Positions 1 through 64,000 of a stretch of DNA of 64,000 nucleotides are shown piece by piece. The number at the start of each line of letters is the position of its first letter. Within the stretch, counting starts at the first letter, position 1. Source of the DNA: Dethiobacter alkaliphilus. Lineage in GTDB: Bacteria; Bacillota; Dethiobacteria; DTU022; UBA8154. The notes under the pieces were generated by a model. That model was not told the DNA's origin, searched no databases, and saw nothing but the letters and a program-made list of their open reading frames with translations. The position numbers were made by a program, and so were the translations under genes. The stretch covers positions 165,553-229,552 of the forward strand of contig JAENYV010000001.1 in NCBI GenBank assembly GCA_016841605.1, written 5' to 3'.

Positions 1-110
1 ATTCTCCCCATGATGTTGTCTTTCTATTAAAGGAAATCGGCCTGCACATAGAAGAACAAGGCAATGAGGAGCGGGAGAGAGCCATCCAAAGAGGGACGCA
101 TTACTCTGAG

Positions 111-1094
111 ATGCTTCCTATTGAGTACAGGCCGACAAAGGAGTATATTGACCTGTTCCATAAATCTTTAAAGGAAACGGGAGGCAGGCTTGCCCTGGCA
201 ACAGCCGTCGTAGCCGAGACTATCCTTAAAAGGTCGGGGCCAAGAGTAATTTTAGTCTCCCTGGCAAGGGCGGGCACACCGATCGGCGTTCTGATAAAAA
301 AATACCTGCGGCAGTTTCACGGAGTGGATGCGCCCCACTACAGTATTTCTATTATCCGGGATAAAGGAATTGATAAAAACGCCTTAATTTATCTGCTGCA
401 GCGATACCCTGGCTATGAGATTCAGTTTATTGATGGGTGGACGGGAAAAGGTTCTATTACCCGGGAGCTGAGCCGTTCCATCTCAAACTTCGAGCAGGAA
501 TTTAAATTGAACGCGGGCTGCATTAATCGGGACCTGGCGGTCCTGGCAGATCCGGGTTACTGCGCCAATATCTTTGGGACCAGGGATGACTTTTTAATCC
601 CCAGCGCCTGCCTGAATTCAACCGTATCCGGGCTGATGTCGCGGACGGTCTACAGGGATGACCTTATTAAGGGGCTTGATTTTCACGGGGCTAAATTTTA
701 TGCGGAGCTTAGGGGCGAGGATCTCTCCAACTACTTTGTTGATACCGTTGCAGGACACCTGAACGAGGCTCATCAACGGTCCTTAATGCTTCTGGAGGCA
801 AAACCCCGTCTGGGTGTGGATAATGCTCCCGCCTGGGTTGGTTTAAAAGAAGTAAGAGCTATTCAGCTGGCATTTGGTATTCAAAATGTTAATCATGTTA
901 AACCGGGGGTAGGGGAAACAACAAGGGTTCTCCTGCGGCGCGTACCCTGGAAGATCTTAGTAAGGGACGCTGCCGGCCCGGATGTCAGGCACGTTTTACT
1001 GCTGGCTGAGGATCGGAAGGTAGAGGTGCAGGAGTATCCCCGGATGAGCTATTCCTGCTGCGGGCTAATTAAGTCGGTAGGTGAAGCTGAATGA
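111..1094 (+). CDS. StiP-family phosphoribosyltransferase-like protein (Ter-associated biosynthetic module)
   Basis: 327-aa ORF with a 4-nt overlap onto the downstream HAD gene. The sequence resembles the PRTase-like 'StiP' proteins that sit next to HAD hydrolases in tellurite-resistance (Ter/TelA) neighbourhoods. Confidence 0.45.
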   Translation: MLPIEYRPTKEYIDLFHKSLKETGGRLALATAVVAETILKRSGPRVILVSLARAGTPIGVLIKKYLRQFHGVDAPHYSISIIRDKGIDKNALIYLLQRYPGYEIQFIDGWTGKGSITRELSRSISNFEQEFKLNAGCINRDLAVLADPGYCANIFGTRDDFLIPSACLNSTVSGLMSRTVYRDDLIKGLDFHGAKFYAELRGEDLSNYFVDTVAGHLNEAHQRSLMLLEAKPRLGVDNAPAWVGLKEVRAIQLAFGIQNVNHVKPGVGETTRVLLRRVPWKILVRDAAGPDVRHVLLLAEDRKVEVQEYPRMSYSCCGLIKSVGEAE

Positions 1095-1906
1095 TTTTTG
1101 CCAGTGACCTTGACCGCACCCTGATTTACTCGGAAAAATTTCTTGAAGGCACTTCCTGCGCGGTCAGTTTGGTTGAGAGGGGCAAGTACAGATCATATAT
1201 GACCAGGCCGGCCGTTGAATTGCTGCGTCAGATTGCCGGGGAGATGACTTTTGTACCCTGCACTACCAGAACCATAGAGCAGTACCATCGCATTCAGCTT
1301 TTCCAGACGGAAATTGTTCCCCGGTACGCGGTAGTCAGTAATGGGGCTAATCTTCTTATCCGCGGCACGCCGGATATTAGTTACCGGACAAAGATGAGCC
1401 GAATGCTGGCAACAGACTGCCTGGCACCTGAGGATATGTTTGTTGAATTCAACAAAATCGCTTCAGAAGAATGGGCCGCCCCCATGCGGCAAGCGGACGG
1501 TGTCTTTTATTACTGCATTATTGACCGCCTGAAGGCCCCCCTCGGCTTGGTGCAGGCTTTTGCCCAATGGGCCGAAAGGAAAGGTTGGGCTGTATCTGTT
1601 CAGGAAAGGAAGCTGTATTTAGTTCCTCAACTGGTAAATAAGTGGACCGCCTTAAAAAGAGTTATGGAATTAACGGGCGATAATAGGGTTGTGGCTGCCG
1701 GCGACTCCCTCCTGGATCTACCGCTTGTTAAGGGAGCGGAGTATGCAATTTCCCCGTCACATGGCGAGCTATACTTGCAGCAAAAAGAGCTGAATGCCGG
1801 CAATGCCGGCTGGGATTTTACAAAGGCCTGCGGCATTGCAGCGGGGGAAGAGCTATTAAGAGCTGTTCTTAACAAAAACACCACTACAGAACAAGGGGGC
1901 TATTAG
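1091..1906 (+). CDS. HAD-superfamily hydrolase (phosphatase)
   Basis: N-terminal motif FASDLDRTLIYS is the canonical HAD motif I (DxDxT). The start overlaps the upstream gene in an ATGA-type translational coupling. Confidence 0.75.
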   Translation: MIFASDLDRTLIYSEKFLEGTSCAVSLVERGKYRSYMTRPAVELLRQIAGEMTFVPCTTRTIEQYHRIQLFQTEIVPRYAVVSNGANLLIRGTPDISYRTKMSRMLATDCLAPEDMFVEFNKIASEEWAAPMRQADGVFYYCIIDRLKAPLGLVQAFAQWAERKGWAVSVQERKLYLVPQLVNKWTALKRVMELTGDNRVVAAGDSLLDLPLVKGAEYAISPSHGELYLQQKELNAGNAGWDFTKACGIAAGEELLRAVLNKNTTTEQGGY

Positions 1907-2590
1907 GTGGAATATAAAATACTTTATCCAGGTGCATCTCCGCTAGTTCAAATATTTCTCACAGGGGGGGAGACCATAAAGGCTGAATCAGATGCTATGG
2001 TTGCCATGTCCTCATCTGTAGATGTAGAAGGGAAACTGGATGGGGGGCTGCTGGGAGGCCTGGCCCGGATGGTTGCAGGTGAGAGTTTTTTTCTGCAAAC
2101 GCTTACGGCCGGCCGCGGGCCGGGGGATGTTTTGTTGGCCCCGTCAACACCAGGAGACATTATTGACGTGGAGCTTGATGGCTCTTACAGTCTGATTATT
2201 CAAAAGGACGGCTTTTTGGCCGGCTCGGAAAATCTGCAAATATCTACTAAGCTGCAAAATCTCGCGCAGGGCATGTTTTCAGGGGAAGGTTTCTTTGTTG
2301 TGAAAGTCTCCGGCAAGGGATTTGTTTTCTTAAGTAGCTATGGCAGTATTCATGTCGTTAATCTGGAACCGGACCAGGAGTATGTTGTAGATAATAGTCA
2401 TCTGGTAGCGTGGCCCGACTATATGAACTATACGATAGAAAAAGCCTCCAAGGGCTGGATTTCCAGTTTTACATCCGGCGAGATGGCTGTCTGCCGTTTC
2501 CGGGGTCCTGGCCCGGTTATTATTCAAACCCGTAACCCCAGGGGCTTTGGAAACTGGATAAAAAGATTTATCCCTCAAAAAAAAGCATAA
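1907..2590 (+). CDS. AIM24-family protein (TIGR00266/DUF124-like)
   Basis: 227 aa. The N-terminus MEYKILYPGASPLVQIFLTGGETIKAESDAMVAM matches the AIM24/DUF124 pattern (M.x.I.G...L.V.L..GE.I.AE.GAMV.M). Confidence 0.65.
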   Translation: MEYKILYPGASPLVQIFLTGGETIKAESDAMVAMSSSVDVEGKLDGGLLGGLARMVAGESFFLQTLTAGRGPGDVLLAPSTPGDIIDVELDGSYSLIIQKDGFLAGSENLQISTKLQNLAQGMFSGEGFFVVKVSGKGFVFLSSYGSIHVVNLEPDQEYVVDNSHLVAWPDYMNYTIEKASKGWISSFTSGEMAVCRFRGPGPVIIQTRNPRGFGNWIKRFIPQKKA

Positions 2591-2692
2591 AAGTGCAAAA
2601 AAGAGGATATATGAAAGGTGAACTATTCCATTTAAAGCAATAATAAACTATTATAATATATTTATACGTCCGGACTATAAGAATGAAAGGGT

Positions 2693-5140
2693 ATGCTCTG
2701 GATGGAAATTAATAGAAATAAAAGCATTGTTTTTAAGCAATCTAACGACATATATAATGACATATTGCTGCCATTAGAAGAACGTTCTCAGGAGCAAGGT
2801 AAAAGATCTGTCTATTTTTATAGGATGATAGGTTTTAACAACCAGACGGAATTTGTCAAGAAAACAGCCATGCTTCATGAGAAATTAGTCAATCTGGGTA
2901 ATCTCTATCTATATTTTATCAATGAAATCCCGCTTCCTTTTAATGAACAACTAACCGGCCAAATAAATAAAACCTTTACTTCATTAAATATATCTTTTGA
3001 GACTTTGCAAGCAGAAACTTTATGCCATACTATTGAAACGGCGGATTTATTTCCTTTACCTGCTGTGGAATTAAAAAATTCTTTCAAAACTGTTCTAGGC
3101 GAATATCTAAAAAAAGAGAAACCTGCAAACATAGGGATGATAAAAAATTTTGTTTCCAAGTTAATCTTATGGATACACGAGTATATTCCAGGGTTTTATG
3201 CCTCTAAATCTCCCTGGAATCCCAAAATACTATATTACGGTGATATTAAAAAACACTCTGTTTACTTCCTGATTTTGTTATCACAACTCGGTTGTGATGT
3301 TTTGTATATCAACCCTTACTCTGATGAGGAATATATAAAAGTAGACAATAATAACCGTTTTTCTATGCTCCATGAAGAAAATATTAAAAGTAAGCTTAGC
3401 AGTCCGCCCATAAAAGTAATTAGTAGACCTGAGCAGCCCCTTAACATGGAACAGCTAAATCAAGTAGTGCCGATAACGGGTCATTCGGTTATTGTTAAAT
3501 TAAAAAGCTCCAACGACATATTTAAGGACTTACTGATGCCGTTAAGTAAAAGAAGCGGTTTTCTTGGTAACCCAGCTCCAATTGTGCCGGTATATTTTTA
3601 TAGGTACATTGGTATAAACGGGAAAATTGATCCGGCAGTTGATGAGTATTACAATAACCTTTACCAACTTGATAAAACTTTAAGGAGCAGGCAAAATGGC
3701 TATATAAGATTAACGGACCAATTAGCTGCACCTGAGAATAAGGAAATCTCCACTTACAAGTCTAAATTACAGCATGCCGGGACAACACTACTTTATGGCA
3801 GCGAAAAGGATCTTTTCATAAACAGAATAATCAATGCGAAAATTTTACCTTCCACCATAAACCAGCCATTAAACAACACCATAAAAAAAGCTTTTATGGA
3901 TATAATGAACTTGTTTGACAAATTGGAGCCCAACAGTGGCATTTACAAAATGGAGAGTTTTGCACTTAAAATGCTCTGCTGGATTAATAATTATTTCAAA
4001 TATTTATACAAATCCTTTGATTTTAAAGAAAACCCTCGAATCTTGTATTACGGCGACATTAAAAACCATGAGATATGCCTGTTAATCTATTTTTCAAAAA
4101 TTGGGTGTGATGTTCTATATGTTAATTCCGACATAGAAAAAGATGATATTTTTAAACAAATCGATATAAAACAAGAATACACAAAACTGATACAAAATGA
4201 GTTTAGTAAAGAGTTGGAAAAGTTTCCGGAACATGAAAGAAAAGTTAGGAAAGCTACCGTTGCCTATAATGCATCCCAGGAAATACAGCAGGTTATTTAC
4301 AACGAGGATGTAGGGTTATTTAAACCCTGGCAGTTTGAGAATAGTATGACAAGAACGGTAACTTTAAAAACCACTTATGATGAACTTAAAATTTTGTGGA
4401 ATGAAGAAGCCAAAATTAGACCCGAGTTTAAAGTTGTGGAGAACACTGTTTATGTGCCGAATCTTTTTGCTAAAATTAAGGGTACCCATGAGAATTTAGC
4501 ACAGTATTGGCAAGATTATAAAAAGCTGGCTGCTGCTAAGAATACCCACGTAATAACCTCTGTTCCTTTCACGAAAATAAATTACAGTAAGCGGGATTTA
4601 TATGCATCAGCTTTTTTAATCAATGATTCCGGCTTAATAGATAGAGAGAAACTATTTAGTAGTAATTTCTATAAGTACGGCTATTTAAGAACATCGTTGC
4701 AAGAATTTATCATTAATAAGACGGAGGAGTTAATTAAAGCAGATTTATTTATCAATAGCAATAAAGAGTTGCCTTTAAAGATACTGATGACCATCCTGAC
4801 CATGGATGAAAACGTATTAAACTTGATAGAATTCTTTGATTATCCCGGTGATATACCAAAACTGGTTATTTTTGACGGGACTAAAGATGTTTTCAGCGAT
4901 GAAGACGCCATAATTATAGCCTTTCTTAACCTGGTCGGAATAGATATGGCCGTTTTTACACCAACTAATTATAACAATATTGAACTTAAATTGAAGAAAG
5001 GGTTGCTGGATATCCATCAGTTGTCATCAGTACACCTGGATTTACAAGCACCTGATATTACTATTAAGCCGGCTGAAGAAAACAAAATTAGTTCTTTCTT
5101 AAACAGCTTTTCACAAAAAATTAGGAGGAAATTTAATTGA
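2693..5140 (+). CDS. YceG-like stress protein with tandemly duplicated TerB-N-like/TerB-C-like modules
   Basis: 815-aa, Lys/Asn-rich ORF. It has a clear two-fold internal repeat (VYFYRMIG...ILYYGDIKKHSVYFLILLSQLGCDVLY and VYFYRYIG...ILYYGDIKNHEICLLIYFSKIGCDVLY). It sits immediately upstream of telA, as yceG-yceH do in Bacillus. Confidence 0.5.
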   Translation: MLWMEINRNKSIVFKQSNDIYNDILLPLEERSQEQGKRSVYFYRMIGFNNQTEFVKKTAMLHEKLVNLGNLYLYFINEIPLPFNEQLTGQINKTFTSLNISFETLQAETLCHTIETADLFPLPAVELKNSFKTVLGEYLKKEKPANIGMIKNFVSKLILWIHEYIPGFYASKSPWNPKILYYGDIKKHSVYFLILLSQLGCDVLYINPYSDEEYIKVDNNNRFSMLHEENIKSKLSSPPIKVISRPEQPLNMEQLNQVVPITGHSVIVKLKSSNDIFKDLLMPLSKRSGFLGNPAPIVPVYFYRYIGINGKIDPAVDEYYNNLYQLDKTLRSRQNGYIRLTDQLAAPENKEISTYKSKLQHAGTTLLYGSEKDLFINRIINAKILPSTINQPLNNTIKKAFMDIMNLFDKLEPNSGIYKMESFALKMLCWINNYFKYLYKSFDFKENPRILYYGDIKNHEICLLIYFSKIGCDVLYVNSDIEKDDIFKQIDIKQEYTKLIQNEFSKELEKFPEHERKVRKATVAYNASQEIQQVIYNEDVGLFKPWQFENSMTRTVTLKTTYDELKILWNEEAKIRPEFKVVENTVYVPNLFAKIKGTHENLAQYWQDYKKLAAAKNTHVITSVPFTKINYSKRDLYASAFLINDSGLIDREKLFSSNFYKYGYLRTSLQEFIINKTEELIKADLFINSNKELPLKILMTILTMDENVLNLIEFFDYPGDIPKLVIFDGTKDVFSDEDAIIIAFLNLVGIDMAVFTPTNYNNIELKLKKGLLDIHQLSSVHLDLQAPDITIKPAEENKISSFLNSFSQKIRRKFN

Positions 5141-6246
5141 AAATTGAACGATCAAAAAAACAACCTGAACAGGCAGTGGAAGTAGTTCCTTTTGATTTAG
5201 AGAAGCAAAAAAAAGAAGTGGCGGCAAAAATTCAAAACTCTCCGGAGGTAGACCATATTTTGGAACAGATCGATCTGGATAACGCAGATACAATTATGAC
5301 CTTTGGAGCTAACATTACCGAGGAGATAGCTAAGTTTTCCGATCAGATTCTCCATAGCATGGAAACTACCAAAGTGGAAGATTCCGGGGATATGCTCATT
5401 CAACTCAACCAGATCATGGACAAGTTTGATATTAAGGATTTTGAAGAAAAAAAACAGGGAATTTTAACCAAATTGTTTAATAAGGCTAAGGATTCCATTG
5501 AGGCATTATTCAAGAAATACCACACCATGGGTGACGAGGTGGACAAGATTTATGTTACCCTAAAGCAGTATGAGTCTGAAATCAATATAACCAATAATAA
5601 TCTGGAAGAAATGTTCGTTAAGAACCTGGAATACTACGAGCAGTTAGGGGAATACATTTTTGCCGGGGAGCTAGCCGTTAATGAAATAAAAAGCAACGTA
5701 ATTCCCCAAATGCAAGTAAATGCTGAAAGCAGCGGTAATCAGCTGGATCAGTTGGCGGTAAATAATGCCAACAGAATGTTGGAGATGATGGAACAGCGGG
5801 TTCATGATTTAAAATTAGCCGAGAATATCGCCATTCAAACCATGCCCAGCATTAAGTCCATTCAAAATGGCAACTATAATTTAATCCGTAAAATAAATTC
5901 GGCTTTCATTATTACGCTGCCCATATTTAAGCAATGCCTGATCCAATCAATCATGCTAAAGAGGCAGGCGGTTCAAGCCAAGGCCATGCAGGCATTGGAT
6001 GACAAAACCAATGAACTGCTTTTAAGAAATGCCCAAAATACAGCTCTGCAGTCCAAAATGACCGCTAAACTGGCTTCCGGTAGTTTTGTCAGCATTGAAA
6101 CACTACAGCAGTCGTGGGAGACAATTGTTAAAGGCATTGAAGAAACCAAGCAAATTCAAGAGGATATGCGTCAAAAAAGGTACGAGGACAGTAAAAAATT
6201 GCAGGCTTTTAAAGAAGAGTTTGAAAGTAAGAAAATGCTCAATTAA
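5137..6246 (+). CDS. telA: TelA/KlaA-family toxic anion resistance protein (YceH-like)
   Basis: 369-aa acidic, coiled-coil-rich protein with TelA-like sequence throughout. Its start (TTG/ATG) overlaps the stop of the upstream gene. A bidirectional hairpin follows the stop. Confidence 0.75.
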   Translation: MKIERSKKQPEQAVEVVPFDLEKQKKEVAAKIQNSPEVDHILEQIDLDNADTIMTFGANITEEIAKFSDQILHSMETTKVEDSGDMLIQLNQIMDKFDIKDFEEKKQGILTKLFNKAKDSIEALFKKYHTMGDEVDKIYVTLKQYESEINITNNNLEEMFVKNLEYYEQLGEYIFAGELAVNEIKSNVIPQMQVNAESSGNQLDQLAVNNANRMLEMMEQRVHDLKLAENIAIQTMPSIKSIQNGNYNLIRKINSAFIITLPIFKQCLIQSIMLKRQAVQAKAMQALDDKTNELLLRNAQNTALQSKMTAKLASGSFVSIETLQQSWETIVKGIEETKQIQEDMRQKRYEDSKKLQAFKEEFESKKMLN

Positions 6247-6265
6247 TTATCTCATGGCCGGAAAA

Positions 6266-6300
6266 GTAAAAATCGGGAGTTTGATAACTCCCGATTTTAC
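6266..6300. terminator. Perfect hairpin (aaaatcgggagtt-tgat-aactcccgatttt), bidirectional intrinsic terminator
   Basis: Stem of 11-12 bp flanked by A-run and T-run. It lies between the telA stop and the minus-strand tRNA-like 3' end. Confidence 0.7.
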
Positions 6301-6302
6301 GA

Positions 6303-6337
6303 TGGTGGGGCTGCCGGGGATCGAACCCGGGACCTTG
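6303..6337 (-). tRNA. tRNA 3'-terminal fragment (T-arm + acceptor 3' strand + encoded CCA), not a full tRNA
   Basis: The reverse complement reads ...ggtc CCGGG TTCGATC CCCGG CAGCCCC A CCA, a canonical T-stem/T-loop/acceptor/discriminator/CCA. No complementary 5' acceptor strand (GGGGCTG) and no foldable anticodon arm exist upstream. This pattern is typical of an att-site remnant left by an integrase. Confidence 0.5.
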
Positions 6338-6438
6338 AAGCCCAACCGGCAAAATTTGATCCCAAAAAGTTAAATTCCTCCTCATTAAAAAATTCATCAA
6401 CAGTAATCATCTTCCGCTAACTAAATTTTTTACTAATG

Positions 6439-6455
6439 CCCCCCCCCTTTTTTTT
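6439..6455. repeat. Homopolymer tract C9T8
   Basis: The sequence gcc ccccccc tttttttt a lies in the non-coding AT-rich gap between the tRNA fragment and the dctM remnant. Confidence 0.8.
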
Positions 6456-6812
6456 ATTGTTAACAAATACTACACTGTTTTAAAACAGGACGGTTTGAAT
6501 AAAAGCACATTTAATCGATATAAGAAAGCCGAGTCCAATCTAAACTATTAAGATTGTTACAACTATGGACAGGCTTTTTTTTATTTGTAATATTAGCCAT
6601 ATAAATCAAGAGAAAAAATCAAATAATTTTATGATTTATTCATGCTTACAACAGCAAAGTTCCCCCTATCCCTAATTTTAATAAATCTCAGTAATCTTTT
6701 TTAGCATTATATTACAAAAATTAAGTATTGGCATGAATGTTGCAAAAATGAGGATTGAGAAAGGTAAATGTAATGTTAACTACAAAGGCAGGAAACTGCA
6801 AAGACCACCGCA

Positions 6813-7259
6813 ATGCTTATGTTTTTAATTATATTCGGCATGGGTTTTGCCTACCTGGTTAGTTCCTTAGGAATACCGCGAGAAGTTTCAAGTGCACTGG
6901 TAAGCATTGACGCAAGCAAATGGGTTATTTTTACCTTTATCCTCATATTCTGGATACTGGCGGGTTGCTTTTTGGACCCTACGGGCTTGCTTGTTGTAAC
7001 ATTGCCCATATTGTATCCGCCTCTGGTTGAATTAGGATTTGAGCCTATTTGGATAGGTATTATTGCAACGCTTGCTATTTGTATCGGGATGATAACCCCC
7101 CCCGTTGGACTAAATTTATACGTTGTTAAGGGAATTACAAATAGTTCCTTTGAAGAAGTTGTCTCCGGATCACTTCCGTTTCTGCTTGTTATCCTGGTTA
7201 TAATGTTCTTATTGATAGTTTTCCCTCAGATTGTTATGTTTGTGCCCAATACAATGTGA
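6813..7259 (+). pseudogene. dctM: C-terminal fragment of a TRAP transporter large permease (DctM-like)
   Basis: 148-aa hydrophobic ORF ending with the DctM C-terminal signature (ITPPVGLNLYVVKGI). It lacks the N-terminal roughly 280 aa and has no cognate dctQ/dctP genes. Confidence 0.55.
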
Positions 7260-7277
7260 TTTTGAGAATAAAATAAC

Positions 7278-7307
7278 TCACCCCCTGCCGTGGGAGGTAG
7301 GGGGTGA
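7278..7307. terminator. Hairpin tcaccccct-N12-agggggtga between convergent genes
   Basis: 9-bp GC-rich inverted repeat between the dctM fragment (+) and the sigma-54 activator gene (-). Confidence 0.5.
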
Positions 7308-7351
7308 AAAACTAAATAACTAAATAACATTTTGTTCAATGGGAGTAGCCC

Positions 7352-9292
7352 TTATGCTTCAGTATGCTCAATCCGATACTCATATATTTTACGGTATAAA
7401 GTTGTCCTGGAAATTCCCATGAATTCTGCAACCTTTGATTTATTTCCTTTATTCTTATTCAGAAGAGAAATAATTAGTTCTTTTTCATAATTATCCAGAG
7501 GTACTAGCATCGGTTCATCTTTTTCCTCAACAGTATTGCGAATAGTAGCGGGTAGATCCGAAGTAGTTATAATATTGCCGGTTACGATGTTTATTGTCCT
7601 TTCCAAAACGTTTTGCAGTTCTCTCGCATTTCCCGGCCAACGGTAACGGGTTAGCACATCTAAAGCATCCTTGCTGATTTGCGAAACATCTTTATTTAAG
7701 CGCTGATTTAATTTGTTTAAGAAATGTTCAGCTAAAATAACAATATCATCAGGTCTTTCTCTGAGTGATGGAATATTAATTCGCAATACATTTAACCTGT
7801 AAAAAAGGTCTTCTCTAAAGTGCCCCAATTTAATTTCTTCTTCCAGTTTTTTATTAGTAGCAGCAATTATTCTGACATCTATGGGAATTAATTTCCCTCC
7901 ACCTATTCTGGTAATAGAATTTTCTTGTAATACTCGCAATAAGACAGCTTGGAATTCAAGGGGCATTTCTCCTATCTCATCTAAAAAAAGTGTCCCGCCG
8001 TCAGCCAATTCAAATTTTCCCGGATTCCCGCCTTTTTTTGCCCCGGTAAATGCACCATCTGCATAACCGAATAATTCACTTTCAATTAAATTTCTGGGAA
8101 GGGCAGCGCAATTTATCGCCAGGAACGGATTGTTTTTACGGTTGCTTGCATTATGAATTGCCTGTGCAAAAATTTCTTTTCCGGTTCCGCTTTCGCCTAC
8201 GAGCAATACATTTGAAATACTGTTGGCAGCTGTTTTACCCAGCATTACTGTTGATAAAAAGAGGTCGTTTTGACCAATTAAATCTTCAAAAGTATATGTG
8301 GCCATTGCTCCTACAAACCTGTTAACGAATTTTTTTACTTTCTTCATTTCCCTTAATACCAGTAAAAGGCCGATAATCTCATTATTTGTTGAGTAAATCA
8401 GCTTGTAATTTGCCGTATAATCATTTGCATCCAGAGAGAAACCGGTTTTTTTTTGTTCAAAACAGTTTTCAATACCTTGATAAAGTGGATGGTTCTTTCC
8501 AAGAAGAGTATTAATCGGTTGAGATAATATTTTATCTTCCGGTTTGGTAATTTTAAGTAGATTTTTTGCGCACTTATTTATATGCATAATAGTTCTATCT
8601 GTTTTTAAAGCTAATATTCCATCACTAATGGATTCCATCATGGAGGTTTTAAACGCATCGACAATTGCAATTTCAATATAAGATTTTTGTATTCGCCAGC
8701 TGTTTTCTATCGCGCTTGCTGCGGCGACAATCATACCCAGCGTATGAGGATGAACTTTGTCATAATCACCAACCATTGTTAGAACGCCGAGAAGATTATT
8801 ATCTTCATCAAAAATTGGAGCTGAGGATGCAGCCCAATCATGTCCGGTTATACAAAAATGTTCAGCGGCAAATACCTGGCTGGGTTTCTGAGTTAAAAGG
8901 CATAATCCGATGGAGTTTGTTCCTGCTGATTCCTCTGTCCAATTGTCACCCAAACGTACTTTTGTATTTTTTATGATATTATGATCCCCTTCAATAGCAA
9001 TATATACTCCTTTGCTATTCGTCAGGGAAATGAGGAAAAATGAACCTTTAACAATATTATATAAATTTTTCATTATTGGAACTGCTGTTTCCAATAAAGC
9101 ATGTTGTTTTCCTAATTCATCTTCCGATAAACTGGTTCTCAGTATTCTATTAGTAAAAGGTGAAAGCTGGTTATCGGAACATCTTTGCCAGGATTTAGCA
9201 ATAACCGGCCTTACAGAGGAAGTAATTTTTCCTGTTGTTACAAAGATATCCCATGCCTTTTCCAGGCTTTTTCTCATGCTTAAATTATCCAT
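7352..9292 (-). CDS. Sigma-54-dependent transcriptional activator (AcoR/PrpR-like; N-terminal sensor domains + AAA+ + Fis-type HTH)
   Basis: Carries GESGTGKE (Walker A), a GAFTGA-like motif (GYADGAFTGA), the ELFGY/RED region and a C-terminal HTH (SRTTLYRKI). A sigma-54 promoter lies in the divergent intergenic region. Confidence 0.9.
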   Translation of the reverse strand: MDNLSMRKSLEKAWDIFVTTGKITSSVRPVIAKSWQRCSDNQLSPFTNRILRTSLSEDELGKQHALLETAVPIMKNLYNIVKGSFFLISLTNSKGVYIAIEGDHNIIKNTKVRLGDNWTEESAGTNSIGLCLLTQKPSQVFAAEHFCITGHDWAASSAPIFDEDNNLLGVLTMVGDYDKVHPHTLGMIVAAASAIENSWRIQKSYIEIAIVDAFKTSMMESISDGILALKTDRTIMHINKCAKNLLKITKPEDKILSQPINTLLGKNHPLYQGIENCFEQKKTGFSLDANDYTANYKLIYSTNNEIIGLLLVLREMKKVKKFVNRFVGAMATYTFEDLIGQNDLFLSTVMLGKTAANSISNVLLVGESGTGKEIFAQAIHNASNRKNNPFLAINCAALPRNLIESELFGYADGAFTGAKKGGNPGKFELADGGTLFLDEIGEMPLEFQAVLLRVLQENSITRIGGGKLIPIDVRIIAATNKKLEEEIKLGHFREDLFYRLNVLRINIPSLRERPDDIVILAEHFLNKLNQRLNKDVSQISKDALDVLTRYRWPGNARELQNVLERTINIVTGNIITTSDLPATIRNTVEEKDEPMLVPLDNYEKELIISLLNKNKGNKSKVAEFMGISRTTLYRKIYEYRIEHTEA

Positions 9293-9419
9293 AAATTAAC
9301 TCCTCTGACAATAAACAGAAAAACATTATTGTTTAAAGAATTATTTACATTTTTAATATATAAAGCTTAGCATAAAAAAGGCAGTCTTTCAATCCATAAT
9401 TGAAAATGCAGCATTATAT

Positions 9420-9468
9420 TGTCCATTAATGTTACACTGTCCATAAAGTGTGCGTTAAGATGTTACAG
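9420..9468. promoter_or_regulatory. Candidate enhancer (UAS) repeats for the sigma-54 activator
   Basis: Direct repeats TGTCCAT (x2, at 9420 and 9439) and ATGTTACA (x2, at 9429 and 9460, 31 bp apart). They also show partial dyad symmetry (acact-N8-agtgt). They lie about 100-150 bp upstream of the sigma-54 promoter. Confidence 0.35.
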
Positions 9469-9561
9469 TTATCATCCCGAACAATAGAAGAACAATATAC
9501 TTAGGATAATTTTTCCCGGCCTGCCGGCACTCCTGCCTTCGGGCCTCTGCATTTTCAGGGC

Positions 9562-9577
9562 GGGGCATGTTTGGTAC
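9562..9577 (+). promoter_or_regulatory. Sigma-54 (-24/-12) promoter TGGTAC-N5-TTGCA
   Basis: The sequence ttGGtacggtagtTGCa has the GG/GC spacing of the TGGCAC-N5-TTGCW consensus. It lies about 100 bp upstream of hbd and divergent from the sigma-54 activator gene. Confidence 0.7.
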
Positions 9578-9675
9578 GGTAGTTGCACAATATCTCTGTG
9601 TCGAGAAAAAAAATTAAGCTCTAACACCTTGGCAAAACGATCTAAGGCTATTTTTAAAAAAGGAGGTATGTACAG

Positions 9676-10527
9676 TTGGAAATTTCTACTATAGGTGTTC
9701 TTGGAGCCGGAACAATGGGAGGTGGTATTGCACTTGTCGCTGCACAGACAGGGTTCAAGGTTTTATTGAAGGGCACTGAATTGTCACGTGTTAAGAATTC
9801 AATCAAACGTTTGGAAGCTTTTTTGGAGAAAAGCGTTCAAAAAGGTAAGTTAACTGAAGAAGAGAAGCAGGAAACCCTTGTGCGTATTAAACCTACCAAT
9901 GAATTATCAGACTTTAAAGAAGCTGATCTGGTAGTTGAAGCCATAGTTGAAAATCTTGAACGAAAGAAAAAAGCCTTTGGCGAACTGGATAATGTTTGTA
10001 AACCGGAAACAATTATTACGACAAACACTTCCTCCATGTCCATAAATATGCTTGCCGGTGTTACGAAGAGACCTGATCGTGTGGCCGGCATGCATTTCTT
10101 TAATCCTACTCCGATTATGAAATTGGTAGAGGTAGTTCGAGGGTATGATACAAGCGACGAAACCATAAAAGTGATTTTTGATGTTGCAAAAAAAATGGGT
10201 AAAATTACGGTTGAAGTCAAAAAGGATTACCCCGGGTTTATTGTTACAAGGGTTAATATGGCTCAGGTTATTGAAGCAATCCGTCTGGTCGAAGAAGGTG
10301 TGGCAACACCTGAAGATATTGATACCGCGATGAAGTTAGGGCTTAACTGGCCCATGGGTCCATTTGAAATGCAAGATTTTATCGGACTGGATGTGACGAG
10401 TTCGATTCTGGGATATTTTAATGATGAATTTAAAGAGGCCCGCTGGAATCCTCCCCAATCTCTCAAGGCTTTAATCAGGTCGGGAAAATTAGGTAAAAAA
10501 TCTAATTCAGGCTGGTTTCACTATTAA
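9676..10527 (+). CDS. hbd: 3-hydroxyacyl/3-hydroxybutyryl-CoA dehydrogenase
   Basis: N-terminal Rossmann motif GVLGAGTMGGGIA. Length (283 aa) and sequence are typical of Hbd. An AGGAGG RBS lies 8 nt upstream of the TTG start. Confidence 0.85.
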   Translation: MEISTIGVLGAGTMGGGIALVAAQTGFKVLLKGTELSRVKNSIKRLEAFLEKSVQKGKLTEEEKQETLVRIKPTNELSDFKEADLVVEAIVENLERKKKAFGELDNVCKPETIITTNTSSMSINMLAGVTKRPDRVAGMHFFNPTPIMKLVEVVRGYDTSDETIKVIFDVAKKMGKITVEVKKDYPGFIVTRVNMAQVIEAIRLVEEGVATPEDIDTAMKLGLNWPMGPFEMQDFIGLDVTSSILGYFNDEFKEARWNPPQSLKALIRSGKLGKKSNSGWFHY

Positions 10528-10553
10528 TTAATCAACCAATTGATTAAAAAGGG

Positions 10554-11345
10554 GTGAACAAAAAAATGGTTTCCGAAGTGGTTAAGCTGGAAAGAGAAGA
10601 CGATATCGCCATCATTACCTTAAATCGGCCTCCTTTTAATCCGCTCAGCAGCCGGGTTTTTTCTGATTTAAATAAAGCCCTTGCGGAAATTGAAGCTGAT
10701 TCTTCGTTTAAGTCGGTAATTATTACAGGATCAGGTGAAAAAGCTTTTGCAGCCGGGGCTGATGTTAACGAAGTGGCCGCCAATACTTCAGTTGCACAGC
10801 ATGACTTCTTAAAATTAATACTATCTGTTTTCAACAGGCTGGAAAACCTGGAGAAGCCAACCATTGCCGCTGTAAATGGTCTTGCGCTCGGAGGCGGATG
10901 TGAACTGACGTTAGCATGCGATTTTCGTATCGCCGCGGAAAATGCCAAGTTCGGGCAACCCGAAATTAACATCGGTGTTATCCCGGGGGGCGGAGGTACA
11001 CAGCGTTTGCCCAGGTTAATAGGGCTTACCCGTGCCAAAGAAATGTTGTTTTTGGGAGAGGTAATCGATGCAGTTACTGCTGAGAAATATGGACTGGTAA
11101 ACAAGGTTGTTCCGAAAGACCAGTTACTCAACGAAGCTAAAAAATATGCCCGAAAAATTGCTTCCAAGCCGCCCGTGACAATGAAGGTTCTTAAGAAAAC
11201 AGTAAATGCAGGGCAAAACATTGATTTACCTTCGGCTCTTAACCTGGAAATAGATAGCTTTATAGTTGCCTTTTCCAGCGATGATCGTGTCGAAGGAATA
11301 AAGGCAATGTTGGAAAAACGTAAACCAAACTTTCAGGGGAAATAA
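10554..11345 (+). CDS. Enoyl-CoA hydratase/isomerase (crotonase family)
   Basis: 263 aa with a crotonase-fold signature (AAVNGLALGGGCELTLACDFRIA; oxyanion-hole region). Confidence 0.85.
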   Translation: MNKKMVSEVVKLEREDDIAIITLNRPPFNPLSSRVFSDLNKALAEIEADSSFKSVIITGSGEKAFAAGADVNEVAANTSVAQHDFLKLILSVFNRLENLEKPTIAAVNGLALGGGCELTLACDFRIAAENAKFGQPEINIGVIPGGGGTQRLPRLIGLTRAKEMLFLGEVIDAVTAEKYGLVNKVVPKDQLLNEAKKYARKIASKPPVTMKVLKKTVNAGQNIDLPSALNLEIDSFIVAFSSDDRVEGIKAMLEKRKPNFQGK

Positions 11346-11401
11346 AAAAGTTAATTTTACCACATTAAGCCAAATCAGTACAAAGAAAGGGGTACTTTAA
11401 A

Positions 11402-12493
11402 ATGTTGCTTTCTCCGGTAAATTTTAGAAATTTGAGTTTAAAAAACAGGATCGTCTGGCTGCCTATTGTCAGCTGGTTGGCAGAAGATGACGGTTTTGTT
11501 ACCGATGCAGTTATCGAACGTTACAGCCGCAGGGCAGAAGGTGGAGTAGGGATGGTTGTTATTGAAGCGACAGGAGTCCTGGACAGGAGAAGCCCGAAAC
11601 TGATAAAGATTTGTGATGATAAATATATGCCGGGTTTGGAAAAGTTGGTACAAGCCATTCACGATGCGGGAGCAAAAGTATCCGTTCAGCTGATTCACTA
11701 CGCCAAGAAATCTAAAAAAACAGGATGGAAACAAAAGGTTGAAGATTTAAGTCCGGAAGATATCCGGCAGGTCAAGAAAGAATATGTAGAAGCGGCAATC
11801 AGGGCAAAAAAAGTCGGGTTTGATGCTATTGAATTACATGTGGCTCACAGCTATACCCTTGCCTCTTTCGTTTCCCTTCTGAACAAGCGGCAAGATGAAT
11901 ATGGCCGTGATATATGGGGAAGAAGTAAAATTGTTCTGGAGATTATGGAAATGATTCGAGAAAAAGTCGGTGATGACTATGCTGTATGTGCCAGAATCAG
12001 CGGTGAAGAATTTGTAAAAGGTGGCAACACTTTGAAGCAAACCAGAGTAATCTCCAGGTTAATGGCCGGGAAAGGCCTGGACTATTTAAGCGTATCGGCC
12101 GGAGGGAAAGATGAAGATGGTGATTGGTACACAGGATATAGTTCAACGAGAAGCATGCCAACTGCCAACCTGACGGATGGATGCCATGTATACCTGGCGG
12201 AAGCTCTTCGGGAAGAAATGGCACCATATGGAGTACCGGTCATTGCTTCCGGAAAAATAAATACCCTTAAACAGGCTGAAGAAATTTTAGCCGGGGGACA
12301 GGCTGATTTGATCGGTGTGGCCAGGCCGTTGCTGGCTGATCCCGATTGGATATTAAAACTTAAAGAAAATAAGGAAGACGAACTTGTTACGTGCACATAC
12401 TGTAATACCTGCCTGGATAGAGACCGCCGCTTTGAGCCTGTCGAATGTATTGAAGCAGAGAAAAAAATCAGAAAAGAAGCCAGGATGGCATAA
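11402..12493 (+). CDS. NADH:flavin oxidoreductase, Old Yellow Enzyme family (enoate/enoyl-CoA reductase-like)
   Basis: OYE TIM-barrel motifs with a C-terminal Cys cluster (CTYCNTCLDRD). It sits in the operon with hbd, the crotonase and the CoA ligase. Confidence 0.7.
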   Translation: MLLSPVNFRNLSLKNRIVWLPIVSWLAEDDGFVTDAVIERYSRRAEGGVGMVVIEATGVLDRRSPKLIKICDDKYMPGLEKLVQAIHDAGAKVSVQLIHYAKKSKKTGWKQKVEDLSPEDIRQVKKEYVEAAIRAKKVGFDAIELHVAHSYTLASFVSLLNKRQDEYGRDIWGRSKIVLEIMEMIREKVGDDYAVCARISGEEFVKGGNTLKQTRVISRLMAGKGLDYLSVSAGGKDEDGDWYTGYSSTRSMPTANLTDGCHVYLAEALREEMAPYGVPVIASGKINTLKQAEEILAGGQADLIGVARPLLADPDWILKLKENKEDELVTCTYCNTCLDRDRRFEPVECIEAEKKIRKEARMA

Positions 12494-12538
12494 AGGAAGG
12501 ACTGTATTCTGTTCAGCTATGCAGAAGGAGGGAAAGAT

Positions 12539-14197
12539 ATGCTGCAAGGTTGTGTTCCATGGCCGGATGAATTTGTTGAAAAATATGTAGAAGGGGGGTA
12601 TTGGGAGAATATCACCCTTGGAGACGCATTTGACAGGATTGCCGGCTCTTTTCCCCATAAAGAGGCGTTGGTTTTTAAAGATGAGAGAATAACCTACAGC
12701 CGGCTAAAAAAAATGTCCGATCAATTGGCTACCGGTTTTCTAAAGTCCGGCTTGAAACCCTTAGACCGGGTTATTGTTCAATTGCCGAACATTACTGAAT
12801 TTGTTACATGTTATTTGGCATTTCTAAAGATAGGTGTAATTCCGGTAATGTGCCTGCCTCAGCACCGTCTTGCAGAGATAGAATATATTGCAAACCAGTG
12901 TGAGGCTAAAGGATATTTAATTTCTGATAAAATCGGTAAATTTAACTTCCTGGAGCTGGCGGTAGAAGTGTGCCGGGAAGTACCTTCTCTAGAGAAAGTC
13001 TTTGTAGCAGGTCAAGATTGCCCGGAGGGGTATATATCTATTGAAAGTTTGCTTGAAGATGCCATTGAAGAAAAGCAAATATCTAAAACGCTGGAGAACA
13101 ATAAACCAAGCCCTTATGAAGTTGCCGTTTTTTTGCTCTCAGGGGGTACAACAGGCTTACCTAAGATAATTCCAAGAACGCACAATGATTACAGATATAC
13201 TTCTCAAATAACGGGTATGCATATGGGTGTCAGCAAATATACTACGTACCTGGCTATAGCACCTTTAGCTCATAATATGACTTTGGCCTGTCCCGGAATA
13301 ATGGGTGTTTTTCAGCGGGGAGGAAAAGTCGTTTTAACAGATTCAACGGCTCCGGAAAATATTTGTAAGGTTGTTGAGAAAGAAAAAGTTACAAATATGG
13401 GGCTGGTGCCGGCGTTAATAATCGGCTTATTAAATCTTGAGAAAAGAAAGGATTACGATCTTTCTTTTCTGGTTGCCATTGTATCCGGCGGCTCCAAATT
13501 AAATCCCGAAGTAGCAAAAAGGGTTAAGCCCGAATTGGGCTGTAATTTAATCCAGCAATTCGGCATGGGGGAAGGTTTGTTGACGATGACGGATGATACC
13601 AGTGATAGCGACAGACTAACTTTTGAAACGATCGGTCGTCCACTGTCTCCTGCTGATGAGGTAAAGATTGTAGATGATAAAGGCCTGGAAGTACCTGCCG
13701 GTGAAGTCGGAGAACTGTTATGCCGGGGGCCTTACACCATCAGGGGTTATTATAAAGCACCCGAGCATAATAAAAAAGCTTTTACAGAAGATGGTTTTTA
13801 TAAATCGGGAGATATGGTCGTAATAGATCCGAAAAGTGGGTATTTCTCTATTGGGGGTAGAGTTAAGGATATAATTAACAGGGGTGGAGAAAAAATCAGT
13901 GCGGAGGAGATCGAAAATCTGATTTTGGCACACCCCAAGGTAAAGAATGCTGCTGCCATTGCCATGCCGGATGCTTTAATGGGAGAAAAATGCTGCGCTT
14001 ACGTTATATTAAAAGAGAATGAAAGTCTGGATCTGGCTGAGCTAAACGCTTTCTTAGTGGATAAAAAAATTGCCAAGTTCAAACTGCCTGAGCGTCTTGA
14101 AGTTGTCGACAGTTTTCCCATGACCAATATTGGAAAAATCTCCAAGAAAGATTTACGTGATGATATTGAGGAAAAATTAAAAGAAAAAGTAAATTAA
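12539..14197 (+). CDS. AMP-dependent aryl/acyl-CoA ligase (DhbE/EntE-like adenylating enzyme)
   Basis: AMP-binding motifs LSGGTTGLPKIIPRTHNDY, GEGLLTM and SGDMV...GRVKD. Confidence 0.85.
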   Translation: MLQGCVPWPDEFVEKYVEGGYWENITLGDAFDRIAGSFPHKEALVFKDERITYSRLKKMSDQLATGFLKSGLKPLDRVIVQLPNITEFVTCYLAFLKIGVIPVMCLPQHRLAEIEYIANQCEAKGYLISDKIGKFNFLELAVEVCREVPSLEKVFVAGQDCPEGYISIESLLEDAIEEKQISKTLENNKPSPYEVAVFLLSGGTTGLPKIIPRTHNDYRYTSQITGMHMGVSKYTTYLAIAPLAHNMTLACPGIMGVFQRGGKVVLTDSTAPENICKVVEKEKVTNMGLVPALIIGLLNLEKRKDYDLSFLVAIVSGGSKLNPEVAKRVKPELGCNLIQQFGMGEGLLTMTDDTSDSDRLTFETIGRPLSPADEVKIVDDKGLEVPAGEVGELLCRGPYTIRGYYKAPEHNKKAFTEDGFYKSGDMVVIDPKSGYFSIGGRVKDIINRGGEKISAEEIENLILAHPKVKNAAAIAMPDALMGEKCCAYVILKENESLDLAELNAFLVDKKIAKFKLPERLEVVDSFPMTNIGKISKKDLRDDIEEKLKEKVN

Positions 14198-14245
14198 TTT
14201 ACTACCGGTAGACTACCTCAACTAAATAATCTTTCCTTACAGGAA

Positions 14246-14275
14246 AACCTTGGTAACTCCAGGGTTTTCTTGTTT
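14246..14275 (+). terminator. Intrinsic terminator after the CoA-ligase operon
   Basis: Stem aaccttgg/ccagggtt with one G-U pair, loop taact, then a U-rich tail. Confidence 0.45.
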
Positions 14276-14425
14276 CAAAGACCTAATTTTGTGTTGGAAC
14301 GTTAAAAATTATATACATCCCTGCAGCTATAGAAAATATCTATTGGTTTTCTTTGTTGCCCTTTGATAGACTACTTTGAAGATTAAACGAAACATAATAT
14401 TGCTTAAAAAAAGTGAAGGGGTGAG

Positions 14426-15046
14426 GTGATGCTCATCGATATTCATGTGCATACCTGCAAACATTCTCCATGCAGCCGCATTGAACCGCAAGAGGCGGTT
14501 TTGAAGGCCAGGGAGATGGGCCTAGACGGGATATGCATAACAGACCACGATAACTGCCATTTTCGGTCCGAGGCCGAAGTGCTAAGCAGGGAAACGAACT
14601 TTTTGATTTTAGTCGGAATGGAAGTGTTGAGTTACGAAGGGGATCTGCTTATCTTTGGGCTGGACGAAGCTCCGGCACAAAAAATGCACGCCAGGGATTT
14701 AATTGCTCTGGTCAACAGGAAAAGCGGTGTCGCTATTGCTGCGCACCCTTTTCGCGACAACGGGCGAGCTTTGGGCGAGTCTATCAGGGAACTGGAAGGT
14801 TTGTCAGGGGTGGAGAGTTTTAACGGCAATACTTCATTGGCCGATAACTACCGGGCAGACGCTCTGGGGAAGTCACTGTTTTTGCCCTTATTGGGCGGGA
14901 GCGATGCTCACTCGGTTGAGCGCGTCGGGTGCTACGCTACATATTTTTCTGCAGATATTAATAGTACTGCCGCTTTTATCAGTGCTGTCAAAGGTGGACT
15001 TGTTTGCCCGGTGGCTCATGAGGTAAACGGCTTTTATAAGCTTTAA
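14426..15046 (+). CDS. PHP-domain phosphoesterase
   Basis: DIHVHTCKHSPCS and ITDHDN motifs of the PHP (polymerase/histidinol phosphatase) family. Confidence 0.7.
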   Translation: MMLIDIHVHTCKHSPCSRIEPQEAVLKAREMGLDGICITDHDNCHFRSEAEVLSRETNFLILVGMEVLSYEGDLLIFGLDEAPAQKMHARDLIALVNRKSGVAIAAHPFRDNGRALGESIRELEGLSGVESFNGNTSLADNYRADALGKSLFLPLLGGSDAHSVERVGCYATYFSADINSTAAFISAVKGGLVCPVAHEVNGFYKL

Positions 15047-15091
15047 TTTGTTTTATTAAACGGAAAAGCAAAACGAGGGGGAACGAAGTTA

Positions 15092-16213
15092 ATGAAAAAG
15101 GTTCTAATTTTGTTGCTGGCTGTGATGCTGGTCTTTACTTTGGCTTCCTGTTCACCAAAAGAAACAGAGACAGAGAACGGAACGGGAGCGGAAGTAGGGA
15201 CAGAAACAGGCACAGAGCCGGAGATCTATGTCGGTGAGGGCTGGTCCTCGGAGTATTACAATCCGGAAACCATGAAAGGTGTTGTTCTGAATCTTTATGG
15301 TGTAACGGATGTCGTCAGACCTATCCTTGATATTTTTGAAGAAGATACGGGTATCAAAGTGGAACACCTGACCTTGAAAAATGCGGAAATTCTGCAAAGA
15401 TTAAGCAATGAGTTTGACGTAGGGGTCTCCATTGCGGATATTTGGTTTACAGGCGGTGCGGATACTTTTATTAATGCCGCGCAGAATGGACTGCTAATTC
15501 CTTACAAATCACCGCCCGGCGCAGAACTCGACGATATTATGAAAGATACCGAAGGGTATTGGCATGGGACATCCTTAACCATTGTCAACTGGGTTGTCAA
15601 CAAGGAGCTTATTGAACAGAAAGGTCTTAAAATGCCGGAAACCTGGGAGGATCTTTTGCAGGAAGGCTTAAAGGGCGAAGTAGCCATGCCCAATCCGGCT
15701 TCTTCAGGAACCGGTTATAATACTATCAGCGCGATTATCGAAGTAAAAGGTGAAGAAGCGGGCTGGGCTTACCTGGAGAAACTCATTGAGCAAGTTTCCT
15801 TTTTTAGCCCCAGGGGCAGCGACCCGGCCCAGCATGTTGTCAACGGCGAGGCAATTGTCGGTATTAATCCCACAGACGGCGGCAGGGAGTTGGAGATTAA
15901 CAACCCCCATATAGCCCTTGTTTACCCCGAAGATGGAACCGGATGGTGGCCACAGCCGGTGGCTATCGTTAATGGCACCAAAAATGAAGAAGCAGCCAAA
16001 GTTTTTGTTGACTGGCTTTTATCGAAGAGGGGTATGGAGACGATAGCGAGAGAAAGGTATGCAGCTGTTGCCAGACAAGATGTGGAAAGGCCGGAAGGAA
16101 TTGTTGATATCAGCACGATAAACCTTTTTGCTACTGATTTTCAACTTAATGCCGAAAGGCGAGATGAGATTTTAGCAGAATGGGAAAAACGGGTCAGCGC
16201 TGCCGCAAGGTAG
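15092..16213 (+). CDS. ABC transporter substrate-binding lipoprotein (FbpA/AfuA-like, iron(III)/thiamin family)
   Basis: Lipoprotein signal (LASCSPKE) and family-1 solute-binding protein features. Confidence 0.7.
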   Translation: MKKVLILLLAVMLVFTLASCSPKETETENGTGAEVGTETGTEPEIYVGEGWSSEYYNPETMKGVVLNLYGVTDVVRPILDIFEEDTGIKVEHLTLKNAEILQRLSNEFDVGVSIADIWFTGGADTFINAAQNGLLIPYKSPPGAELDDIMKDTEGYWHGTSLTIVNWVVNKELIEQKGLKMPETWEDLLQEGLKGEVAMPNPASSGTGYNTISAIIEVKGEEAGWAYLEKLIEQVSFFSPRGSDPAQHVVNGEAIVGINPTDGGRELEINNPHIALVYPEDGTGWWPQPVAIVNGTKNEEAAKVFVDWLLSKRGMETIARERYAAVARQDVERPEGIVDISTINLFATDFQLNAERRDEILAEWEKRVSAAAR

Positions 16214-16237
16214 AGAGAGCTCAAATAAAATTTATGG

Positions 16238-16278
16238 CAAAGAGAAAGCCGGGGCTTCGCTTTCCGGCTTTCTCTTTG
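16238..16278 (+). terminator. Strong intra-operon hairpin (15-bp perfect stem) between SBP and permease genes
   Basis: caaagagaaagccgg ... ccggctttctctttg. This is typical of partial terminators that raise SBP transcript levels. Confidence 0.5.
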
Positions 16279-16330
16279 CCGTTAACATGGCAAGTATTCT
16301 CTTTGCAACTATGCTCTTCGAGGTGTACCG

Positions 16331-18076
16331 ATGTCTTTACAAGCCAGTAAACCGGTTATAGTCTTATACATTTTAATATTAATTTCTGTTGTCTATTTTG
16401 TTTTGGTGCCCGTTGTCAGTGTGGTTTACTACGGGATTAGCTCCGGCGAGCCGGGGGTTGTTTTCCAGGGAACAGGCCGGGCCCTTTTGTATTTAAAGAA
16501 TAGTTTGCAGGTTTCAATGCCTGTTACCTTGATTGCCACTGCTTTTGGATTATTGGCCGCGCTTACCCTGTGGCGTGTAAAGTTTTGGGGCAGGTCCTTG
16601 ATGAGGCTGATGGTTTTATTTCCTTTGATCAATCCTCCTTTTGTGGGAAGTATTGCCTTTATTATGCTTTTTGGGAAAAGGGGTCTTATCAGCCATAATC
16701 TACTCGGGTTGACGGTCAGCCCCTTTGGCTATTATGGTATTGTCGTCATGCAGTGTATCGGGCTTTCAACGCTGGCTTACCTGATTATCTCCAGTGCTAT
16801 CCAGGAAATAAATATTGACTATGAAGAAGCGGCACGCAATCTTGGTGCTTCGGAAGGGCGCATCTTCTTTTCCGTAACTTTGCCGTTGATGATTCCGGAA
16901 ATAACGGTTGCTGCCATGTTGGTTTTTCTTTCCTCCATGTCGGATTTTGGGACGCCCCTCATTATTGGGGGAAATTATCAAACCCTTGCTTCAGATTTAT
17001 ATTTACAGATAACGGGCTTGTACAATATGCGCACAGCATCGCTTTCCGGCATCTTCCTTTTAATACCCTGCCTCATTGCCTTTTTCATACAAAAGTACTT
17101 TTCCGGTCGCCAAGCATACTATAGTCAGTCTGTTGCCTCTGAAAACATTGAATATACGAGCATACCTGCAGCAGTAAAAGGTATTTTAATTTCTTTGACA
17201 GGTCTCTTTATTTTTTTTGTCATCATCAAATACGGCTTTATTGCTTTGGGAGCCTTTACCGAGCACTGGGGTTATGACTTTTCTCTTACGCTCCGGCACT
17301 TTTATAAGTTGCTTGGCAGGGAATTTGCTCCTTTTATCAACAGTGTCAAGCTGGCGTTGGGTGTGGCTGTGGTTTCTTCCTTATTGGGGGTTGTCATCGC
17401 TTATCTGTTAAAAACCAGGAAGTTGTTCTGTGTCCGACAGCTGGACTTCCTGGCTACTGTCCCGGCGGCAGTACCGGGGATTCTTTTTGGTATCGGCTAT
17501 CTGGTTACTTTTAAATATCCACTGTTCGGTGTGGGCAGGTTTATTTTTCCGGAGATGTCTCCTGTTATTTTGTTGGGAACAGGTATAATTATTTACATAA
17601 TTTGTGTGTTCCGATATTTATATGTAGGCCTGAAAACCGGTTATGCTCTCCTGGAACACCTTGATCCAAACCTGGAACCTGCTGCCAATAATCTCGGAGC
17701 CGGCGATCTGAAAACATTTGTCCATATTATCTTTCCACAGCTCAAACCTGCTTTTGCCGCCGCGTTTTTGCGCAACTTTACTTCCACCATGACGACCCTG
17801 GGCGCCATAATTTTTTTATTGTTGCCCCGGAATAAAGTTGCAACGCAACAAATTCTGCAAGTTGCCGGCAGTTCGGAAATCGGTTTTGCCGCAACATTGG
17901 CCTTGATGCTCTCTTTGCTCTCCCTTTTGTTGCTCATTGTCTTTCAGATAATTGTTAACTACCAGGGGCTTATCGGTTGGTTTAAAAGCAAATGGGGCCG
18001 GGTAAGGCGTGTCAGGAATGTTAAAATGCTTACTGGGAGCAACTTTTCAGGAGAAAAAAACCGGGAGACAACTTGA
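16331..18076 (+). CDS. ABC transporter permease, two fused TMD halves (FbpB/AfuB-like)
   Basis: 581-aa polytopic protein with duplicated permease modules. Confidence 0.8.
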   Translation: MSLQASKPVIVLYILILISVVYFVLVPVVSVVYYGISSGEPGVVFQGTGRALLYLKNSLQVSMPVTLIATAFGLLAALTLWRVKFWGRSLMRLMVLFPLINPPFVGSIAFIMLFGKRGLISHNLLGLTVSPFGYYGIVVMQCIGLSTLAYLIISSAIQEINIDYEEAARNLGASEGRIFFSVTLPLMIPEITVAAMLVFLSSMSDFGTPLIIGGNYQTLASDLYLQITGLYNMRTASLSGIFLLIPCLIAFFIQKYFSGRQAYYSQSVASENIEYTSIPAAVKGILISLTGLFIFFVIIKYGFIALGAFTEHWGYDFSLTLRHFYKLLGREFAPFINSVKLALGVAVVSSLLGVVIAYLLKTRKLFCVRQLDFLATVPAAVPGILFGIGYLVTFKYPLFGVGRFIFPEMSPVILLGTGIIIYIICVFRYLYVGLKTGYALLEHLDPNLEPAANNLGAGDLKTFVHIIFPQLKPAFAAAFLRNFTSTMTTLGAIIFLLLPRNKVATQQILQVAGSSEIGFAATLALMLSLLSLLLLIVFQIIVNYQGLIGWFKSKWGRVRRVRNVKMLTGSNFSGEKNRETT

Positions 18077-18115
18077 CGTATCAACTTGACGTATTGCCTG
18101 CGAAGGAGTTTTTTT

Positions 18116-19174
18116 ATGAAAATTGAATTGCGAGACATTACACAAAAATATGGGGACAAAATAGCCGTTAACAATGTAAGCTTTTCTATTGATGATGGAG
18201 AGCTGGTCGCTCTCCTAGGTCCCTCCGGTTGCGGCAAGACGACATTGCTGAGAACCATTGCCGGCATGATACCTCTATTTAAAGGTGCAATTTACCTGAA
18301 TGGGGTAAATATCAGTGTCTGGCCTGCGCAGAGACGCAATACGGCTATGGTTTTTCAAAATTATGCCCTGTTTCCCCATATGACTGTGGAAGAAAATATT
18401 GCTTATGGTCTGAGAGTGAAAAAAATAAAGAAAAACGTTCAAAGACAAAAGGTTGAGGAAATACTGAGCAAGGTCCGGCTGGAGGGATACAATAAACGTA
18501 AAATATATGAACTCAGCGGCGGAGAGCAACAAAGAGTGGCTCTGGCCAGAGCCCTGGTTATTGAGCCCGGTGTTTTGCTCTTTGATGAACCTTTAAGCAA
18601 TCTGGACGAAAAGCTGCGGGTCTCCATGCGCCGGGAGATTAGAAAGATTCAACAGGAATATGGGATAACCAGCATTTATGTAACTCATGACCAGGAAGAG
18701 GCCATGTCTATCGCAGACCGAATTGTCATTATGAAAGACGGTCTGCTTCAGCAAATGGGCTCTCCCCGTGAAATTTATTTTCATCCGGCCAACACGTTTG
18801 TGGCGGATTTTATGGGTGTTGCCAATATTATTGAACCGGGAGAAATAAGAATAAACCGCGATCATCAACTTGTTTTTAAAATCTTCGGAAATACTTATGC
18901 CATACCGTCCAACAACTATCAGGAAAAAGGAAATCTAAAAGGAAAGATTATGTTCAGACCGGAAGACGTTGAGCTGAAAGAGAACGGAGAATGCAGGGGC
19001 GTTGTCAGATGGTACGAGAACCTCGGGGCGACCGGCAGAGTTGCCATTGATTGCCAAGGCATCTCTCTTATCGCTGAAATATTCAATCGCTATGGAAATA
19101 TCCGGGAATATTGTTTTGGTGAAGAGGTGCGATTTACTATTATTCCGGACGCCTTTCATTTGCTTGCAGAATAA
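18116..19174 (+). CDS. ABC transporter ATP-binding protein with C-terminal TOBE-like domain (FbpC/PotA-like)
   Basis: Walker A GPSGCGKTT, signature LSGGEQQR and Walker B LLFDEP. The start is probably the internal ATG at 18116 (MKIELRD), which has an AGGAG RBS. The ORF track opens at 18086. Confidence 0.85.
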   Translation: MKIELRDITQKYGDKIAVNNVSFSIDDGELVALLGPSGCGKTTLLRTIAGMIPLFKGAIYLNGVNISVWPAQRRNTAMVFQNYALFPHMTVEENIAYGLRVKKIKKNVQRQKVEEILSKVRLEGYNKRKIYELSGGEQQRVALARALVIEPGVLLFDEPLSNLDEKLRVSMRREIRKIQQEYGITSIYVTHDQEEAMSIADRIVIMKDGLLQQMGSPREIYFHPANTFVADFMGVANIIEPGEIRINRDHQLVFKIFGNTYAIPSNNYQEKGNLKGKIMFRPEDVELKENGECRGVVRWYENLGATGRVAIDCQGISLIAEIFNRYGNIREYCFGEEVRFTIIPDAFHLLAE

Positions 19175-19197
19175 TACTGCCGTTTGCCTGTATCAAA

Positions 19198-19695
19198 TTA
19201 TGAACGCTTATTATCTTGCAAAGTTTCCCCCGGTTCGGGGAAAAGGGACGGATCTCCGAGTTTTGATGTCAACAAAGCGGCAGTAATACCATACAGCCCG
19301 TGATTTATAAAAGCTGATAAATTTGTGGAAGCATTAAGAGGAAATAAGCCCTTGATGCCGAACATGCGGCCTACTGCCCCGTATAAAGAAACCCAGGCAA
19401 GATTACCGAAGCCCAAACCTTTGAGGGTAGCATGGTCTCTGCCCGTATAACGTAATATGTAAACCATGGGTACCCCCATCATTGCTCCGATGGCAAAGTC
19501 TGCCAGCGCGCCGACAAATAAACCGACCGGTTTTTTGCGTTCTTTTTGGGCCATAAAAAGCCCTGCGGCAATTTCCGGATAAGTTACATTGGAAATTTTT
19601 AAGATTTTCCTGTTGAATTCATTTCCCACAAATTTTACAAGATTTGCTACTATACCCACGGTAGCGCCAAGAACCAGCGGATCTTTTATTTTCAT
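19198..19695 (-). CDS. Small polytopic membrane protein of unknown function, downstream of lanA on the same strand
   Basis: 165 aa with 4-5 predicted TM segments. Its position would suit a self-immunity or accessory role, but this is not supported by sequence similarity. Confidence 0.35.
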   Translation of the reverse strand: MKIKDPLVLGATVGIVANLVKFVGNEFNRKILKISNVTYPEIAAGLFMAQKERKKPVGLFVGALADFAIGAMMGVPMVYILRYTGRDHATLKGLGFGNLAWVSLYGAVGRMFGIKGLFPLNASTNLSAFINHGLYGITAALLTSKLGDPSLFPEPGETLQDNKRS

Positions 19696-19820
19696 TATTT
19701 ATCCGCCTTTCATGTTATGGTACAGTTTATTGTGCCCGGATTTAGCGTTTTTAGTCTTGGTAAATGATAGCTATTTCGCTTGACGCTTTGATGCAGTTAA
19801 ATAAAATAGTAATTGTTCTT

Positions 19821-20189
19821 CTATTCTCTTTCTATTACACAGTTATAATTATTTCCAAATTTAGACTTATAAATAGCTGACGTAACAGCTGCTATTCCGC
19901 AGAGGACACCCAAAGTAACCATGGAATATACTACCCATGTGCTTCCCCCCGCCACATTTTCTAATTCCTCATCACTTAATTCTCCTTCATTTTGGGCTTG
20001 CCGGACTGCTTCCGTGATGTACGTATAGAAGTCTTCTTCTGTAAACCGGAGGCCCTGTTTTTCTCCTATTTTGATTATTTCTTTGATCACTTCTTCGTTC
20101 ATTTCGCTGTGCAAATTTTTTAGTTGCTCTTGCAGACTTTCATCCCCGGCCACTTTTTCTAATAATAACTTCACATTCTCTACTGCCAT
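19821..20189 (-). CDS. lanA: Lanthipeptide precursor with Nif11-type leader (LanA), Gly-Gly cleavage motif
   Basis: The leader MAVENVKLLLEKVAGDESLQEQLKNL...ELSDEELENVAGG matches the Nif11-like leader family (TIGR03798). The 40-aa core STWVVYSMVTLGVLCGIAAVTSAIYKSKFGNNYNCVIERE has 2 Cys and 8 Ser/Thr. It lies immediately downstream of lanM. Confidence 0.7.
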   Translation of the reverse strand: MAVENVKLLLEKVAGDESLQEQLKNLHSEMNEEVIKEIIKIGEKQGLRFTEEDFYTYITEAVRQAQNEGELSDEELENVAGGSTWVVYSMVTLGVLCGIAAVTSAIYKSKFGNNYNCVIERE

Positions 20190-20276
20190 ACTGTTATCAT
20201 CTCCTTGTAAACTGTAAATAGTGTAATTTCTAAAGGTATATACGAAAAAACGTCTATTCTATTACAGGGTCTATTT

Positions 20277-23200
20277 TTACGTTAGAATACTTGGTATACC
20301 CTCTCTGTTGAAAAGGCGCAACAGTTCATATCCTATTCCGGCCAGGCCCTGAAATAAGGAGGGATTAAACAAAGCCCCCGCCTCTTTATCCTCCCCGTGG
20401 AAGACATAATGTCCCAATTTCCTCTTACGCTGCAGCATCCAGCTTAGCCTCTTTCCGGCTTCCGTCAATAGTTCCGGTTGATTCAGCCTGTGGCCGGCTT
20501 CGATCAGCAGTTCAATCCGGCCTCCATTGCCGCAACAGATATGGTCGCTGTAATACGGAGGATAATTTAAGGTAAAGGTAAGGGCATTAGCAATATCCTC
20601 GTGCACTTTTTGTGTATGATGAACGGAAAGAGTGCCCAATCTTGCCAAGCCGATTCCCGGTGCCCCGCTGCACCACCCTGCCATGAAAGCTTTTTCTCCT
20701 TTCTTTAAATTCGGGTTTTTTCGTAAATCCGGCCAGTTGTTTTTCTCCCGGTCATACAAGGTATCTTCGTGATGGAGCGCCTCTTCGGCTGCATGATAAT
20801 ACCTGTCCTCCCCCGTGATTTGATAGAGCCTTAATAAAGAATTGGCAATTCCTGCGGAGCCGTGCCCCATTCCTGTCAAGGGCGCAGTTCCCATGCCCGT
20901 ATCCCAGACCTGCTGACCCGAAGCAGCTCTGACCCGCTGTTTTAAAAGGTGTTCCCCGCATGTTTCGGATAAAGATAATACCTTTGGTGATTTTTCCTGA
21001 GTGTATAGTTGCGTCAGGACAGAAAGGAGGCCTGCACATCCTCCCAATATATCCAGATGAGCGTCTTCCCTAATTTGTCCCTGTTCCAACCTGCTAATTA
21101 TCGTAGAGATATCTTTTTGAAAAGAAGAATCTCCTAAAAAGTTGCCAATCAGAATGAGAGACTTTAATATTCCGGCAAGGCCGTTTCCCAGACCCAGGGG
21201 CAAGCGATGGAGAGGAAGGGGGTTAGAGGGATCATGCAATTGGTTTCTGAATTTTTCTAATGCTTTGAGCGTATCATGTTTAATTTGTTTTTTTCCGGTA
21301 CAGTGATACAGGGCTGCCATAAAAACGGCGATCCCCAAAATTCCATCATATAGCAGCGGACCGATAAGGTCTAAAGCCATCTTCTGCGTTTGGATATCAT
21401 GTTGCCTGACCACCCAGGTAAAATCTCCATCCGCCCCTTCAATCCTCCGCTCCATAATATGGCGATAAATGTTTAGGGCTTCTTCCAACAGAGTTTCGTT
21501 ATCTATGGGGAGAATATCTTCTACTTTTGTGGATAGTATACGATCTCCACCTGCTGCCTCTTCCCCATGGGAGGTGACTTCATGCATAGATAAGGATGAA
21601 AGGATTAAGTTCATTTGCAGCTTTTTATCTTGGGGGTTCATTCCTTTAAGCAATTTCTGCGCTCTGTCTGTGGCGCTTTGCCAAAAATATTGACCGTATA
21701 AATAACCCCTATGATCCTGTACTGATAGGTCGCCGGCATCACCGAAGAAAACCGGAATATCCCTTTGTTCCAGTGCATCTCTTTCAGAAAGATATATCTT
21801 CCAGAGTTCTTTTAATTTGGCTGCAGGGGCAGATAATAGATAAGCACTGCCCATCCTTTCCAGTTCAAAGGAATAGTCAAGCCCGGTCCGGAGGTAAGCC
21901 GGGTGTGTCGTATGATGCAATAGATCCGCATAGATCTGTGTGGATCTGATCAGAAAGCGAAACCGGCAGTCCTGAAACTTGCGGAAAGGGGAAGCTTCGA
22001 GGAGTGTGTCTCTATGTTGAAGCAGGAAATCATAGATCGTCGCAAAACCCTGGAGAATCTCTTCCCGATAGCGGCTGCTTTGCTGCTTTTCTCCTTGATA
22101 CAGGGGAAGATTTTTCATTCTGTCATTATTAGCGGTCAATGCTCCGATATCTTGCGTATTCCCATTTCCGTCCATCCGCCAAACAGGTAAAAGCCCTATC
22201 CGGAGGACGGAATCACCAAGCATATTCAGGGCCTTCTGTATACCGTCCAAACCCTGTTCAGCTTCAGTTAGCTGAAAAGGCCTTACCCGGTGAAGCAAAA
22301 GCGTTTCCAGGTCGATCAAAACAGGATGGGAACCCCAGGCAATGAGGTTTTCACAGTGAAAATCATTTCCTCCCAGGGCATAAACCAACCCCAGCAGAAC
22401 ACCTCCCCGGTAATAAAATTCTCTCACTTCTTTTTCTTCCTCAACAGGTTTTTGCTCGATGTACTCCACCCAGCCGCGGCTTCCTCGATCCAACAGCAAG
22501 GGAGTCCTGAAATAACATGGGAAGCCTTTTTCTCCGAGCCACTCCAGCAGTTCGTCCCAGATCCGATCAATCTGCAGGCTTCTGGGTTTAAAGACTATTT
22601 TTACCCCCGAAGAGAACGTCAAAGCCTTTACACATCTTCCTTGTTGATGGAAATCGGAGAGGTTGTCTTCAACGCGGTTAATTTGTCCTAAAGGCCGGCT
22701 ATTATTAAATATTTTTTCCAGTTTTACCCTGTCTTCTTCCAAAAATTTGACCAATTCCCGGATCGCCTCGGCCCAATTGTTCACTGCTGTTACCAGCAGT
22801 CTGGCGAGAACGGGATACTCCATAAAATGCTCCTTCCATTCTCCCCCCAGCATCTCATTTGTAAAAGCGTGCAGATGCTTTCTATATTCCTTTTCCGTAG
22901 GTTTCATTTCCAGAAAGCAGTAGAGGGGGTTTTTCTTCAGAAAAGACGTGCTGAATTTGTTTAAAAGGGTATTAAAACAGAGTGAACTCAAGGTTTTAAG
23001 CAGCCCGTCATGGAGATGATGCAGGGCGTTGCAGGTGAAGGCGGCTGCCCTGCTTCCCAATCCTGCTGCGAGCTTCTGTGCTGCATAGGCAATGAAAGGG
23101 GAAAAACAGGGAGAAAAGGATAGGGGAGAGAGGGTATATGTTTTATCTTTTTCTTCTTCTTCTTCTTCTTCTTCAAAGCATTGCACAGCCGGTATTTCCG

Positions 23201-23546
23201 ATTCTGACGCCGGAAAAAAGTGAAATATTGTCTCAATTTCTCTCACCCATGCAGGAAGGGGATATTTCGTATTCCATATAACAGCGCCTGTCAGTGTTTC
23301 TGCTTGTTCCAGGGTAATATCCTCTGCTGACAATCTTTTTGCAAAAGCCGCCTTGCCCCCGTTTCCCCCGGCTTTTTGCATCCACCTGTCAATTTGCCGG
23401 ACAGATCCTGCGGCAGATCCTTTGGAAATTGTCATTCCCTGAAGCCGTTCTTTGAGAAAAGCAGCCCTGGCTGCCAGTTCATTCTGTTGTTCTGTTGTTA
23501 AGAACATAATATCAACCAGCCTCTCTCCGGTCCCCTTAAGAGCCAT
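20277..23546 (-). CDS. lanM: Class II lanthipeptide synthetase LanM (dehydratase + LanC-like cyclase)
   Basis: 1089 aa. The C-terminal LanC motifs are GMGHGSAGI, WCSGAPGIG and CCGNGG. The N-terminal dehydratase region is about 850 aa. An alternative start is at 23507. Confidence 0.9.
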   Translation of the reverse strand: MALKGTGERLVDIMFLTTEQQNELAARAAFLKERLQGMTISKGSAAGSVRQIDRWMQKAGGNGGKAAFAKRLSAEDITLEQAETLTGAVIWNTKYPLPAWVREIETIFHFFPASESEIPAVQCFEEEEEEEEKDKTYTLSPLSFSPCFSPFIAYAAQKLAAGLGSRAAAFTCNALHHLHDGLLKTLSSLCFNTLLNKFSTSFLKKNPLYCFLEMKPTEKEYRKHLHAFTNEMLGGEWKEHFMEYPVLARLLVTAVNNWAEAIRELVKFLEEDRVKLEKIFNNSRPLGQINRVEDNLSDFHQQGRCVKALTFSSGVKIVFKPRSLQIDRIWDELLEWLGEKGFPCYFRTPLLLDRGSRGWVEYIEQKPVEEEKEVREFYYRGGVLLGLVYALGGNDFHCENLIAWGSHPVLIDLETLLLHRVRPFQLTEAEQGLDGIQKALNMLGDSVLRIGLLPVWRMDGNGNTQDIGALTANNDRMKNLPLYQGEKQQSSRYREEILQGFATIYDFLLQHRDTLLEASPFRKFQDCRFRFLIRSTQIYADLLHHTTHPAYLRTGLDYSFELERMGSAYLLSAPAAKLKELWKIYLSERDALEQRDIPVFFGDAGDLSVQDHRGYLYGQYFWQSATDRAQKLLKGMNPQDKKLQMNLILSSLSMHEVTSHGEEAAGGDRILSTKVEDILPIDNETLLEEALNIYRHIMERRIEGADGDFTWVVRQHDIQTQKMALDLIGPLLYDGILGIAVFMAALYHCTGKKQIKHDTLKALEKFRNQLHDPSNPLPLHRLPLGLGNGLAGILKSLILIGNFLGDSSFQKDISTIISRLEQGQIREDAHLDILGGCAGLLSVLTQLYTQEKSPKVLSLSETCGEHLLKQRVRAASGQQVWDTGMGTAPLTGMGHGSAGIANSLLRLYQITGEDRYYHAAEEALHHEDTLYDREKNNWPDLRKNPNLKKGEKAFMAGWCSGAPGIGLARLGTLSVHHTQKVHEDIANALTFTLNYPPYYSDHICCGNGGRIELLIEAGHRLNQPELLTEAGKRLSWMLQRKRKLGHYVFHGEDKEAGALFNPSLFQGLAGIGYELLRLFNREGIPSILT
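23151..23174. repeat. (GAA)8 trinucleotide microsatellite inside lanM (encodes EEEEEEEE)
   Basis: The sequence is ttcttcttcttcttcttcttcttc on + (GAA on the coding strand). It stays in frame. Confidence 0.9.
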
Positions 23547-23965
23547 GGGAATGAAGAGTCATGAAGACGGTTCCATTGTCTTCCCTTCGGACCTCTTCTT
23601 CGCTTCGGTGACGCTCGAACCGTCCCCTTGGCTTAAGTCAACCGGTTTAACTAAATATATACGGTGCCGTTATTTACTGCAAACCGACAAGTTGGCAAAA
23701 ACATTTTATTCCATATAAATTATGGAATAAAAACGAATGGAGAGCAAGGGGCAATTTAACAAAGCTAAACGGATACGGGTCATTTTAGCAGGTCAGGGCG
23801 GTATGTATGGCTCTAAAAAGCAAAATAAATATGCAGCTAATCCTGATCCGAGCTTTTCTACAAAAAATTCATTAAGTTTATCAAAATATGGAGGTTTTTC
23901 TATTTTTAATGTAGAATGGGAAATAAAAGAGAGGTACATTAATTAATTTCAATAATAAGTAAATT

Positions 23966-24781
23966 ATGCTAAATAACGGCAGAATATTGGGGAGACAAAC
24001 CTCAGGAGTGCAACTTGACATGGAAGTGGAGAAAGCATTATGGAAAGTATATGCCACCGTCTATGACGGTATCCTGTTGCGTTTCCTACCATACCTTACA
24101 TTGCTTGGCCGGGTGAAGGAAGCCCTGGGTGTGAAGGATAGGCGGCGAGTGCTTGATGCCGGCTGCGGGACGGGTAATTTAATACAATCTATGATTAAAT
24201 CGTCTGTAAGTATTTCCATAGTCGGTATTGATTTTGACAGAGCCATGCTGGAGCGAGCCAGGGCTAAAATTGGAGTAAACGGCCGAGTTACCCTTCGGAA
24301 AGGAAGTTTGGATCACCCTTTACCCTTTGCGAACGAGGAGTTTGACGGTATTGCCTGTGTCAATGTTCTCTATGCCTTAGCCGACCCCTCCCACTTTATG
24401 AAGGAATGCCGGAGGGTTTTAAAGGCAAAAGGGAAAATGGTCCTGGTCACGCCACCGGAACAACCGAAGATGGGACCTGTTTTTTGGGAACATCTTCAGG
24501 CGCTGGGGCAAAAGCAAAAGTATCCCCTCTTTCGGTTTTTTACCCTCTGCTGTCTGATGCTCCAATTGAGCCCATCCTTAGTGCCTTTCTTGTTCATCAA
24601 CCGTATCATCCAGGGTCAAAGTTCGTTTACCTTTTTCGGCGAAAAGGAGCTTATCTCACTGGTAACCCGATGCGGTTTTTTAATTCAAAAGCTGGAAAAA
24701 GCTTACGGAGGACAGGCCTGGTTTCTTGTTTGCATAAAACCGGCAAATGCTGAGGACGGCATTGCAGGGAAAGGAGCATAA
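23966..24781 (+). CDS. Class I SAM-dependent methyltransferase
   Basis: VLDAGCGTGNL motif I. The true start may be the internal ATG around 24020 (MEVEKALW). Confidence 0.7.
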   Translation: MLNNGRILGRQTSGVQLDMEVEKALWKVYATVYDGILLRFLPYLTLLGRVKEALGVKDRRRVLDAGCGTGNLIQSMIKSSVSISIVGIDFDRAMLERARAKIGVNGRVTLRKGSLDHPLPFANEEFDGIACVNVLYALADPSHFMKECRRVLKAKGKMVLVTPPEQPKMGPVFWEHLQALGQKQKYPLFRFFTLCCLMLQLSPSLVPFLFINRIIQGQSSFTFFGEKELISLVTRCGFLIQKLEKAYGGQAWFLVCIKPANAEDGIAGKGA

Positions 24782-24782
24782 G

Positions 24783-26006
24783 ATGAAAAGCGTGGTCATA
24801 ACGGGGCTTGGGGTAGTAGCACCAAACGGCCTGGGCAAAGAAGCCTACTGGCATGCTCTGGCAAACGGTAAATCGGGGATACGATCCATTAGTAAATTTG
24901 ACCCTTCTCCCTTTCCCTGCCGCATTGCCGGAGAAATCCCGGCAGAATGGTTCGCGGAAAAGGGACTTGCCTCGGGGGGAGAAGAATATTCCTGGAGCAC
25001 AATTTATGCTCTCCAGGCAGCCAGGCTGGCCCTCAAGGATGCCATGCTCAGCTCTGAAGCGATAAAAGACTGCTCCACCGGTGTTTACATGGGGATCAGC
25101 AGCACCGACATGGGAGTTGTACAGGATGAATATGCGGTTTTTCAAAAAAATAAAACAACTTCTGCCGGAGCAATCGCGGCGTCTTTTCCCCATGCACCGG
25201 CAAGTCAACTGGCGAAGGAAATTAACTGTGCGGGAAATGTGTTTACCGTTTCCACAGGGTGTTCTTCCGGGCTGAACAGCCTTATTCTGGCAGCCGAGAG
25301 TATTATACACGGCGAAGCGGAAGTTGTGCTGGCCGGAGGGGTGGATGCCCCCCTAACACCCCTGCTCCTGGCAGGTTTTTGTGCCACAGGTTTACTCCCC
25401 ACCAGCTTTAATGATACTCCGGAAACAGCCAGCCGACCTTTTGATGCAAAGCGACAGGGGGGAGTACTCTCGGAGGGTGCCGGGGTCCTGGTCTTGGAAG
25501 AGGAGGAGGGTGCCCGGCGGCGTGGCGCCCCCCTTTATGCCAGGATAAGCGGGTGGGGAGCGACCAACACCTTTTCTCCAACCGGTTTGCGCGCTTCCTC
25601 CAATGAGTGTATTATTCAGGCTTTGCATAGCGCGGGCCTTAAACCGGAACAAATTGATTATATCAGTGCCCATTCCCCCGGGGACCCTGTCATGGACCGG
25701 GTGGAAACCCGGGTTATTAAGGAAGTGTGGGGTAAATATGCCTACAATATTCCGGTAAGTTCCGTCAAATCCATGATCGGCAACCCCCTGGCGGCATCAG
25801 GACCGTTGCAGACGATCGCAACGGTCCTGGCACTGCAAAACCAGTTTATTCCGCCGACCGTGAATTACCGTTATCCCGATCACCGCTGCGACCTCGATTA
25901 TGTCCCGAATACGGGGCGGGTTGCCAGGGTTGCCAGGGCCTTAATCAATGTACAGGGGTTTGGCGGTGGGATTACAGCTTTGGTTATCAGCAAACCTTCA
26001 ATATAA
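24783..26006 (+). CDS. Beta-ketoacyl synthase (FabF/KAS II-like), atypical active site
   Basis: KS fold with the active Cys in STGCSSG, the first His in SAHSPGD and the second catalytic His replaced by Asn (KSMIGNPLAASG). The start is taken at MKSVVITG. Confidence 0.8.
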   Translation: MKSVVITGLGVVAPNGLGKEAYWHALANGKSGIRSISKFDPSPFPCRIAGEIPAEWFAEKGLASGGEEYSWSTIYALQAARLALKDAMLSSEAIKDCSTGVYMGISSTDMGVVQDEYAVFQKNKTTSAGAIAASFPHAPASQLAKEINCAGNVFTVSTGCSSGLNSLILAAESIIHGEAEVVLAGGVDAPLTPLLLAGFCATGLLPTSFNDTPETASRPFDAKRQGGVLSEGAGVLVLEEEEGARRRGAPLYARISGWGATNTFSPTGLRASSNECIIQALHSAGLKPEQIDYISAHSPGDPVMDRVETRVIKEVWGKYAYNIPVSSVKSMIGNPLAASGPLQTIATVLALQNQFIPPTVNYRYPDHRCDLDYVPNTGRVARVARALINVQGFGGGITALVISKPSI

Positions 26007-26028
26007 TTTTGGGAGCGGGTTATATCTT

Positions 26029-28500
26029 TTGACAAATCCAAACATCTGGCTATTATCTATTATAGCTTTGGCGAACTTAACGCTGGGTTTGCTGGTTCTC
26101 CTAAAAAACCGCCGGGGGACGTTGAACCGCCTTTTATTCAGGTTGAGTATCAGCGCCGCTCTCTGGAGCCTGACGGTTTTGTTCATCGTGTCACATCATG
26201 ATTATCCCATAGTCCTGTTTTGGGTCCGGGCATCCCATGCGGCAGCTATTATTATCCCCTGGCATATCCTTCTTATAGCTTTTGCCGTAGCCGGAATTAA
26301 TCCCCGGCAGCAAAGATGGGCCGGGTTTGTCAGTCTATGCTGTTTTCTCCTCGTTTTCCTCTCCTTTACTCCGGCTATTATCCGCGGCCTGGATTTACCT
26401 TTGGAAAACAAAGATATAGTATTGGGATTTCTTTACCCTTTTTATTCGCTTTTTTTCCTGGGCGTAATACTGGCTGCTCTGGGGAAGTTATTCCGGCAGC
26501 TTCGCTCTGCCAGGGGACTGTTGCGTTTGCAGCTGCGTTACCTTTTCTGGGGAATTGCCATATCACTGGTGCTCGGCAGCTTATCCAATATGTTGTTGCC
26601 TTTAATGGGGATTACAGCAGTAGACCTGCGACCCTTCGGTCCCACTTTCAGCATCATCATGATTGGAGCTATCAGCTATGCTATTATTAAATACCGGCTG
26701 ATGGACATCCGCCTTGTTGTCCGTAACGGCCTGGCCATCGTCATGACTGCCCTTATTTTTAGCGTAGCTTTTGGGCTGGTTTTTTCTTTGCTCCAGTGGG
26801 TGGAACTGCTTGCGACCACAAACTTTGTCCTGGTGGTCGTCGTATTTATTGTTGCCTTTTTCTTTGGACCTCTAAGGATTAAAGTGCAGAAGATCGTTGA
26901 TAAATACTTCTTCCGGGGAGCCTATGACTACCATGCTTCTTTGTTAAAAATCGGCAAAGATATGGTTTCTTTGCTCAGACTGGAGAAGCTTATTACTGTT
27001 ATTTCCCAAAACTTGTTTGAAAAAATGATGCTGGAAAACTGTTCTTTTTTTAGACAGAGTAAAGAAGGGGAGTTTGTTTTATCTGCCTTTTATTGTTCCA
27101 ATGAAGGAAATGTCTTTTCCCAGGAAGCGGTTATTTCCCGGGAAAACCCCCTTGTACAGTTTTTAAATGAAAAGGCGGAACTCTTTTTTATTACGGATAT
27201 CCCTGACATTGCGCCGCCGGAAGACAGAGAATCCCTATCCCGGGCCATGCAGGATTTGCGTGGTGAAGTTGCTATTCCCATCATCCTGGATAATAAATTG
27301 GAAGGTATCTTTCTGCTTGGTCCCAAGCTTTCCGGTGAACCGTATTCCATGAAGGACGGGAATATCCTGACAGCCCTGACCGCGCAGCTAACTGTAGCAT
27401 GGCGAAATGCTCAGCTCTATCAGGAGGTTCTGGCTGTTAAACAGCACCTGGAAAATGTTTTGGAAAATATGGGTAATGCTTTAATCGCTGTTAATTGTGA
27501 GGGTCTGGTAACACTGTTTAACAGTGCTGCAGAGCATTTTACCGGCTTCAAGGCGGAAAATATTTTAGGAAGAAAAGCAGAGGACATTTTACCCGGCGGC
27601 CTCAGCAAGCTTTTTATGCAGGCCCTTGCGGAACAACAGGATCTAAAAGAAGTGGAGCAGGTTTTTTCCGATAACGAAAGGGAAATGCACTTTTCCTGCA
27701 GCATTACGCTGGTTGGGTCTGCTGAATCCCGGGAAAAAGGGGCAATTATGGTACTTAGCGATGTAACTCGAATTAAAGAGCTGGAAAAAGAAAAAGCTCA
27801 GGCACTCAGGCTGGCTTCCCTGGGTGAAGTTGCTGCGGGCATGGCTCACGAAATTAAAAACCCCCTGGTTTCCATTAAAACTTTTGCCGAGTTATTACCC
27901 GAGAAATACAATGACCATGAGTTTCGTCATACTTTTTCTCACATTGTCATTCAAGAGATCGAACGGATCAATACGCTTATTTTACGGCTGCTGGATTTAA
28001 CGGCAGATCCGTCTCTCATCTTTCAAAAAACAAAGCTCCAAGACCTCATGGATGAAGTTCTTTTTCTCTTGTCTCCATACCTGGAGACGTTTAAGATCTC
28101 CCTGATGAAGGAATATTATTCCAGGATCCCTCCTGTAAATGTTGATCGCAGCCATATTAAGCAGGCTCTCTTCAACATTTGCCTAAACGGCGTACAGGCC
28201 ATGGGGGAAGGCGGAAATTTAAATATTCGGCTTATGCCCGTTTGGCAGGAAAACCTTAATCAGACCGGGCCGGACGATAAAGAGGAAGTAAAGATCATCA
28301 TCAAGGATACAGGGCCGGGTATTCCCGGAGAGATAGCACAGAGGATTTTTGATCCCTTCTTTACCACCAAGGCCGATGGTATGGGGATGGGTCTTGCCCT
28401 CAGTCATAAAATTATCTCAGCTCACGGAGGAGCCATACAGTTCAGCAGTAATGGTGCAGGAACCATGTTTGAAATATCCATTCCCGTATTGTCGGAATGA
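26029..28500 (+). CDS. Membrane sensor histidine kinase (polytopic N-terminal domain, GAF/PAS, HisKA, HATPase)
   Basis: About 8 TM helices, then an H-box [12 protein letters not shown] and the G-boxes. The ORF opens at 25948 and overlaps the KS gene. A TTG at about 26029 with a GGGAGCGG RBS is a plausible start. Confidence 0.75.
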
Positions 28501-28504
28501 AAGG

Positions 28505-30502
28505 ATGATCAGCTTGAAGTTAATTATTTTAATTTCAGACATAAACAGCACCGGTCAGATCCTAAAGTCGTATGTTCCTCAGGATTTTGTCCTCCTGGAA
28601 GGCAGCGCGGACAACAGGGGAGCTGAGTTGCTTAAAAATATTTCCTCAGGTATTGTCCTTGTGGATACAAACGTTGCCGGAGCCTTGTCGTGGATGAAAG
28701 AGGTATACCCCTTCAAACCGGACCTTACATACATCGGCATCACCGGCGATGAAAGGAAAACAAACGACCTCTTTCACCTTTTTTATGAGATACTTTCTCC
28801 TCCCTTTAATCCTGCACAGGTCCAAAACCTGCTTAATCGCTCCTGGGAGAGGACTGTTTTACTGATGCAAAAAAATATGGAGCATGGTATCAGCGTGGAG
28901 AGGAGAAGCCGTAACTATGCTGCCGGCAGCGCTTACAGCCACAAAGAGCATATTCTGTGTAAGTTTTCGCGGGCTCTCGGAACAGACTTTAACTGCCGGC
29001 ATCTAATAGATCTTTTTCTCAGCATGCTGGAAGAATTGGTGCCTGTGAATAAGATATCGCTTTTACTGGCCGGCAGCAAGGATGGAGTTTATGAGATCGC
29101 CGCTCAAAGGGGGCTTGATTTGCAAATTGCTTCCAAACTGCGCTTCCATGCCAATGGGGGGTTAATTGCCTGGTTGTCAAGGGAGGGACGTATCCTCTAT
29201 TCCGATGGACGGCCCGCACAAGGGTTATTTGTTCAGGAGGCACTCCAGGAAATGAGCCTCCTCCACTCTCTGATCTCTATTCCTCTGCTGGCGCGGGGAC
29301 GCCTGGTGGGAGCACTAAATCTCGGCCCCAAGGTAACCGGCTATCTTTATAGCGATGATGAACTGGAGATCCTTTATATGCTGTCGGGAAACGTAGCTAC
29401 AGCCCTGCTGGACATAGATTTGCACCATCAGTTGCGCTATCAGAAACTTTATACCGAAAATATCCTTTTACGTATGAATAGCGGAGTTATTGGAATCGAC
29501 ATGCATGATAAAATTACAACTTTTAACGAACGAGCGGCAGAGATTTTGAAAATGAACTCAAGCGAGGTCATGCAGAAAGACTTACGCTGTTTACCCAGCC
29601 CTCTTGGCGATATGCTTTATCGGACCCGTTCCAGCGGAGAGGGTTGCGACCGGGAAAAACTTGAGCTGGTCAAAAATCGGCTTCCTCTGGAAATAAGTAC
29701 CTATCAGCTGGTTGACGAGGGGGATAATATTCTGGGCAGCGTGATGATTTTTGATAATATTTCCGAGCGGCGCCAGTTGGAACTGGAAAGACGCAAAGCC
29801 GACCAGCTTGATGTTCTCAATCGCTTTGTCGGCCAGCTTGCCCATGAAATTAAAAATCCCATGGTTGCCATTTTAACCTTTGCCGAGTTGCTACCGGAGA
29901 AATACAGTGATGAATCTTTCCGGGAACAGTTTGCCGGGACCGTGCAAAAAGAGGTTAAACGTTTAAATGATCTTGTGGAGCAACTTATTGATTTTTCCAC
30001 CCCCCTTTCTTATAAATACAGTGTGGAGGATATTCATGAAATTGTTGAACAGGGTCTACTCCTCGTACAGGAACAGGACAGTACGGTTGAAGTTACTATT
30101 AAATTTACCCGTCATGAAAAGAAATTGCTTGTAAGGGCCGACCGGACACTTCTTTCCAGGGCTTTCGCCTATCTGATCCATCTTTTTGGTCACACCCTGT
30201 CACGGGGCAACGTTTTATTTATTCAAGTAGAGCTTCGCCCTTCTCTTTTTGCGGAAGGCGGCATCAGCCTTTCCTTCCGGTCCCCTGAGGCAAAGTTGGA
30301 AAAAGAACACGTGGAGAAGATTTTTGACCCCCTTTTATTTCCACAGGAGCAGAGCATCTCGTTGGGACTGCCCGTTAGCAGGAAGATTGTAGAAGACCAT
30401 GGCGGAAGGATGAAAGCGTCTTTAAGCCGGGATGGATATCTGATCATTGATGTAGAGCTTCCTATCACAGATAACAAAGCGCAGGTGAAATCTCTTGACT
30501 AA
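28505..30502 (+). CDS. Hybrid sensor histidine kinase (N-terminal REC-like, GAF, PAS, HisKA, degenerate HATPase)
   Basis: H-box FVGQLAHEIKNPM. The N-terminal segment has receiver-like acidic residues (LIILISD...VLVD). The start is taken at the ATG after the upstream stop. Confidence 0.75.
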   Translation: MISLKLIILISDINSTGQILKSYVPQDFVLLEGSADNRGAELLKNISSGIVLVDTNVAGALSWMKEVYPFKPDLTYIGITGDERKTNDLFHLFYEILSPPFNPAQVQNLLNRSWERTVLLMQKNMEHGISVERRSRNYAAGSAYSHKEHILCKFSRALGTDFNCRHLIDLFLSMLEELVPVNKISLLLAGSKDGVYEIAAQRGLDLQIASKLRFHANGGLIAWLSREGRILYSDGRPAQGLFVQEALQEMSLLHSLISIPLLARGRLVGALNLGPKVTGYLYSDDELEILYMLSGNVATALLDIDLHHQLRYQKLYTENILLRMNSGVIGIDMHDKITTFNERAAEILKMNSSEVMQKDLRCLPSPLGDMLYRTRSSGEGCDREKLELVKNRLPLEISTYQLVDEGDNILGSVMIFDNISERRQLELERRKADQLDVLNRFVGQLAHEIKNPMVAILTFAELLPEKYSDESFREQFAGTVQKEVKRLNDLVEQLIDFSTPLSYKYSVEDIHEIVEQGLLLVQEQDSTVEVTIKFTRHEKKLLVRADRTLLSRAFAYLIHLFGHTLSRGNVLFIQVELRPSLFAEGGISLSFRSPEAKLEKEHVEKIFDPLLFPQEQSISLGLPVSRKIVEDHGGRMKASLSRDGYLIIDVELPITDNKAQVKSLD

Positions 30503-31568
30503 TGATTCATGCATACTCATTGTAGACGATGAACTTGGACCGCGTGAAGCGCTACGTATGATTTTACGGGACAATTACCGGGTTACCGTGGCGGCTTCCG
30601 GAAAAGAAGCACTGGATTGTTTTGCCGGAAAGGAATACGACCTGGTTATCCTGGATATTAGAATGCCTGATATAAATGGCGTTGATCTTCTGGCGGAGAT
30701 AAAAAAGAAAGCACCGGAGACCGAGGTTGTAATGATAACTGCTTATGCTTCCGTGGAAACGGCTACAAAAGCCTTGCGCTACGGTGCCCTTGATTACCTG
30801 ATTAAACCTTTTGACCGTGCTTCAGTGCTGAATGTTGTGGAGAAAGGCCTGTCGCGCCGCAGCAATACGCGCGGCATGAGGGATAAACTGAAAGAACTTC
30901 AGCTCGCCAATAAAACTCTTGAGAAAGAAGTGGAGTATGCTTATAAAAACATTCAAGGCCATTATTCGGAAACCGTATCATCCCTGGTGGCGGCAGTAGA
31001 TGCCAAGGATGCTTATACCAAGGGACATCAGGAAAGAATCGCCAGGTTTGCACAGCTTATCGGCCAAAAAATCGGTTGCTCCGCAGAAGAAACGGAGTTA
31101 ATCAAGCAGGCCGCTATCCTTCATGATATAGGCAAAATTGGTGTTCCGGAAGCAATTCTCATGAAACAGGACGCTTTAACCGACGAAGAATATGAGATCA
31201 TAAAAAAACACCCTGTGATCGGGGCAAAAATTCTTTCTCCCGTGCAGTTCTTAAAAGAAGTGGTTCCGCTGGTTTTCTTTCATCATGAAAGGTTTGATGG
31301 AACAGGATACCCCAGGGGTCTTAAGGGATCCCAAATACCCCTGAGTGCCCGGGTCATTTGTATTGCCGACGCAGTGGATGCCATGCTTTCCCAACGGCCA
31401 TATTCCCGTGCAAAAACAGTAGAAAAAGTAAAGGAAGAGTTGCTGCGCTGCTCGGGAACGCAATTTGATCCCCAGTTGGTGGATGTTATCATCAAAAACG
31501 ACCTTCTTTCTGTTTACCTTCTTTTAGTAGAGACCCATGAAGCTTCGTCTTCATCATCGGACGGATGA
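30495..31568 (+). CDS. Response regulator with HD-GYP c-di-GMP phosphodiesterase output domain
   Basis: REC domain (ILIVDDE...D...LDIRMP) plus HD-GYP (HHERFDGTGYP). Confidence 0.85.
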   Translation: MTNDSCILIVDDELGPREALRMILRDNYRVTVAASGKEALDCFAGKEYDLVILDIRMPDINGVDLLAEIKKKAPETEVVMITAYASVETATKALRYGALDYLIKPFDRASVLNVVEKGLSRRSNTRGMRDKLKELQLANKTLEKEVEYAYKNIQGHYSETVSSLVAAVDAKDAYTKGHQERIARFAQLIGQKIGCSAEETELIKQAAILHDIGKIGVPEAILMKQDALTDEEYEIIKKHPVIGAKILSPVQFLKEVVPLVFFHHERFDGTGYPRGLKGSQIPLSARVICIADAVDAMLSQRPYSRAKTVEKVKEELLRCSGTQFDPQLVDVIIKNDLLSVYLLLVETHEASSSSSDG

Positions 31569-31600
31569 AAATAGAAGAACATTAGAAGCCGAGGTTTGCT

Positions 31601-31629
31601 TTCAAAAGAGCGGTTTTTTTGCTATAATG
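31601..31629 (+). promoter_or_regulatory. Sigma-70-type promoter (TTCAAA-N16-TGcTATAAT, extended -10)
   Basis: Lies upstream of the ModE-N/PBP regulator gene. Confidence 0.45.
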
Positions 31630-31661
31630 TACCACAATGAGCGGTGTCGGGAGGATGACAC

Positions 31662-32828
31662 ATGGTTAAAAATTTTTCCAATGAATTTAAAATAGCTCTC
31701 CAGCTGGAAGGGGAAAAGTCTCTTTCCGGAAATGACCTTTTTACTCTCTTAGAAAATATCATGCTTTCCGGTTCGATCAGCAGTGCAGCGGCGCGGATGG
31801 GTGCCTCTTACCGCTATTGCTGGGGGCTGATCCAGGGGGCGGAAAAAACTCTGGGTCTTACATTGGTAGATAAGCAGGTAGGCGGGGTAGCCGGTGGGGG
31901 AACTTCACTGACACCTCAGGGAAAAGAGTTGCTTGAGCAGTATAAGGCTTTTAAACAGGAAGTTGACAGTCAGTTAAAACACTTCCTGGCCCGGACCGGT
32001 AGTACGCCCTCTCAAGATGTTTTTGTCTCAGCCGGACAGCCCGAAAAAGCGGATGAGAGGACTGCTGTGCGGCACCTCTTACTGGCCAGTACTATGGAAG
32101 CAGTGGAAACCGGGCTGATGGATCTTTTGGAAGAGGCTTTTTTCCATACCAGCAGTATCCTGGTCAGGCATATCTCCATCGGCAGCGGACGAGCTTTGCA
32201 GATTGCCAGGGAAGGCCGCGTCGATGTGGTGCTTTCTCATGCTCCGGAACTGGAGAAGTCCTTTATGGACGAGGGCTGGGGAGTAGAAATGATCCCCATC
32301 ATGGCCAATGATTTTGTTATTGCCGGCCCTCTATCCGACCCGGTGGGGGTATCTGAACTGTCCGGTGCGGTAGAGGCTTTCAGAAAGATCGCTTCCTCCC
32401 AGGTGCCCTTTATTAGCCGCGGCGACAGTTCGGGGACCCACCAGCGGGAAAAGGAAATTTGGAAACAGGCGGGGATAATTCCCGAAGGACAGTGGTATAC
32501 CAAATCTTCGGGAATGGTGGGAAATCTGGGAGCCTTACATCTGGCCAGGGAAAAAGAGGGCTATACTCTTGTTGACCGGGCGACCTTTCTTATTTCCCGT
32601 GAGGAAAAAATGATTATTTTTCCTCCTGGAGAAAAAGCAAATGATCCGGCCTGGACCCTGGAAAATATTTTTGTCCTAACCATAGTCAACCCGGAGCGTG
32701 TTCCCGGAGTCAAACTCGCTGATGCGCGGCTTTTTGCCCGCTGGCTGCTGGAAAGGGAAGGGCAGGAGCTTATTTCCTCTTTCGGCCGTGAAACTTTTGG
32801 AACCCCTCTTTTTTCCAGAGTTACCTGA
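31662..32828 (+). CDS. Transcriptional regulator: ModE-type N-terminal HTH fused to a periplasmic-binding-protein-like (molybdate/tungstate-type) domain (TunR-like, COG1910-type)
   Basis: The N-terminus (LSGNDLFTLLENIMLSGSISSAAARMGASYRYCWGLIQGAEKTLGLTLVDKQVGG..GGTSLTPQG) is a ModE N-domain. The C-terminal roughly 250 aa is PBP-like and has no signal peptide. Confidence 0.6.
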   Translation: MVKNFSNEFKIALQLEGEKSLSGNDLFTLLENIMLSGSISSAAARMGASYRYCWGLIQGAEKTLGLTLVDKQVGGVAGGGTSLTPQGKELLEQYKAFKQEVDSQLKHFLARTGSTPSQDVFVSAGQPEKADERTAVRHLLLASTMEAVETGLMDLLEEAFFHTSSILVRHISIGSGRALQIAREGRVDVVLSHAPELEKSFMDEGWGVEMIPIMANDFVIAGPLSDPVGVSELSGAVEAFRKIASSQVPFISRGDSSGTHQREKEIWKQAGIIPEGQWYTKSSGMVGNLGALHLAREKEGYTLVDRATFLISREEKMIIFPPGEKANDPAWTLENIFVLTIVNPERVPGVKLADARLFARWLLEREGQELISSFGRETFGTPLFSRVT

Positions 32829-32902
32829 TCCGCCTTATTAGGCCGTGCGGATTTTTTTGTAACCGCTATGCAATTTAATGCATATCCGATGACTTGATAA
32901 TA

Positions 32903-32931
32903 TTGACACCCATTTCTTTTTTAAATATAAT
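32903..32931 (+). promoter_or_regulatory. Consensus sigma-70 promoter TTGACA-N17-TATAAT with a roughly 160-nt leader
   Basis: Perfect hexamers. The leader contains the palindrome GGCATAATGCC (about 33061-33071) just before the RBS AAGGAGGAGGAG. Confidence 0.6.
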
Positions 32932-33095
32932 AGCACATGGAAGGTTCATCGCGGTGGACACTACTTGAAGGAGATGAAACAAACAGAAAAAAGAAAAATT
33001 AAGGGGCAGGCTGAAATTCTATCTTTTTGTACCGGTATATGCTGTCGTTATGTCAAAATAGGCATAATGCCTGCTTAATAAAGGAGGAGGAGACA

Positions 33096-34253
33096 TTGAA
33101 AAAGTTTATCCAATTACTACTTATTGCAGTAATGATTTTATCAATCTTTATGGGAACCTGGGGTTGTACGGCCCAGCCGGAGGAAACTGCCCCGGCGACG
33201 TCCGGTGAGGAGATATCGGCAACTCCTGAGGAGACTACACCCGCGACACGGGAGGTAGTGGACCTCGCGGAGAGAACCGTGACCGTTCCTGCGGAACCAA
33301 AGAAAGTAGCAACAATGCAGGGCCCAACGTATGAGATGGTTTTTATGCTGGGAGCCAAAGACCGGATAGGTCTTGTCAGGGATGACCATCCAACTGCTTA
33401 TCCTCTCGCCCTGTTGACCAATCCTGACCTTGCGAACTATCCGACCATTGCCGGTGTCGGGCCCCAGAGCCCGGTTAATGTGGAAGAATTTATTAATAAA
33501 GGGGTTGACCTGGTTATCTACTGGAACATTGAACAGGAACTCACGAAGTTTGATAATGCCGGCATCCCCGCGCTTGTGATAAACTGGTCGACTTTTCAGC
33601 CGACTAATATTGAGGAAGCTCTTATGGACTCCAAGAAACAGATTTCATTCCTTGCGGACGTGCTGGGCGGCAAGGCGCCCGAGCGCTATGCAGATTGGGA
33701 AAGCTATCTTGACGAGACCGTTGAATTTATCCGGTCCCGTACGGCACAAATTCCGGAAGATGAACGCCCTGTTGTCTACTGGGGCAATAGTTGGGGTCCC
33801 AATATCCTTTCCACATGGCCTCTTACGCCGAAACAATTTGAAGTGGAACTTTGCGGCGGCAAGCTTGTCAGCGTAGAAAAGGGCGGCCAGTTTCCGGAGA
33901 CAACCAAAGAACAGTTGCTCGCCTGGGAGCCTGAAGTAATTATTGTTGATAATCACGGAGGGAGTCCGGAACAAGTTATTGAAGAGCTTAAGAGCAGCGC
34001 AGACTGGGCTTCATTGCCCGCGGTCAAGAATGACCGTCTCTATCGCATACCTGCCGGCGTCTTCTTCCTGGATAAAGGAACCAGCCGTACTGTCTATTAC
34101 TACTGGCTGGCAAAACAACTGCATCCCGATCTGTTCGAAGATGTTGACTTGATTAAGGAATTAAAGTACTACTTCAAGACTTTCTATGATTATGAGCTGA
34201 CCACGGAGGAGGGCGAAAAAGTGCTCGCGGGCTGGGCGGAAACAAGAAAATAA
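33096..34253 (+). CDS. ABC transporter substrate-binding lipoprotein, class III (FecB/BtuF/heme-siderophore type)
   Basis: Lipobox (TWGC) and PBP type 2 features. The likely start is TTG 33096, after the RBS. The ORF track opens at 33027. Confidence 0.7.
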   Translation: MKKFIQLLLIAVMILSIFMGTWGCTAQPEETAPATSGEEISATPEETTPATREVVDLAERTVTVPAEPKKVATMQGPTYEMVFMLGAKDRIGLVRDDHPTAYPLALLTNPDLANYPTIAGVGPQSPVNVEEFINKGVDLVIYWNIEQELTKFDNAGIPALVINWSTFQPTNIEEALMDSKKQISFLADVLGGKAPERYADWESYLDETVEFIRSRTAQIPEDERPVVYWGNSWGPNILSTWPLTPKQFEVELCGGKLVSVEKGGQFPETTKEQLLAWEPEVIIVDNHGGSPEQVIEELKSSADWASLPAVKNDRLYRIPAGVFFLDKGTSRTVYYYWLAKQLHPDLFEDVDLIKELKYYFKTFYDYELTTEEGEKVLAGWAETRK

Positions 34254-34277
34254 TCGGATAAAATCGGAGGGAAGGTC

Positions 34278-35366
34278 ATGCGCACTACAACGAATACGAT
34301 AAAGCCAACGCCGGTCCAAAAACAGAAGAACCTGAACGAACAAACGGAGACGGAGAAACTTTCCTGCACTAAAATGGCATTGCTCATCGGCCTTCCCCTG
34401 CTTTTCTTCTTTATTTCTCTATTTTTGGGTCGTCACTTCATAGACCCGCTTACCGTTTTAAAGATCCTGGGGCAAAAGTTGCTCTCCTTACCTCTAGAGA
34501 CGACATGGACCGATACCATGGAAACGGTTGTCCTGCGCATCAGAATGCCCCGTGCCATCATGGCGGGTGCGGTCGGTGCCGGTCTTTCCATTTCCGGCGC
34601 CGCGTTTCAGGGGATGTTCCATAATCCTTTGGTGAGCCCCTTTGTCCTAGGCGTTTCTTCCGGAGCCGGCTTTGGCGCTGCACTGGCTATAGTTATGGAG
34701 GGCTCCATGCTGATGATTCAGCTGTTGGCATTTTTATTCGGTATAATCGCCGTCACCATCACCTATTGTACAAGCCGTATCTACAAAACAACCCCCATTT
34801 TGATGCTCGTCCTCTCCGGTATTGTTGTCTCCGCGCTCTTTCAGTCTCTGCTTTCTTTGCTCAAGTATACGGCAGATACGGAAGACAAGCTTCCTGCCAT
34901 TGTCTTCTGGTTAATGGGGAGTATGGGCAGTGTTAGCCTGGAGAATTTGCTCCCGGCTGTTGCCTCAATTGCCGCGGGCTGTCTTGGTCTGCTTCTTATC
35001 CGCTGGCGTTTCAACGTACTCTCTATGGGGGACCAGGAAGCCAGGTCTATGGGGATGAATACGGAATTGCTCAAGGGTATTATTATCGTCTGTACCACCA
35101 TTATCTCTTCCGTAGTAGTTGCTTTTTGCGGTATTATCGGCTGGGTGGGGCTGGTTATTCCCCACTTATGCCGTATGCTGGTAGGTCCCGATCACCGCGT
35201 GCTCATGCCCACTACTCTCTGTGTGGGAGCTGCCTATCTGATTTTTGTTGACAATATAGCCCGCATCATATCGCCGGCCGAGGTGCCTCTGGGTATTCTG
35301 ACCGCGCTGGTGGGCGCCCCGTTTTTTATGATTATGCTCAGGAAGACGAGAGGAGGCTGGGGATAA
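34278..35366 (+). CDS. FecCD-family ABC permease
   Basis: Polytopic. A C-terminal GAP sequence (LVGAPFF) is present; this motif is an assumption. Confidence 0.8.
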   Translation: MRTTTNTIKPTPVQKQKNLNEQTETEKLSCTKMALLIGLPLLFFFISLFLGRHFIDPLTVLKILGQKLLSLPLETTWTDTMETVVLRIRMPRAIMAGAVGAGLSISGAAFQGMFHNPLVSPFVLGVSSGAGFGAALAIVMEGSMLMIQLLAFLFGIIAVTITYCTSRIYKTTPILMLVLSGIVVSALFQSLLSLLKYTADTEDKLPAIVFWLMGSMGSVSLENLLPAVASIAAGCLGLLLIRWRFNVLSMGDQEARSMGMNTELLKGIIIVCTTIISSVVVAFCGIIGWVGLVIPHLCRMLVGPDHRVLMPTTLCVGAAYLIFVDNIARIISPAEVPLGILTALVGAPFFMIMLRKTRGGWG

Positions 35367-36184
35367 TGACGGCAAAGGTATCGGTTAGCTCTGCCTGCTT
35401 CAGCTATGGTGAGAAGGAAGTATGGAGGGATATCAATCTGAACGTGGAAAAAGGGGAAACCATCTGCCTGCTTGGTCCAAACGGCTGTGGTAAAACCACC
35501 CTTCTCAACTGCATACACGGGGACCTTGCCTTAAAAAGCGGAGATATCTATATTGACGGGCGCAATATCAAAACAATGGCGGTTACGGAGATTGCACGCA
35601 GCGTGGGTTACGTCTTTCAGGAGCACAGAGCGCCGTTTCCGTACAGTTCTCTTGAAGTGGTGAGAATGGGGCGTGCTCCTCATCTGGGTCTTTTCCAGGC
35701 TCCCTCCCGCGATGATACGGAGCTGGCTAGAAGCATCATGGAGGAGATGGGTATCGGTTACCTTGCGGCAAAACGCTATACCAACATATCGGGCGGGGAA
35801 CGTCAGCTTGTGCTTATCGCGCGGACGCTTTGTCAGCAACCGGAGATGATTTTGTTTGATGAACCGACCTCTCATCTTGATTTTAAGAACCAGGCACTTG
35901 TTCTCCGGACGATTAGCCGTCTGACCCGGAAAGGTCTCACCATTATTATGACAAGTCATTTTCCCAATCACGCCTGGCTGCTCAGCAGCAGGGTGGCCAT
36001 GATGGACAATAACGGCTTTGTGGCTCTGGGACCGGCGGAAGAGGTTATGACCGAAGAAAACCTGAGTGAAACTTACGGGGTGAGGGTTAAAGTCTACGAG
36101 GCCAAGGACGACCACAAGACTGTCAACTTCTGTACTCCGGAGTTCGTTCCGACGTCAAAGGGAGAGGGAGTCGATGATGATTAA
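35366..36184 (+). CDS. ABC transporter ATP-binding protein (FecE/BtuD-like)
   Basis: Walker A GPNGCGKTT, signature SGGERQ and Walker B ILFDEPTSHLD. Confidence 0.85.
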   Translation: MTAKVSVSSACFSYGEKEVWRDINLNVEKGETICLLGPNGCGKTTLLNCIHGDLALKSGDIYIDGRNIKTMAVTEIARSVGYVFQEHRAPFPYSSLEVVRMGRAPHLGLFQAPSRDDTELARSIMEEMGIGYLAAKRYTNISGGERQLVLIARTLCQQPEMILFDEPTSHLDFKNQALVLRTISRLTRKGLTIIMTSHFPNHAWLLSSRVAMMDNNGFVALGPAEEVMTEENLSETYGVRVKVYEAKDDHKTVNFCTPEFVPTSKGEGVDDD

Positions 36185-36222
36185 GCACGAAAATTTAAAA
36201 ACCTTTCAGCGGGGGAGATAAG

Positions 36223-36813
36223 ATGAAAAAGACGTTTTATAATCTTCTTCAGCCGATTTATCCTTTGCTTGCGCAGCAGTTTGTGGATGATTACGGTTTG
36301 CAAAGCGGCAGGTGTATTGATATAGGAGCCGGTCCCGGCTTTATCGGTATCGAACTGGCCAAAATAACCGATATGGAAATATATTTTGTCGACACTGTTG
36401 ATGAACAGCTGAAACTGGCGCAGGCTAATTTTTTAGCATCCGGAAGCGAAAATAAAGCGCATTTTATTAATTCCGATGTTCACCAATTGGCCTTTGAAGA
36501 TAACTTTGGCGATTTTATTGTCAGCAGGGGTTCGATCTGGTTTTGGCGGGAGCCCCGGGAAGCGTTAAAGGAAATATACCGTGTCCTTAAACCCGGAGGG
36601 ACAGCCTTAATTGGAGGAGGGCTCGGCAGATACGTTCCTGAAACAATGAGAAAACGCTTGATGGAAGCGAATCAGAAAAGACTGGCTGAGCGAGGAGAAA
36701 AAAGACCTACTTTGGCAGAGTTTCAGTTGATGGTGGAAGAGGCCCATTTACCCCATTATCTCGTTATCAGTGAAGAACCGGGAGTGGGAAGATGGGTCGA
36801 GATCAAGAAGTAA
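36223..36813 (+). CDS. Class I SAM-dependent methyltransferase
   Basis: IDIGAGPG motif I and LKPGG motif. Confidence 0.65.
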   Translation: MKKTFYNLLQPIYPLLAQQFVDDYGLQSGRCIDIGAGPGFIGIELAKITDMEIYFVDTVDEQLKLAQANFLASGSENKAHFINSDVHQLAFEDNFGDFIVSRGSIWFWREPREALKEIYRVLKPGGTALIGGGLGRYVPETMRKRLMEANQKRLAERGEKRPTLAEFQLMVEEAHLPHYLVISEEPGVGRWVEIKK

Positions 36814-36866
36814 GCGAAAATGAGTAGAGGAATAAATTTAAAGAAAGAAAGGGGAGTGAGAAACCT

Positions 36867-37757
36867 GTGAACCGCATACTTATTCACACCCCCATCAACA
36901 TCCGGAAAGCCCTTGTAGACGCTTTAAAACAGCATCTTAAGGAATTTAGGAATAAGCACGGGATGGAGATAAGCGTAGAAACTCCCGGCCATAACCATGC
37001 GGAAAACTGGCTGGTTAAGTGTATGGAAGAAGGTTCATTTCCGGATATGGTGATAGCCCATGCTACTGATTTCGCTCCTTTAAACCGGCAGCAGCTTAAA
37101 GAAATATTCCTGCCCGTCGGGGAACGGTTTCCTTTGCGGAGGGAGTTGGATAGGTTCCGGGAAGAAGGAGGGCTTTTAAATCCTGTTTTCCTCGTTCCCC
37201 TTGTCATTGCTTGCAACACCGACATGGTCGATGAGGCAAAGAGGCCGGAAAAATGGGAAGACCTGCTTAAATCTGAATGGGAAAATATGGTAACTTTTCC
37301 TGCCGGTGAAACGCCCATCTCCCAGGCGGTCCTCTCTTTCCTTGCCGACAAGTATCCGGATAAATTCAGAGATTTTTTCCCTTCCATTGTCTTTCAGAGC
37401 TCTGTTCCGGAGGTTCTCCAGTCTATGGGAGCGGGAAATTTCCCCCTGGCTGTGGCCAATATTTCTTTTGCCAAAATGCTCCGTCAGAAACATGTCATAC
37501 CTTTATGGCCCCGGGAAGGAGCCGTGTGTATTCCCCAGGTAGCGGTCTGGTCCCGCAACGCCGATAAAAGACTGCTGGAGCTTGGCGAATTTTTCCGCAG
37601 CCGGCAGTTGCAGGAACTGTTTGCCCACCAGGGCTTTATTCCGGTAATTCCCGAAGTTTCTTTGCCGGCGGAATTGCCCGGTCGGAATTTTTCTTTCACC
37701 TGGGAAGGCTGGGACCCGTTTCTGGAAAGTATCAGGAAAGGTTGTGGCGCCCGGTGA
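36867..37757 (+). CDS. Cytoplasmic periplasmic-binding-protein-like protein (no signal peptide)
   Basis: Sequence resembles family-1 SBPs (a PEKWEDLL segment parallels PETWEDLL in the 15092 SBP), but there is no secretion signal. Confidence 0.35.
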   Translation: MNRILIHTPINIRKALVDALKQHLKEFRNKHGMEISVETPGHNHAENWLVKCMEEGSFPDMVIAHATDFAPLNRQQLKEIFLPVGERFPLRRELDRFREEGGLLNPVFLVPLVIACNTDMVDEAKRPEKWEDLLKSEWENMVTFPAGETPISQAVLSFLADKYPDKFRDFFPSIVFQSSVPEVLQSMGAGNFPLAVANISFAKMLRQKHVIPLWPREGAVCIPQVAVWSRNADKRLLELGEFFRSRQLQELFAHQGFIPVIPEVSLPAELPGRNFSFTWEGWDPFLESIRKGCGAR

Positions 37758-38449
37758 AGTTGCTTACGGTCTGTGGCCCACCTTCTTCAGGGAAAACTTC
37801 CGTTATCACGAAAACCATAGAGATCCTGCGGCAGCAGGGGCTGAACGCGGGAGTGGTTAAATTTGATTGCCTGACAACTCATGATGATGCTTTATACGAA
37901 GAAAAAGGAATCAAAAATAAAGTCGGTCTCTCCGACAGCCTTTGCCCCGATCATTTTCTGGTGAGCAATATTGAGGGGTGTCTTCGCTGGGGCATCGATC
38001 AGGGTTTCGATCTTCTCATCACCGAAAGCGCAGGCCTCTGCAGCCGGTGTTCTCCTCATATTAAGGGTGTTCCGGCCGTGTGCGTGATGGATAACCTGAT
38101 GGGAATCAATACCCCGAAAAAAACCGGCCCCATGCTGAGATTCGCCGATATCGTCGTTATTACTAAAGGAGATATTGTTTCTCAGGCCGAAAGAGAAGTG
38201 TTTGCCTTCAGGATTAAACAGGTAAACCCCCGGGGCAAGATCCTGCATATAAACGGAATTACCGGGCAGGGAACGTTTCAATTGGCCGGGTTGTTTATGG
38301 AGGCCGGGGATATCCGGACCCTTAAAGACAAAGAGCTCCGCTATTCCATGCCTTCGGCCCTTTGTTCCTACTGCCTGGGGGAAAGACAAATCGGAGAAGA
38401 ATTTCAAATGGGAAGCGGAAAAAAAATGGTTTTTGATGAGGTAAAGTGA
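37742..38449 (+). CDS. G3E-family P-loop GTPase (HypB/UreG/CobW/MeaB-like putative metallochaperone)
   Basis: Walker A CGPPSSGKTS, an ESAG switch-like motif and an (I/L)TKxD base-specificity motif (VITKGDIV). Its start overlaps the upstream gene. Confidence 0.5.
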   Translation: MWRPVKLLTVCGPPSSGKTSVITKTIEILRQQGLNAGVVKFDCLTTHDDALYEEKGIKNKVGLSDSLCPDHFLVSNIEGCLRWGIDQGFDLLITESAGLCSRCSPHIKGVPAVCVMDNLMGINTPKKTGPMLRFADIVVITKGDIVSQAEREVFAFRIKQVNPRGKILHINGITGQGTFQLAGLFMEAGDIRTLKDKELRYSMPSALCSYCLGERQIGEEFQMGSGKKMVFDEVK

Positions 38450-38450
38450 G

Positions 38451-39452
38451 ATGGGTTTACAACAAAATTCTTTCCTGAAAATGGAACAGCTCATAAAAGA
38501 GTATCCGCCGCTGAGAGGTTTTTTAGAGAACATGAACCTGCCTCTTGACAAGATTACGCTTCTCCCGGAAGAGTATTTTCGCTCTCTGGATAGCTTTGTT
38601 TTGGAAGAAACAGGTTTGGGGCGGGTGGAGTTGCAGGATCTTTTCCAGTCTTACCTCCAACACCTGCAAATGATCAAGGAGGATCAGGGAAGCATCGGTT
38701 CCTTGACCCTATGGGGCGGTCAGGATAAAGCGGGAAAGCCGGAAGAGGTGCATCTGCATATACAAAGGGGGGAGATAGTCTGTCTTGTGGGTCCCACCGG
38801 TTCGGGCAAGAGCAGGCTTTTGGAGGATATTGAGTGGCTGGCGCAGCAAGATACCGTCACCCGCAGAAAAGTAACCATCGACGGAAATGTTCCCCGTGAG
38901 GAGTTGAGGTTTTCCTCCGGACGAAAATTGGTCGCGCAGCTGTCGCAGAATATGAATTTTGTGATGGATGTCACTGTTTATGAATTTCTTAAGATGCACG
39001 CTGAAAGCCGCTTGATGAAAAATATAGAAGAACTGGTGGATATCGTGGTTGAACAGGCCAATCTCCTTACCGGGGAAAGTTTTGGGAAGGATGTGCCGGT
39101 CACATCATTGAGCGGCGGGCAGTCACGCGCTTTGATGATTGCCGATACGGCCGCGTTAAGCGTAGCACCGGTCGTTCTCATTGACGAAATTGAGAATGCC
39201 GGTATTAACAGGAGTAAAGCGCTGGAGCTGCTGGTCAGCCGGGATAAGATCGTCTTTATCGCCACCCATGATCCCATTTTGGCTCTCATGGGCCACAAAA
39301 GGCTAGTAATGAAAAACGGGGGAATGATCAAAGTCCTGGAAAGATCGGAAAAAGAACTTGAGGCTCTTGAGAAACTTCAAATGATAGATAGAAAAATTAA
39401 TGAAGCCCGGCAACTACTGAGGGAAGGTGCGAAACTGGAAAGTTTATTTTAG
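38451..39452 (+). CDS. Stand-alone ABC-type ATPase with about 100-aa N-terminal extension
   Basis: Walker A GPTGSGKS, signature LSGGQSRAL and Walker B VVLIDEIE. It has no adjacent permease of its own. Its start is 2 nt after the GTPase stop. Confidence 0.55.
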   Translation: MGLQQNSFLKMEQLIKEYPPLRGFLENMNLPLDKITLLPEEYFRSLDSFVLEETGLGRVELQDLFQSYLQHLQMIKEDQGSIGSLTLWGGQDKAGKPEEVHLHIQRGEIVCLVGPTGSGKSRLLEDIEWLAQQDTVTRRKVTIDGNVPREELRFSSGRKLVAQLSQNMNFVMDVTVYEFLKMHAESRLMKNIEELVDIVVEQANLLTGESFGKDVPVTSLSGGQSRALMIADTAALSVAPVVLIDEIENAGINRSKALELLVSRDKIVFIATHDPILALMGHKRLVMKNGGMIKVLERSEKELEALEKLQMIDRKINEARQLLREGAKLESLF

Positions 39453-39545
39453 AGTAGCACATATAAACGGGTTTCATAAATAGGACGCTCGTACGGCGCT
39501 ATTTTTTGCTTTACTTAAATATTTATATTATTGGGAGGTTTTTTA

Positions 39546-40367
39546 GTGAAAAGGTTTTTTGGGATTTGTGTTGCAGTTTTCTTTATTGTCTTGTTGGGGG
39601 TAACAGGCGGTTGCGGGTCCGGGAATACGGATGACGCTTCCGGTGCAGGTCAAGAAATACAGCCGGGCAGCACGGGAGAAGAGCTCCTGGTCTACAGTGG
39701 TGCCGGATTACGCAAACCAATGGAAGAAATTGCGGGAATGTTCCAGGAAGAAACCGGTATTTTGGTTCAATTTTCCTTTGGTGGTTCAGCTCAGTGTGTC
39801 GGTCAGATTCTGACCGTCGATAAGGGGGATGCCTTTTTGCCGGGGGATGTGGTAGAATTAGATAAATTGATTGAAAAAGATAAGATTGACCTGCAAAAAC
39901 CGGTAGTTCTGCATGTCCCTGTGCTCGCTGTTCCTGCGGGTAATCCCGCCGGGATAACCGGAATAGAAGATCTTGCCGAACCGGGAATTAAGGTTGTTTT
40001 GGGCGACCCTGAGGCCAATCCGATCGGTAAACTGGCTGATAAGGCATTGCAAGAGCTTGGCCTTTTTGAAAAAGTGCAGGCTAATGTCGTGGCCCGGGCA
40101 GCTACGGTCAATGAGCTCTTTGCTTACCTTGCCCTGGGACAGGCAGATGTTGCCGTCATTTGGGAAGACAATCTGGTCGGCAATGAAAAGATCGAACTGA
40201 TTCAGACTTCGGATTTTGATAACTTTATCAAAACTATCCCTGTTGTCTCTTTGAAATGCTCGACCAACCCTGAAGCGGCCAACCGGTTTGTTGAGTTCGT
40301 ATCAAGTGAAAAAGCGATGGGCGTTTGGGAGAAATGCGGGTTTAAACCGGCACCGGAGGCCGAGTAG
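39546..40367 (+). CDS. Molybdate/tungstate ABC transporter substrate-binding lipoprotein (ModA/TupA/WtpA family)
   Basis: Lipobox (VTGGCGS), and VYSGAGLRKPMEEI...FSFGGS is typical of ModA-type binding proteins. The start is probably GTG 39546, after a GGGAGG RBS. The ORF track opens at 39531. Confidence 0.8.
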   Translation: MKRFFGICVAVFFIVLLGVTGGCGSGNTDDASGAGQEIQPGSTGEELLVYSGAGLRKPMEEIAGMFQEETGILVQFSFGGSAQCVGQILTVDKGDAFLPGDVVELDKLIEKDKIDLQKPVVLHVPVLAVPAGNPAGITGIEDLAEPGIKVVLGDPEANPIGKLADKALQELGLFEKVQANVVARAATVNELFAYLALGQADVAVIWEDNLVGNEKIELIQTSDFDNFIKTIPVVSLKCSTNPEAANRFVEFVSSEKAMGVWEKCGFKPAPEAE

Positions 40368-40370
40368 TAA

Positions 40371-41180
40371 ATGAAGAAACTTTGGTGGAAAGACAAATTT
40401 AACATCTTTATGGCTGCAATAGCTTATCTTACTCTTCTTTTTATTATTGCTGCTATTGGAACGGTAATAATGAAGGGGTTTCCGCATATCGGTAAATCCC
40501 TTGCCACCCCGGAGATTCAATTTGCCGTCAAGCTAAGTCTTTATACTTCGCTGATTTCCACGGTTCTCTGTATTGTAATTGCCATTCCTGTAGCATTTGT
40601 TCTGGCCAGGGTGGATATCCCTTTTAAATCTCTTTTCAATACCCTGTTGGATTTACCCCTGGCCTTGCCGCCGGTGGTATCGGGTGTCTGTCTCCTGCTC
40701 TTTTTTGGGACGACAGCTTTCGGAGCCTGGCTGGAAGAGATCGGTCTCCCCTTTGTCTTCACGATAAAAGGAATCATCATTGCCCAAATTTTTGTCAACC
40801 TTCCTTTTATGATCCGGGTCATGAAGTCGACAATTCTCTCGGTGAGCCCGCGTCTGGAATTTATCGCGCGGACCCTGGGCTGTACTCCGACTCAGGCTTT
40901 CTGGAAGATAACCCTCCCTCTTTCAAGAAACGGAATCATTGCCGGGACTGTCATTACCTGGGCAAGAGCGTTAGGGGAGTTCGGAGCAGCGTTGATGCTG
41001 GCCGGAGCAACACGCTTTCGCACGGAGACTTTGCCGATCTCCCTTTTTCTCAACATGTCGACCGGAGATTTGGAAGAGGCGATGGCAGCAGCAAACCTGT
41101 TGATAATAATATCTATTATCTCTCTCTATATCTTTAACAAATTAGGCGGTGATTTTATCGGAGGGACCCGCGGTGTTTAA
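40371..41180 (+). CDS. Molybdate/tungstate ABC permease (ModB/TupB)
   Basis: Permease EAA-like region (ARTLGCTPTQAFWKITLP). Confidence 0.85.
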   Translation: MKKLWWKDKFNIFMAAIAYLTLLFIIAAIGTVIMKGFPHIGKSLATPEIQFAVKLSLYTSLISTVLCIVIAIPVAFVLARVDIPFKSLFNTLLDLPLALPPVVSGVCLLLFFGTTAFGAWLEEIGLPFVFTIKGIIIAQIFVNLPFMIRVMKSTILSVSPRLEFIARTLGCTPTQAFWKITLPLSRNGIIAGTVITWARALGEFGAALMLAGATRFRTETLPISLFLNMSTGDLEEAMAAANLLIIISIISLYIFNKLGGDFIGGTRGV

Positions 41181-41229
41181 ATTTTAGGCGGTTAAGTAAA
41201 ACAAGCATTTTTGTTGGGGAGGACGGCAA

Positions 41230-41958
41230 ATGATAAAACTTGCAGATGTGTCAATAACGCTGGGGGATTTTTCACTGAAGAATGTTCATCTGGAAATAAG
41301 AAAAGGAGAATTCTTTACTATCCTGGGGCCGACGGGTACCGGAAAAACCGTCATCCTGGAGCTGATTGCCGGGTTGTACAGGCCGGACGCCGGTAAAGTG
41401 TTAATTAACGGAGCAGACTCTGAAAACATTCCTCCCGAAAAAAGAGAAATCGGTTTTGTTTATCAGGATTATGCACTTTTTCCCCATCTTAATGTATATA
41501 AAAACATTGCCTTTGGGCCACGACTTCGCAAAATGCCGCCTTCTGCGATTAAAGAAAATGTCCAGGGCCTGGCGGATATGCTGGAAATTACGCACCTGTT
41601 GGCCCGTTTTCCCGGTACTTTGAGCGGTGGTGAGCAGCAGCGTGTTTCACTGGCCAGAGCCCTTATCATGAAACCAAAAATACTTTTAATGGATGAACCG
41701 CTCAGTGCTCTTGATCCCAATACAAAAAGGATGTTATGCGGGGAACTGAAAAGAGTACATGAAAAATACCGCTGTACTGTTGTCCATGTTACCCATGATT
41801 TTAACGAAGCGGCTATGCTGGCGGACCGGATCGGGGTTATACTGAAGGGAAAGGTAAAGCAAGTAGGAGTTCCCAGGGAGGTCTTTGAAAGACCCCGGGA
41901 TCAAGAAGTAAAAAATTTCCTGGGCGTTGAGCCCTTAAAAGCCGTCTATGCACGATAA
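41230..41958 (+). CDS. Molybdate/tungstate ABC ATPase (ModC/TupC)
   Basis: Walker A GPTGTGKT, signature LSGGEQQR and Walker B LLMDEPLSALD. Confidence 0.85.
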   Translation: MIKLADVSITLGDFSLKNVHLEIRKGEFFTILGPTGTGKTVILELIAGLYRPDAGKVLINGADSENIPPEKREIGFVYQDYALFPHLNVYKNIAFGPRLRKMPPSAIKENVQGLADMLEITHLLARFPGTLSGGEQQRVSLARALIMKPKILLMDEPLSALDPNTKRMLCGELKRVHEKYRCTVVHVTHDFNEAAMLADRIGVILKGKVKQVGVPREVFERPRDQEVKNFLGVEPLKAVYAR

Positions 41959-42028
41959 AGAAACTTTTAGGGAATGAAAGAGGGGCATCCCTGATTTTTA
42001 ATAACTTGAACAGGTTAAAAAGGGGTGA

Positions 42029-43030
42029 GTGAAGATTATGCAGTGCGGGTATTGCGCAAGCAGGTGTGAGCTTGAAGGGAAAAAAGCAGGTGTGTGCGGG
42101 ATGTATGCTGTAGTGGATGGTGAGATCAGAGAGCGTTTTCCCAACACGTGGTCGACATATCATGCGACACATATTGAGCAGATACCGTTTTTCCATGCTT
42201 ATCCGGGCAGCAGAAGTCTTCTTGTGGGAACGGCAGGATGTAATTTTAGCTGCAGCTATTGTATGAATGCCTATGTAGCTAAGGAAAAACCCGAAAACCT
42301 GGATTTGTTTGAACTGACACCGGAAAAGCTGGTCAAAACGGCAAAATTGTCAGGCTGCCATAATATTGTGTTTGGAGTAAATGAGGTAACAGTATCGCTA
42401 CCCTCAGCCATAAATTTGGCCAAAGAGGCCAAATTGCACAACTTGCCCATGGGATGCCTCTCAAATGGATATATGACAGAGGAAGCGGCAGGTTTGCTTG
42501 CTGATCATATGTCATTTTTAAATATCAGTTTAAAATCTCTTTCTCCGGAATTTTACCAAAAATATGCCGGAGTAACCGATATAAAGCCTGTCCTGCGCAA
42601 TATTGAAAAATTTGCCGTAAAGAATCATCTGGAAATTACAACTCCGATAGTTCAGTCTGTCAATGATCATGAGATAGAGGAAATAGCAAAATATATCCGT
42701 GACATTGATCCCAATATACCCTGGCATGTATTCAGACTTCTTCCGGAGTATAAAATGAAGGATTATGCCTATCCTGACATTGAAAAAATAAGCGAGGCTT
42801 TGCAAAAAGCCGGAGAAATACTTCCTTACATCTATTTCAGTAATTTTGTCGGTTCCCCCTGGGTAAGCACAAACTGTCCTGAATGCGGTAAAACCGTCAT
42901 TAATCGTATCAGTCTGGGCACCTGTGGAGCTAAGCTGCTGAATAATCTTTTACTTGAGAACAGGTGTCCCGGCTGCGGTGAAAAAATAGCTGTTTTGGAA
43001 GATTATGAAAAGGGAATTCCGGGAAGGTGA
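42029..43030 (+). CDS. Radical SAM enzyme, AmmeMemoRadiSam/YjjW-type (PflA-like activase family)
   Basis: QCGYCASRCEL...GVCG N-terminal Cys cluster, an IPFFHAYPGS segment, GCNFSCSYCMN (CxxxCxxC) and a C-terminal CPECG...CPGCG rubredoxin-like pair of CxxC motifs. No AMMECR1 or MEMO1 partner lies in the window. Confidence 0.7.
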   Translation: MKIMQCGYCASRCELEGKKAGVCGMYAVVDGEIRERFPNTWSTYHATHIEQIPFFHAYPGSRSLLVGTAGCNFSCSYCMNAYVAKEKPENLDLFELTPEKLVKTAKLSGCHNIVFGVNEVTVSLPSAINLAKEAKLHNLPMGCLSNGYMTEEAAGLLADHMSFLNISLKSLSPEFYQKYAGVTDIKPVLRNIEKFAVKNHLEITTPIVQSVNDHEIEEIAKYIRDIDPNIPWHVFRLLPEYKMKDYAYPDIEKISEALQKAGEILPYIYFSNFVGSPWVSTNCPECGKTVINRISLGTCGAKLLNNLLLENRCPGCGEKIAVLEDYEKGIPGR

Positions 43031-43034
43031 GAGT

Positions 43035-44177
43035 ATGAGTACAGGAATAATTGATGTCAGGGACTGGCAGGTAACCGTAGATTTCCAAACAGGAAATAAA
43101 ATTGAGCTGGAAAATGAACTTACCGGTATGGTCAGGGAGATTATCCGGAACAACAGATATCCCGGGGATATGGATCTGCGAAGTATTGACTGGGTTACTG
43201 ATATGGGATTAAGGCTGGCGGACAAATACAATCCCGATTTTATGTTCCTCAGCTATGCGCAGCCGTATTTTTTTTCCGCCTATGGGCAGGGTACGCCCGG
43301 GGAATGGGAATCAGTTATGAAAAGAATATTTGACAATGTAGAAAAGTTTCTCGCGGGGACGGACTTTTGGCCTGTTGTGGTCGGACTGGGCCGTATGACC
43401 GATCTGCTGGGAAAAATTGATTTAAGTATTCTTGACTGTTTGGCAATTGCTACCAACTGGTCTTTACAATATGCAGGCCTCTTCAATCCCACGGCGGAGG
43501 ATGTAGAAAAAGTAATGGCCATGCCAAAGCTTGAAAAGGTAATTAGTAAGGAAGATTTTGTTAAGGAGTATGGCGGGAGTGAGAGCTTCATCAAAAGATT
43601 CCCCGACTATCTGCTTACTGCTGAAGAGGGTTATACCTTCAAAGGATTTGAAAGTACCTCCAGAAAAATAAAAAAAATACCTGCTAAAAATATTGAAATA
43701 CCAATATATACTACTTTGGGTGAAGTAAATTCCCTTATTGATATCAGAGGATTAATTGACAGTGTACTGCCGGAGAAAAAAGTAGCCCTGATAGTTATTG
43801 AGGCAATAGGAGCCGGAGACTTCGAGTATGAATATAAGCTATGTTCCAATAAATTAAACTCCTATATATATGAACATATTGAAAGTCAGTACCTGGCCAT
43901 GACAACGGGCAAACACTTTCAGTATCATCCTTTTCCTCCTGTTTTTAAATTTTTCGAAGAAGACAATGAAAATAAAAGTTATCCGTTTTCAGGAAGCCAC
44001 TATACACTTCCACAGGATACCATCGGCAGACGGAAGGATATTAAGAGCGGCGCGGTCGGAACAAGAGGAATGGTAACACATGTGGCAAGTGGAGCGGATA
44101 TTTGTATTGAATGTTATGCCAGACAGCTTTCCAATATGGGAACGCTGGCAGTTATTAATGATACAAAAAATGAATAA
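43035..44177 (+). CDS. Hypothetical cytoplasmic protein (about 380 aa)
   Basis: The ORF opens at 43005 and overlaps the radical SAM gene. A likely start is MSTGIIDV at about 43035. No confident family assignment. Confidence 0.35.
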   Translation: MSTGIIDVRDWQVTVDFQTGNKIELENELTGMVREIIRNNRYPGDMDLRSIDWVTDMGLRLADKYNPDFMFLSYAQPYFFSAYGQGTPGEWESVMKRIFDNVEKFLAGTDFWPVVVGLGRMTDLLGKIDLSILDCLAIATNWSLQYAGLFNPTAEDVEKVMAMPKLEKVISKEDFVKEYGGSESFIKRFPDYLLTAEEGYTFKGFESTSRKIKKIPAKNIEIPIYTTLGEVNSLIDIRGLIDSVLPEKKVALIVIEAIGAGDFEYEYKLCSNKLNSYIYEHIESQYLAMTTGKHFQYHPFPPVFKFFEEDNENKSYPFSGSHYTLPQDTIGRRKDIKSGAVGTRGMVTHVASGADICIECYARQLSNMGTLAVINDTKNE

Positions 44178-44251
44178 CAGTAATAATAAAGAAGGGATAG
44201 AAGAGAAGCCCGCAGAACGTACTGTTTTTTACACTTCCGCGAAAATTTTTG

Positions 44252-44301
44252 TTGACACCCCTTGTTTATACATATATAATTTTCCTGTAGTGGTAAAAAA
44301 G
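44252..44301 (+). promoter_or_regulatory. Promoter/leader module copy A (TTGACA-N17-TATAAT + TGGTAAAAAAG box)
   Basis: Perfect sigma-70 hexamers at 44252-44257 and 44275-44280. The conserved box is at 44291-44301. Confidence 0.7.
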
Positions 44302-44398
44302 ACTATTTTTTTTGCCGCGCAGTTTAAATCCAAGAAGTCCGGTTGTTCGTTTTTTCTATATTATGAAGAAAGTAATATGGGAAAAATATGTTTTGCAA

Positions 44399-44424
44399 GC
44401 ATTATGCCTGTTCAGGCATAATGC
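44399..44424 (+). promoter_or_regulatory. 11-bp-stem hairpin/palindrome gcattatgcct-gttc-aggcataatgc in the 5' leader of the SLH protein gene
   Basis: Perfect inverted repeat containing two copies of the GGCATAATGC element that is also found at 33061. Confidence 0.55.
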
Positions 44425-44464
44425 GACAGATTTTGACGTTATAAAGATAAGGGGTGTCTGAATA

Positions 44465-47400
44465 ATGCTGATTACTAACAAAAATTGGTGGTACAGGCTC
44501 CTGCCGTCTATTTTGATTGTGCTCCTGCTTCCCTGTTTCTTCGGCCTGCCGGTACCGGCCGCTGTTCATTCCGAAGGGGGCATTGTTACAATAACAGAGC
44601 CCACCGGGAATATCAAGAATACCGTTAGCAAGGAAACAGCAAGCGGACCAGGCGGTTCGGCCGGCAACAATGTCACTTTTAAGGACCAGGTTCCCGTATT
44701 TTTGAACATGAATAATCCTGACGGTGTAACCGGGAAAGAAGTGTATGCAGGGCATACCTTATCCGGAACCGACGGCGCAACCCCCGCGGATACAGACAGC
44801 CGTGGATTTATCGTGGTAATGGATGAAGCCGGAATACCAGCTCCGGCTTTGACTGCCGATACCAGCGATAACCTGCTTGGGAAGTCCATAGATATTACCT
44901 TTACGGATAATGCCTCCTGGCGGGCGGCGATTAGCGGTGTGCTTGTGGACGGGGTAGCGCTGCAGTCCGGCAAATACACGGTAAGCGCCGGCAAAATCAG
45001 CATTTCCGGCAGCGTTTTCCAGGAATCGAAAGAATACGCCATTGTAGTTGCAGCCAATGGTTACACCGATGCAAGTGTGAGCCAGATAATCGGTACATTG
45101 ATAATTACCGGAGACGGGGTGACGGATCCCCAAATTTTTACGCAGCCCCAACTCGAGGCAATGCAGCCCCAGCTCGAGGAAATGGAGCCCCAGCATGTTG
45201 TTTACAGTTGCATTAATACCTGGCCCAGCAAGAAATGGTATGTGGGAAAAGGGGTCAAATTAGAAGACCTGCTCACCCAGGCGGGACTGAAAGAAACCGC
45301 CGAACAGATTAAATTCAGTTCCGTTGATGGCTACTATATGACGCTTACAGTCAAGGAGTTATTAACGGACAAGCGTTATTGTTTTCCCAATTTCAAAACC
45401 GGTGGCGACGGAGACGGGCATATTCCCGGTGACCCGTCGGGTGCATTCGAGGTGGAGACTATTCTAGGCCTGGTCAGCGCCGAGGGCACCGACGAATCTT
45501 CCTCTATGAACGATACAAATGCCCTGTTGCTGATGCTGGGGCAGCGGTCAGTTACCGAGCAAACAGGCCCCATATTTGTTAAATACGTCAATAAAATTGA
45601 AGTATTGACTGCTGCACCGGCTAAATGGGATAATCCGACGGCGAGCCCGGATAGTGGCATAGTATCTGCGGGGACCATGGTGGAACTGCATAGCAAGTAC
45701 AACGATTTGGATAAGGTCCATTATACGACGGACGGCAGTACTCCAACCATAGAAAGTCCCATGTATAACTGGATTGCCAGCCGGTGGTGGTCCTCGCGAC
45801 AGGATGTTAAGGACGAAATAAACCACCCGATTGAAATTACAAAGAACACCGCTATTAAGGCAATAGTAATCGGTCCAGGCAAAGAGGACAGCGATATTGT
45901 CACCTTCGAGTACCAGGTTCCTGTTATTATGAACACAGATAATCTTGCCGATGCAACCGAAAACGAAGCATACGCAGGTCATACCTTCACAGCGACAGGC
46001 GGAGCTGAGCCATACAGTTTTGCAGTAACTGCCGGGACACTGCCGGCAGGCATGGTTTTAAACGGTGCCGTATTGGAAGGAACGCCGACTGAGAGTGGGA
46101 CATTTCTCTTCACTGTAACCTTAACGGACAGTGCAGATCCCGCGGATGCAGACAGCCATGAGTTTACCCTGGCGGTTGATGAGGCTGAAGTAGTCACGCC
46201 GGTCTTGAATGCCGATACGACGGACAATAAAGTTGGACAGCCGATCGAGCTGACCTTTACGGATGATGGGCTCTGGCGTTCGGCGATTAGCGGTGTGTTT
46301 GTGGACGAAGTGGTGCTTCAGCCGGAGGAATACACGGTAAGCGCCGGTAAGATTAACATAGCTGCCGGAGTCTTCACGTCAGCAAAAGATTACAGTATCG
46401 TAGTGGAAGCCGAAGGGTACGAAGATGCGGCCGTGACGCAGATTATCACTACGTCGTCAACGCCGGAGACTAAGGAACCACCGGTTCTGACCGCCGATAG
46501 TAGCGATAACCTGAAGGGACGGCCGATCGAGCTGACTTTTACGGATGATGGGCTCTGGCGTTCGGCGATTAGCGGTGTGCTGGTGGACGAAGTGGTGCTT
46601 CAGCCGGAGGAATACACGGTAAGCGCCGGTAAGATTAACATAGCTGCCGGAGTCTTCACGTCAGCAAAAGATTACAGTATCGTAGTGGAAGCCGAAGGGT
46701 ACGAAGATGCGGCCGTGACACAGATTATCACTACGTCGTCAGCGCCGGAAACTAAGGAACCACCGGTTTTGACCGCCGATAATAGCGATAACCTGCTTGG
46801 GCAGGGTATAGATATTACCTTTACGGATGATGGCTCCTGGCGTTCGGCGATTCAAGAGGTTAGTGTGGACGGCGCGGTGCTTCAGCCGGAGAAATACACG
46901 GTTAGTGCCGGTAAGATTGCCATTGTTTCCGGCGTTTTCAAGGAATCGAAAGAATACGCCATCGTAGTTAAAGCAGGCGGGTACCCCGATGCAAGTGTGA
47001 GCCAAACGATTAATAGATTGGTAATTACAGGAGCCGGGGTGACTGAATCCAAGATGTTTACGCAGTCCCAGCTCGAAGCAATGTCGCAGCGCCAGTATGT
47101 GTACAGTTGCATCAATACCTGGCCCAGCAAAAAGTGGTATGTGGGAAAAGGGGTCAAATTGAGCGATCTGCTCACACAGGCGGGGATGAAGGGAAACGCC
47201 AAGCTCATTAAATTTTCTGCCGGCGATGGTTATGCCATGACACTTACTGTTCAGGAAATATTAACGGACAAGCGTTATCGTTTTCCTAATTTCAAGACCG
47301 GTGGCGATGGAGACGGGCATATTCCCGGCGATCCGTCGGGCAAAGTAGAGGTGGAAACTATTCTTGGGCTGGTCAGCGCCGAGGGCACGGACGACCCCTC

Positions 47401-49567
47401 TTATATGAACGACACAAATTCCCTGCTGCTGATGCTGGGACAGCGCTCAGTCATCGAGCAAACCGGCCCCTTATTTGTTAAAAACGTCAATAGAATTGAG
47501 GTACTTACTACTACTCCCGGCAAATGGGATACTCCAAAGGTGACTCCGAGTGGTGGAGAGGTGCCTGTTGGAACCATGGTGGAGCTGCACAGCCTTTTTG
47601 ACGACATGGATAAGGTTCATTACACGATGGACGGCAGTACTCCAACCATAGAAAGTCCCATGTATAACTGGATTGCCAGCCGATGGTGGTCTTCACGGGG
47701 CGAAGAAAAAGTAGCCGAGATTAATCACCCGCTTGAGCTGACAAAAGATACGGTAATCAAAGCAATCACAATTGGTTCCGGTAAGATGAACAGTGATGTT
47801 GTCACCTTTTCCTACAAGGTCAGAACAAGTGCGGACAGCAAAATTACCTCCGGAGAAGGCGGTACAATCAGCCTTGGAGAAGAAGCCGTTCTTGAAATAC
47901 CGGGAGGAGCGCTGACCGGAAGCGGAGCGAGGGAAGTAAAAATAGAACGTGTGGAAACAACTCTCTCGGCCCCGAAGGGCTTCAAGCTACTGGGTAGTGT
48001 ATATGAGTTCAGCGTGGGAGGCAAAAACAGCTACAATTTTGCCAAGAAAGTAACCATTAAGCTCAGCTTTGATGCCGGGGCTGTAAATGCGGACGAGACA
48101 CCGGCCATCCACTATTATGACGAAGCTGCCGGCGAGTGGATAAACCTGGGCGGGGAAGTAAGCGGGAATATAATTACTGTGCAGGTGGATCACTTTACTA
48201 AGTTTGCTGTTATTGCAGCCCTTCCCAGTACTGTGACTGTCAAAGTTGAGCCCCGCGAAGGGGGTACAGTAAGCCTTGGAGAAGAAGCTGTTCTTGCAAT
48301 ACCGGGAGGAGCGCTGACCGGAAGCGGAGCGAGGGAAGTAAAAATAGAACGTGTGGAAACAACTCTCTCGGCCCCGAAGGGCTTCAAGCTACTGGGTAGT
48401 GTATATGAGTTCAGCGTGGGAGGCAAAAACAGCTACAATTTTGCCAAGAAAGTAACCATTAAGCTCAGCTTTGATGCCGGGGCTGTAAATGCGGACGAGA
48501 CACCGGCCATCCACTATTATGACGAAGCTGCCGGCGAGTGGATAAACCTGGGCGGGGAAGTAAGCGGGAATATAATTACTGTGCAGGTGGATCACTTTAC
48601 TAAGTTTGCTGTTATTGCGGCGCTTCCCAGTACTGTGACTGCCAAAGTTGAGCCCCGCGAAGGGGGCACAGTAAGCCTTGGAGAAGAAGCTGTTCTTGCA
48701 ATACCTGAAGGAGCGCTGACCGGAAGCGAAGCACTGGAGGTAAAAATAGAGCGGGTGGTTGTACCTCCTGCTCCACCAGCGGGCTTCAAGCTGCTGAGCG
48801 ATATGTTTGATTTCAGTGTGGACGGCAAGAAGTGGTATCGCTTTGCCGGGGAAGTTACCATCAAGCTCAGCTTCGCTCCTGAGGTAAGAAAAGCGGAAGA
48901 GATCCCGGTTATTTATTGCTACGACGAATTCTCGCGGCGTTGGATAAACCTGGGCGGGGAGATAAACGGGACCACTGTTACTGTACAGGTGGACCACTTC
49001 ACCAAATTTGCCGTAATGGCAGCAATGGAGCAGGGATTGGCAGATATCGCCGGGCACTGGGCGGAATACAGTATTAAAGAACTGCTTACCCTTGGGGCTA
49101 TTAGCGGTTATCCGGACGGCACCTTTAAGCCCGACAAGATAATAACCAGGGCTGAATTTACCACAGTGCTGGCGAAGTCCTTTCAGCTTGAAAACAGGGG
49201 CGAAAAGACCTTTATCGACACTGAGGCACACTGGGCCAAAAATTACATAGCTGCGGCAGTAGCGGAGGGTATTGTCAATGGCTATGACACCGCGACCTTC
49301 GGACCGGATAATCCGGTCACCCGCGAGCAGATGGCTGTGATGACCGTCAAGGCGGCCAAAGTATCTCCGGAAGCAGGAGAGCCCCTCTTTGACGACAGCG
49401 GCAGTATCTCCGCGTGGGCCGGGGAAGCCCTGGTCACAGCGATGGAGAACGGGCTCATAGAGGAATATGCCGATAACACCGTCCGGCCTCAGAACAGTGC
49501 CACCAGGGCCGAAGCTGTTACAGTTATTGTGAATGCGTTGCATAAGGCGGGAGAGAGGAAAATATAA
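44465..49567 (+). CDS. Large S-layer-homology (SLH) cell-surface protein with two divergent sulfite-oxidase-fold domains, two CHB_HEX_C domains, an Ig-like domain, 4x approximately 91-aa 'ADTSDN...ITFTDD' repeats, 3x 134-aa repeats and 3 C-terminal SLH domains
   Basis: 1700 aa with a Sec signal peptide. The SO-like domains lie at about 45110-45620 and 47030-47520 (YSCINTWPSKKWYVGKGVKL...LLLMLGQR...FVKYVNKIEV). The CHB_HEX_C-like domains are recognised by HYTTDGSTPTIESPMYNWIA. The SLH region is at about 49020-49560 (AGHWAEYSIKELLTLGAISGYPDGTFKPD). Confidence 0.85.
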   Translation: MLITNKNWWYRLLPSILIVLLLPCFFGLPVPAAVHSEGGIVTITEPTGNIKNTVSKETASGPGGSAGNNVTFKDQVPVFLNMNNPDGVTGKEVYAGHTLSGTDGATPADTDSRGFIVVMDEAGIPAPALTADTSDNLLGKSIDITFTDNASWRAAISGVLVDGVALQSGKYTVSAGKISISGSVFQESKEYAIVVAANGYTDASVSQIIGTLIITGDGVTDPQIFTQPQLEAMQPQLEEMEPQHVVYSCINTWPSKKWYVGKGVKLEDLLTQAGLKETAEQIKFSSVDGYYMTLTVKELLTDKRYCFPNFKTGGDGDGHIPGDPSGAFEVETILGLVSAEGTDESSSMNDTNALLLMLGQRSVTEQTGPIFVKYVNKIEVLTAAPAKWDNPTASPDSGIVSAGTMVELHSKYNDLDKVHYTTDGSTPTIESPMYNWIASRWWSSRQDVKDEINHPIEITKNTAIKAIVIGPGKEDSDIVTFEYQVPVIMNTDNLADATENEAYAGHTFTATGGAEPYSFAVTAGTLPAGMVLNGAVLEGTPTESGTFLFTVTLTDSADPADADSHEFTLAVDEAEVVTPVLNADTTDNKVGQPIELTFTDDGLWRSAISGVFVDEVVLQPEEYTVSAGKINIAAGVFTSAKDYSIVVEAEGYEDAAVTQIITTSSTPETKEPPVLTADSSDNLKGRPIELTFTDDGLWRSAISGVLVDEVVLQPEEYTVSAGKINIAAGVFTSAKDYSIVVEAEGYEDAAVTQIITTSSAPETKEPPVLTADNSDNLLGQGIDITFTDDGSWRSAIQEVSVDGAVLQPEKYTVSAGKIAIVSGVFKESKEYAIVVKAGGYPDASVSQTINRLVITGAGVTESKMFTQSQLEAMSQRQYVYSCINTWPSKKWYVGKGVKLSDLLTQAGMKGNAKLIKFSAGDGYAMTLTVQEILTDKRYRFPNFKTGGDGDGHIPGDPSGKVEVETILGLVSAEGTDDPSYMNDTNSLLLMLGQRSVIEQTGPLFVKNVNRIEVLTTTPGKWDTPKVTPSGGEVPVGTMVELHSLFDDMDKVHYTMDGSTPTIESPMYNWIASRWWSSRGEEKVAEINHPLELTKDTVIKAITIGSGKMNSDVVTFSYKVRTSADSKITSGEGGTISLGEEAVLEIPGGALTGSGAREVKIERVETTLSAPKGFKLLGSVYEFSVGGKNSYNFAKKVTIKLSFDAGAVNADETPAIHYYDEAAGEWINLGGEVSGNIITVQVDHFTKFAVIAALPSTVTVKVEPREGGTVSLGEEAVLAIPGGALTGSGAREVKIERVETTLSAPKGFKLLGSVYEFSVGGKNSYNFAKKVTIKLSFDAGAVNADETPAIHYYDEAAGEWINLGGEVSGNIITVQVDHFTKFAVIAALPSTVTAKVEPREGGTVSLGEEAVLAIPEGALTGSEALEVKIERVVVPPAPPAGFKLLSDMFDFSVDGKKWYRFAGEVTIKLSFAPEVRKAEEIPVIYCYDEFSRRWINLGGEINGTTVTVQVDHFTKFAVMAAMEQGLADIAGHWAEYSIKELLTLGAISGYPDGTFKPDKIITRAEFTTVLAKSFQLENRGEKTFIDTEAHWAKNYIAAAVAEGIVNGYDTATFGPDNPVTREQMAVMTVKAAKVSPEAGEPLFDDSGSISAWAGEALVTAMENGLIEEYADNTVRPQNSATRAEAVTVIVNALHKAGERKI
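46241..46786 (+). repeat. Two near-identical tandem copies of a roughly 273-bp coding repeat
   Basis: 46241-46513 and 46514-46786 are nearly identical at the nucleotide level (ccgatcgagctgac...gaaccaccggtt). They encode the ADTSDN/ITFTDD-type domain. Confidence 0.85.
47850..49015 (+). repeat. Three tandem copies of a roughly 400-bp coding repeat (copies 1 and 2 identical over more than 330 bp; copy 3 diverged)
   Basis: ccgggaggagcgctgaccggaagcggagcgagggaagtaaaaatagaacgtgtggaaac recurs at 47900 and 48302. The units encode the approximately 134-aa VKIERVETTLSAPKGFKLLGSVYEFSVGG...VDHFTKFAV domain. Confidence 0.85.
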
Positions 49568-49620
49568 CGGCACAACCTGTTGAGAAACCAAGATTTTCCG
49601 AAACGGAGTGAAAGTGAAAA

Positions 49621-50205
49621 TTGAGTAAAATGTACCGGAAAAGAATTTCCTTTATAACAACTATAACAACGCTATCGTTATTGTTTTTTCTTCTAATGCT
49701 TTACCTTACGTTTTTGGCCGGATGTCAGGGTGGTCAGCCGACTTCAGCCGGAGAAGGTATTCTAGTAATACGGGGGGATGCTGTGGAAGGTGAAGTTTGC
49801 CTTACCCTGGATGAATTAAAGTCCATGGAGGACGGCCTGATTGAAGACGATTATTTTTCCGTTAATTCATACGGGACAAAGGAGTATTTTCATTTCAAGG
49901 GCATCTGGATCTGGCATGTTTTACAAGAAAAAACGGACTTAAAGGATAATGCCTCCAAGGTGACTTTCATTGCAGAGGACGGTTACACAGTGGAATACAC
50001 GCTGGAAGAGGTCAAGAGGGAAGATTATATTGACGAGCAAAATCCTGCGACAAAGTACAAGATGATCCTGGCCTGGGAAGAAAATGGAAAAGAGTATGAT
50101 CCGGATGAAGGCAATCCCTTTCAACTGGTCGTCGGTCAAAAGGAGCCGGGTGATGAAAACAAACCATACTGGGTGCGCAATGTAAAGACCATCCGCATTG
50201 ATTGA
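49621..50205 (+). CDS. Lipoprotein consisting of a single divergent sulfite-oxidase/YedY-fold (Oxidored_molyb-like) domain lacking the Mo-ligand Cys
   Basis: Lipobox LAGC. ILAWEENGKEYDPDEGNPFQLVVGQKEPGDENKPYWVRNVKTIRI aligns to the SO-family hallmark LLAYEMNGEPL..GFPLRLVVPG..G..VKWL..IEV. Confidence 0.6.
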   Translation: MSKMYRKRISFITTITTLSLLFFLLMLYLTFLAGCQGGQPTSAGEGILVIRGDAVEGEVCLTLDELKSMEDGLIEDDYFSVNSYGTKEYFHFKGIWIWHVLQEKTDLKDNASKVTFIAEDGYTVEYTLEEVKREDYIDEQNPATKYKMILAWEENGKEYDPDEGNPFQLVVGQKEPGDENKPYWVRNVKTIRID

Positions 50206-50261
50206 AGAAAGCAGGCCGACAACCGGTGAGTGAGAATGGTTCCTAAACTGGAGGTTATAGC

Positions 50262-51344
50262 GTGGAAGAAAAAATGAAAAAACATAAGAACTATTACCTG
50301 AGCAATCGGGATCTGCTTATTGTTGCTGTTTTGAGCGGTATCGGAGGAGTGATGAGTACCTATATCGGCTATCTGGGCAATCTCCTGAACCGTATTTGCG
50401 GTGTTCCTTTCGGTGCGGGACAGTTCGTCTCCGGTTTGCATATTTTCTGGTTTATCCTGGTGGCGGGGCTGATCAGGCGACCGGGAGCTGTTACCGTCGC
50501 GGGTCTGCTCAAAGGAGTAATTGAATTGCTCACCGGCAGTACCCACGGGGTTGTCATTGTCTTGATTTCTCTGATACAGGGTCTTATCGTCGATGTTGTC
50601 CTTCTGATTGCCAGGCGCCGGAATTTGGGAAGCTATATGCTGGCCGGCGGGCTTTCCGCCGCCTCAAATGTTTTTGTCTTTCAGCTCCTCTACTTTTCCG
50701 GTGTCCCTTTCACCTATCTTCTCTTTATAGGACTTTTAGCCTTTGTTTCCGGAGTTCTTCTGGCAGGCAGCTTTGGTCACAGTGTGCTGGATATTGTGTT
50801 GCAGGCCAGGCCTTTTCGTTTGGCCGATGCTTCAAGGGAAGAGACAGCCGCAACAGCCGCGACCCCCGGGAGCAAAAAAAGAGTCCTCCCCCGTTTAAGG
50901 ATTGCTGCAACGGTTCTACTGGTTGTGCTGTTTTTTATTGGTGCGGTTTATTACTTTACCGCTGTCTTTGAACCTCCCTGGGTAGGCCCCAGCTGCCGGG
51001 TAGAAGGAGCGGTAGAAAACCCCCTCTCTTTCCAGCTTTCCCGTTTCGACCGGTATGAAACAACCATAACCGCCGAATTAAAGGGGCAGGTTAGCTACAT
51101 CCCTCCGCAGGAGTATACAGGCATCCCCTTAAGTATAATTCTCCAGGAGGCCTCTCCCCTGGATGAGGCTAAAAAGCTTAAAGTTATGGCAACGGATGGT
51201 TATATGGTGGAATTTGAACTGCAAGAAGTGTTAAATGACGACCTGATGGTACTGATCCGGGAAGAAGATATGCTTCGCCTTATAGCCGGAAATTACGAAG
51301 GAGGATACTGGGTGAAACTGGTAAACAGAATGATAGTGGAATAA
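50262..51344 (+). CDS. Fusion protein: N-terminal polytopic membrane domain (5-6 TM, ECF-transporter S-component-like) + C-terminal sulfite-oxidase-fold domain
   Basis: GTG start. TM region 1-190. The C-terminus (ATDGYMVEFELQEV...LIAGNYEGGYWVKLVNRMIVE) is SO-like. It ends at an in-frame TAA, after which the same frame encodes a CHB_HEX_C domain. Confidence 0.55.
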   Translation: MEEKMKKHKNYYLSNRDLLIVAVLSGIGGVMSTYIGYLGNLLNRICGVPFGAGQFVSGLHIFWFILVAGLIRRPGAVTVAGLLKGVIELLTGSTHGVVIVLISLIQGLIVDVVLLIARRRNLGSYMLAGGLSAASNVFVFQLLYFSGVPFTYLLFIGLLAFVSGVLLAGSFGHSVLDIVLQARPFRLADASREETAATAATPGSKKRVLPRLRIAATVLLVVLFFIGAVYYFTAVFEPPWVGPSCRVEGAVENPLSFQLSRFDRYETTITAELKGQVSYIPPQEYTGIPLSIILQEASPLDEAKKLKVMATDGYMVEFELQEVLNDDLMVLIREEDMLRLIAGNYEGGYWVKLVNRMIVE

Positions 51345-51656
51345 ATAAATCTTATTACTGAGGAAGAGCCGGACCAATGGGATGAGCCGACCTCATCGCA
51401 TGTATCGGGGACGGTAACGGCCGGGACACAGGTAACGCTCAATCATACCGGTATCAACGAGGTGAGAATTTATTATACAACTGACAGCAGCACCCCGGAT
51501 GTGAACAGTACCATGTACAATGTAAGCGCTACCTACTACCAGCCGCAGTTGAACGTACCTATTACGATCAACCAAACTGCTACAATTAAGGCTATCGCCA
51601 TCGGACCGGGTAAAACCGATAGCGATGTAGCTGTTTGGACCTATATGTTGGAATAA
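51345..51656 (+). pseudogene. Orphan CHB_HEX_C domain in frame with, and immediately downstream of, the stop codon of the 50262 gene
   Basis: Translation ...EEEPDQWDEPTSSHVSGTVTAGTQVTLNHTGINEVRIYYTTDSSTPDVNSTMYNV...IKAIAIGPGKTDSDVAVWTYMLE is colinear with the domain that follows the SO-like domain in every paralog. There is no start codon except an internal GTG at 51462. Confidence 0.6.
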
Positions 51657-51697
51657 CTGTTTTGGCTAAAGACAGCTAATGTTGTTGTCTAAAACGG

Positions 51698-52543
51698 TTA
51701 AACGGCTATCATGGTTACACCGATATTTACAGGCCGGCCAAAATACATGGAAGTGGTAACGATGGCATCCACTCCTGTTGCCGCATATTTTTCAACATTA
51801 GTTTCGTTTATTCCCCCGGCGGCAATGGTCAGAATGTGCGGGAAATCTTTTTTTATCTCCCGGACCAGGTCGGCTATTTTTTCGGGAGACAATTTATCAA
51901 ACTGTAACCCGTCAATACCCGCGTTGCATAAATAATCTGCTTCTTCCGGTTGTTCAATTTCTACGATTATCTTTTTTTCACAGGTTTTTGTTTTTAATTC
52001 CTGTATTTTTGCAGCCAGTTTGTCCTCCGATTCCAGGAAAACCCGGTGATGCTTAAAAATAAGTATTGTTTCCGATAAGCCGAGCCGGTGAGGAAAACCT
52101 CCGCCGCTCAAAACAGCCTTAATGGATAATTCTTTTGTTCCCGGGAATACCTTTCTTGTTGATAGTATAGAGACGTTCCGGTTTACTTTCTTCGCTTTTT
52201 CTACCAGCTTGTTGGTGCGAGAAGCCACTGCACTGGCATACTCCAGGATATTCTGGGAAGGTTTCCAGAGCAGGTGCAAAACATCTGCTTTACCGCTAAT
52301 TTTCATAAAGATCTGTCCGGGAAGGACTTTCGAACCTGAAGGGGTATATTCGAGCACCCGGCCTCCCTTTAGCTCACACAAACGTGCAATTTCCTCCGTG
52401 CCGCAAAGAACGGCTTCATCCCTGCTGAGGAAGTGCATTTCTCCGTCCCGGCTACCGATATTCAACATAAAGGTAGTGAGATCCATGTAAGGAGTATCTT
52501 CTTTAAGCCATTTTTCTAAAGTATCATTGGTGATATTAACCAT
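51698..52543 (-). CDS. modD: ModD/NadC-family quinolinate-phosphoribosyltransferase-like protein (probable molybdenum utilisation protein ModD)
   Basis: 281-aa type II PRTase fold (NadC-like). Assigned to ModD rather than NadC because of the Mo/W transporter context and because no nadA/nadB are nearby. Confidence 0.65.
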   Translation of the reverse strand: MVNITNDTLEKWLKEDTPYMDLTTFMLNIGSRDGEMHFLSRDEAVLCGTEEIARLCELKGGRVLEYTPSGSKVLPGQIFMKISGKADVLHLLWKPSQNILEYASAVASRTNKLVEKAKKVNRNVSILSTRKVFPGTKELSIKAVLSGGGFPHRLGLSETILIFKHHRVFLESEDKLAAKIQELKTKTCEKKIIVEIEQPEEADYLCNAGIDGLQFDKLSPEKIADLVREIKKDFPHILTIAAGGINETNVEKYAATGVDAIVTTSMYFGRPVNIGVTMIAV

Positions 52544-52731
52544 GTTAAATCCTCCTGTATAGAATTAAGAGACCATCAAGCATTTAACAGACCGGACATT
52601 ACACGAAAGGACTGTTGATTTAGGGGAAGTATACCAAATTTCCTCCTTTATGTAAAGATATGCATATCCATGTGTCTCAATATGATTATATTAAGGGGCA
52701 AAATAAGCTGCAAATCAAAGTAGTTTTTCTG

Positions 52732-52781
52732 TTGACCCTCTTATTTTTATCATATATAATTTTCATGTATTGGTAAAAAAG
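52732..52781 (+). promoter_or_regulatory. Promoter/leader module copy B (TTGACC-N17-TATAAT + TGGTAAAAAAG box)
   Basis: Hexamers at 52732-52737 and 52755-52760. Box at 52771-52781. Confidence 0.7.
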
Positions 52782-52906
52782 ACTAACTTTTGTGGTTACC
52801 AGCAATATGCATGCCGAAACATATCGCGCCTCAAGAGAGCGCTACCAGGTCCGGGACTGTTAATTATTTTTAATATACTGAATAAGACGGGAGAGAGGAG
52901 AGTATA

Positions 52907-54655
52907 ATGGCGCAGGGAAATAATCTTCAATTAAAAAAATGGTTGTATAAGCAATTAATAACCATTCCAGCTCTGTTATTACTTACTGCTTCGTTTTATC
53001 TGACGGCGCCTGCGGTTGCTTTGGCCATACAGTCGGACTCGCTGGAAATTATCGGGGACGGGGTGACGACTCCTGTGACGTTCACCTTGGCCGAGCTTGA
53101 GGCGATGAAGCAATACGAGCAAGTCTACAGTACGATCAACACTTATCCGACCAAGAGATGGTACACGGCAAGAGGGGTTAAATTGAGGAACCTGCTTGCT
53201 TTGGCAGGAATGACAGAAGAAGCCGAAATGATTAAGTTTATATCCAATGATGGCTACGATGTGACCCTTACGGTTAAAGAACTGCTGGAAGACAAACGGT
53301 ATTATTTTCCGGGTTTAAAGGAGAATCATCCCAGTGATGGAAGCATTCCAGGTTCTCCGGAGGGGGCGCAGGAGGTTGAGCCTATCCTTGCCCTTATCAG
53401 TGCCGAGGGCAGTGACAATCCGGCTAATATGAACGACAGGGATTTCTTGCTGCTGATGCTGGGGCAGCGGGCCGTAACCGAGCAGACGAATAATTTGTTT
53501 TTAAAATATACAAGTAGAATCGAGGTGCTTACCACTGCTCCGGAAAAATGGGATAGTCCGAAGACGAGTATTCCGGACGGCACCGTGCTGCCTCCGGGGA
53601 TCATGCTGGAATTGAGCAATAAGGGCAATGACGATGATAAAATTTATTATACCCTGGACGGCAGCACTCCCACGGTGAACAGCCCTATGTTTAACTGGAG
53701 CGCCAGTCGCTGGTGGCCTTTACGAGCGAATGACCTGGAGAGTGTCAACAGGCCGATCGAGCTTACGGAGGACACCGTCCTCAAGGCCATCACCATCGGT
53801 CCCGGCAGGGAGGATAGCGATGTGGTCACGTTTACCTTCACTACTGATCCCACGGCTGTGGACCCGACGAAGATCCCCGGCGGACCGCCGACCGGCGTGA
53901 CCCTCGACCGCAATGCAATTGACCTCAAAGTCGGCGCCACTTTTCAGCTGCAGGCGACGATAGCTCCGTACAATGCCACGGACCGGAGCGTAACCTGGAG
54001 TTCCAGTGATACCAGGACGGCCACGGTGGATAACAATGGCCTGGTAACCGTTGTCGGCCCGGGCTCGGCTACCATCACCGTAAAAACTTTAGTCGGCAAA
54101 TATATATCCTCCTGCATCGTGAACGGTCCTGAACAGGATGATGATGAAGGGGGCGCTATAATTGCCGGTCCCGTTTCTCCGGAAAATGAAGCCCAGGAGG
54201 ATCCTTTGGAGCCGTCGGCGGAAGAACCATTGGTGGAAGAGATTCAAGAAGAGGAGCTTTCAGTAGAGGAGCCGCCGCCATTACCGGAAGATGATCAGCA
54301 GTTCGTGGAAGATAAGGTTACGGCTGATCCCGCGACAGCACCTTCAAAAACCCCTGATAAAGCACCGGACTCTTCCGATGAACCACCAGTGGATGAGTTG
54401 CCTGTACCGGATGTCAAAGGGCAGTATTTGGCGGAAAAGGATGCAGTAGCACTCGCTTCACCCGCTGGCGATGTTTCCTCAGAACAGCCGGGTAGCCTTA
54501 CCCGGCAGATATTCGAAATGTCGCTTGATGTTACTGTACCATTGCCATTACAGGAGGTGCAAAACGAACTGAATATTTATACTGCTGCTATTTTCCTGTT
54601 TCTTTTTCTTTCCGGTATAAGCAAAAAAATCGTAGAATATGCAAAGGAGCTTTGA
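52907..54655 (+). CDS. Secreted/membrane-anchored protein: sulfite-oxidase-fold domain + CHB_HEX_C + Big_2 Ig-like domain + acidic Pro/Glu-rich linker + C-terminal hydrophobic anchor
   Basis: Signal peptide, and YSTINTYPTKRWYTARGVKL (the Cys position is Thr here). The Big_2 motif is VTLDRNAIDLKVGATFQLQATIAPYNATDRSVTWSSSD. C-terminal TM segment is IYTAAIFLFLFLSGI. Confidence 0.75.
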   Translation: MAQGNNLQLKKWLYKQLITIPALLLLTASFYLTAPAVALAIQSDSLEIIGDGVTTPVTFTLAELEAMKQYEQVYSTINTYPTKRWYTARGVKLRNLLALAGMTEEAEMIKFISNDGYDVTLTVKELLEDKRYYFPGLKENHPSDGSIPGSPEGAQEVEPILALISAEGSDNPANMNDRDFLLLMLGQRAVTEQTNNLFLKYTSRIEVLTTAPEKWDSPKTSIPDGTVLPPGIMLELSNKGNDDDKIYYTLDGSTPTVNSPMFNWSASRWWPLRANDLESVNRPIELTEDTVLKAITIGPGREDSDVVTFTFTTDPTAVDPTKIPGGPPTGVTLDRNAIDLKVGATFQLQATIAPYNATDRSVTWSSSDTRTATVDNNGLVTVVGPGSATITVKTLVGKYISSCIVNGPEQDDDEGGAIIAGPVSPENEAQEDPLEPSAEEPLVEEIQEEELSVEEPPPLPEDDQQFVEDKVTADPATAPSKTPDKAPDSSDEPPVDELPVPDVKGQYLAEKDAVALASPAGDVSSEQPGSLTRQIFEMSLDVTVPLPLQEVQNELNIYTAAIFLFLFLSGISKKIVEYAKEL

Positions 54656-54661
54656 AGCAAG

Positions 54662-55333
54662 GTGACGGAATCTATTTTATTATCCTTAAAAGATACCATG
54701 CATGTCATCTCGTCAAATTTATTGATACCTACTATTATTATCCTGCTCCTACTTTTGGCTTTGACCGTAGTCGAACTCGGCGGTATTCTGGCGGAAACCC
54801 TGACGGAAAGACGCAGGATGAAAGTCGACGTGTCGGAGTTGGTTGACGCTTTTCAAGGGAAGGATGCCGGCAAGATTATGGACAAGATCGAGCATAGCCT
54901 TTTGTTACGGCGTCAGAAGAAGGTTCTCGGCAAGCTAATCAGGCACAGCAATTTGCCGTCTGCCTCGTTGCAGGCACTGGCGCGCCGCTTGCTTGCCGGT
55001 GAGGAACTGCATTATACCAAGATAACAAACAGGACCGATCTGGTGGTGCGTTTGGGTCCCATGTTCGGATTGATGGGCACTCTCATTCCACTAGGGCCGG
55101 GTATGATCGCCCTCGGCCAGGGGGATACCAAGACACTGGCAGATTCTCTGCTCATCGCCTTTGACACAACAATAACCGGCCTGGCAGCCGCGGGTATTGC
55201 TTTTGCCATTTCCCGGTTACGGAAACGGTGGTATGATGATTACTTGAGTAATCTGGAGGCCTTAATGGAGAGCCTATTGGAGGTGTTTGCTCATGAACGG
55301 GGGATTGAGAAGCAGGAGGTACAGGACGCATAG
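54662..55333 (+). CDS. exbB: MotA/TolQ/ExbB-family proton channel protein
   Basis: LGPMFGLMGTLIPLG...LADSLLIAFDTTITGLAAAGIAFAI is the ExbB/TolQ signature. Confidence 0.8.
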   Translation: MTESILLSLKDTMHVISSNLLIPTIIILLLLLALTVVELGGILAETLTERRRMKVDVSELVDAFQGKDAGKIMDKIEHSLLLRRQKKVLGKLIRHSNLPSASLQALARRLLAGEELHYTKITNRTDLVVRLGPMFGLMGTLIPLGPGMIALGQGDTKTLADSLLIAFDTTITGLAAAGIAFAISRLRKRWYDDYLSNLEALMESLLEVFAHERGIEKQEVQDA

Positions 55334-55619
55334 GGAATCAGAAGATATCAATCCTCTGGAGGGCGTTATCAACATTGTAGATGCCATGCTGGTATTTGCC
55401 TGCGGACTTATGCTTGCTTTGGCTGTTTACTGGAACATCGACCTGGGCCCCATAGGAGAACGAATCAATATAAACCGTGGACGGGAGGTGACGGAAGTCC
55501 CGGAGTTACGTGACGACCTGATTGAAACCCAAGACCAGGGAAAGCTTTACGAAAGAATGGGCACCGTCTATAAAGACCCCGCAACCGGGCAGCTTTTTAT
55601 GCTGACCGACGAGGAATAA
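55287..55619 (+). CDS. exbD: ExbD/TolR-family protein
   Basis: INPLEGVINIVDAMLVFACGLM matches the ExbD pattern of a single TM plus a periplasmic domain. It overlaps the exbB 3' end. The exact start is uncertain. Confidence 0.6.
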   Translation: MLMNGGLRSRRYRTHRESEDINPLEGVINIVDAMLVFACGLMLALAVYWNIDLGPIGERININRGREVTEVPELRDDLIETQDQGKLYERMGTVYKDPATGQLFMLTDEE

Positions 55620-55643
55620 TAAAGATAAGGGGGGACTAGATCA

Positions 55644-57122
55644 ATGCAAGCTGATAAAAGGAAAGGGGAGACACCCCCGGCATATCCGCCGGAATCTTCT
55701 CAGTTAAAGAGATGGATTTACAGGTCCATGATGATTGTCCTGGGTATGTTAATGCTGGTAAGTATGTTTTACATGCCGTTGCCCGCGGTTGTCCATGCCG
55801 CGACGGACTCGCTGGAAATTACCGGAGACGGGGTGACGGACCCGCTGACCCTGACCCTGACCCAGTTAGAGGAAATGGAGCAATACCAGTATACATACAG
55901 TTGTATTAACACGTGGCCTACCAAAAAATGGTATGTAGGTAAAGGAGTTAAATTGAGCGATCTGCTCGCCAGGGCGGGGATGACCGATGAGGCCAGGCTG
56001 CTTAAATTTACGGCTGTCGACGGTTACACAGTGACGCTTACGGTCAAGGAACTGTTAAAAGATAAGCGTTATCGTTTTCCCAATTTCAAGAGCGGTGGCG
56101 GCGATGGTGACGGGCATACTCCGGGCGATCCTTCGGGTCAGGTGGAGGTAGTGACGATTATCGGCCTGGTCAGCGTCGAAGGCAGCGATAATCCCCAGTA
56201 TATGAACGATCTGAATACTTTGCTGTTGATGCTGGGGCAGCGTGCTGTAACTGAGCAGACAGGAAACCTTTTCGTTAAATATCTGAACAAGATCGAAGTA
56301 CTTACGGACGAGCCGGAAAAATGGGATGCACCGCAGGCCAATCCGGACAGTAGCACAGTGCCCGCGGGAACCATGGTGACACTGAGCAATCTCCACAATG
56401 ATGACGACAAAATTTATTATACCACGGACGGCAGTGAGCCGACCCGGAACAGCCCCATGTATAACTGGATTGCCAAGCGCTGGTGGTCATCACGGGCGGA
56501 TGTACTGGGAACCATCAATCACCCTATCGGACCCATTGAGAAAGATACAATCATCAAGGCGGTTACCATCGGACCCGGTAAAGCGGACAGCGATGTCGTT
56601 ACCTTCAAATATCAGGTTTCCGGGGCTGAGCCGGACAACGGGACATCAACGTCAACAGTCACACCCGGTCCGGAAGAGTCTGAGACAACAGAAGAACACG
56701 GGACAGATGAAATGAAAGGCGAAGTACCCGGGAAACCGTCGCAAAAAATTATCAAGCTTGCCATTGACCGGATGGAAGCGGATATTGACGGCAATACCTG
56801 CGCTCTGGAGGCAGCACCTTATCTCAACACCGAGGTCGGTCGTGTCCTGGTTCCGGTACGGTTTGTCAGCGAAGCCCTGGGTGCCGGAGTTAATTGGAAC
56901 CCGGAAAAAGGACAGATAACCGTCACCGATGAAGGAAAAGAAATTCTCCTGACCCTCGGTTCCGGCAATGTTCAGATCAACGGTATACCGCAGGCCGTTG
57001 ATTGTGTTCCGGTTACACTCCCGCCCGGCCGTACTTTTATCCCCCTCCGCTTTGTGAGTGAGACCCTTGGAGCGAAGGTGGGCTACAAAGCAGAGACCGG
57101 AGAGATCACCATCACAAGATAG
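55644..57122 (+). CDS. Secreted protein: sulfite-oxidase-fold domain (Cys retained) + CHB_HEX_C + copper-amine-oxidase-N-terminal-like cell-wall domain
   Basis: Signal peptide and YSCINTWPTKKWYVGKGVKLSDLL. The C-terminus (VLVPVRFVSEALGAGVNWNPEKGQITVT...FIPLRFVSETLGAKVGY) matches the Cu_amine_oxidN1 domain used as a wall anchor in Clostridia. Confidence 0.75.
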   Translation: MQADKRKGETPPAYPPESSQLKRWIYRSMMIVLGMLMLVSMFYMPLPAVVHAATDSLEITGDGVTDPLTLTLTQLEEMEQYQYTYSCINTWPTKKWYVGKGVKLSDLLARAGMTDEARLLKFTAVDGYTVTLTVKELLKDKRYRFPNFKSGGGDGDGHTPGDPSGQVEVVTIIGLVSVEGSDNPQYMNDLNTLLLMLGQRAVTEQTGNLFVKYLNKIEVLTDEPEKWDAPQANPDSSTVPAGTMVTLSNLHNDDDKIYYTTDGSEPTRNSPMYNWIAKRWWSSRADVLGTINHPIGPIEKDTIIKAVTIGPGKADSDVVTFKYQVSGAEPDNGTSTSTVTPGPEESETTEEHGTDEMKGEVPGKPSQKIIKLAIDRMEADIDGNTCALEAAPYLNTEVGRVLVPVRFVSEALGAGVNWNPEKGQITVTDEGKEILLTLGSGNVQINGIPQAVDCVPVTLPPGRTFIPLRFVSETLGAKVGYKAETGEITITR

Positions 57123-57241
57123 TTCTTTCTTACAATCAGGCCTTAACACTGCCAGAGCCGTTTGACGTAGTGAATACGGCTCTGGCCTAGAAAACGGCTG
57201 TATTTGGGCAATATCCATGGTGACTGAAACATACGCTTTAT

Positions 57242-57303
57242 GTTGACAACTTTTTGTTGACACCCCTTGTTTTTCCTATATAATTTAGTTGATTGGTAAA
57301 AAA
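57242..57303 (+). promoter_or_regulatory. Promoter/leader module copy C (two TTGACA, TATAAT, TGGTAAAAAAG box)
   Basis: TTGACA at 57242 and 57256. TATAAT at about 57278-57283. Box at 57293-57303. Confidence 0.65.
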
Positions 57304-57420
57304 GCCAACTTTTTGCAGTAATATTAAATACAAACCGGTCAATTGTTATTTTAACAGGCACAATTAAGCATGAAGGGGTTTTTTTACGCACATTATGTCT
57401 GAATTGGCATATTGATGGCA

Positions 57421-57745
57421 CTTAAACGGAAAACATTCGCCTTCGAGGAGAGATGTTCGCAGGGACCATGGTGGAATTGAGTTCTCTTGAGGCCTTGATG
57501 GATAGTCTGTTGAAGGTAGTTTTTCCGTGGACGGGGGATGGGAGCATAAGGCAATGCTTAAAGCTTCTGATGAGGATAATCCTCCGGATAAACTGACGAC
57601 ATCGTGAAAATTATGTCGGTAGTTGTTTGCAGTAGTATTTGCATCGGCTATTTATTGTTAGGAAGATCCCGGCCTGGCAGAGAGCTCAGTAGTTTAAAAT
57701 TATTGGACGGGAGGTGACATAAGTCCCGGAGATACGTATCGTTCA
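57421..57745 (+). pseudogene. Decayed remnants of a second exbB 3' end/exbD copy
   Basis: 57470-57600 shows nucleotide similarity to the 55240-55380 exbB/exbD junction (gagttctcttgaggccttgatggatagtctgttgaaggt vs gagtaatctggaggccttaatggagagcctattggaggt). 57690-57740 shows similarity to the exbD interior (ggacgggaggtgacataagtcccggagatacgt vs ggacgggaggtgacggaagtcccggagttacgt). No intact ORF remains. Confidence 0.5.
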
Positions 57746-57783
57746 AGAAGAAGAAAATCAAGTATTAAAGGAGTGTATGCTCA

Positions 57784-60700
57784 ATGCAAACAGTAAAAAA
57801 AAGATGGTGGTACAGGCTTGTACCATCCATCCTGAGTGTGCTGATGATCGTCTGTTCGTTCGGCATGGCGGCACCTGCGGCTGTTTATGCTGTGGACGAT
57901 ATTGAACCTCCTGCCTGGCCGGCAGAGAGCGAATTAACCGCGGATGTCTGCGGCAGCAGTGTGACCTTGAGCTGGCCTGCGGCAACCGATAACGTAGGGG
58001 TTGTCTGCTACGAGGTTTATAAAAACGACGGTCTCATTGATACGGTGACCGGTGCCACTCAGAGAAGCTGCACTGTCTCCGGACTCGATCCTTCTGTCTA
58101 CACCTTCGGCGTACAGGCTGTGGATGACGCCGGCAATCACAGCGAAGCCTTAACGGCCGACGCCACCGTAGAAGCCGTTGCCCTTACAGTTACCGGAGAC
58201 GGTGTAGAGACTCCCATGACCTTTAGCATGACCGATCTACAGGAAATGGAACAGTACCAGCATTTGTACAGTTCAATTAACACCTGGCCCACCAAAAAAT
58301 GGTATGCCGGAGAGGGCGTCAAGCTGACGGACCTTTTAGCCTCCGCCGGAATTAAGGATGAAGCCACGCTGATTACCGTAAAAGCAACTGATGGTTATAG
58401 AATGACGTTTACCCGTCAAGAACTGGTGGAGGACCCCCGCTATTATTATCCGGGTTTGAGAGAAAATGCGGAATATGACGGATCTATACCGGGCTCTCCG
58501 GAGGGGGCGCAGCAGGTGGAGACCATCATAGCACTGCGCAGCGCACAAAGCAATAGCTTAGCAAATATGAATACATCCGATGCTCTGCATTTGCTGATGG
58601 GGCAGAGGTGGGTTACCGAACAAACCAACAACGCGTTTGTGAAACATACCGGGACAATTGAAGTCTCTACTGAGGCCCCGGAAAAATGGGCAAATCCCAT
58701 CGCAGATCCGCCGTCCGGGATTGTGCCCGCGGGGACCGGGGTAATTTTTGACCCTGTCAATATAAATGACATGGACGGGGCCAATTTCCATTATACCACG
58801 GACGGCAGTGATCCTACTTTTGAGAGTCCCATGTATAACTGGATTAAATACCGGTGGTGGTTTAATCGCCCTGACGACCTGCCGATTATAAACCATCCCA
58901 TTAACGTAGACAAAAGTATGACAATTAAAGCGGTGGCTATCGGTTTTGGCAGGGAGGATAGCGATATCCTTACTTTCAATTACCAGGTTCCTCTGCTCAT
59001 TGACACCGGTAATCCTGCCAATGCAACCGAGAACGAAGCCTATGCGGGTCATACCTTTATAGCGGCAGGCGGAGTAGAACCGTACAGTTTTGCGGTAACT
59101 GAGGGAACACTGCCGGCAGGTATGGAACTGAACGGTGCGATATTGGAAGGAACACCGACGGCAAGCGGGACATCTGTTTTCACTGTAACCGTAACCGACA
59201 GTGCAAATCCTGCGAATACAGGCAGCCATGAGTTTACCATGGTGGTAGACGAAGCGGGCGCAGCACCGCCGGCCTTGACCGCCGATACTAGCGATAACAA
59301 AGTCGGACAGGCCATAGATATCACCTTTACCGACGATGCGGCCTGGCGGGCGGCTGTCGGCGGAATAAAAGTCAATGATACTGATTTAAACGGCGAGCAG
59401 TATACACTTGGCGAAGGTAACATCAATATTATTGCCGACGTATTCACCGCTGCCGGTGATTACGTAATTACGGTCCAGGCAACGGGATATGTCGATGCCG
59501 CAGTAACCCAGACCGTAACAGTTGCATCTTCGGACCCGGACGATTTTTATGTATACCAGGGTATATTGGTAGCATACTACGGTTCCGGTGGTGATGTGAT
59601 CATTCCGGATAATTTAGATATAACCGGCATTGGGGGGAGTGCGTTTAGTAATTTAACCAGCCTGACCTCCATAAGCATCCCCGAAGGAGTCACCAGCATT
59701 GACAATAGTGCCTTTCGTGACTGCAGCAACCTGGTTTCAGCCGTCATTCCCGGCACCATTACCAGCATTGGAAACGGTATTTTTTATGATTGCAGCAGCC
59801 TGACTTCGGTCACTATCTTCGAAGGAGTCACCGGCATTGGAGAGCAAATGTTTCGAAATTGTACCAGTCTGGCCTCGCTAACTATCCCCAATAGCGTTAC
59901 CGGTATTGGAGAAAATGCCTTTCTCGACTGCAGCGGCTTGACCTCGCTAACTATCCCCGGCAGCGTTACCGACATTGGCGAAGGTGCCTTTAGAGGTTGC
60001 AGCGGCCTGACTTCGCTAAGTATCCCCGGCAGCGTTACCAGTATGGGAAGGTATGCCTTTCGCGATTGCACTAGCCTGACCTCAGTTACTATCTCTGAAG
60101 GTGTTACCGACATTGGAGAGGATGCTTTTAACGGTTGTAGCGGTCTGACTTCGATAGCTATCCCCGGCAGTGTTACCGGCATTGGAGAAAGTGCCTTTAG
60201 CGGTTGCAGCGGCCTGACTTCAGTCACTATCTCTGAAGGTGTTATTAGCATTGGAGAAGATGCTTTTAGCGGTTGCAGCGGCCTGACTTCAGTTACTATT
60301 CCCGGTAGTGTCACCAGTATTGGAACTAGTGTCTTTAATGTGTGTACCAGTTTGACAACAATTAATGTAAATCCAAGTAACCTCAATTATACCGGTGATG
60401 GTGGGGTATTGTTCAATAAGCTTTTAACAGTACTTGAATGCTATCCGGCTGGAAAAACAGGGGAATATATTGTGCCTGACGGCGTTGAAGCTATTGGCGA
60501 AAGTGCTTTTTCTTCTTGCATCAACCTGGGCTCGCTAGTTTTTCCCGATAGTGTCACCAGCATTGGAGAGTATGCCTTCCGTAACTGTAGCGGCCTGACT
60601 GCGGTTACTATTCCCGGCAGCGTTACCAGTATGGGAAGATATGCTTTTAGAGGTTGCAGCGGCCTGACTTCACTTACTATCTCCGAAGGAGTCACCAGCA

Positions 60701-63700
60701 TTGGAGAGTATGCCTTCCGTGACTGTAGCGGCCTGACTGCGGTTACTATTCCCGGCACTATCACCAGCTTTGAGGATGATGCCTTCCAAGACTGCACTAG
60801 CCTGACTTCGGTCACTATTTCTGAAGGAGTTACCAGCATTGGGAGTGGTGCCTTCAATGGCTGCACTAGCCTGACCACGGTAACTATCCCCAACAGCGTT
60901 ATCAGCATTCAATCTAATGCATTTTCCGGCTGCAGCAGCCTGAATTCGGTAACTATCCCCAACAGCGTCACCATCATTGATACTTATGCGTTTTATGGCT
61001 GCAGTAACCTGAGTTCGTTTACTATCCCTGAAGGTGTCACCGGTATTGGAAGAGCTACGTTTTCCGGCTGCAGCAGCCTGAATTACGTAACTATCCCCGA
61101 AAGCGTTACCATCATTGACAGGGATGCCTTTAAAGACTGCGTCAGTCTGACTTTTATAAATATCCCCGATAACGTCACCAGCATAGGGAGATCTGCCTTT
61201 CAAGGTTGCACCGGCTTTAGTTTGGTTACTATTCCCGGTAGCGTCACCAGTATTGATAGAGATGCCTTTTCCGGATGCAGTAATTTAACATCCATAAATA
61301 TTCCCGAAAGCGTTACCACTATTGGAAGTAATGTGTTCAGCGGATGCAGTAGCTTAACCGTATACGGTTATGACGGTTCCTATGCGCAGAGCTATGCCTC
61401 CGACAATAGTATTCCCTTTGAAGTTATCAGCGGAGCGTTCGCACCGGTCTTGACCCCCGATACTAGCGATAACAAAGTCGGACAGGCCATAGATATCACC
61501 TTTACCGACGATGCGGCCTGGCGGGCGGCTGTCGGCGGAATAAAAGTCAATGATACTGATTTAAACGGCGAGCAGTATACACTTGGCGAAGGTAACATCA
61601 ATATTATTGCCGACGTATTCACCGCTGCCGGTGATTACGTAATTACGGTCCAGGCAACGGGATATACCGATGCCGTAGTAATCCAGACCGTAACAGTTGC
61701 ATCTTCGGACCCGGACGATTTTGTAGTAAACGAGGGTATTCTGTCAGCATACCAGGGTTCCGGCGGTGATGTGATCATTCCGGATAATCTGGGTATAACC
61801 GGCATTGGGGAAGCTGTGTTTGAAAATTTAATAAGCCTCACTTCGATAATTATTCCCGAAGGAGTTACCACCATTGGAGCCAGCGCCTTTCGTGGCTGCA
61901 GCAACCTGGGCTCCATAACTATTCCCGCCGGCGTTACCAGTATTGGAATTGGCGCTATTCGTGATTGCAGCAGTCTGACCTCGGTAACGATTCCCGAAGG
62001 GGTTGAGGATATCGGAAGCTATGCCTTCAGAGGTAGCAACCTGAGCTCCATAACTATTCCCGGCAGTGTCGCCGGTATTGGGAATAGTGCTTTTCGTGAG
62101 TGCAGCAACTTAAGTTCGGTGATCCTCTCCGAAGGAGTTAGCACCATGGGAACTTATGTCTTTAGCGAGTGCACTAGCCTGAGCTCCATAACTATTCCCG
62201 GCAGCGTTACCAGTATTGGAAGTCGCATGTTCAACGGTTGCAGCAGCCTGACCTCGGTAACCCTCTCCGAAGGGGTTGAGGAGATTGGAACTTATGTATT
62301 CTGGAATTGCAGCAGTCTGAGTTCCATAAGTATCCCCGGCAGCGTTACGAGCATTGGCAATTCAGCCTTTGGCGGCTGCACCGGCCTGATCTCCGTTATT
62401 ATTCCCGACAGCATTACCAGTCTGGGAACTAGCATCTTCAGCGGTTGCAGCAATTTGACAGAAGTAACTCTTCCCGACAACCTTACCGGTTTACCGAATA
62501 GTTTGTTTAAAGACTGCAGCAGCCTGATCACAGTAAATATCCCGGAAAGCGTTACGAGCATTGGAGACAGTGTCTTTTCCGGCTGCAGCAGCCTGACTTC
62601 CATAAATATTCCCGATAGTGTTACCTCTATATTGGGCAGTGCCTTTTATAATTGCAGCAGCCTGACTTCTATAAATATTCCTGACAACATTACCGATATT
62701 GCAGGATATCTGTTTTACAATTGTACCAGTCTAGTTTCCATAACCATCCCGGACAATGTTACCGGTATAGGATTTTATGCTTTTAAAAATTGCACCAATT
62801 TAAGCTCCATTATCATCCCCAGTAGTGTCAGCAACATTGCAAATGATGCTTTTCAAGAGTGCAGTAGCTTAACCATATACGGTTATGAAGGCTCTTATGC
62901 GCAGAGCTATGCCTCTGCCAACAGTATTCCTTTTGTAGCGATAGATCCCGTAATCTGGTATGTTGATGACTCCGGCAGCGCCGACTTTACCGCCATACAG
63001 GCAGCCGTGACAGCTGCCGACGCCGGTGATACCATCATTGTAAAAGACGGTACCTATACTGAGAACGTGGTTGTGGATAAAAGTCTGGTTATTCAGTCCG
63101 AAAACGGGGCGGAGCTGACTATTGTCCGGGCGGCCGCTTCAAATGCCGATGTCTTCAAGGTGACAGCAGAGAACGTTACCATTGACGGCTTTAGCATAAC
63201 CGGAGCAACGTCAATGGGGAAATCAGGTATTGCAGTCTTTGGTTCGACCAGTGGCTCCTGCACTATTATTAATAATCAGTGCAGCGAGAACAATCAAGGA
63301 ATAACCATTGAAGCACTGACAACAGATAATACGGTTGCCGATAACATCTGTACTCTCAGTGGCAGATACGGCATTTATCTGTCAAACACAACCGGCAACA
63401 TCATAACCGGTAACACTTGCTCAAACAACACGGCTAGCTCCGGTTTTGCTCTCTATCTGGCGGATAATGCTGATAATAATACTGTTAATGATAACATCAC
63501 AGACTCAAATAACATCGGTATACGGGTTAAAAACGCAGACTCTAATTTGCTCTTTAACAACACCTCCTCAAACAATAACTACGGCCTGGAAATTGCCACC
63601 GGCTCTCTAGACAATGTTTTTTACCTGAACAATTTTGTGGGAAATACCAGTAGTCAGTTATCCCTGGGGTACGGTGCGGTGGCCGGTAATTTCTGGAACT

Positions 63701-64000
63701 CCCAGACGGAACAGACCTACACGTTCAATGAAACTCAGTATACCGGTCAAGTGGGCAACTACTGGAGCGACTATACCGGTACGGATGCGGATAGTAACGG
63801 CATCGGTGATACGCCATACGGGACATTCACGAACGAGTATGACAACTATCCTTTGATGGGGCAATGGGAGAACGGCGTTATCACTGTGACCGAACCAACG
63901 CCGGTTTATTCAGTTCTTCCCGTAGCCGATGATGCTTATACTATTGGGACAACACCGGAAGGCATCAAAACCATGACCGTAAATGAAGGTAAAACAGGAT
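57784..64000 (+). CDS. Giant cell-surface protein (more than 2070 aa, 3' end outside window): FN3-like, sulfite-oxidase-fold domain, CHB_HEX_C, Ig-like (He_PIG-type), two [ADTSDN/ITFTDD-domain + BspA-type leucine-rich-repeat array] blocks, right-handed beta-helix (NosD/PbH1-like) region
   Basis: ATG about 10 nt after an AAGGAG RBS, then a signal peptide (MQTVKKRWWYRLVPSILSVLMIVCSFGMAAPAAVYA). The SO-like segment has Ser at the Cys position (YSSINTWPTKKWYAGEGVKL). LRR_5 consensus is IPxxVTSIGxxAFxxCSxLTSV. The beta-helix segment is NNQCSENNQGITIE...GNTCSNN. The frame stays open to the window end. Minus-strand ORFs inside are repeat artefacts. Confidence 0.85.
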   Translation, partial: MQTVKKRWWYRLVPSILSVLMIVCSFGMAAPAAVYAVDDIEPPAWPAESELTADVCGSSVTLSWPAATDNVGVVCYEVYKNDGLIDTVTGATQRSCTVSGLDPSVYTFGVQAVDDAGNHSEALTADATVEAVALTVTGDGVETPMTFSMTDLQEMEQYQHLYSSINTWPTKKWYAGEGVKLTDLLASAGIKDEATLITVKATDGYRMTFTRQELVEDPRYYYPGLRENAEYDGSIPGSPEGAQQVETIIALRSAQSNSLANMNTSDALHLLMGQRWVTEQTNNAFVKHTGTIEVSTEAPEKWANPIADPPSGIVPAGTGVIFDPVNINDMDGANFHYTTDGSDPTFESPMYNWIKYRWWFNRPDDLPIINHPINVDKSMTIKAVAIGFGREDSDILTFNYQVPLLIDTGNPANATENEAYAGHTFIAAGGVEPYSFAVTEGTLPAGMELNGAILEGTPTASGTSVFTVTVTDSANPANTGSHEFTMVVDEAGAAPPALTADTSDNKVGQAIDITFTDDAAWRAAVGGIKVNDTDLNGEQYTLGEGNINIIADVFTAAGDYVITVQATGYVDAAVTQTVTVASSDPDDFYVYQGILVAYYGSGGDVIIPDNLDITGIGGSAFSNLTSLTSISIPEGVTSIDNSAFRDCSNLVSAVIPGTITSIGNGIFYDCSSLTSVTIFEGVTGIGEQMFRNCTSLASLTIPNSVTGIGENAFLDCSGLTSLTIPGSVTDIGEGAFRGCSGLTSLSIPGSVTSMGRYAFRDCTSLTSVTISEGVTDIGEDAFNGCSGLTSIAIPGSVTGIGESAFSGCSGLTSVTISEGVISIGEDAFSGCSGLTSVTIPGSVTSIGTSVFNVCTSLTTINVNPSNLNYTGDGGVLFNKLLTVLECYPAGKTGEYIVPDGVEAIGESAFSSCINLGSLVFPDSVTSIGEYAFRNCSGLTAVTIPGSVTSMGRYAFRGCSGLTSLTISEGVTSIGEYAFRDCSGLTAVTIPGTITSFEDDAFQDCTSLTSVTISEGVTSIGSGAFNGCTSLTTVTIPNSVISIQSNAFSGCSSLNSVTIPNSVTIIDTYAFYGCSNLSSFTIPEGVTGIGRATFSGCSSLNYVTIPESVTIIDRDAFKDCVSLTFINIPDNVTSIGRSAFQGCTGFSLVTIPGSVTSIDRDAFSGCSNLTSINIPESVTTIGSNVFSGCSSLTVYGYDGSYAQSYASDNSIPFEVISGAFAPVLTPDTSDNKVGQAIDITFTDDAAWRAAVGGIKVNDTDLNGEQYTLGEGNINIIADVFTAAGDYVITVQATGYTDAVVIQTVTVASSDPDDFVVNEGILSAYQGSGGDVIIPDNLGITGIGEAVFENLISLTSIIIPEGVTTIGASAFRGCSNLGSITIPAGVTSIGIGAIRDCSSLTSVTIPEGVEDIGSYAFRGSNLSSITIPGSVAGIGNSAFRECSNLSSVILSEGVSTMGTYVFSECTSLSSITIPGSVTSIGSRMFNGCSSLTSVTLSEGVEEIGTYVFWNCSSLSSISIPGSVTSIGNSAFGGCTGLISVIIPDSITSLGTSIFSGCSNLTEVTLPDNLTGLPNSLFKDCSSLITVNIPESVTSIGDSVFSGCSSLTSINIPDSVTSILGSAFYNCSSLTSINIPDNITDIAGYLFYNCTSLVSITIPDNVTGIGFYAFKNCTNLSSIIIPSSVSNIANDAFQECSSLTIYGYEGSYAQSYASANSIPFVAIDPVIWYVDDSGSADFTAIQAAVTAADAGDTIIVKDGTYTENVVVDKSLVIQSENGAELTIVRAAASNADVFKVTAENVTIDGFSITGATSMGKSGIAVFGSTSGSCTIINNQCSENNQGITIEALTTDNTVADNICTLSGRYGIYLSNTTGNIITGNTCSNNTASSGFALYLADNADNNTVNDNITDSNNIGIRVKNADSNLLFNNTSSNNNYGLEIATGSLDNVFYLNNFVGNTSSQLSLGYGAVAGNFWNSQTEQTYTFNETQYTGQVGNYWSDYTGTDADSNGIGDTPYGTFTNEYDNYPLMGQWENGVITVTEPTPVYSVLPVADDAYTIGTTPEGIKTMTVNEGKTG
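59285..59620 (+). repeat. Dispersed near-identical duplicate (copy 1) of a roughly 330-bp coding segment; copy 2 at 61458-61800
   Basis: gatactagcgataacaaagtcggacaggccatagatatcacctttaccgacgatgcggcctggcgggcggctgtcggcggaataaaagtcaatgatactg... is identical in both copies for more than 200 bp and then slightly diverged. Confidence 0.85.

Follow-up and report, generated by a model that had tools for sequence, protein, structure and literature searches.

Thirteen co-directional open reading frames (g01-g13) formed a 12.5-kb block on the + strand (31662-44177) of the window, i.e. the whole 64,000-nucleotide stretch of Dethiobacter alkaliphilus DNA analysed here; the arrangement in one direction with short or overlapping junctions, pointed out in the initial annotation, was confirmed. 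All features described below are on the + strand unless otherwise indicated. The first two genes were separated by 267 nt, within which lay a hairpin resembling a terminator and a perfect sigma-70 promoter (32903..32931, TTGACA-17-TATAAT, 12 of 12 consensus positions), which was followed by a 165-nt leader preceding g02. Further downstream, spacings were 24 nt (g02/g03), 38 nt (g04/g05), 53 nt (g05/g06), 1 nt (g07/g08), 78 nt (g08/g09), 3 nt (g09/g10), 49 nt (g10/g11), 70 nt (g11/g12) and 1 nt (g12/g13, with the start of g13 reset to ATG 43032), while g03/g04 and g06/g07 overlapped by 1 and 4 nt, respectively (the latter with the GTPase start reset to GTG 37754). No convincing terminator was detected inside the 13-gene block. 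Such close spacing behind a single strong promoter suggests that g02-g13 are transcribed as one unit.

A promoter-like site was also located 5' of g01 (31601..31628, TTCAAA-16-TATAAT with extended TG, 10 of 12 matches), as judged by its match to the consensus alone. Just 5' of the -35 box of the main promoter lay a perfect palindrome, TATGCA-N6-TGCATA (32867..32884, flanks CGCTATGCA..TGCATATCCG), which occurred as a single exact copy in the window. It is considered only a candidate operator because it was absent from all 143 related loci. The 165-nt leader matched neither an Rfam family nor our own Moco model.

A ModE/TupA-like regulator and two importers of different classes

Gene g01 (31662..32828) encoded a regulator displaying a ModE-type N-terminal helix-turn-helix (residues 23-112, TIGR00637 ModE_repress, 70 bits) and a sensor domain resembling the tungstate-binding protein TupA (residues 137-375, NF041772, E=6e-45, under the family cut-off); its Pfam matches were HTH_1 and PBP_like_2. 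It shares with ModE the type of N-terminal domain and the position before Mo/W transport genes, but the sensor of ModE consists of Mop/TOBE domains and that of g01 of a TupA-like periplasmic-binding-protein fold. TunR, to which g01 had been likened, combines a XerC/D-like DNA-binding domain with a ModE-like sensor. The domain arrangement of g01 is thus the opposite, and the TunR-like label was dropped.

The first importer had been taken for a FecBCD-type system, a name that its nearest solved relatives did not bear out. The permease g03 (34278..35366, type II) was closest to MolB, HI1471 (2nq2_A, E=1.3e-72, 248 bits, against 175 bits for HmuU and 130 bits for BtuC), and the ATPase g04 (35366..36184) had MolC, HI1470 (2nq2_C), as closest single-domain relative (143.5 bits, against 116.5 bits for HmuV). 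The class III substrate-binding lipoprotein g02 (33096..34253, Peripla_BP_2), which carries a lipoprotein signal with lipobox GTWGC, matched MolA, HI_1472 (3psa), over its full length, only modestly (48 bits, E=7.7e-12) and after 4ovk (E=1e-26), a binding protein of unknown ligand, and 2etv; BtuF and IsdE reached only about 18 bits. By these comparisons, g02-g04 are most similar to the type II importer for molybdate and tungstate in Haemophilus influenzae, MolBC-A, which transports molybdate and raises its uptake in vivo (PMC4031551). As in the window, a second, ModABC-type system exists alongside it in Haemophilus (PMC4031551).

This second importer comprised a lipoprotein with signal (g09, 39531..40367), a permease (g10, 40371..41180, BPD_transp_1) and an ATPase (g11, 41230..41958). 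The first was initially annotated as modA/tupA, of which only the ModA part stood (TIGR01256, 95 bits, cut-off 62.5; SBP_bac_11, E=1.7e-54); it belongs to the ModA class of molybdate/tungstate-binding proteins and is not a tupA product. The permease was of ModB type and the ATPase ModC/WtpC-like, its best model being WtpC (NF040840, 331 bits, under the cut-off of 440), followed by modC (TIGR02142, 201 bits).

Two cytoplasmic accessory modules

Between the importers lay a first module of four genes. Gene g05 (36223..36813) encoded a small class I SAM-dependent methyltransferase (Methyltransf_11/25/31) which reached no specific NCBIfam model. Homologues were found directly 5' of the binding-protein gene in L144, L145 and L146, and identities of 54-56% were observed with counterparts in L017, L023, L042, L045 and L053.

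The binding-protein-fold protein g06 (36867..37757) was a short 'type B' form matching SBP_bac_6 (E=1.9e-23). It was rightly described as signal-less, since its first residues already form beta-strand 1 of the fold. The nearest folds to its AF2 model (pLDDT 89) were the ferric-binding proteins FutA1/FbpA (TM up to 0.79), a group binding Fe(III)/Fe(II); PotD was also close, and no ModA, WtpA or TupA structure appeared among the top 50 fold matches. The Cys and His residues that the canonical 410-aa form retains almost invariably were lacking in g06, whose own form displayed invariant H7, N11, H65, D68, N117 and N198.

Gene g07 (37754..38449) encoded a G3E GTPase (PF02492 cobW/HypB/UreG, 43.6 bits against a cut-off of 20.7) of an undescribed sub-family, members of which displayed 62-75% identity across many bacterial and archaeal lineages. 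Invariant motifs were GPPSSGKT (Walker A), CPDH, ESAGLCxRCSP (including the Glu-type Walker B, ESAG), TKGD (an [NT]KxD motif) and CSYCxGE. Profile searches retrieved UreG (E=3.7e-9) and HypB, the nickel-insertion GTPases, as best solved relatives, and the Cys-Pro-(Asp)-His stretch was positioned where UreG has CPH. The initial assignment to the G3E family was therefore retained, and the MinD/ParA affiliation named there as what might refute it was not found. In contrast to UreG and HypB, the family contained two additional invariant CxxC motifs; its fixed partners were a soluble ABC ATPase and a binding-protein-fold protein instead of UreE/F/H or HypA, and its linked genes were Mo/W genes or hcp, not urease or hydrogenase genes. 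By sequence, g07 is a true G3E protein nearest to UreG/HypB and outside the four known sub-families; none of the named G3E models was matched above its cut-off, and the scores for hypB, ureG, MeaB and ZigA lay far under theirs.

The fourth protein, g08 (38451..39452), was an ABC-type ATPase (ABC_tran, residues 99-246) with no permease of its own, as had been noticed. Over its N-terminal ~80 residues it shared homology with the DUF1858 domain that the canonical binding protein carries (hhalign 94%, E=1.5e-7). Like SufC in SufBC2D and other soluble ABC ATPases without a permease, g08 would drive cofactor or metal assembly in the cytoplasm and not transport, but it lacks a SufB/D-like partner, bears the DUF1858-like domain and is paired with a G3E GTPase.

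The second module closed the block. Gene g12 (42029..43030) encoded a radical SAM enzyme (Radical_SAM) of activase-like type with a C-terminal Cys-rich ribbon. The label AmmeMemoRadiSam could not be kept, as the protein scored 158.7 bits with TIGR04337, under the cut-off of 220, and neither an AMMECR1 nor a Memo gene was present. Its fixed partner g13 (43032..44177) had no Pfam or NCBIfam match and homologues in only 66 protein clusters, all unnamed. The AF2 model (pLDDT 90) suggested an alkaline-phosphatase-superfamily-like fold, with phosphonoacetate hydrolase (1ei6, E=3.8e-5) and ENPP enzymes as best matches at a low TM of 0.37; R354, H359, D365 and E369 were conserved. A g12 homologue was located immediately 5' of the g13 homologue in 40 of 51 loci, where all 25 neighbouring permeases were MolB-like, and moeA, modABC, ModE and a MoeA-PBP_like fusion were encountered near such pairs. 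A radical SAM enzyme is likewise paired with an alkaline-phosphatase-fold protein in the anaerobic sulfatase-maturating enzyme and its sulfatase; g12, however, is activase-like without a SPASM domain match, and g13 is no recognisable sulfatase. Neither this module nor the preceding one was described in the literature searched, which also mentioned no cytoplasmic module joined to MolBC-A in Haemophilus, in contrast to the operons of the window and its relatives.

Distribution and regulatory context in other genomes

The GTPase was found in at least 584 species. Among 80 loci from other genomes, the ATPase gene followed that of the GTPase in 77 and the binding protein was present in at least 72, so that the three form a strongly conserved trio. 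Co-conservation, which the initial annotation had anticipated, thus held for the trio but not for the full 13-gene order, which was seen in no other locus. The block combines modules that are each conserved separately: MolABC, methyltransferase plus trio, ModABC, and the radical SAM enzyme plus g13. Its closest relatives retained the order [MolABC]-methyltransferase-binding protein-GTPase-ATPase, continued by modD in L144. A transposase gene adjoined the operon of the closest relative.

The GTPase family split in two in a simple neighbour-joining tree without support values. One large clade lay beside hcp and nitrosative-stress genes; the commonest neighbours in the family as a whole were hcp, Rrf2- and Crp-type regulators, a flavodiiron protein and YgbA_NO, and most of the wider-family loci contained no Mo/W gene. 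The clade of the window (L003, L007, L009, L031, L047, L054, L064, L078 and L083) neighboured MolBC-type importers, modABC, Mo/W-sensing regulators (HTH_17+PBP_like), moeA or nif genes. In at least ten loci from this part of the tree the trio was flanked by such regulators, modABC, moeA, modD or nif. Anaerobacterium chartisolvens (L007) displayed an independent parallel with the same families in one co-directional cluster, modABC-molABC-methyltransferase-binding protein-GTPase-ATPase. In L003 the trio operon began with the gene of a Mo/W-type regulator and was divergent from modCBA. The five loci with the most similar methyltransferase and binding protein (L017, L023, L042, L045 and L053) contained a FhuB-like importer and an ArsR-type regulator.

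The Moco/Tuco riboswitch (RF01055), in a P3-less form, preceded the trio operon in the two closest relatives. In L085 (82 bits) the P3 stem was absent, and P3-less representatives have been linked to tungsten-cofactor metabolism (PMC2408646). In L001 (49 bits) it abutted the ribosome-binding site of the binding-protein gene, with this gene and that of the GTPase directly downstream and no importer gene between. RF01055 also preceded operons of MolABC, radical SAM enzyme and partner in L088, L089, L092, L093, L096 and L100, and our own model (R1) gave the same match in L124 and L126, i.e. in eight such loci outside the window. Orthologous operons of relatives thus share RF01055 with the Moco/Tuco regulon, although the accessory families were not named in the work describing it, in which Regulski et al. 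(2008) mentioned 'genes of unknown function' in a Tuco-type operon of Syntrophomonas wolfei (PMC2408646). In these relatives the operon is putatively turned on at scarcity of the W/Mo cofactor. Neither the window (Rfam and own Moco model) nor four other close relatives searched contained a Moco riboswitch; in the window a protein regulator apparently takes its place.

Proposed role in tungsten and molybdenum handling

The block is best interpreted as an operon that responds to tungstate/molybdate and serves their acquisition and processing, with a probable emphasis on tungsten; to this reading we assign a probability of roughly 0.55. The ModE-HTH/TupA-like regulator precedes a strong promoter that would drive both importers and, with them, two accessory modules which are each conserved alone elsewhere and are tied there to Mo/W genes and the Moco/Tuco riboswitch. 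The Mo/W (probably W) role is well supported by the neighbours of the window's clade and by the riboswitch before relatives' trio and MolABC-radical SAM-partner operons.

The mechanism that we infer is a nucleotide-driven hand-over device, constituted by module 1, that would link import to cofactor synthesis. In the cytoplasm, the imported species would be caught by the binding-protein-fold subunit; a Cys-rich GTPase dimer, through CPDH and the two CxxC motifs, would take over the metal in a GTP-gated manner, as UreG and HypB do for nickel; and an ATPase dimer, docked via the DUF1858-like domain, would supply the energy for release or for loading towards MoeA/molybdopterin or a target enzyme. 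Module 2 may act on the non-metal part of the imported species or mature its partner protein. As the same chassis also lies beside hcp in the sister clade, it is probably generic, with a cargo specific to each clade. The dedicated intracellular Mo/W (or cofactor) trafficking or insertion pathway of the initial annotation was therefore upheld in its Mo/W theme for this branch (riboswitch, flanking genes, MolBC-A-like importer) but not family-wide, where nitrosative-stress neighbours prevail, and trafficking or insertion as such is what we infer.

Several observations count against a Mo/W cargo, namely the ferric-binding-like fold of g06, the prevailing neighbours of the wider family, the FhuB-like importer and ArsR-type regulator in five loci, and the lack of a Moco riboswitch in the window and four close relatives. 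Cys-His motifs of the UreG/HypB kind typically go with soft cations (Ni, Zn, Fe), and we know of no precedent for an oxyanion as cargo of a G3E protein. Instead of being specific for Mo or W, the trio might act in the chaperoning or repair of a cationic metal or Fe-S cluster (Fe, Ni, Co), and be present in Mo/W operons only via Fe-S-rich Mo/W enzymes, MoaA or nitrogenase, or by hitch-hiking. Beyond the g06 fold, the CPDH and CxxC motifs, the FhuB-type chelate importer with ArsR and the hcp, Rrf2, Crp and flavodiiron operons or divergons of the largest clade, this would fit the nif genes beside some trios (FeMo-cofactor and Fe-S heavy) and the reported kinship of DUF1858 with the N-terminal domain of ScdA/RIC proteins, which repair iron centres. 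It is nevertheless considered unlikely: in L001 the riboswitch would directly control the binding-protein and GTPase genes with no importer between, in L003 a Mo/W-type regulator heads the trio operon, and the window-type binding protein has lost the conserved Cys and His of the canonical form.

Similarly doubtful is that the MolBC-like importer carries complexed cargo (a Mo/W metallophore complex, thiometalate, or pterin/cofactor fragment) and not the free oxyanion, with the radical SAM enzyme, phosphatase-fold protein and methyltransferase acting on the organic part and the trio stripping the metal and passing it on. TonB-dependent receptors, which free oxyanions should not need, occurred within Gram-negative MolBC-radical SAM-g13 clusters (L106, L120) and a few genes 3' of the pair in L090. 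Phosphoesterases stood alongside (the AP-fold g13; Metallophos proteins in L090 and L121). In L095 and L097 the pair was adjoined by surface proteins of the window's family, and DUF364, whose first characterised member marks it as a family of SAM-using enzymes (PMC12930334), recurred beside such clusters. The weak binding of molybdate by MolA points the same way, but both molybdate and tungstate are direct ligands of MolA, and MolBC-A raises molybdate uptake in vivo (PMC4031551). Moreover, no chelator-biosynthesis genes were recognised within the window, and the putative catalysis by g13 depends on a weak fold match (TM 0.37). An accidental mosaic of transport genes with no shared function, which the unique 13-gene order and the transposase gene beside the closest relative's operon might suggest, is highly improbable given the tight junctions and single strong promoter and the repeated recombination of the same families in unrelated lineages (L007, L009, L083, L088, L112, L120), apparently controlled there by the same riboswitch or Mo/W sensors.

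Under the preferred tungstate/molybdate reading, the operon likely marks an unknown step in the handling of W/Mo by anaerobes, and g07 represents a novel branch among the metal-inserting G3E GTPases within an uncharacterised conserved set. As initially noted, no canonical moa/moe/mog gene was present in the window among ORFs of at least 150 aa not merely shadowing called genes. Beyond the block, a gene of the same theme was present on the - strand (51698..52543), encoding a ModD-like protein of QRPTase fold (QRPTase_N/C). It was 43% identical to a gene sited between nifH and modA in L047, and its family was the one found directly 3' of the trio in L144.

A composite operon behind a Mo/W-type regulator

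Thirteen co-directional ORFs (g01 to g13) occupied positions 31662-44177 of the window and formed a composite operon, in which two predicted Mo/W importers of different classes (MolABC-like, g02-g04, and ModABC, g09-g11) and two accessory modules were arranged behind a Mo/W-type regulator (g01). The first module was composed of a methyltransferase (g05) and a trio of binding protein (PBP, g06), GTPase (g07) and ATPase (g08), the second of a radical SAM enzyme (rSAM, g12) and its partner g13. Both modules belong to Mo/W regulons in other genomes; loci from such genomes and from metagenomes are designated here by L-numbers.

The single direction and short or overlapping junctions described in the initial annotation were confirmed, and the families it had named were backed by Pfam and NCBIfam. 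From g02 to g13, genes overlapped or were separated by at most 78 nt, using starts revised from homologue alignments for the GTPase (GTG, 37754) and for the last gene, g13 (ATG, 43032). A perfect sigma-70 promoter (TTGACA-17-TATAAT, 32903-32931) was located between the regulator gene and g02, and no convincing terminator was found within the block. As had also been stated, canonical moa, moe and mog genes were absent among the larger ORFs of the window.

No known riboswitch was detected in the 165-nt leader at the Rfam gathering score, at E-values up to 5 or with our own covariance model run with filters off. The palindrome TATGCA-N6-TGCATA (32867-32884) occurred in a single exact copy in the window and in none of 143 other loci, and its looser copies (five found, 2.4 expected in the window) were within chance; it is therefore an operator candidate only. 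Another palindrome, TATGCC-N6-GGCATA (44403-44420), was present in the leader of a giant surface-protein gene; its two mismatches to the former were also within chance. A second perfect sigma-70 promoter (44252-44280) preceded that same gene.

Members of the TunR family combine an XerC/D-like (recombinase-like) DNA-binding domain with a ModE-like (Mop/TOBE) sensor. Regulator g01, previously called TunR-like, departed from this definition, displaying a ModE-type HTH at its N-terminus (HTH_1/ModE-N; TIGR00637, 70 bits) and a TupA-like binding-protein domain as sensor (PBP_like_2/TupA-like; NF041772, E = 6e-45), with no integrase or TOBE match in Pfam or NCBIfam. It very probably senses tungstate or molybdate, and the window carries this TupA-like regulator instead of a riboswitch.

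The label of FecBCD-type importer had to be abandoned for g02-g04. Among solved type II importers, permease g03 was closest to HI1471 (MolB; 248 bits, versus 175 for HmuU and 130 for BtuC), and g04 had HI1470 (MolC) as its best single-domain relative (143.5 bits, versus 116.5 for HmuV). Lipoprotein g02 aligned over its full length with MolA (E = 7.7e-12), 4ovk and 2etv scoring above MolA, and its match to BtuF or IsdE was marginal. MolBC-A is a type II importer raising molybdate uptake, with both molybdate and tungstate as ligands of its binding protein (PMC4031551). The modA-B-C importer noticed next to the trio was a ModABC-class type I system: g09 exceeded the cut-off of the ModA equivalog TIGR01256 (95.3 versus 62.5 bits), the adjoining g10 was a BPD_transp_1 permease, and g11 had WtpC as its best model (331 bits; modC, 201 bits), both scores lying under the respective cut-offs.

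The GTPase and its two partners

GTPase g07 was a genuine member of the G3E family, as proposed earlier. It matched PF02492 over residues 9-168 (43.6 bits, gathering cut-off 20.7) and displayed Walker A GPPSSGKT (12-19), the Glu-type Walker B ESAG (95-98) and TKGD (141-144), which conform to the G3E patterns GxxxxGK[ST], ExxG and [NT]KxD and showed little or no variation among 16 diverse homologues. Where UreG displays CPH, between Walker A and Walker B, g07 displayed an invariant CPDH (68-71), which is a predicted metal site; two more CxxC motifs were invariant in the family. The family profile matched the solved structures of UreG (E = 3.7e-9) and HypB. Scores were far under the cut-off of every named equivalog in NCBIfam (hypB, 41.4 versus 121; ureG, 24.6 versus 204; MeaB, 18 versus 241; ZigA, 15.9 versus 600), and g07 therefore represents a separate sub-family, distinct from all four.

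These GTPases were strikingly well conserved, with 62-75 % identity in Bacillota, Deferribacterales, Spirochaetes, Bacteroidales, Desulfuromonadales, Acidobacteriota, Cloacimonadota, Chlorobiaceae and methanogens. The genome scan retrieved relatives from at least 584 species, all anaerobic bacteria or archaea, over which the trio was 60-75 % identical. One GTPase ORF (L078, 8419-9942), with 507 aa, was about twice the usual length, which could reflect either a fusion or an artefact of the reading frame.

Binding protein, GTPase and ATPase were co-conserved as a set. Among the 80 best loci, the ATPase followed the GTPase in 77 and a binding-protein-fold gene was present in at least 72; no further family was found in more than 11. 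The initial view of g08 as an ATPase devoid of its own permease was borne out: most loci with g08-type genes contained no permease within 10 kb, and g08 lacked the dedicated membrane permease that a complete ABC importer would have.

The trio-associated binding proteins lacked a signal peptide. Their canonical form (~410 aa, no signal peptide) carried an N-terminal DUF1858, to which the N-terminal ~80 residues of the ATPases, g08 included, were homologous (hhalign, 94 %, E = 1.5e-7). Protein g06 belonged to a rarer short form (~296-305 aa; only 12 protein clusters found) without DUF1858, in which the Cys and His that hardly vary in the canonical form were replaced and H7, N11, H65, D68, N117 and N198 were invariant. 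According to its predicted model (pLDDT 89), the closest folds would be those of ferric-binding FutA1/FbpA (TM up to 0.79). A ModA/WtpA/TupA-like fold was not supported, the top 50 fold matches being ferric-, polyamine- and metal-citrate-binding proteins. Genes for a second and likewise complete ABC importer, Fe(III) or polyamine in type, were present at 15092-19174 (secreted SBP_bac_6, double BPD_transp_1 permease, ATPase); the window therefore also contains an ordinary exported member of the fold family of g06.

A neighbour-joining tree without support values parted the GTPases into one large hcp-linked clade and the remaining branches, including that of the window. Contexts were read from our own ORF-based gene calls, labelled by BLAST against Pfam-scanned reference proteins. 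The large clade, neighboured by hcp, Rrf2- or Crp-type regulators, flavodiiron protein and YgbA_NO, is of nitrosative-stress flavour. The canonical trio (DUF1858-PBP, GTPase, ATPase) most often shared an operon or divergon with hcp, an Rrf2-/Crp-type regulator or YgbA_NO; the loci concerned (L004, L010, L012-L015, L018, L019, L024, L025, L028, L029, L033, L034, L036, L037, L039, L058-L060, L066, L071, L072, L077, L081) had GTPases of one clade. This suggests an undescribed role of the canonical trio in nitrosative stress or in servicing Hcp. Because of the hcp-linked clade, the data suggest a generic chassis with clade-specific cargo.

Neighbours of the remaining branches, the window's included, were Mo/W-related. 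At L003, a regulator of HTH_17+PBP_like type was the first gene of the trio operon, which diverged from modCBA; the same type occurred at L009 with a MolB-like importer, a methyltransferase and an rSAM gene. L007 (Anaerobacterium chartisolvens) displayed genes of the window's families in one co-directional array, modABC-molABC-MT-PBP-GTPase-ATPase-PBP (MT, methyltransferase). The trio adjoined modCBA at L031 and L064, with NifV-like and NifB-like genes upstream at L031, was found with nifH and modABC at L047 and L078, and with DUF364, a MolB-like importer, rSAM and moeA at L083 (Alkaliphilus).

The methyltransferase and binding protein closest to those of the window were encoded at L017, L023, L042, L045 and L053, where the permease was FhuB-like and the regulator of ArsR type. 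These compact operons had the order FecE, short binding protein, methyltransferase (54-56 % identity to g05), FecB, FecC (FhuB-like), GTPase, ATPase; here the chassis is evidently coupled to a different, chelate-type importer.

Genes of nif type (NifH, two homocitrate-synthase-like genes and a NifB-like radical SAM gene) adjoined the trio or the rSAM-g13 pair at L031 (3680-6664), L047 (12154-13017), L078 (14215-15036) and L112 (3-995), a hint that some diazotrophs may connect these genes with the supply of FeMo cofactor. A ModD-like gene (QRPTase fold) was present in the window (51698-52543, minus strand); homologues were located between nifH and modA (L047) and by rSAM-g13 (L112, L113).

In the closest relatives, Syntrophomonadaceae with GTPases of 68-75 % identity, the unit [MolA-MolB-MolC]-(MT)-PBP-GTPase-ATPase was kept (L085, L145, L146), and at L144 a modD-like gene came right after this unit. 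The Moco/Tuco riboswitch of Rfam, RF01055, was detected just upstream of molA at L085 (82 bits, E = 4e-18; alignment without the P3 stem), and at L001 (49 bits) it ended where the binding-protein gene itself has its ribosome-binding site. It was absent in four other relatives and in the window. The leader of the MolABC-MT-trio operon of L145 (3172-3284), Moco-like by eye (CUCCCGUU...AAGGAGAA), scored 5.8 bits (E = 0.36) with our own model and was discarded. RNAs of RF01055 type repress genes of Mo-cofactor metabolism, P3-less representatives have been linked to tungsten-cofactor metabolism, and an operon of Syntrophomonas wolfei with 'genes of unknown function' has been noted (Regulski et al., PMC2408646). 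The riboswitches of L085 and L001 are the strongest evidence that the trio of the window's branch works in W/Mo cofactor supply.

We propose that the trio is a nucleotide-gated hand-over device acting between import and cofactor synthesis. The imported species would be received by the binding-protein-fold subunit, and the metal taken over by the Cys-rich G3E dimer in a GTP-dependent step; an ATPase dimer, docked via DUF1858-like domains, would then drive loading or release towards MoeA/molybdopterin or a target enzyme. To the statement as a whole, composite Mo/W operon and hand-over included, we assign a probability of about 0.55. The Mo/W link of the window's trio branch is considerably more likely than this whole, the step-by-step mechanism considerably less so. 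In one main rival reading, the trio would be a cation or Fe-S chaperone that only shares its loci with Mo/W genes; the fold of FbpA type, the motifs resembling those of UreG and the existence of the hcp clade agree with it, whereas direct riboswitch control at L001 argues against it.

The radical SAM enzyme and its partner

The assignment of g12 to the AmmeMemoRadiSam type did not hold, since its score on TIGR04337 (158.7 bits) was below the cut-off of 220 and no AMMECR1 or Memo gene neighboured it, neither giving a Pfam match in the window. Its conserved partner was g13, which had no match in Pfam or NCBIfam and whose homologues (66 protein clusters found) were all unnamed. The predicted model of g13 (pLDDT 90) had phosphonoacetate hydrolase and ENPP enzymes as weak best matches (TM up to 0.37, E = 3.8e-5), weakly suggesting a fold like that of the alkaline-phosphatase superfamily; the Asp after strand 1 was not invariant in the g13 alignment.

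The contexts of g13 were surveyed in three genome places and 53 metagenome loci, 51 loci having a g13 ORF. Of these 51, 40 had the rSAM gene directly upstream and 27 an adjacent ATPase of a type II importer, and all 25 neighbouring permeases were MolB-like. Recurrent neighbours were moeA (five loci), modABC (six to seven loci), ModE, a MoeA-PBP_like fusion (652 aa at L103), DUF364, nifH and modD-like genes. RF01055 preceded the importer-rSAM-g13 operon at L088, L089, L092, L093, L096 and L100, and a model built from these hits found the motif also at L124 and L126, i.e. at eight rSAM-g13 loci. None of the surveyed rSAM-g13 loci contained the trio; the window therefore joins two independent accessory modules around one importer.

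Gram-negative rSAM-g13 clusters had TonB-dependent receptors inside or beside them: within the MolBC-rSAM-g13 cluster at L106 (5741-7864) and L120 (4898-7039), and a few genes downstream of the pair at L090 (6566-8911). At L105, a protein with an Oxidored_molyb-like domain adjoined moeA.

As the other main rival, a complexed form of the metal (metallophore, thiometalate or pterin) might be imported and processed as cargo by both modules, a reading with which the TonB-dependent receptors, the phosphoesterases, DUF364 and the surface proteins agree. A more far-reaching reading, that the neighbourhood encodes scavenging of pre-formed Mo/W cofactor, or of a pterin or metal-complex precursor, beyond free oxyanion alone, is improbable. 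Surface proteins with a module like the sulfite-oxidase-type Moco domain would capture the compound outside (a task of TonB-dependent receptors in diderm relatives) and the MolBC-like importer would take it in; the putative phosphatase-fold protein and its radical SAM partner would trim it, and the trio would re-metallate it or pass it on. If true, this would be the first prokaryotic salvage pathway for Moco/Tuco, and W or Mo would have its first G3E chaperone. A siderophore, haem or B12 importer was rejected for the window because MolB and MolC were clearly the best solved relatives, and is retained for the ArsR-regulated sub-group with its FhuB-like permease.

Novelty and other genes of the window

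The superfamilies of the parts (G3E GTPases, ABC ATPases, class II binding proteins, radical SAM, putative alkaline-phosphatase fold) and the kinds of importer are known. Novelty lies in the sub-family of the GTPase, in its constant association with a cytoplasmic binding protein and a DUF1858-ABC ATPase that has no permease, in the connection of one trio branch with W/Mo regulons, and in the rSAM-g13 pair as a module associated with MolBC; a description of either module was not found in the literature searched. To our knowledge, no nucleotide-driven chaperone has been assigned to W or Mo. The means by which cells discriminate W from Mo, and the path of the oxyanion from importer to molybdopterin, are poorly understood.

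The trio is a very widespread and strongly conserved machine apparently lacking a described function. One of its branches is integrated in Mo/W regulons, with a riboswitch, Mo/W-sensing regulators, MolBC/ModABC, moeA, modD and nif, and a second orphan set, the pair of radical SAM and putative phosphatase-fold protein, is integrated likewise. If the proposed hand-over function is true, the trio would form a fifth functional branch of G3E metallochaperones and add to the map of Mo/W pathways in syntrophs and further anaerobes reliant on tungsten enzymes. The hcp-linked sister clade may bear on the servicing of hybrid-cluster protein or of NO-damaged metal centres. Cultivable or genetically tractable carriers include Methanosarcina, Acetobacterium, Sporomusa, Clostridium aceticum, Geobacteraceae and Anaerobacterium chartisolvens.

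Large surface proteins of one family were encoded at 44465-49567, 52907-54655 and 55644-57122; they shared a module with a weak match (24-35 bits) to Oxidored_molyb, the Moco domain of sulfite-oxidase type. Their giant member (1700 aa) also displayed four Shr-like haem-receptor HID domains, three SLH domains and a signal of Sec type, not Tat type. Just downstream of its gene, a small lipoprotein (49621-50205) and a membrane protein of family PF09819 (ABC_cobalt; 50262-51344) each contained an Oxidored_molyb-like domain; the latter is presumably akin to S components of ECF transporters. The same module was found by rSAM-g13 in two metagenome loci (L095, 4906-5331 and 6350-6742; L097, 3672-4097). 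A MotA/ExbB-family proton-channel gene (54662-55333) stood among the surface-protein genes and might, by analogy with the TonB-dependent receptors of Gram-negative clusters, energise uptake.

The window also contained a tellurite/toxic-anion-resistance-like cluster (StiP, AIM24, YceG_bac, TelA; 111-6246) and an unrelated class II lanthipeptide synthetase gene of LanM type (DUF4135 and LANC_like; 20277-23546, minus strand).

Follow-up and report, generated by a model that had tools for sequence, protein, structure and literature searches.

Gene and domain content of the locus

The window analysed here, a stretch of 64,000 nucleotides of Dethiobacter alkaliphilus DNA, encodes seven copies of a sulfite oxidase (SUOX)-like domain, distributed over six genes. 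All six were present as described in an earlier note on this DNA. The relevant features are given below with, where applicable, the score of the protein against Pfam Oxidored_molyb (PF00174), for which the gathering score is 24 bits.

31662 to 32828, plus strand: putative Mo/W-responsive regulator, ModE-type HTH and TupA-like binding domain
39531 to 41958, plus strand: ModA/ModB/ModC-type molybdate/tungstate ABC transporter
44465 to 49567, plus strand: p44465, 1700 aa; PF00174 29.4 bits
49621 to 50205, plus strand: p49621, 194-aa lipoprotein with lipobox LAGC and one distant SUOX-like domain; PF00174 29.1 bits
50262 to 51344, plus strand: p50262, YkoE-type ECF S-component (PF09819, 72 bits); PF00174 24.5 bits
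51345 to 51653, plus strand: CHB_HEX_C/Fn3_assoc-like coding remnant, 103 codons, intact, without start codon
51698 to 52543, minus strand: modD, Mo/W-transport-associated, QRPTase-like (TIGR01334, 218 bits, cut-off 179)
52907 to 54655, plus strand: p52907, 582 aa, Sec signal and Big_2 (Pfam); PF00174 21.1 bits
54662 to 55333, plus strand: MotA/TolQ/ExbB-family proton-channel protein (PF01618, 35.9 bits)
55287 to 55619, plus strand: DUF2149 protein, partner of the ExbB-like protein (PF09919, 36.9 bits)
55644 to 57122, plus strand: p55644, 492 aa, Sec signal and linker; PF00174 35.1 bits
57784 to 64000, plus strand: p57784, over 2072 aa, truncated at the end of the window; PF00174 18.7 bits

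Five of the copies are close paralogs, 49-77% identical over about 173 aa (two in p44465, one each in p52907, p55644 and p57784); the two distant ones, in the lipoprotein and at the C-terminus of p50262, are 22-26% identical. The homology to the SUOX/YedY fold proposed in the earlier note was borne out by the PF00174 matches and by a profile search against the PDB, in which the C-terminal domain of the S-component matched SoxC (2xts, E 3e-6). An AF2 model of the S-component fusion gave SorA, YkoE, YedY and PruR as Foldseek matches. The Pfam families suggested for verification (PF00174, CHB_HEX_C_1, SLH three times, LRR_5 and NosD/Beta_helix) were all recovered, and Pfam added six Shr-like_HID domains that had been overlooked, four in p44465 and two in p57784. 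The statement that every copy outside the lipoprotein is followed by a CHB_HEX_C domain holds for the five large copies, each of which precedes a CHB_HEX_C_1/Fn3_assoc domain, but not for p50262, where a TAA stop (51342-51344) intervenes. The coding remnant lies in frame directly after this stop and, in tblastn, shares 42% identity with the CHB_HEX_C region of p55644 (E 9e-15).

The large surface proteins display diverse architectures. In p44465, which was mapped with Pfam, tblastn and a tandem-repeat search, a Sec-type signal without RR motif at the N-terminus is accompanied by two SUOX-like/CHB_HEX_C didomains (45095-45919 and 47012-47821), three near-identical repeats of about 134 aa and three C-terminal SLH domains (49025-49564). 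This protein is inferred to be the outermost, S-layer-anchored receptor. In p52907, the didomain (53036-53839) and Big_2 precede an acidic, Pro-rich linker and a conserved TM anchor, which is C-terminal and carries the tail KKxxEYxKEL; the didomain of p55644 (55806-56648) is found with a Cu_amine_oxidN1 domain (56769-57119). A Sec signal, fn3, a didomain (58180-58989), He_PIG, two BspA-type LRR blocks and a NosD/beta-helix region are combined in p57784. Of the anchoring elements claimed previously, the three SLH domains, Cu_amine_oxidN1, the C-terminal hydrophobic tail (together with Big_2) and the lipobox are present. The LRR and beta-helix regions, however, are not shown to be anchors; LRR_5 and NosD are indeed present in p57784, but this protein exceeds the window end and its anchor is not established.

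The description of p50262 as a polytopic membrane fusion was accurate as far as it went, but its identity as an ECF S-component had been missed. Its profile matches YkoE (5edl, E 3e-14). A disordered linker joins the first six helices to a seventh TM helix (aa 210-235), beyond which the SUOX-like domain lies outside the cytoplasm (aa 244-359, nt about 50967-51341).

The Mo/W context was confirmed by ModD, by ModA (95 bits, cut-off 62.5) and by the permease (249 bits, cut-off 210), all above their cut-offs, and the regulator combining ModE-N with a TupA-like binding protein was found, with scores below the cut-off for both TIGR00637 (70 bits) and the TupA model (154 bits). The gene previously called exbD encodes a DUF2149 protein and not a Pfam ExbD. 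The ExbB-like gene begins 7 nt past the end of the p52907 gene; the conserved tail of the p52907 family and a spacing to ExbB of -16 to +7 nt recur in seven other loci, and the same gene order is observed in L009, L016, L021, L022, L026, L027, L048 and L081. The window shares this ExbB and DUF2149 pair with the heme-uptake operon of P. gingivalis, where it corresponds to HmuU/HmuV (PMC11681262).

Variability of the molybdenum ligand

The position of the Mo-ligand cysteine, located in the motif YSCINTWP, is occupied by C, S, T, A or V among paralogs and homologs. Cysteine is kept in three of the seven copies of the window and absent in the other four, and none is conserved across 19 sequences of the S-component SUOX-like domain. 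No twin-arginine (Tat) motif was found in the N-termini, and the Pfam results showed neither a SUOX dimerisation domain nor a haem or YedZ-like redox partner. On account of this variable cysteine and the lack of Tat motifs, we read the seven domains, from their sequences, as binding modules and not enzymes. Their closest non-enzymatic structural relative is a pterin binder: PruR of Proteobacteria, a Sec-exported, Cys-less and non-catalytic SUOX-fold protein, provides a precedent for the binding of free pterins outside the cytoplasm (PMC11194511). PruR binds monapterin and neopterin but not Moco, for which its pocket is too short (PMC11194511). The earlier assertion that no described family is known to combine this fold with Sec signals and Gram-positive wall or S-layer anchors is outdated in this respect, although the PruR precedent does not extend to Gram-positive surface proteins or transporters.

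Gene neighbourhoods and riboswitch in homologous loci

The S-component/SUOX-like fusion was detected in at least 567 clusters and at least 189 species genomes, from Bacillota and archaea, and nearly always has ECF ATPase and T genes of its own downstream. Of 80 homologous loci, 75 contain the EcfAA cluster and 59 the EcfT cluster, the shortfall being due mostly to truncated contigs; 27 have the lipoprotein ORF cluster, in most cases immediately ahead of the S-component gene. A secreted metallophosphoesterase is encoded in 40 of these loci, archaea included, and is fused to a SUOX-like domain in 13; an APH-like kinase adjoins EcfT in 22. Giant proteins contain up to 12 copies of the domain. The window itself has no phosphatase, kinase or EcfAA/EcfT genes, and its S-component must therefore either be served by genes located beyond the window or have lost part of its function.

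The association with Mo/W genes is observed repeatedly. The gene order of L089, a 95%-identical relative, is the same as that of the window (mod genes, radical SAM, unknown protein, SLH protein, lipoprotein, S-component). In L009, the S-component, EcfAA, EcfT and kinase genes are followed on the same strand by modD, and the locus also contains a MoeA-like gene, a bis-MGD oxidoreductase and a ModE-like gene. A ModABC/TupABC-type transporter is found beside the ECF genes in L017, L038, L043, L046, L047, L056 and L057, as it is encoded with the S-component in the window. In Asgard archaea, fwdA adjoins all 12 loci.

In relatives, a Moco riboswitch (RF01055, 55-80 bits in Rfam) lies directly upstream of the operon. 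A covariance model of our own, applied to 1.13 Mb (the 80 genome loci and the window), returned 37 matches, of which 35 share the strand of the operon, and the riboswitch precedes the S-component on the same strand in 26 of 64 bacterial loci, at only about 60-400 nt in L056, L057, L053, L046 and L037. Covariation supports the RNA structure, with 93% of cells paired and 229 double changes versus 72 in shuffles. Stem P3 is missing from all matches; the P3-less class has been tied to the tungsten cofactor (Regulski et al. 2008). The riboswitch also lies upstream of giant surface-protein genes in L038 and L043 (up to six A2-type copies) and, in L056, of a PF00174-type protein gene (L054 cluster). 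It is missing from about half of the bacterial loci, and neither Rfam nor the covariance model detected it in the window. In 19 distinct loci and the window, Rfam yielded nothing besides RF01055 and tRNAs except a single c-di-GMP-I riboswitch, which lies in L016 about 3.3 kb beyond EcfT; no other class adjoins the operon, and no TPP, THF, preQ1 or purine riboswitch was found. The riboswitch and the neighbourhood point to Mo/W-cofactor homeostasis and not to the identity of the transported ligand.

A putative capture-and-import system for a pterin

On balance, we favor the interpretation that the seven SUOX-fold modules form a tiered system for the capture and import of a molybdopterin-class pterin. 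The fold, the lost Mo-ligand cysteine, the architectures and the linkage to genes and riboswitch are shown, but the ligand is inferred; it could be the tungsten or molybdenum cofactor, molybdopterin without metal, or a form that is dephosphorylated or a precursor. Among the three functions considered in the earlier note, extracytoplasmic pterin or Mo/W-cofactor binding and scavenging is favored by the S-component fusion, the riboswitch and the neighboring genes, and a non-catalytic binding fold is compatible with it. The wall- or S-layer-bound p44465, p57784 and p55644 would bind the ligand, or proteins carrying it, at the cell periphery, where the Shr-like HID domains may dock carrier proteins. 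The ligand would then be relayed inward, a direction that is itself inferred, from p52907 to p49621 and to the SUOX-like domain on the outer face of p50262, which would import it through an EcfA-A'-T module. The ExbB/DUF2149 pair, to which p52907 is inferred to be translationally coupled, probably uses the proton-motive force, in a TonB-like manner, to release the ligand or pass it on. The roles of this motor and of two enzymes of relatives are likewise inferences: outside the cell, the secreted metallophosphoesterase may cleave off a phosphate or nucleotide, and the product, once inside, would be phosphorylated again by the APH-like kinase beside EcfT. Several points weigh against this reading: Moco and Wco are highly labile compounds for which uptake by bacteria is not known, the pocket of PruR is too short for Moco, YkoE itself serves a thiamine/HMP system, and the riboswitch is missing from the window and from about half of the bacterial loci. 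We found no description of such a cofactor-scavenging system in the searchable literature. If true, this would be an undescribed system scavenging a pterin cofactor from outside the cell.

The imported compound could instead be another organic nutrient, such as a small pterin other than Moco, a purine-like base or a pyrimidine of the thiamine/HMP type, linked only indirectly to Mo/W, for example as the substrate of a Mo/W enzyme. The ligands of PruR, the membership of YkoE in a thiamine/HMP transporter system, and the 5'-nucleotidase and adenine deaminase near L003 agree with this possibility, and a phosphatase outside with a kinase inside is a scheme generic to vitamin and nucleoside salvage. 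It is nevertheless unlikely, given the lack of riboswitches for such compounds in the scanned loci and neighbors that are cofactor-supply genes (mod/tup, modD, MoeA-like) and not those of one catabolic pathway.

Alternatively, the domains might have retained no more than the anion pocket of the fold and bind tungstate or molybdate, in which case the ECF module would be a new high-affinity W/Mo importer. Metal-ion ECF systems exist (CbiMNQO/NikMNQO), Moco/Wco riboswitches typically control molybdate/tungstate transporters, and mod/tup, modD and ModE-like genes nearby are what one would expect. Such an importer would be redundant with the ModABC/TupABC-type transporter that the window and seven homologous loci encode next to the ECF genes. 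Moreover, the S-component resembles YkoE, of a type that binds an organic vitamin, and not CbiM/NikM, the uptake of an oxyanion needs neither the phosphoesterase nor the kinase, and the structural relative mentioned above binds pterins; we consider this explanation rather improbable.

The domains could also be surface redox enzymes of the MsrP or sulfite oxidase type, carrying Moco or Wco and adjusted by the riboswitch to cofactor supply. The homology to the SUOX catalytic domain is genuine, three copies keep the cysteine, and genes of enzymes that use the cofactor can likewise be preceded by Moco riboswitches. This proposal is very doubtful in view of the four copies without cysteine, the variability in homologs, the missing Tat motifs, dimerisation domain and redox partners, a copy that ends a polytopic membrane protein and others numbering up to 12 per giant protein, and it leaves the obligatory linkage to an ECF importer without explanation. 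Finally, architectures with SLH, BspA LRR, Big_2, CHB_HEX_C and beta-helix domains are typical of adhesins and S-layer proteins, and recent repeat expansion is seen as well, but a structural or adhesive reuse of the fold as a carbohydrate- or protein-binding module, without any tie to transport, is scarcely tenable when the same domain is fused to the S-component in 189 genomes and to the phosphoesterase in 13 loci, and when riboswitch control reaches the giant surface-protein genes of L038, L043 and L056.

SUOX-like domains in the window proteins

All the genes that the earlier note had listed between 44.4 and 64 kb of the window are present, and six of them encode proteins with the repeated domain that it had assigned to the sulfite-oxidase (SUOX) fold. 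Motif search and alignment resolved five close copies of about 173 aa (the large copies), which share 49-77% identity with one another, and two distant copies with identities of 22-26%. The six proteins are named here by the start of their genes.

SUOX-like domain copies in the window
p44465, SLH protein: two close copies
p49621, lipoprotein: a distant copy
p50262, YkoE-type S-component of an ECF transporter: a distant copy, at the C-terminus
p52907: one close copy
p55644: one close copy
p57784, cut by the window end: one close copy

The fold assignment was upheld. Pfam detected PF00174 (Oxidored_molyb) independently in all six proteins, reaching the gathering score of 24 in four of them (35.1, 29.4, 29.1 and 24.5 bits) and remaining under it in the other two (21.1 and 18.7 bits), and 35 of 45 family representatives match this entry at E<=1e-3. 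A profile made from the C-terminal domain of the S-component fusions matches SoxC with an E value of 3e-6 on sequence alone, with a recognisable shared motif (RLIAGNYEGGYWVK in the profile versus RLVVPGWEGNMWVK in SoxC). The three-dimensional fold is that of the SUOX domain binding the molybdenum cofactor (Moco), and the fold comparison gave the following values.

Domain comparison with known structures
SorA: 15.9
SoxC: 14.5
PruR, two entries: 13.5 and 12.4
Nitrate reductase: 13.1
Chicken sulfite oxidase: 13.0
YedY: 12.7
Next fold class: about 7

On the basis of this comparison and of the SoxC profile match, the homology of the window domains to the SUOX Moco-binding domain is solid. A sequence search of the PDB with the paralog profile returned nothing beyond a marginal SorA match (E 0.048), and one with the more canonical domain of the homologous locus L054 gave no match.

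The hallmarks of an enzyme, namely a conserved Mo-ligand Cys and a Tat motif, are missing from the window domains. The position of the putative Mo ligand (the C of YSCINTWP) is occupied by C in three window copies and by T or S in two; the Cys is absent from the p49621 and p50262 copies. In homologs, C, A, S, T or V is found at the putative ligand position. The domain part of 19 S-component fusions contains no invariant Cys. The first 40 residues of each of the six proteins are free of RR (twin-arginine) motifs; p49621 bears a lipoprotein signal with a lipobox, and the p50262 copy sits C-terminal to seven TM helices. The exported, Cys-less SUOX-like fold that characterizes the pterin-binding protein PruR is found here as well, in a domain family displayed at every level of the envelope.

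The claim that every copy except that of the lipoprotein is directly followed by a CHB_HEX_C domain holds for the five large copies, each preceding a Pfam CHB_HEX_C_1/Fn3_assoc domain, but fails for the p50262 copy, which ends at a TAA codon. Three SLH domains, Cu_amine_oxidN1, Big_2, and LRR_5 with NosD/Beta_helix were confirmed by Pfam, which also revealed six overlooked Shr-like_HID domains (scores of 352.9 and 170.9 bits). Among the family representatives, CHB_HEX_C is found in 43/45, Shr-like HID in 23/45 and SLH in 15/45. The receptor set of the window is unusually expanded and includes two giant proteins. Within p44465, the 282-bp tandem units at 46235-46918 (90% identity) correspond to Shr-like HID domains, and the 402-bp units at 47855-48758 (96% identity) encode a repeat of about 134 aa without Pfam match; these tandem duplications are recent.

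A full HMMER scan of 1.84 billion representative proteins found the domain subtype in 1327 of them at E<=1e-3 and in 152 at E<=1e-30, with as many as 12 copies per protein. The source names include 'hypothetical', 'molybdopterin-dependent oxidoreductase' and 'ECF transporter S component', and about half of the family proteins are now named as such an oxidoreductase or just as an S component.

The S-component fusion and its gene neighbourhood

The identity of p50262 as an ECF S-component had not been recognised. This protein scores 72.2 bits against PF09819 (gathering score 25.2) and matches the YkoE structure 5edl over residues 16-186 with an E value of 3e-14. Its AF2 model comprises six helices, a disordered linker, a seventh helix (aa 210-235) and a beta-rich SUOX-like domain, and Foldseek returned both SorA and YkoE with this model (5edl at probability 1.0). 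Judging from the topology of the model, the SUOX-like domain would lie outside the membrane, in an extracytoplasmic position.

The S-component-SUOX fusion forms at least 567 clusters at 90% identity and is present in 189 species-level genomes. Its bacterial carriers are Syntrophomonadaceae, Dethiobacteria, Pelotomaculum, Desulfotomaculaceae, Anoxynatronum, Thermovorax and Fermentithermobacillaceae, and its archaeal carriers Hermod-, Prometh- and Odinarchaeota, Thermoplasmata and Methanobacteriota. The fusion is found together with the duplicated ECF ATPase (EcfAA) and the T component (EcfT) in Asgard loci (L070, L072-L075, L077, L078, L082-L087) and in Thermoplasmata/Methanobacteriota loci (L079, L080, L088), the latter also containing the phosphoesterase and the APH-like kinase listed below. 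In 12/12 Asgard loci, a membrane-anchored SUOX-like protein is encoded immediately before the S-component. The neighbourhood was surveyed in 80 homologous loci by tblastn mapping and ORF clustering.

Genes around the S-component fusion in 80 loci
S-component fusion: 80/80 (query family)
EcfAA, duplicated ECF ATPase: 75/80, directly after the S-component; absences mostly at contig ends
EcfT, CbiQ-type T component: 59/80, after the ATPase; absences mostly at contig ends
One or more additional SUOX-like ORFs: 55/80
Metallophosphoesterase, often of the purple-acid-phosphatase type: 40/80, three archaeal
SUOX-like lipoprotein: 27/80, mostly immediately 5' of the S-component
APH-like kinase: 22/80, adjoining EcfT, three archaeal

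These loci encode a dedicated ECF importer with a SUOX-like domain on its S-component, and phosphoesterase and kinase genes are frequently coupled to it genetically. A fusion of the phosphoesterase itself to a SUOX-like domain is seen in 13 loci, for instance in L071 (Metallophos 61 bits, PF00174 27 bits). Two of the four kinase members tested match Pfam APH, with 45.7 and 38.3 bits.

Another conserved block is composed of a TM-anchored SUOX/CHB_HEX_C/Big_2 protein, ExbB, DUF2149 and a wall-anchored SUOX/CHB_HEX_C protein, and its order in the window recurs in at least 8 genome loci, as well as in L001 and L005. The first protein of the block always ends in a conserved TM tail (…AIFLxFxLSGxGKKYxEYxKEL), and its stop codon lies at -16 to +7 nt from the ExbB start. 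The pair had been described as exbBD: ExbB was confirmed (PF01618, 35.9 bits) but its partner is a DUF2149 protein (36.9 bits) and not ExbD. The window protein coupled to ExbB, p52907, is anchored by its C-terminus.

No match to EcfAA or EcfT was found anywhere in the 64 kb of the window, nor any phosphoesterase or APH-like kinase; these missing genes may be located beyond it. In the window, unlike in essentially all other loci, what comes after the S-component gene is a CHB_HEX_C remnant and then modD in inverted orientation. The p50262 stop codon occupies the ancestral position, and the 103 in-frame stop-free codons after it (remnant region 51342-51653) are CHB_HEX_C/Fn3_assoc-like (EEPDQWDEP…) and lack a start codon. 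This remnant could be the leftover of a paralog recombination or of a recently split fusion. Comparison of window positions 50262-52543 with positions 10001-15849 of the homologous locus L009 reveals two swapped blocks and the inversion of modD, which suggests a local rearrangement in the window. The same order as in the window is found in L089, a 95%-identical relative: mod genes, radical SAM, unknown protein, SLH protein, lipoprotein and S-component.

A second conserved module occupies positions 33027-44177 of the window and is also found in L090 (4154-12713), L091 (4069-9128) and L089 (1-6346). It comprises a Peripla_BP_2/FecCD/ABC transporter, an AmmeMemoRadiSam-like radical SAM enzyme (42029-43030) and a 390-aa protein (43005-44177) that forms 66 clusters, with no Pfam match and no PDB match by sequence search. 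This module is present in Aceticella autotrophica, where a ModABC-like transporter and DUF364/DUF4213 adjoin it, and in a contig for which NCBI names the 390-aa protein Dethiobacteria. In the window, three unusual genes (36867-39452) separate the FecCD-type transporter from the Mod-type one; they encode an SBP_bac_6 protein without NCBIfam match, a CobW/HypB/MobB-like GTPase and a 333-aa ABC ATPase with an N-terminal extension of about 95 aa.

Moco/Wco riboswitches and Mo/W genes

With Rfam, the riboswitch RF01055 was detected at 55-80 bits directly 5' of the operon in L001, L005/L006 and L007/L008. A covariance model (R1) was built from three of these hits and searched against 1.13 Mb, that is the 80 genome loci and the window, where it found 37 aptamers, 35 of them on the operon strand. 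An aptamer lies upstream of the S-component in 26/64 bacterial loci, and riboswitch control of the tungsten-cofactor (Wco) type is seen in about half of the bacterial loci. The distance to the S-component start is about 60-400 nt in L056, L057, L053, L046 and L037; in other loci the riboswitch precedes phosphoesterase, lipoprotein or SLH-protein genes leading into the operon. In L038, L043, L047, L053, L056 and L057, further surface-protein genes are headed by a second aptamer located 3' of EcfT or the kinase, and in L041/L042 the second aptamer precedes unannotated genes. The genes under this second aptamer encode proteins with up to six domain copies in L038 and L043, a member of the L054 cluster (direct PF00174 match at 74 bits) in L056, and giant proteins in L047 and L057 that contain Shr-like HID and in which the domain profile detected no SUOX-like domain.

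The aptamer alignment is supported by covariation: 93% of cells are paired, and 229 double-sided changes are counted versus 72 in shuffles. Stem P3 is missing in every aptamer found, and the P3-less aptamer class has been tied to tungsten-cofactor metabolism (Regulski et al., PMC2408646). In 19 distinct loci and the window, Rfam detected no TPP, THF, cobalamin, preQ1 or purine riboswitch, the only other matches being tRNAs and, in L016, a single c-di-GMP-I riboswitch. Whether the switches are ON or OFF was not decided by terminator and promoter scans, whose sole finding was, in L037, a strong promoter-like site located 60 nt before the aptamer. In the window itself no riboswitch was found at the Rfam gathering score, at E<=1 (30000-64000) or with R1, and its link to Mo/W therefore rests on protein genes only.

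Those protein genes agree with the Mo/W uptake context proposed in the earlier note: they encode ModD, ModA, a permease of the Mo type, a WtpC-like ATPase and a protein that joins a ModE-HTH to a TupA-like binding domain. The suggested co-occurrence with tup/mod genes was also found in other genomes, ModB/ModC and TupA-like genes adjoining the operon in L017, L038, L043, L046, L047, L056 and L057. Downstream of the L009 operon are modD, a ModE-like gene, the gene of a bis-MGD oxidoreductase and one of the MoeA-like kind, and FwdA/FmdA (689 bits) adjoins the operon in 12/12 Asgard loci with enough flank.

The c-di-GMP-I riboswitch of L016 (16795-16880, 87 bits) is located about 3.3 kb downstream of EcfT, immediately beyond a ModE-like gene on the minus strand and 5' of a 657-aa plus-strand ORF. 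Only two Moco riboswitches are on the minus strand. The one in L017, 7946-8061 (-), precedes a TupA-like PBP-ModB-ModC operon converging on the ECF operon; the one in L014, 15599-15718 (-), has a 67-aa TOBE (Mop-like) gene at its side and no obvious gene downstream of it.

Proposed function and known counterparts

The SUOX-like domains are very probably non-catalytic binding modules that feed an ECF importer tied to Mo/W-cofactor homeostasis. The nature of the ligand is inferred, and the balance leans slightly towards a compound of the molybdopterin (MPT) type.

PruR, from Agrobacterium tumefaciens and other Proteobacteria (PDB 7kou, 7rkb, 7kp2), is a periplasmic, Cys-less, Sec-exported and non-catalytic SUOX fold that binds free pterins (PMC11194511); the pterin lies between a conserved Tyr (N-x-Y) and a Trp, and a PW motif replaces the Cys. 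Its residues N102/Y104/W160 can be compared with a D-G-Y motif and an aromatic residue of the window family, matched by position in the alignment only and without inspection of coordinates. In a 15-sequence domain alignment the D is invariant and the G and Y occur in at least 90%; all three are invariant across the 19 S-component fusions. The aromatic residue, before V-K near the domain C-terminus, is W in S-component and lipoprotein copies and F in the large paralogs. Sequence identity to PruR is only about 16%, and the PW motif is absent from the Cys position of the window domains. PruR is small, single-domain and signals to the diguanylate cyclase/phosphodiesterase DcpA, whereas no GGDEF/EAL gene of the DcpA-partner type stands beside any copy in the window. 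The domain of the window family is instead fused to CHB_HEX_C, wall or S-layer anchors, a phosphoesterase or an ECF S-component, and relatives of the system are regulated by a Moco/Wco riboswitch.

The second counterpart is YkoEDC, a group I (dedicated) thiamine/HMP ECF transporter with a homologous S-component core, and the S-component of the relatives is likewise followed by a duplicated YkoD-like ATPase and a CbiQ-type T component. Unlike YkoE, p50262 has a seventh TM helix and a SUOX-like domain predicted to be extracytoplasmic. ECF transporters are classically defined as operating without extracytoplasmic binding proteins, whereas a paralogous lipoprotein and wall-bound receptors accompany this S-component; moreover, the relatives have Moco/Wco and not TPP riboswitches, and the A and T genes are not adjacent in the window. 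The likeness to PruR and YkoE would also suit the uptake of another organic nutrient, such as a small pterin, a purine or HMP. This possibility is unlikely, being at odds with the occurrence of Moco/Wco riboswitches to the exclusion of TPP, THF, preQ1 and purine classes in the 19 loci and the window scanned with Rfam, and with the cofactor-supply neighbours. Capture of tungstate or molybdate, which would fit the regulation, is improbable in view of the phosphoesterase, the kinase, the YkoE-type S-component and the adjacent ModABC/TupABC that it leaves unexplained.

SorA, SoxC, YedY/MsrP, sulfite oxidase and assimilatory nitrate reductase share the Moco-binding fold and recognisable motifs with the window domains. 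In contrast to these enzymes, the window copies have no conserved Cys ligand, Tat export, dimerisation domain or redox partner, their Cys-hairpin segment is about 20 residues shorter than that of SorA, and they are multiplied and fused to non-enzymatic modules. A function as surface redox enzymes can hardly be maintained: the Cys varies, Tat motifs are lacking, and the domain is fused to a membrane protein and to an importer. A pure adhesin or S-layer role is just as difficult to defend, as it ignores the S-component and phosphoesterase fusions and the riboswitch.

As binding modules feeding an importer, the window proteins are reminiscent of the Isd/Shr NEAT heme relay, in which paralogous ligand-binding domains are also anchored at several envelope depths. 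Comparable tiers are found here: giant receptors with Shr-like HID on the outside, wall proteins in between, then a lipoprotein and, in the membrane, an importer. The domain is however SUOX-like and not NEAT, the importer is of the ECF type, the inferred ligand is a pterin cofactor and not heme, and the anchors are SLH, Cu_amine_oxidN1, a TM helix or a lipid instead of sortase/LPXTG. Pfam gave no match to NEAT, Shr-like_HID being the only domain common to both systems, and transfer between the tiers has not been shown for the window system.

The locus also resembles TonB-ExbB-ExbD and HmuU-HmuV in combining an ExbB-family channel and a small single-pass partner inside a cofactor-uptake locus, with tight coupling to a single-pass membrane protein that has an extended Pro/acidic linker. 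An ExbB and DUF2149 pair constitutes HmuU/HmuV of the P. gingivalis hmu heme-uptake operon (PMC11681262). Unlike the TonB system, the locus has no Pfam ExbD, TonB or TonB-dependent outer-membrane receptor, and the coupled protein p52907, attached by its C-terminal end, itself carries a ligand-binding domain. Pfam TonB and ExbD were absent from the large ORFs of 1-14.2 kb and 24.7-64 kb, the ORFs at about 14.4-24.8 kb being unscanned. The SLH domains and the Bacillota relatives suggest a Gram-positive-type envelope, although the envelope type is only inferred.

These elements can be assembled, as a tentative proposal that falls somewhat short of being probable, into a first prokaryotic salvage route for Mo/W pterin cofactors, made of capture by a relay of Cys-less SUOX-fold receptors, trimming by a metallophosphoesterase that is secreted, ECF import, re-phosphorylation by the APH-like kinase, metal insertion by MoeA and a receptor energised by ExbB/DUF2149. 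In the reading of the mechanism considered most likely, the ligand is inferred to be a pterin of the molybdopterin class (Wco, Moco, metal-free MPT, or a precursor or trimmed form). It would be captured at the periphery, where HID domains perhaps dock carrier proteins, and handed inward to the lipoprotein and to the S-component domain before import. According to the usual scheme of vitamin salvage, the phosphoesterase would strip a phosphate or nucleotide outside and the kinase would add the phosphate again inside, the metal being supplied by MoeA and the Mod/Tup transporter. The ExbB/DUF2149 pair may energise p52907 in a TonB-like manner, which would place such a mechanism in a cell apparently devoid of an outer membrane. 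In the wider salvage proposal, the source would be molybdopterin-type cofactor released by neighbouring cells, and the harvesters would be strictly anaerobic Bacillota, with a simpler form of the route in Asgard, Thermoplasmata and methanogen-related archaea.

The components (ECF transporter, SUOX/PruR fold, ExbB) are of known kinds; their combination is new, and so is the predicted substrate. In the general view, cells have to make Moco and Wco themselves, uptake being known only in nematodes with an unidentified transporter, and how pterins cross membranes is unknown according to a June 2026 review (PMC13259868). Nothing was found in the literature on a Moco-riboswitch-controlled ECF transporter, a bacterial Moco/MPT importer or SUOX-like receptors of this sort. 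With this large family of receptors, which counts 1327 representative clusters, the SUOX fold is no longer limited to enzymes and a single signalling protein, PruR. If the proposal is true, a bacterial and archaeal importer would make cofactor cross-feeding in anaerobic syntrophic communities testable and would offer a molecular handle on the membrane crossing of a labile cofactor. It would also break the textbook rule on ECF transporters and binding proteins, and provide an example of an ExbB-type motor serving a surface receptor in an organism with SLH/S-layer-type wall anchors.

Two other regions of the window were observed apart from the SUOX-like loci. Positions 111-6246 hold a cluster of the tellurite/stress-resistance type, unrelated to the SUOX finding, that encodes a StiP-like cysteine protease with a PELOTA domain, AIM24, an 815-aa YceG_bac protein and TelA. 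At 9676-14197 and 7352-9292 (-), beside a sigma-54 activator, genes of the beta-oxidation type encode a 3-hydroxyacyl-CoA dehydrogenase, an enoyl-CoA hydratase, an old-yellow-enzyme-type reductase and an acyl-CoA ligase. They are consistent with a syntrophic fatty-acid oxidiser, and their closest homologs are found in Syntrophomonadales and Dethiobacteria.

Follow-up and report, generated by a model that had tools for sequence, protein, structure and literature searches.

The window, by which we mean the whole 64-kb stretch of DNA analysed, carries three blocks of ~75 nt on the + strand (44246-44322, 52726-52802 and 57250-57320), together with molybdenum (Mo) uptake genes and the gene of a candidate regulator. 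In each block a promoter-like sequence is followed by a conserved box that opens with TGGTAAAAAAG, beginning 10, 10 and 9 nt past the -10 hexamer in copies 1, 2 and 3, respectively. The features are as follows.

31662..32828, + strand: candidate regulator gene; ModE-type DNA-binding domain at aa 12-107, TupA-like tungstate/molybdate-binding domain at aa 135-375
32903..32931, + strand: fourth consensus promoter, TTGACACCC...-17-TATAAT, at the head of the Mo-uptake operon
44246..44322, + strand: module copy 1; -35 TTGACA 44252-44257, -10 TATAAT 44275-44280, spacer 17
44291-44316, + strand: copy 1 box, TGGTAAAAAAGACTATTTTTTTTGCC; predicted start at ~44287
44465, 49621 and 50262, + strand: genes of the copy 1 unit, the first encoding 1700 aa with SLH (Pfam)
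51698-52543, minus strand: modD, divergent from copy 2
52726..52802, + strand: module copy 2; -35 TTGACC 52732-52737, -10 TATAAT 52755-52760, spacer 17
52771-52801, + strand: copy 2 box, TGGTAAAAAAGACTAACTTTTGTGGTTACCA
52907 (582 aa), 54662 (exbB-like), 55287 (DUF2149) and 55644, + strand: genes of the copy 2 unit
57250..57320, + strand: module copy 3; -35 TTGACA 57257-57262, -10 TATAAT 57279-57284, spacer 16
57294-57316, + strand: copy 3 box, TGGTAAAAAAGCCAACTTTTTGC
57477-57536, + strand: decayed 3' end of an exbB gene in the copy 3 leader (tblastn, weak)
57705-57779, + strand: remains of DUF2149 inside the copy 3 leader (tblastn, weak)
57784 onwards, + strand: copy 3 unit, a giant LRR/NosD-like protein gene after a leader of ~490 nt

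All three copies combine sigma-A/sigma-70 hexamers with a spacer in the 16-18 nt range, and with scores of 12/12, 11/12 and 12/12 they are the top three promoter-like sites between 44000 and 58000. The three promoters reported by the initial annotation were confirmed in position on the + strand, except that the third copy, although real, had been started too early, at a spare TTGACA (57244-57249) just upstream. Allowing up to two mismatches, TGGTAAAAAAGMCYAA occurs at three places only in the 64 kb, all of them module copies (0.22 expected by chance), and three hits were reached in none of 100 shuffled sequences. Alignment of the three regions, which had been suggested beforehand, revealed an island of 73-79% pairwise identity over the ~75-nt block in otherwise unalignable DNA: identity falls to 14-50% over the rest of the leader and to 3-32% over the 80 nt upstream. 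By eye, the likeness is still higher from the -35 hexamer through the end of the box, and copies 1 and 3 agree at 18/18 nt around the -35 hexamer. Of the element that had been described as invariant, the first 11 nt are so, but the remainder (GACTATTTTTTTTG, GACTAACTTTTGTG, GCCAACTTTTTGC) varies in sequence and length, and its placement at +4 to +25 presupposes a start 7 nt after the -10 hexamer. Judged by these sequences, a single promoter of the housekeeping-sigma (sigma-A/sigma-70) type, together with its predicted start-site region, is present in three paralogous copies.

The proposal that each copy precedes one transcription unit is supported, each site being promoter-like and standing at the head of its own unit. 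The genes downstream are themselves paralogs, with coding identities of 60-80%. The third unit had been said to contain a decayed exbBD; traces of both genes were indeed found in 57477-57779, but the matches are short and weak (ExbB C-terminus, 60% identity over 20 aa, E 0.006; DUF2149, E 0.007; both tblastn). They hint that copy 3 may descend from a duplicated unit of the copy 2 type.

Further down each leader, and around the Mo-uptake genes, lies a second kind of element, an inverted repeat with a 7-N8-7 architecture.

32865..32886, + strand: GCTATGC-AATTTAAT-GCATATC, just upstream of the -35 of the 32903 promoter
33047..33068, + strand: GTTATGT-CAAAATAG-GCATAAT, perfect; Mo-uptake operon 5' UTR, ~+110, 28 nt before TTG 33096
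44401..44422, + strand: ATTATGC-CTGTTCAG-GCATAAT, copy 1 leader, ~+115, 42 nt before ATG 44465
52647..52668, + strand: TTTATGT-AAAGATAT-GCATATC, between the divergent modD and copy 2, overlapping a minus-strand promoter-like site
52804..52825, + strand: AATATGC-ATGCCGAA-ACATATC, directly 3' of the copy 2 box, ~+38
57392..57413, + strand: ATTATGT-CTGAATTG-GCATATT, copy 3 leader, ~+102

The core TATG-N10-CATA is present seven times in the window against 0.80 expected, a count reached in none of 100 shuffles, and all but one of the seven fall in non-coding parts of the locus (one in each of the three leaders, two flanking the 32903 promoter and one in front of modD). These six fit RTTATGY-N8-RCATAWY with 0-1 mismatch, but the three in the leaders lie in homologous sequence and are therefore not independent observations. 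The operator of ModE in Methanosarcina acetivorans, verified by EMSA, is RTTATGT-N8-RCATAAY (PMC12327845), and the E. coli ModE consensus has the same architecture (PMC545781). The window holds inverted repeats of the published form at promoters or leaders of Mo/W transport and related genes, together with a candidate regulator of the ModE family. The inverted repeats in the leaders could equally act as RNA hairpins, and only the palindrome at 32865 appears to fall outside a transcript.

The protein encoded at 31662 matches the profiles TIGR00637 (1e-19) and NF041772 (6e-45) and the structures of ModE (PDB 1B9M/1O7L) and TupA (3LR1/5MY5). The initial annotation was well aimed when it named this protein as a candidate for binding tests; for the REC-HD-GYP protein, which it had also named, no DNA-binding domain appeared among the Pfam hits. 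We know of no experimental test of a ModE-N/TupA-type fusion. The adjacent Mo-uptake operon encodes a FecCD-type ABC system, a CobW-like protein, ModABC and a radical SAM protein (Pfam), and its true start is likely TTG 33096, as judged by a lipoprotein signal. Its promoter at 32903 has the -35 hexamer and the start of the spacer in common with copies 1 and 3, and the TGGTAAAAAAG box was found neither there nor upstream of modD.

The pairing of this regulator with the palindromes extends to two relatives. In L073 the regulator is 78% identical and its gene lies directly upstream of the 582-aa/exbB/DUF2149 operon, and the intergenic region between them contains two ModE-like palindromes and no riboswitch. 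In L074 the regulator is 61% identical, and the one core palindrome in 18 kb is situated in the leader of an adjacent tupA-like ABC operon. The sister MAG L017 has orthologous copies 2 and 3, and its copy 2 palindrome differs by two changes only, both inside the 8-nt spacer.

Other relatives, with 55-69% protein identity, carry the Moco/tungsten-cofactor riboswitch (Rfam RF01055; Regulski et al. 2008, PMC2408646) at the same three operon heads, with 14 hits in all. At 47-71 bits against a gathering score of 36, it precedes the genes for the big SLH protein (L068, L018) and the 582-aa ortholog (L020); it also sits between the genes for a Cu_amine_oxidN1 protein and the giant protein (L018, L068, L070) and, in L021-L023, ahead of the last large gene for a surface protein. 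No RF01055 was found in the window at the gathering score or in its leaders at E up to 5, and none in L017, L072 or L073. Conversely, the core palindrome was not found in the riboswitch-bearing loci; in ~150 kb of relatives ~2 would be expected by chance, so that its absence is not significant alone.

We consider it fairly probable that the three blocks are a strong promoter in triplicate within a Mo/W-responsive regulon, co-regulated via the ModE-type leader palindromes, and that the box is not the shared operator. Co-regulation of the three units is well supported and probably runs via the palindromes; what the units have in common for control is most likely a ModE-type (molybdate/tungstate) repressor site further down each leader. 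Of the single-factor control that had been proposed earlier, one common regulator is very probable, but its action via the box is not supported: the match to a known operator is a separate palindrome, common to the Mo-uptake operon and modD. When Mo/W is plentiful, the 31662 protein would take up molybdate or tungstate, occupy the leader palindromes and stop transcription from the strong promoters, either as a roadblock or by occluding weak inner promoters. Upon scarcity it would depart, and the surface proteins, the ExbB/DUF2149 pair and the transporter parts would be strongly made. Sites at +100 to +115 lie further downstream than is usual for a bacterial repressor; a roadblock at this distance would be plausible. 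The box itself is best explained as the conserved start-site or initial transcribed segment of the promoter. Its 5' part, TTTTCnTGTAnTGGTAAA, is conserved across genera and appears to be under selection, and the A/T hairpin is not conserved, so that recognition at the DNA level, by RNA polymerase or by a second protein, is likelier than a role as RNA structure.

Alternatively, the TGGTAAAAAAG box could itself be the operator, with a regulator on +4 to +30 that would stop transcription from each of the three promoters at initiation or at promoter escape. The 31662 protein might recognise another type of site, conceivably the box, or a different factor might do so. The box does have 11 invariant nt at a classic repressor position in three paralogs, its sequence rather than its structure is conserved, and its 5' half, TGTAnTGGTAAA, survives in the orthologous L073 promoter although the 582-aa protein has no more than 56% identity there; 23/26 positions of that promoter match copy 2 from the -10 region to TGGTAAA (manual count). 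We nevertheless regard an operator as unlikely, because the box is missing at the other palindrome-bearing promoters (32903 and before modD), is unlike published ModE motifs and has no dyad of fixed spacing (TGGTAA/TTACCA-like outer arms stand 19, 15 and 13 nt apart in copies 1, 2 and 3), and no candidate second regulator was found. An RNA element, the other role that had been envisaged, fares less well. A long untranslated leader behind a strong promoter recalls the 5'-terminal stabilising stem-loops and long S-layer leaders of Firmicute mRNAs, as in Bacillus subtilis aprE and Lactobacillus slpA, and a possible hairpin (GGUAAAAAAG-loop-CUUUUUGCC) that opens no more than 5 nt from the 5' end could shield the long mRNAs from 5' exonuclease. 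An A run is complementary to a later U run in all three copies, with differing loops and registers, and the sole substitution in L017 copy 2 sits in a predicted bulge. In copy 1 the hairpin is strong from the predicted first nucleotide (-13 kcal/mol, z -3.6), but in copies 2 and 3 it is no better than in shuffles (-6.1 and -4.0 kcal/mol; z -0.2 and 0.0), the favoured fold of copy 3 pairs other bases, and L073 retains TGGTAAA without the 5' hairpin. Stems built of A/U pairs alone would be of marginal stability in a relative of Pelotomaculum that may be thermophilic, and no known RNA family matched the three leaders; unlike the known stabilisers, the hairpin convinces in a single copy of the three, and we hold this role to be improbable.

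Recent copying or gene conversion might instead have kept a functionless box along with the promoter. The paralogy of the downstream genes, the remnants in the copy 3 leader and the agreement of copies 1 and 3 around the -35 hexamer would fit, but the flanking leader and upstream DNA have diverged to background while the coding paralogs are no more than 60-80% identical, and the start-site segment persists in L073, unlike neutral DNA; this explanation is very unlikely. We hold as very unlikely, too, a tiny ORF, (A/G/T)TG GTA AAx, on a leaderless or near-leaderless mRNA, on which ribosome loading would affect stability or expression. The sole variable base of TGTAnTGGTAAA is the first of the NTG codon (G in copy 1, T in copies 2 and 3, A in L073, never C), and the ORFs that follow have 43, 45, 24 and 24 codons, the stop in copy 2 overlapping the ATG of the 582-aa gene (TAATG). 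A Shine-Dalgarno sequence is lacking, however, the start codon would fall not at the predicted 5' end but 2-4 nt away from it, GTG and TTG serve poorly as starts on leaderless mRNAs, the peptides show no relationship beyond MVK(K), and by an informal estimate such open frames are just mildly unlikely in this composition. The initial annotation had itself raised a dispersed repeat that has nothing to do with transcription; for this, or for a mobile element of that kind, we found no evidence, and we effectively dismiss it: rather than many copies, some in coding DNA, the window holds three in 64 kb, all intergenic, facing genes and at operon heads, and searches for the exact pattern in 185,579 species genomes and in metagenome contigs gave only isolated single hits, none accompanied by the other parts of the module.

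The Mo/W-responsive regulon that we favour has its closest counterpart in the ModE regulons of E. coli (modABC/moa) and M. acetivorans (anf/vnf/mod). Common to both are an AT-rich 7-N8-7 inverted repeat, sites adjoining molybdate/tungstate transport genes and a ModE-type winged-helix N-domain; by analogy the same logic is expected, with uptake genes repressed when the metal is plentiful. The predicted sensor in the window differs in having a TupA-like periplasmic-binding-protein fold where ModE has Mop/TOBE domains, and most sites, to which binding is predicted, stand 38-115 nt past a consensus promoter and not over it. The RF01055 riboswitches occupy the equivalent orthologous operon heads in Sporotomaculum, Pelotomaculum and related MAGs and therefore probably serve the same regulatory purpose, although they sense a cofactor through RNA where we propose oxyanion sensing by a protein. 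It would follow that this lineage has swapped RNA-based for protein-based control. What we describe is probably a regulon of a known kind with unusual targets, among them S-layer-type surface proteins and the ExbB/DUF2149 pair.

A mechanical promoter scan of 44000-58000 ranked highest the three promoters that the initial annotation had described at the heads of the surface-protein operons:

Promoters of the three module copies
44252-44280: copy 1, TTGACA-17-TATAAT, rank 1
57257-57284: copy 3, TTGACA-16-TATAAT, rank 2
52732-52760: copy 2, TTGACC-17-TATAAT, rank 3

The distance from the -10 hexamer to TGGTAAAAAAG, in the conserved element downstream (the box), is 10, 10 and 9 nt in copies 1, 2 and 3. 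With up to two mismatches allowed, the degenerate motif proposed for the box occurred in the 64 kb only at the three module sites (0.22 expected by chance). Alignment of the three regions revealed an island of similarity of ∼75 nt, within which pairwise identity was 73-79%, compared with 14-50% in the remaining leaders and 3-32% in the 80 nt upstream. The invariance claimed for the box held for its first 11 nt, while the loop and T-run beyond vary in sequence and length.

The genes downstream belong, according to Pfam, to a paralogous surface-protein family, and the products of 44465, 52907, 55644 and 57784 carry a weak Oxidored_molyb-like domain at the N-terminus. Directly upstream lies a molybdenum locus with a FecCD-type ABC system, a CobW-like GTPase, modABC, a radical SAM gene, modD and the regulator gene 31662.

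Genes of the operons and their setting
44465: 1700 aa, SLH and Shr-like HID domains (Pfam)
50262: ECF-S-like membrane protein (Pfam)
51698-52543, opposite strand: modD
52907-54655: 582-aa protein
54662: MotA/ExbB-like gene (Pfam)
55287: DUF2149 gene (Pfam)
55644: 492 aa, Cu_amine_oxidN1 domain (Pfam)
57784: more than 2072 aa, LRR_5 and NosD domains (Pfam)

The paralogs are 60-80% identical at the DNA level, and the decayed exbBD reported in the copy 3 leader could be traced as weak remnants of the exbB C-terminus and of DUF2149. It follows that the three heads arose by operon-head duplication, of which the promoter triplication is an ordinary reflection. A non-coding Fn3_assoc/CHB_HEX_C remnant at 51345-51700, 42-44% identical over ∼100 aa to the window's surface proteins (E ∼1e-21), is a pseudogene fragment lying between 50262 and modD. 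At its equivalent in L017, a contig of a sister metagenome-assembled genome (MAG), a 64-aa ORF is called. L017 also has ORFs of 158 and 69 aa (3833-4745) where the window has the exbB-like (223 aa) and DUF2149 (110 aa) genes; frameshifts, gene decay or faulty assembly may be the cause.

L017 (93% protein identity) has the orthologs of copies 2 and 3, but the two intergenic regions align at mean column identities of 89% and 96%, too close for footprinting to be informative. In relatives at 55-69% identity no box-like motif adjoining a promoter was found. A scan of species-genome contigs with TATATAATTTN{6,10}TGGTAAAAAAG, in which the source genome did not come up, returned 16 single matches in unrelated phyla, and the lone Dethiobacter match lacked the -35 hexamer and the remainder of the module. 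A metagenome scan with TTGACN{19,22}AATTTN{6,9}TGGTAAAAAAG gave 44 matches, none of which continued like the box, so that all look like chance. The whole module is therefore confined to a narrow lineage. The initial annotation had named a dispersed repeat as the outcome that would undo its reading; with nothing but scattered chance matches in both collections, the probability of such a repeat is negligible.

A second element is common to copies 1 and 3, namely an inverted repeat reading ATTATGC-CTGTTCAG-GCATAAT in copy 1 and ATTATGT-CTGAATTG-GCATATT in copy 3. The operator of the molybdate regulator ModE, verified by gel shift in Methanosarcina acetivorans, is RTTATGT-N8-RCATAAY (PMC12327845), and the E. 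coli ModE consensus has the same architecture (PMC545781). In the window the core TATG-N10-CATA is found seven times versus 0.80 expected, a number reached in none of 100 shuffles, and six of the seven lie in non-coding DNA of this locus:

Core palindromes in non-coding DNA of the locus
32865 and 33047: flanking a fourth consensus promoter, 32903, of the Mo-uptake operon
44401: copy 1 leader, about +115
52647: 5' of modD
52804: copy 2 leader, about +38, directly 3' of the box
57392: copy 3 leader, about +102

Judged by sequence and context, these palindromes are candidate ModE-type operators, although they lie unusually far downstream for such sites. The 33047 palindrome is a perfect match and precedes by 28 nt the TTG at 33096, at which the first gene probably begins. 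The three orthologous palindromes are kept in L017, where the copy 2 site differs at two positions only, both of them in the 8-nt spacer.

Several further features of these leaders were observed. In several of them, 4-8 consecutive T residues precede the palindrome by 6-7 nt (57378-57391 and 44390-44400, and in contigs of relatives L073 2535-2549 and L074 8233-8245). The right arm CATAAT resembles a -10 hexamer, and the operator may overlap weak promoters inside the leader, such as TTGCAA-18-CATAAT (44393-44422). The copy 1 leader contains a third palindrome at 44340-44385 (TTTTTTCTATATTAT...GTAATATGGGAAAAA) that is missing from the other copies and contributes to an unusually stable fold of the whole leader (-53.4 kcal/mol, z -4.6). 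Elsewhere, the palindrome GTTCTGTT-N6-AACAGAAC at 23489-23510 matches the ModE-type pattern with one mismatch; it lies near the 5' end of a LanM-type lanthipeptide synthetase gene (20277-23546, minus strand; DUF4135 and LANC_like) and is probably unrelated to the ModE-type sites.

A candidate regulator is encoded by 31662, whose product combines an N-terminal ModE-type DNA-binding domain with a C-terminus resembling the tungstate-binding protein TupA, and thus has a sensor domain unlike that of classical ModE. To our knowledge, no fusion regulator of this type has been characterised so far. The tungstate regulator TunR was dropped as a relative, since its DNA-binding domain is XerC/D-like and the architectures differ. 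Judging from gene order in two relatives, the regulator travels with the palindrome. In L073 a 78% identical regulator lies directly upstream of the 582-aa/exbB/DUF2149 operon, and the 346-nt intergenic region contains TTGACA-17-TATACT, then TGTAATGGTAAA, then two ModE-like palindromes, and no riboswitch. In L074 the regulator (61% identical) is followed by a tupA-like ABC operon whose leader holds the sole core palindrome in 18 kb, and the promoter, TTGACACCGCTTGTTTTAATATGTATAAT, closely resembles those of copies 1 and 3, spacer included. The -35 hexamer and spacer start TTGACACCnCTTGTTT (TTGACACCCATTTCTTT at 32903) are common to promoters of the putative regulon at 32903-32931, 44252-44280, 57257-57284 and L074 8141-8169, extending to L074 despite a regulator identity of only 61%; the promoter spacer may itself be a recognition element. 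Just upstream of 31662, two PAS/GAF histidine kinases and a REC-HD-GYP response regulator are encoded (25948-31568), among which no DNA-binding output domain was seen.

In relatives, the positions equivalent to the three window modules are occupied by the Moco/tungsten riboswitch (RF01055, Rfam), with fourteen matches of 47-71 bits (gathering score 36) in L018, L020-L023, L068 and L070. These head orthologous surface-protein, ECF-transporter and ApbE operons:

RF01055 matches in contigs of relatives
L068 2902-3028: 5' of the big SLH protein gene
L018 3757-3873: 5' of the big SLH protein gene, immediately 3' of a consensus promoter
L020 9883-10005: 5' of the 582-aa ortholog
L018 14087-14206, L068 10693-10811, L070 4345-4465: between the Cu_amine_oxidN1 protein gene and a giant protein gene
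L021 20157-20273, L022 and L023 20304-20420: upstream of the last large surface-protein gene
L021 385-505 and 2736-2856, L022 1388-1509
L023 1488-1609 and 1658-1779: two in tandem

The surface-protein operons therefore belong to a Mo/W-cofactor regulon in these relatives. Neither the window nor L017 has an RF01055 match at the gathering score, and the window leaders gave none at permissive thresholds either, so something else must replace the riboswitch in this lineage. The riboswitch-bearing relatives contain no core palindrome, which proves little alone because about two are expected by chance.

The box itself admits several explanations. Folding predicted a hairpin in copy 1 (-13 kcal/mol, z -3.6), but in copies 2 and 3 it was no better than in shuffles, and copy 3 favours other pairings; a conserved 5' hairpin is doubtful, being convincing in copy 1 only. 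No Rfam family was found in the window at the gathering score, nor in the leaders at E up to 5. L073 lacks the A-run as well as the hairpin, and a role of the box in stabilising the RNA is improbable. That it is a relic is very unlikely: the L073 ortholog of the 582-aa protein is only 56% identical, so neutral DNA should be randomised there, yet the L073 sequence agrees with copy 2 at 23 of 26 positions between the -10 region and the end of TGGTAAA (own count). Since this start-site segment is kept in L073 while A-run and hairpin are lost, the constrained part is TTTTCnTGTAnTGGTAAA. It extends from the discriminator over the start site and through the first dozen bases of the transcript and, on this conservation, appears to be read as sequence, not structure. 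A second operator at this place is conceivable but doubtful, and the segment may instead be a start-site or promoter-escape element; the palindrome-bearing promoters at 32903 and modD lack the box, which is therefore not the element common to the whole regulon. By inspection, a sigma-54 reading of TGG...TTGC was discarded for its wrong and variable GG-to-GC spacing, an E. coli-type TATAT-N7-TAYAT or ModE half-site within the -10 region for poor matches only, and a CodY box AATTTTCWGAAAATT over the -10/start region for matching at most 10 of 15 positions.

The box could also be the start of a micro-ORF, with its one variable position at the beginning of an NTG codon (G, T, T, A):

ORFs starting inside the box
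44288-44430: copy 1, GTG then GTA AAx, 43 codons
52770-52906: copy 2, TTG then GTA AAx, 45 codons
57293-57364: copy 3, TTG then GTA AAx, 24 codons
L073 2496-2570: ATG then GTA AAx, 24 codons

In copy 2 the ORF terminates in TAATG and thereby overlaps the 582-aa gene start. However, these ORFs lack a Shine-Dalgarno sequence and their peptides are unrelated beyond MVK, and translation from the box is very unlikely.

As for the proteins, Pfam Oxidored_molyb matches were obtained in five of them, and gene neighbourhoods with riboswitches are conserved in relatives. The N-terminal domain of the 52907-54655 product is shared with the N-termini of 44465, 55644, 57784, 49621 and 50262. An AlphaFold model of the 582-aa protein has a mean pLDDT of 67 (80-93 in the N-terminal domains), and with Foldseek it matched SorA, SorT, SoxC and plant sulfite oxidase (E ∼1e-8) over the Moco and Ig domains. 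No invariant cysteine was found in the N-terminal domain among 29 homologs, in which the Mo-ligand Cys position was not aligned, and the surface-protein N-termini are of the Sec type, not the Tat type. The modelled domain may be a non-catalytic receptor for a cofactor or an oxyanion. The sulfite-oxidase fold, the absent invariant cysteine and the Mo/W-linked control together suggest, speculatively, surface capture of Mo/W or its cofactor. It is a tentative possibility, rather unlikely at present, that the operons encode a new Gram-positive cell-surface system capturing Mo/W or their pterin cofactor. Its parts would be S-layer-anchored proteins with an N-terminal domain of sulfite-oxidase (Moco-domain plus Ig) fold, the MotA/ExbB-DUF2149 pair and an ECF-type membrane component. 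A MotA/ExbB-DUF2149-like pair is reportedly named in papers on Porphyromonas hmu heme uptake. The system would be switched on under Mo/W scarcity, via the Moco riboswitch or the ModE-N/TupA repressor depending on lineage, and the conserved TGTAnTGGTAAA start-site element would act as a second, regulon-specific control input.

For control of the locus, we consider it fairly probable that sigma-A promoters are combined with a ModE-N/TupA-like repressor acting on the leader palindromes, as the counterpart of the riboswitch. The strong promoters would fire constitutively, and the molybdate- or tungstate-loaded regulator would bind the palindromes, both those within transcribed leaders and those flanking the promoter of the uptake operon, shutting the units down at metal sufficiency. 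It would thereby be a protein counterpart of the cofactor-sensing riboswitch of relatives. What the sequences show is the motifs with their enrichment and positions, the domain make-up of the regulator and the presence of riboswitches in relatives; we infer start sites, binding and direction of control.

The proposed regulon is of a known kind, distinguished by its unusual targets and by the exchange of riboswitch for repressor. At orthologous operon heads, some Desulfotomaculia have a Moco/tungsten riboswitch where others have a candidate ModE-type protein operator, a natural regulatory replacement in which both strategies can be compared on the same genes. The palindrome is a concrete candidate operator for a regulator fusing a ModE DNA-binding domain to a TupA-like sensor. 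Desulfotomaculaceae, Pelotomaculum, Sporotomaculum and related MAGs commonly encode homologs of the 582-aa protein. A large, widespread clostridial surface-protein family, together with the ExbB/DUF2149 pair, would be placed in the molybdenum/tungsten economy of the cell, which offers an idea of its function.
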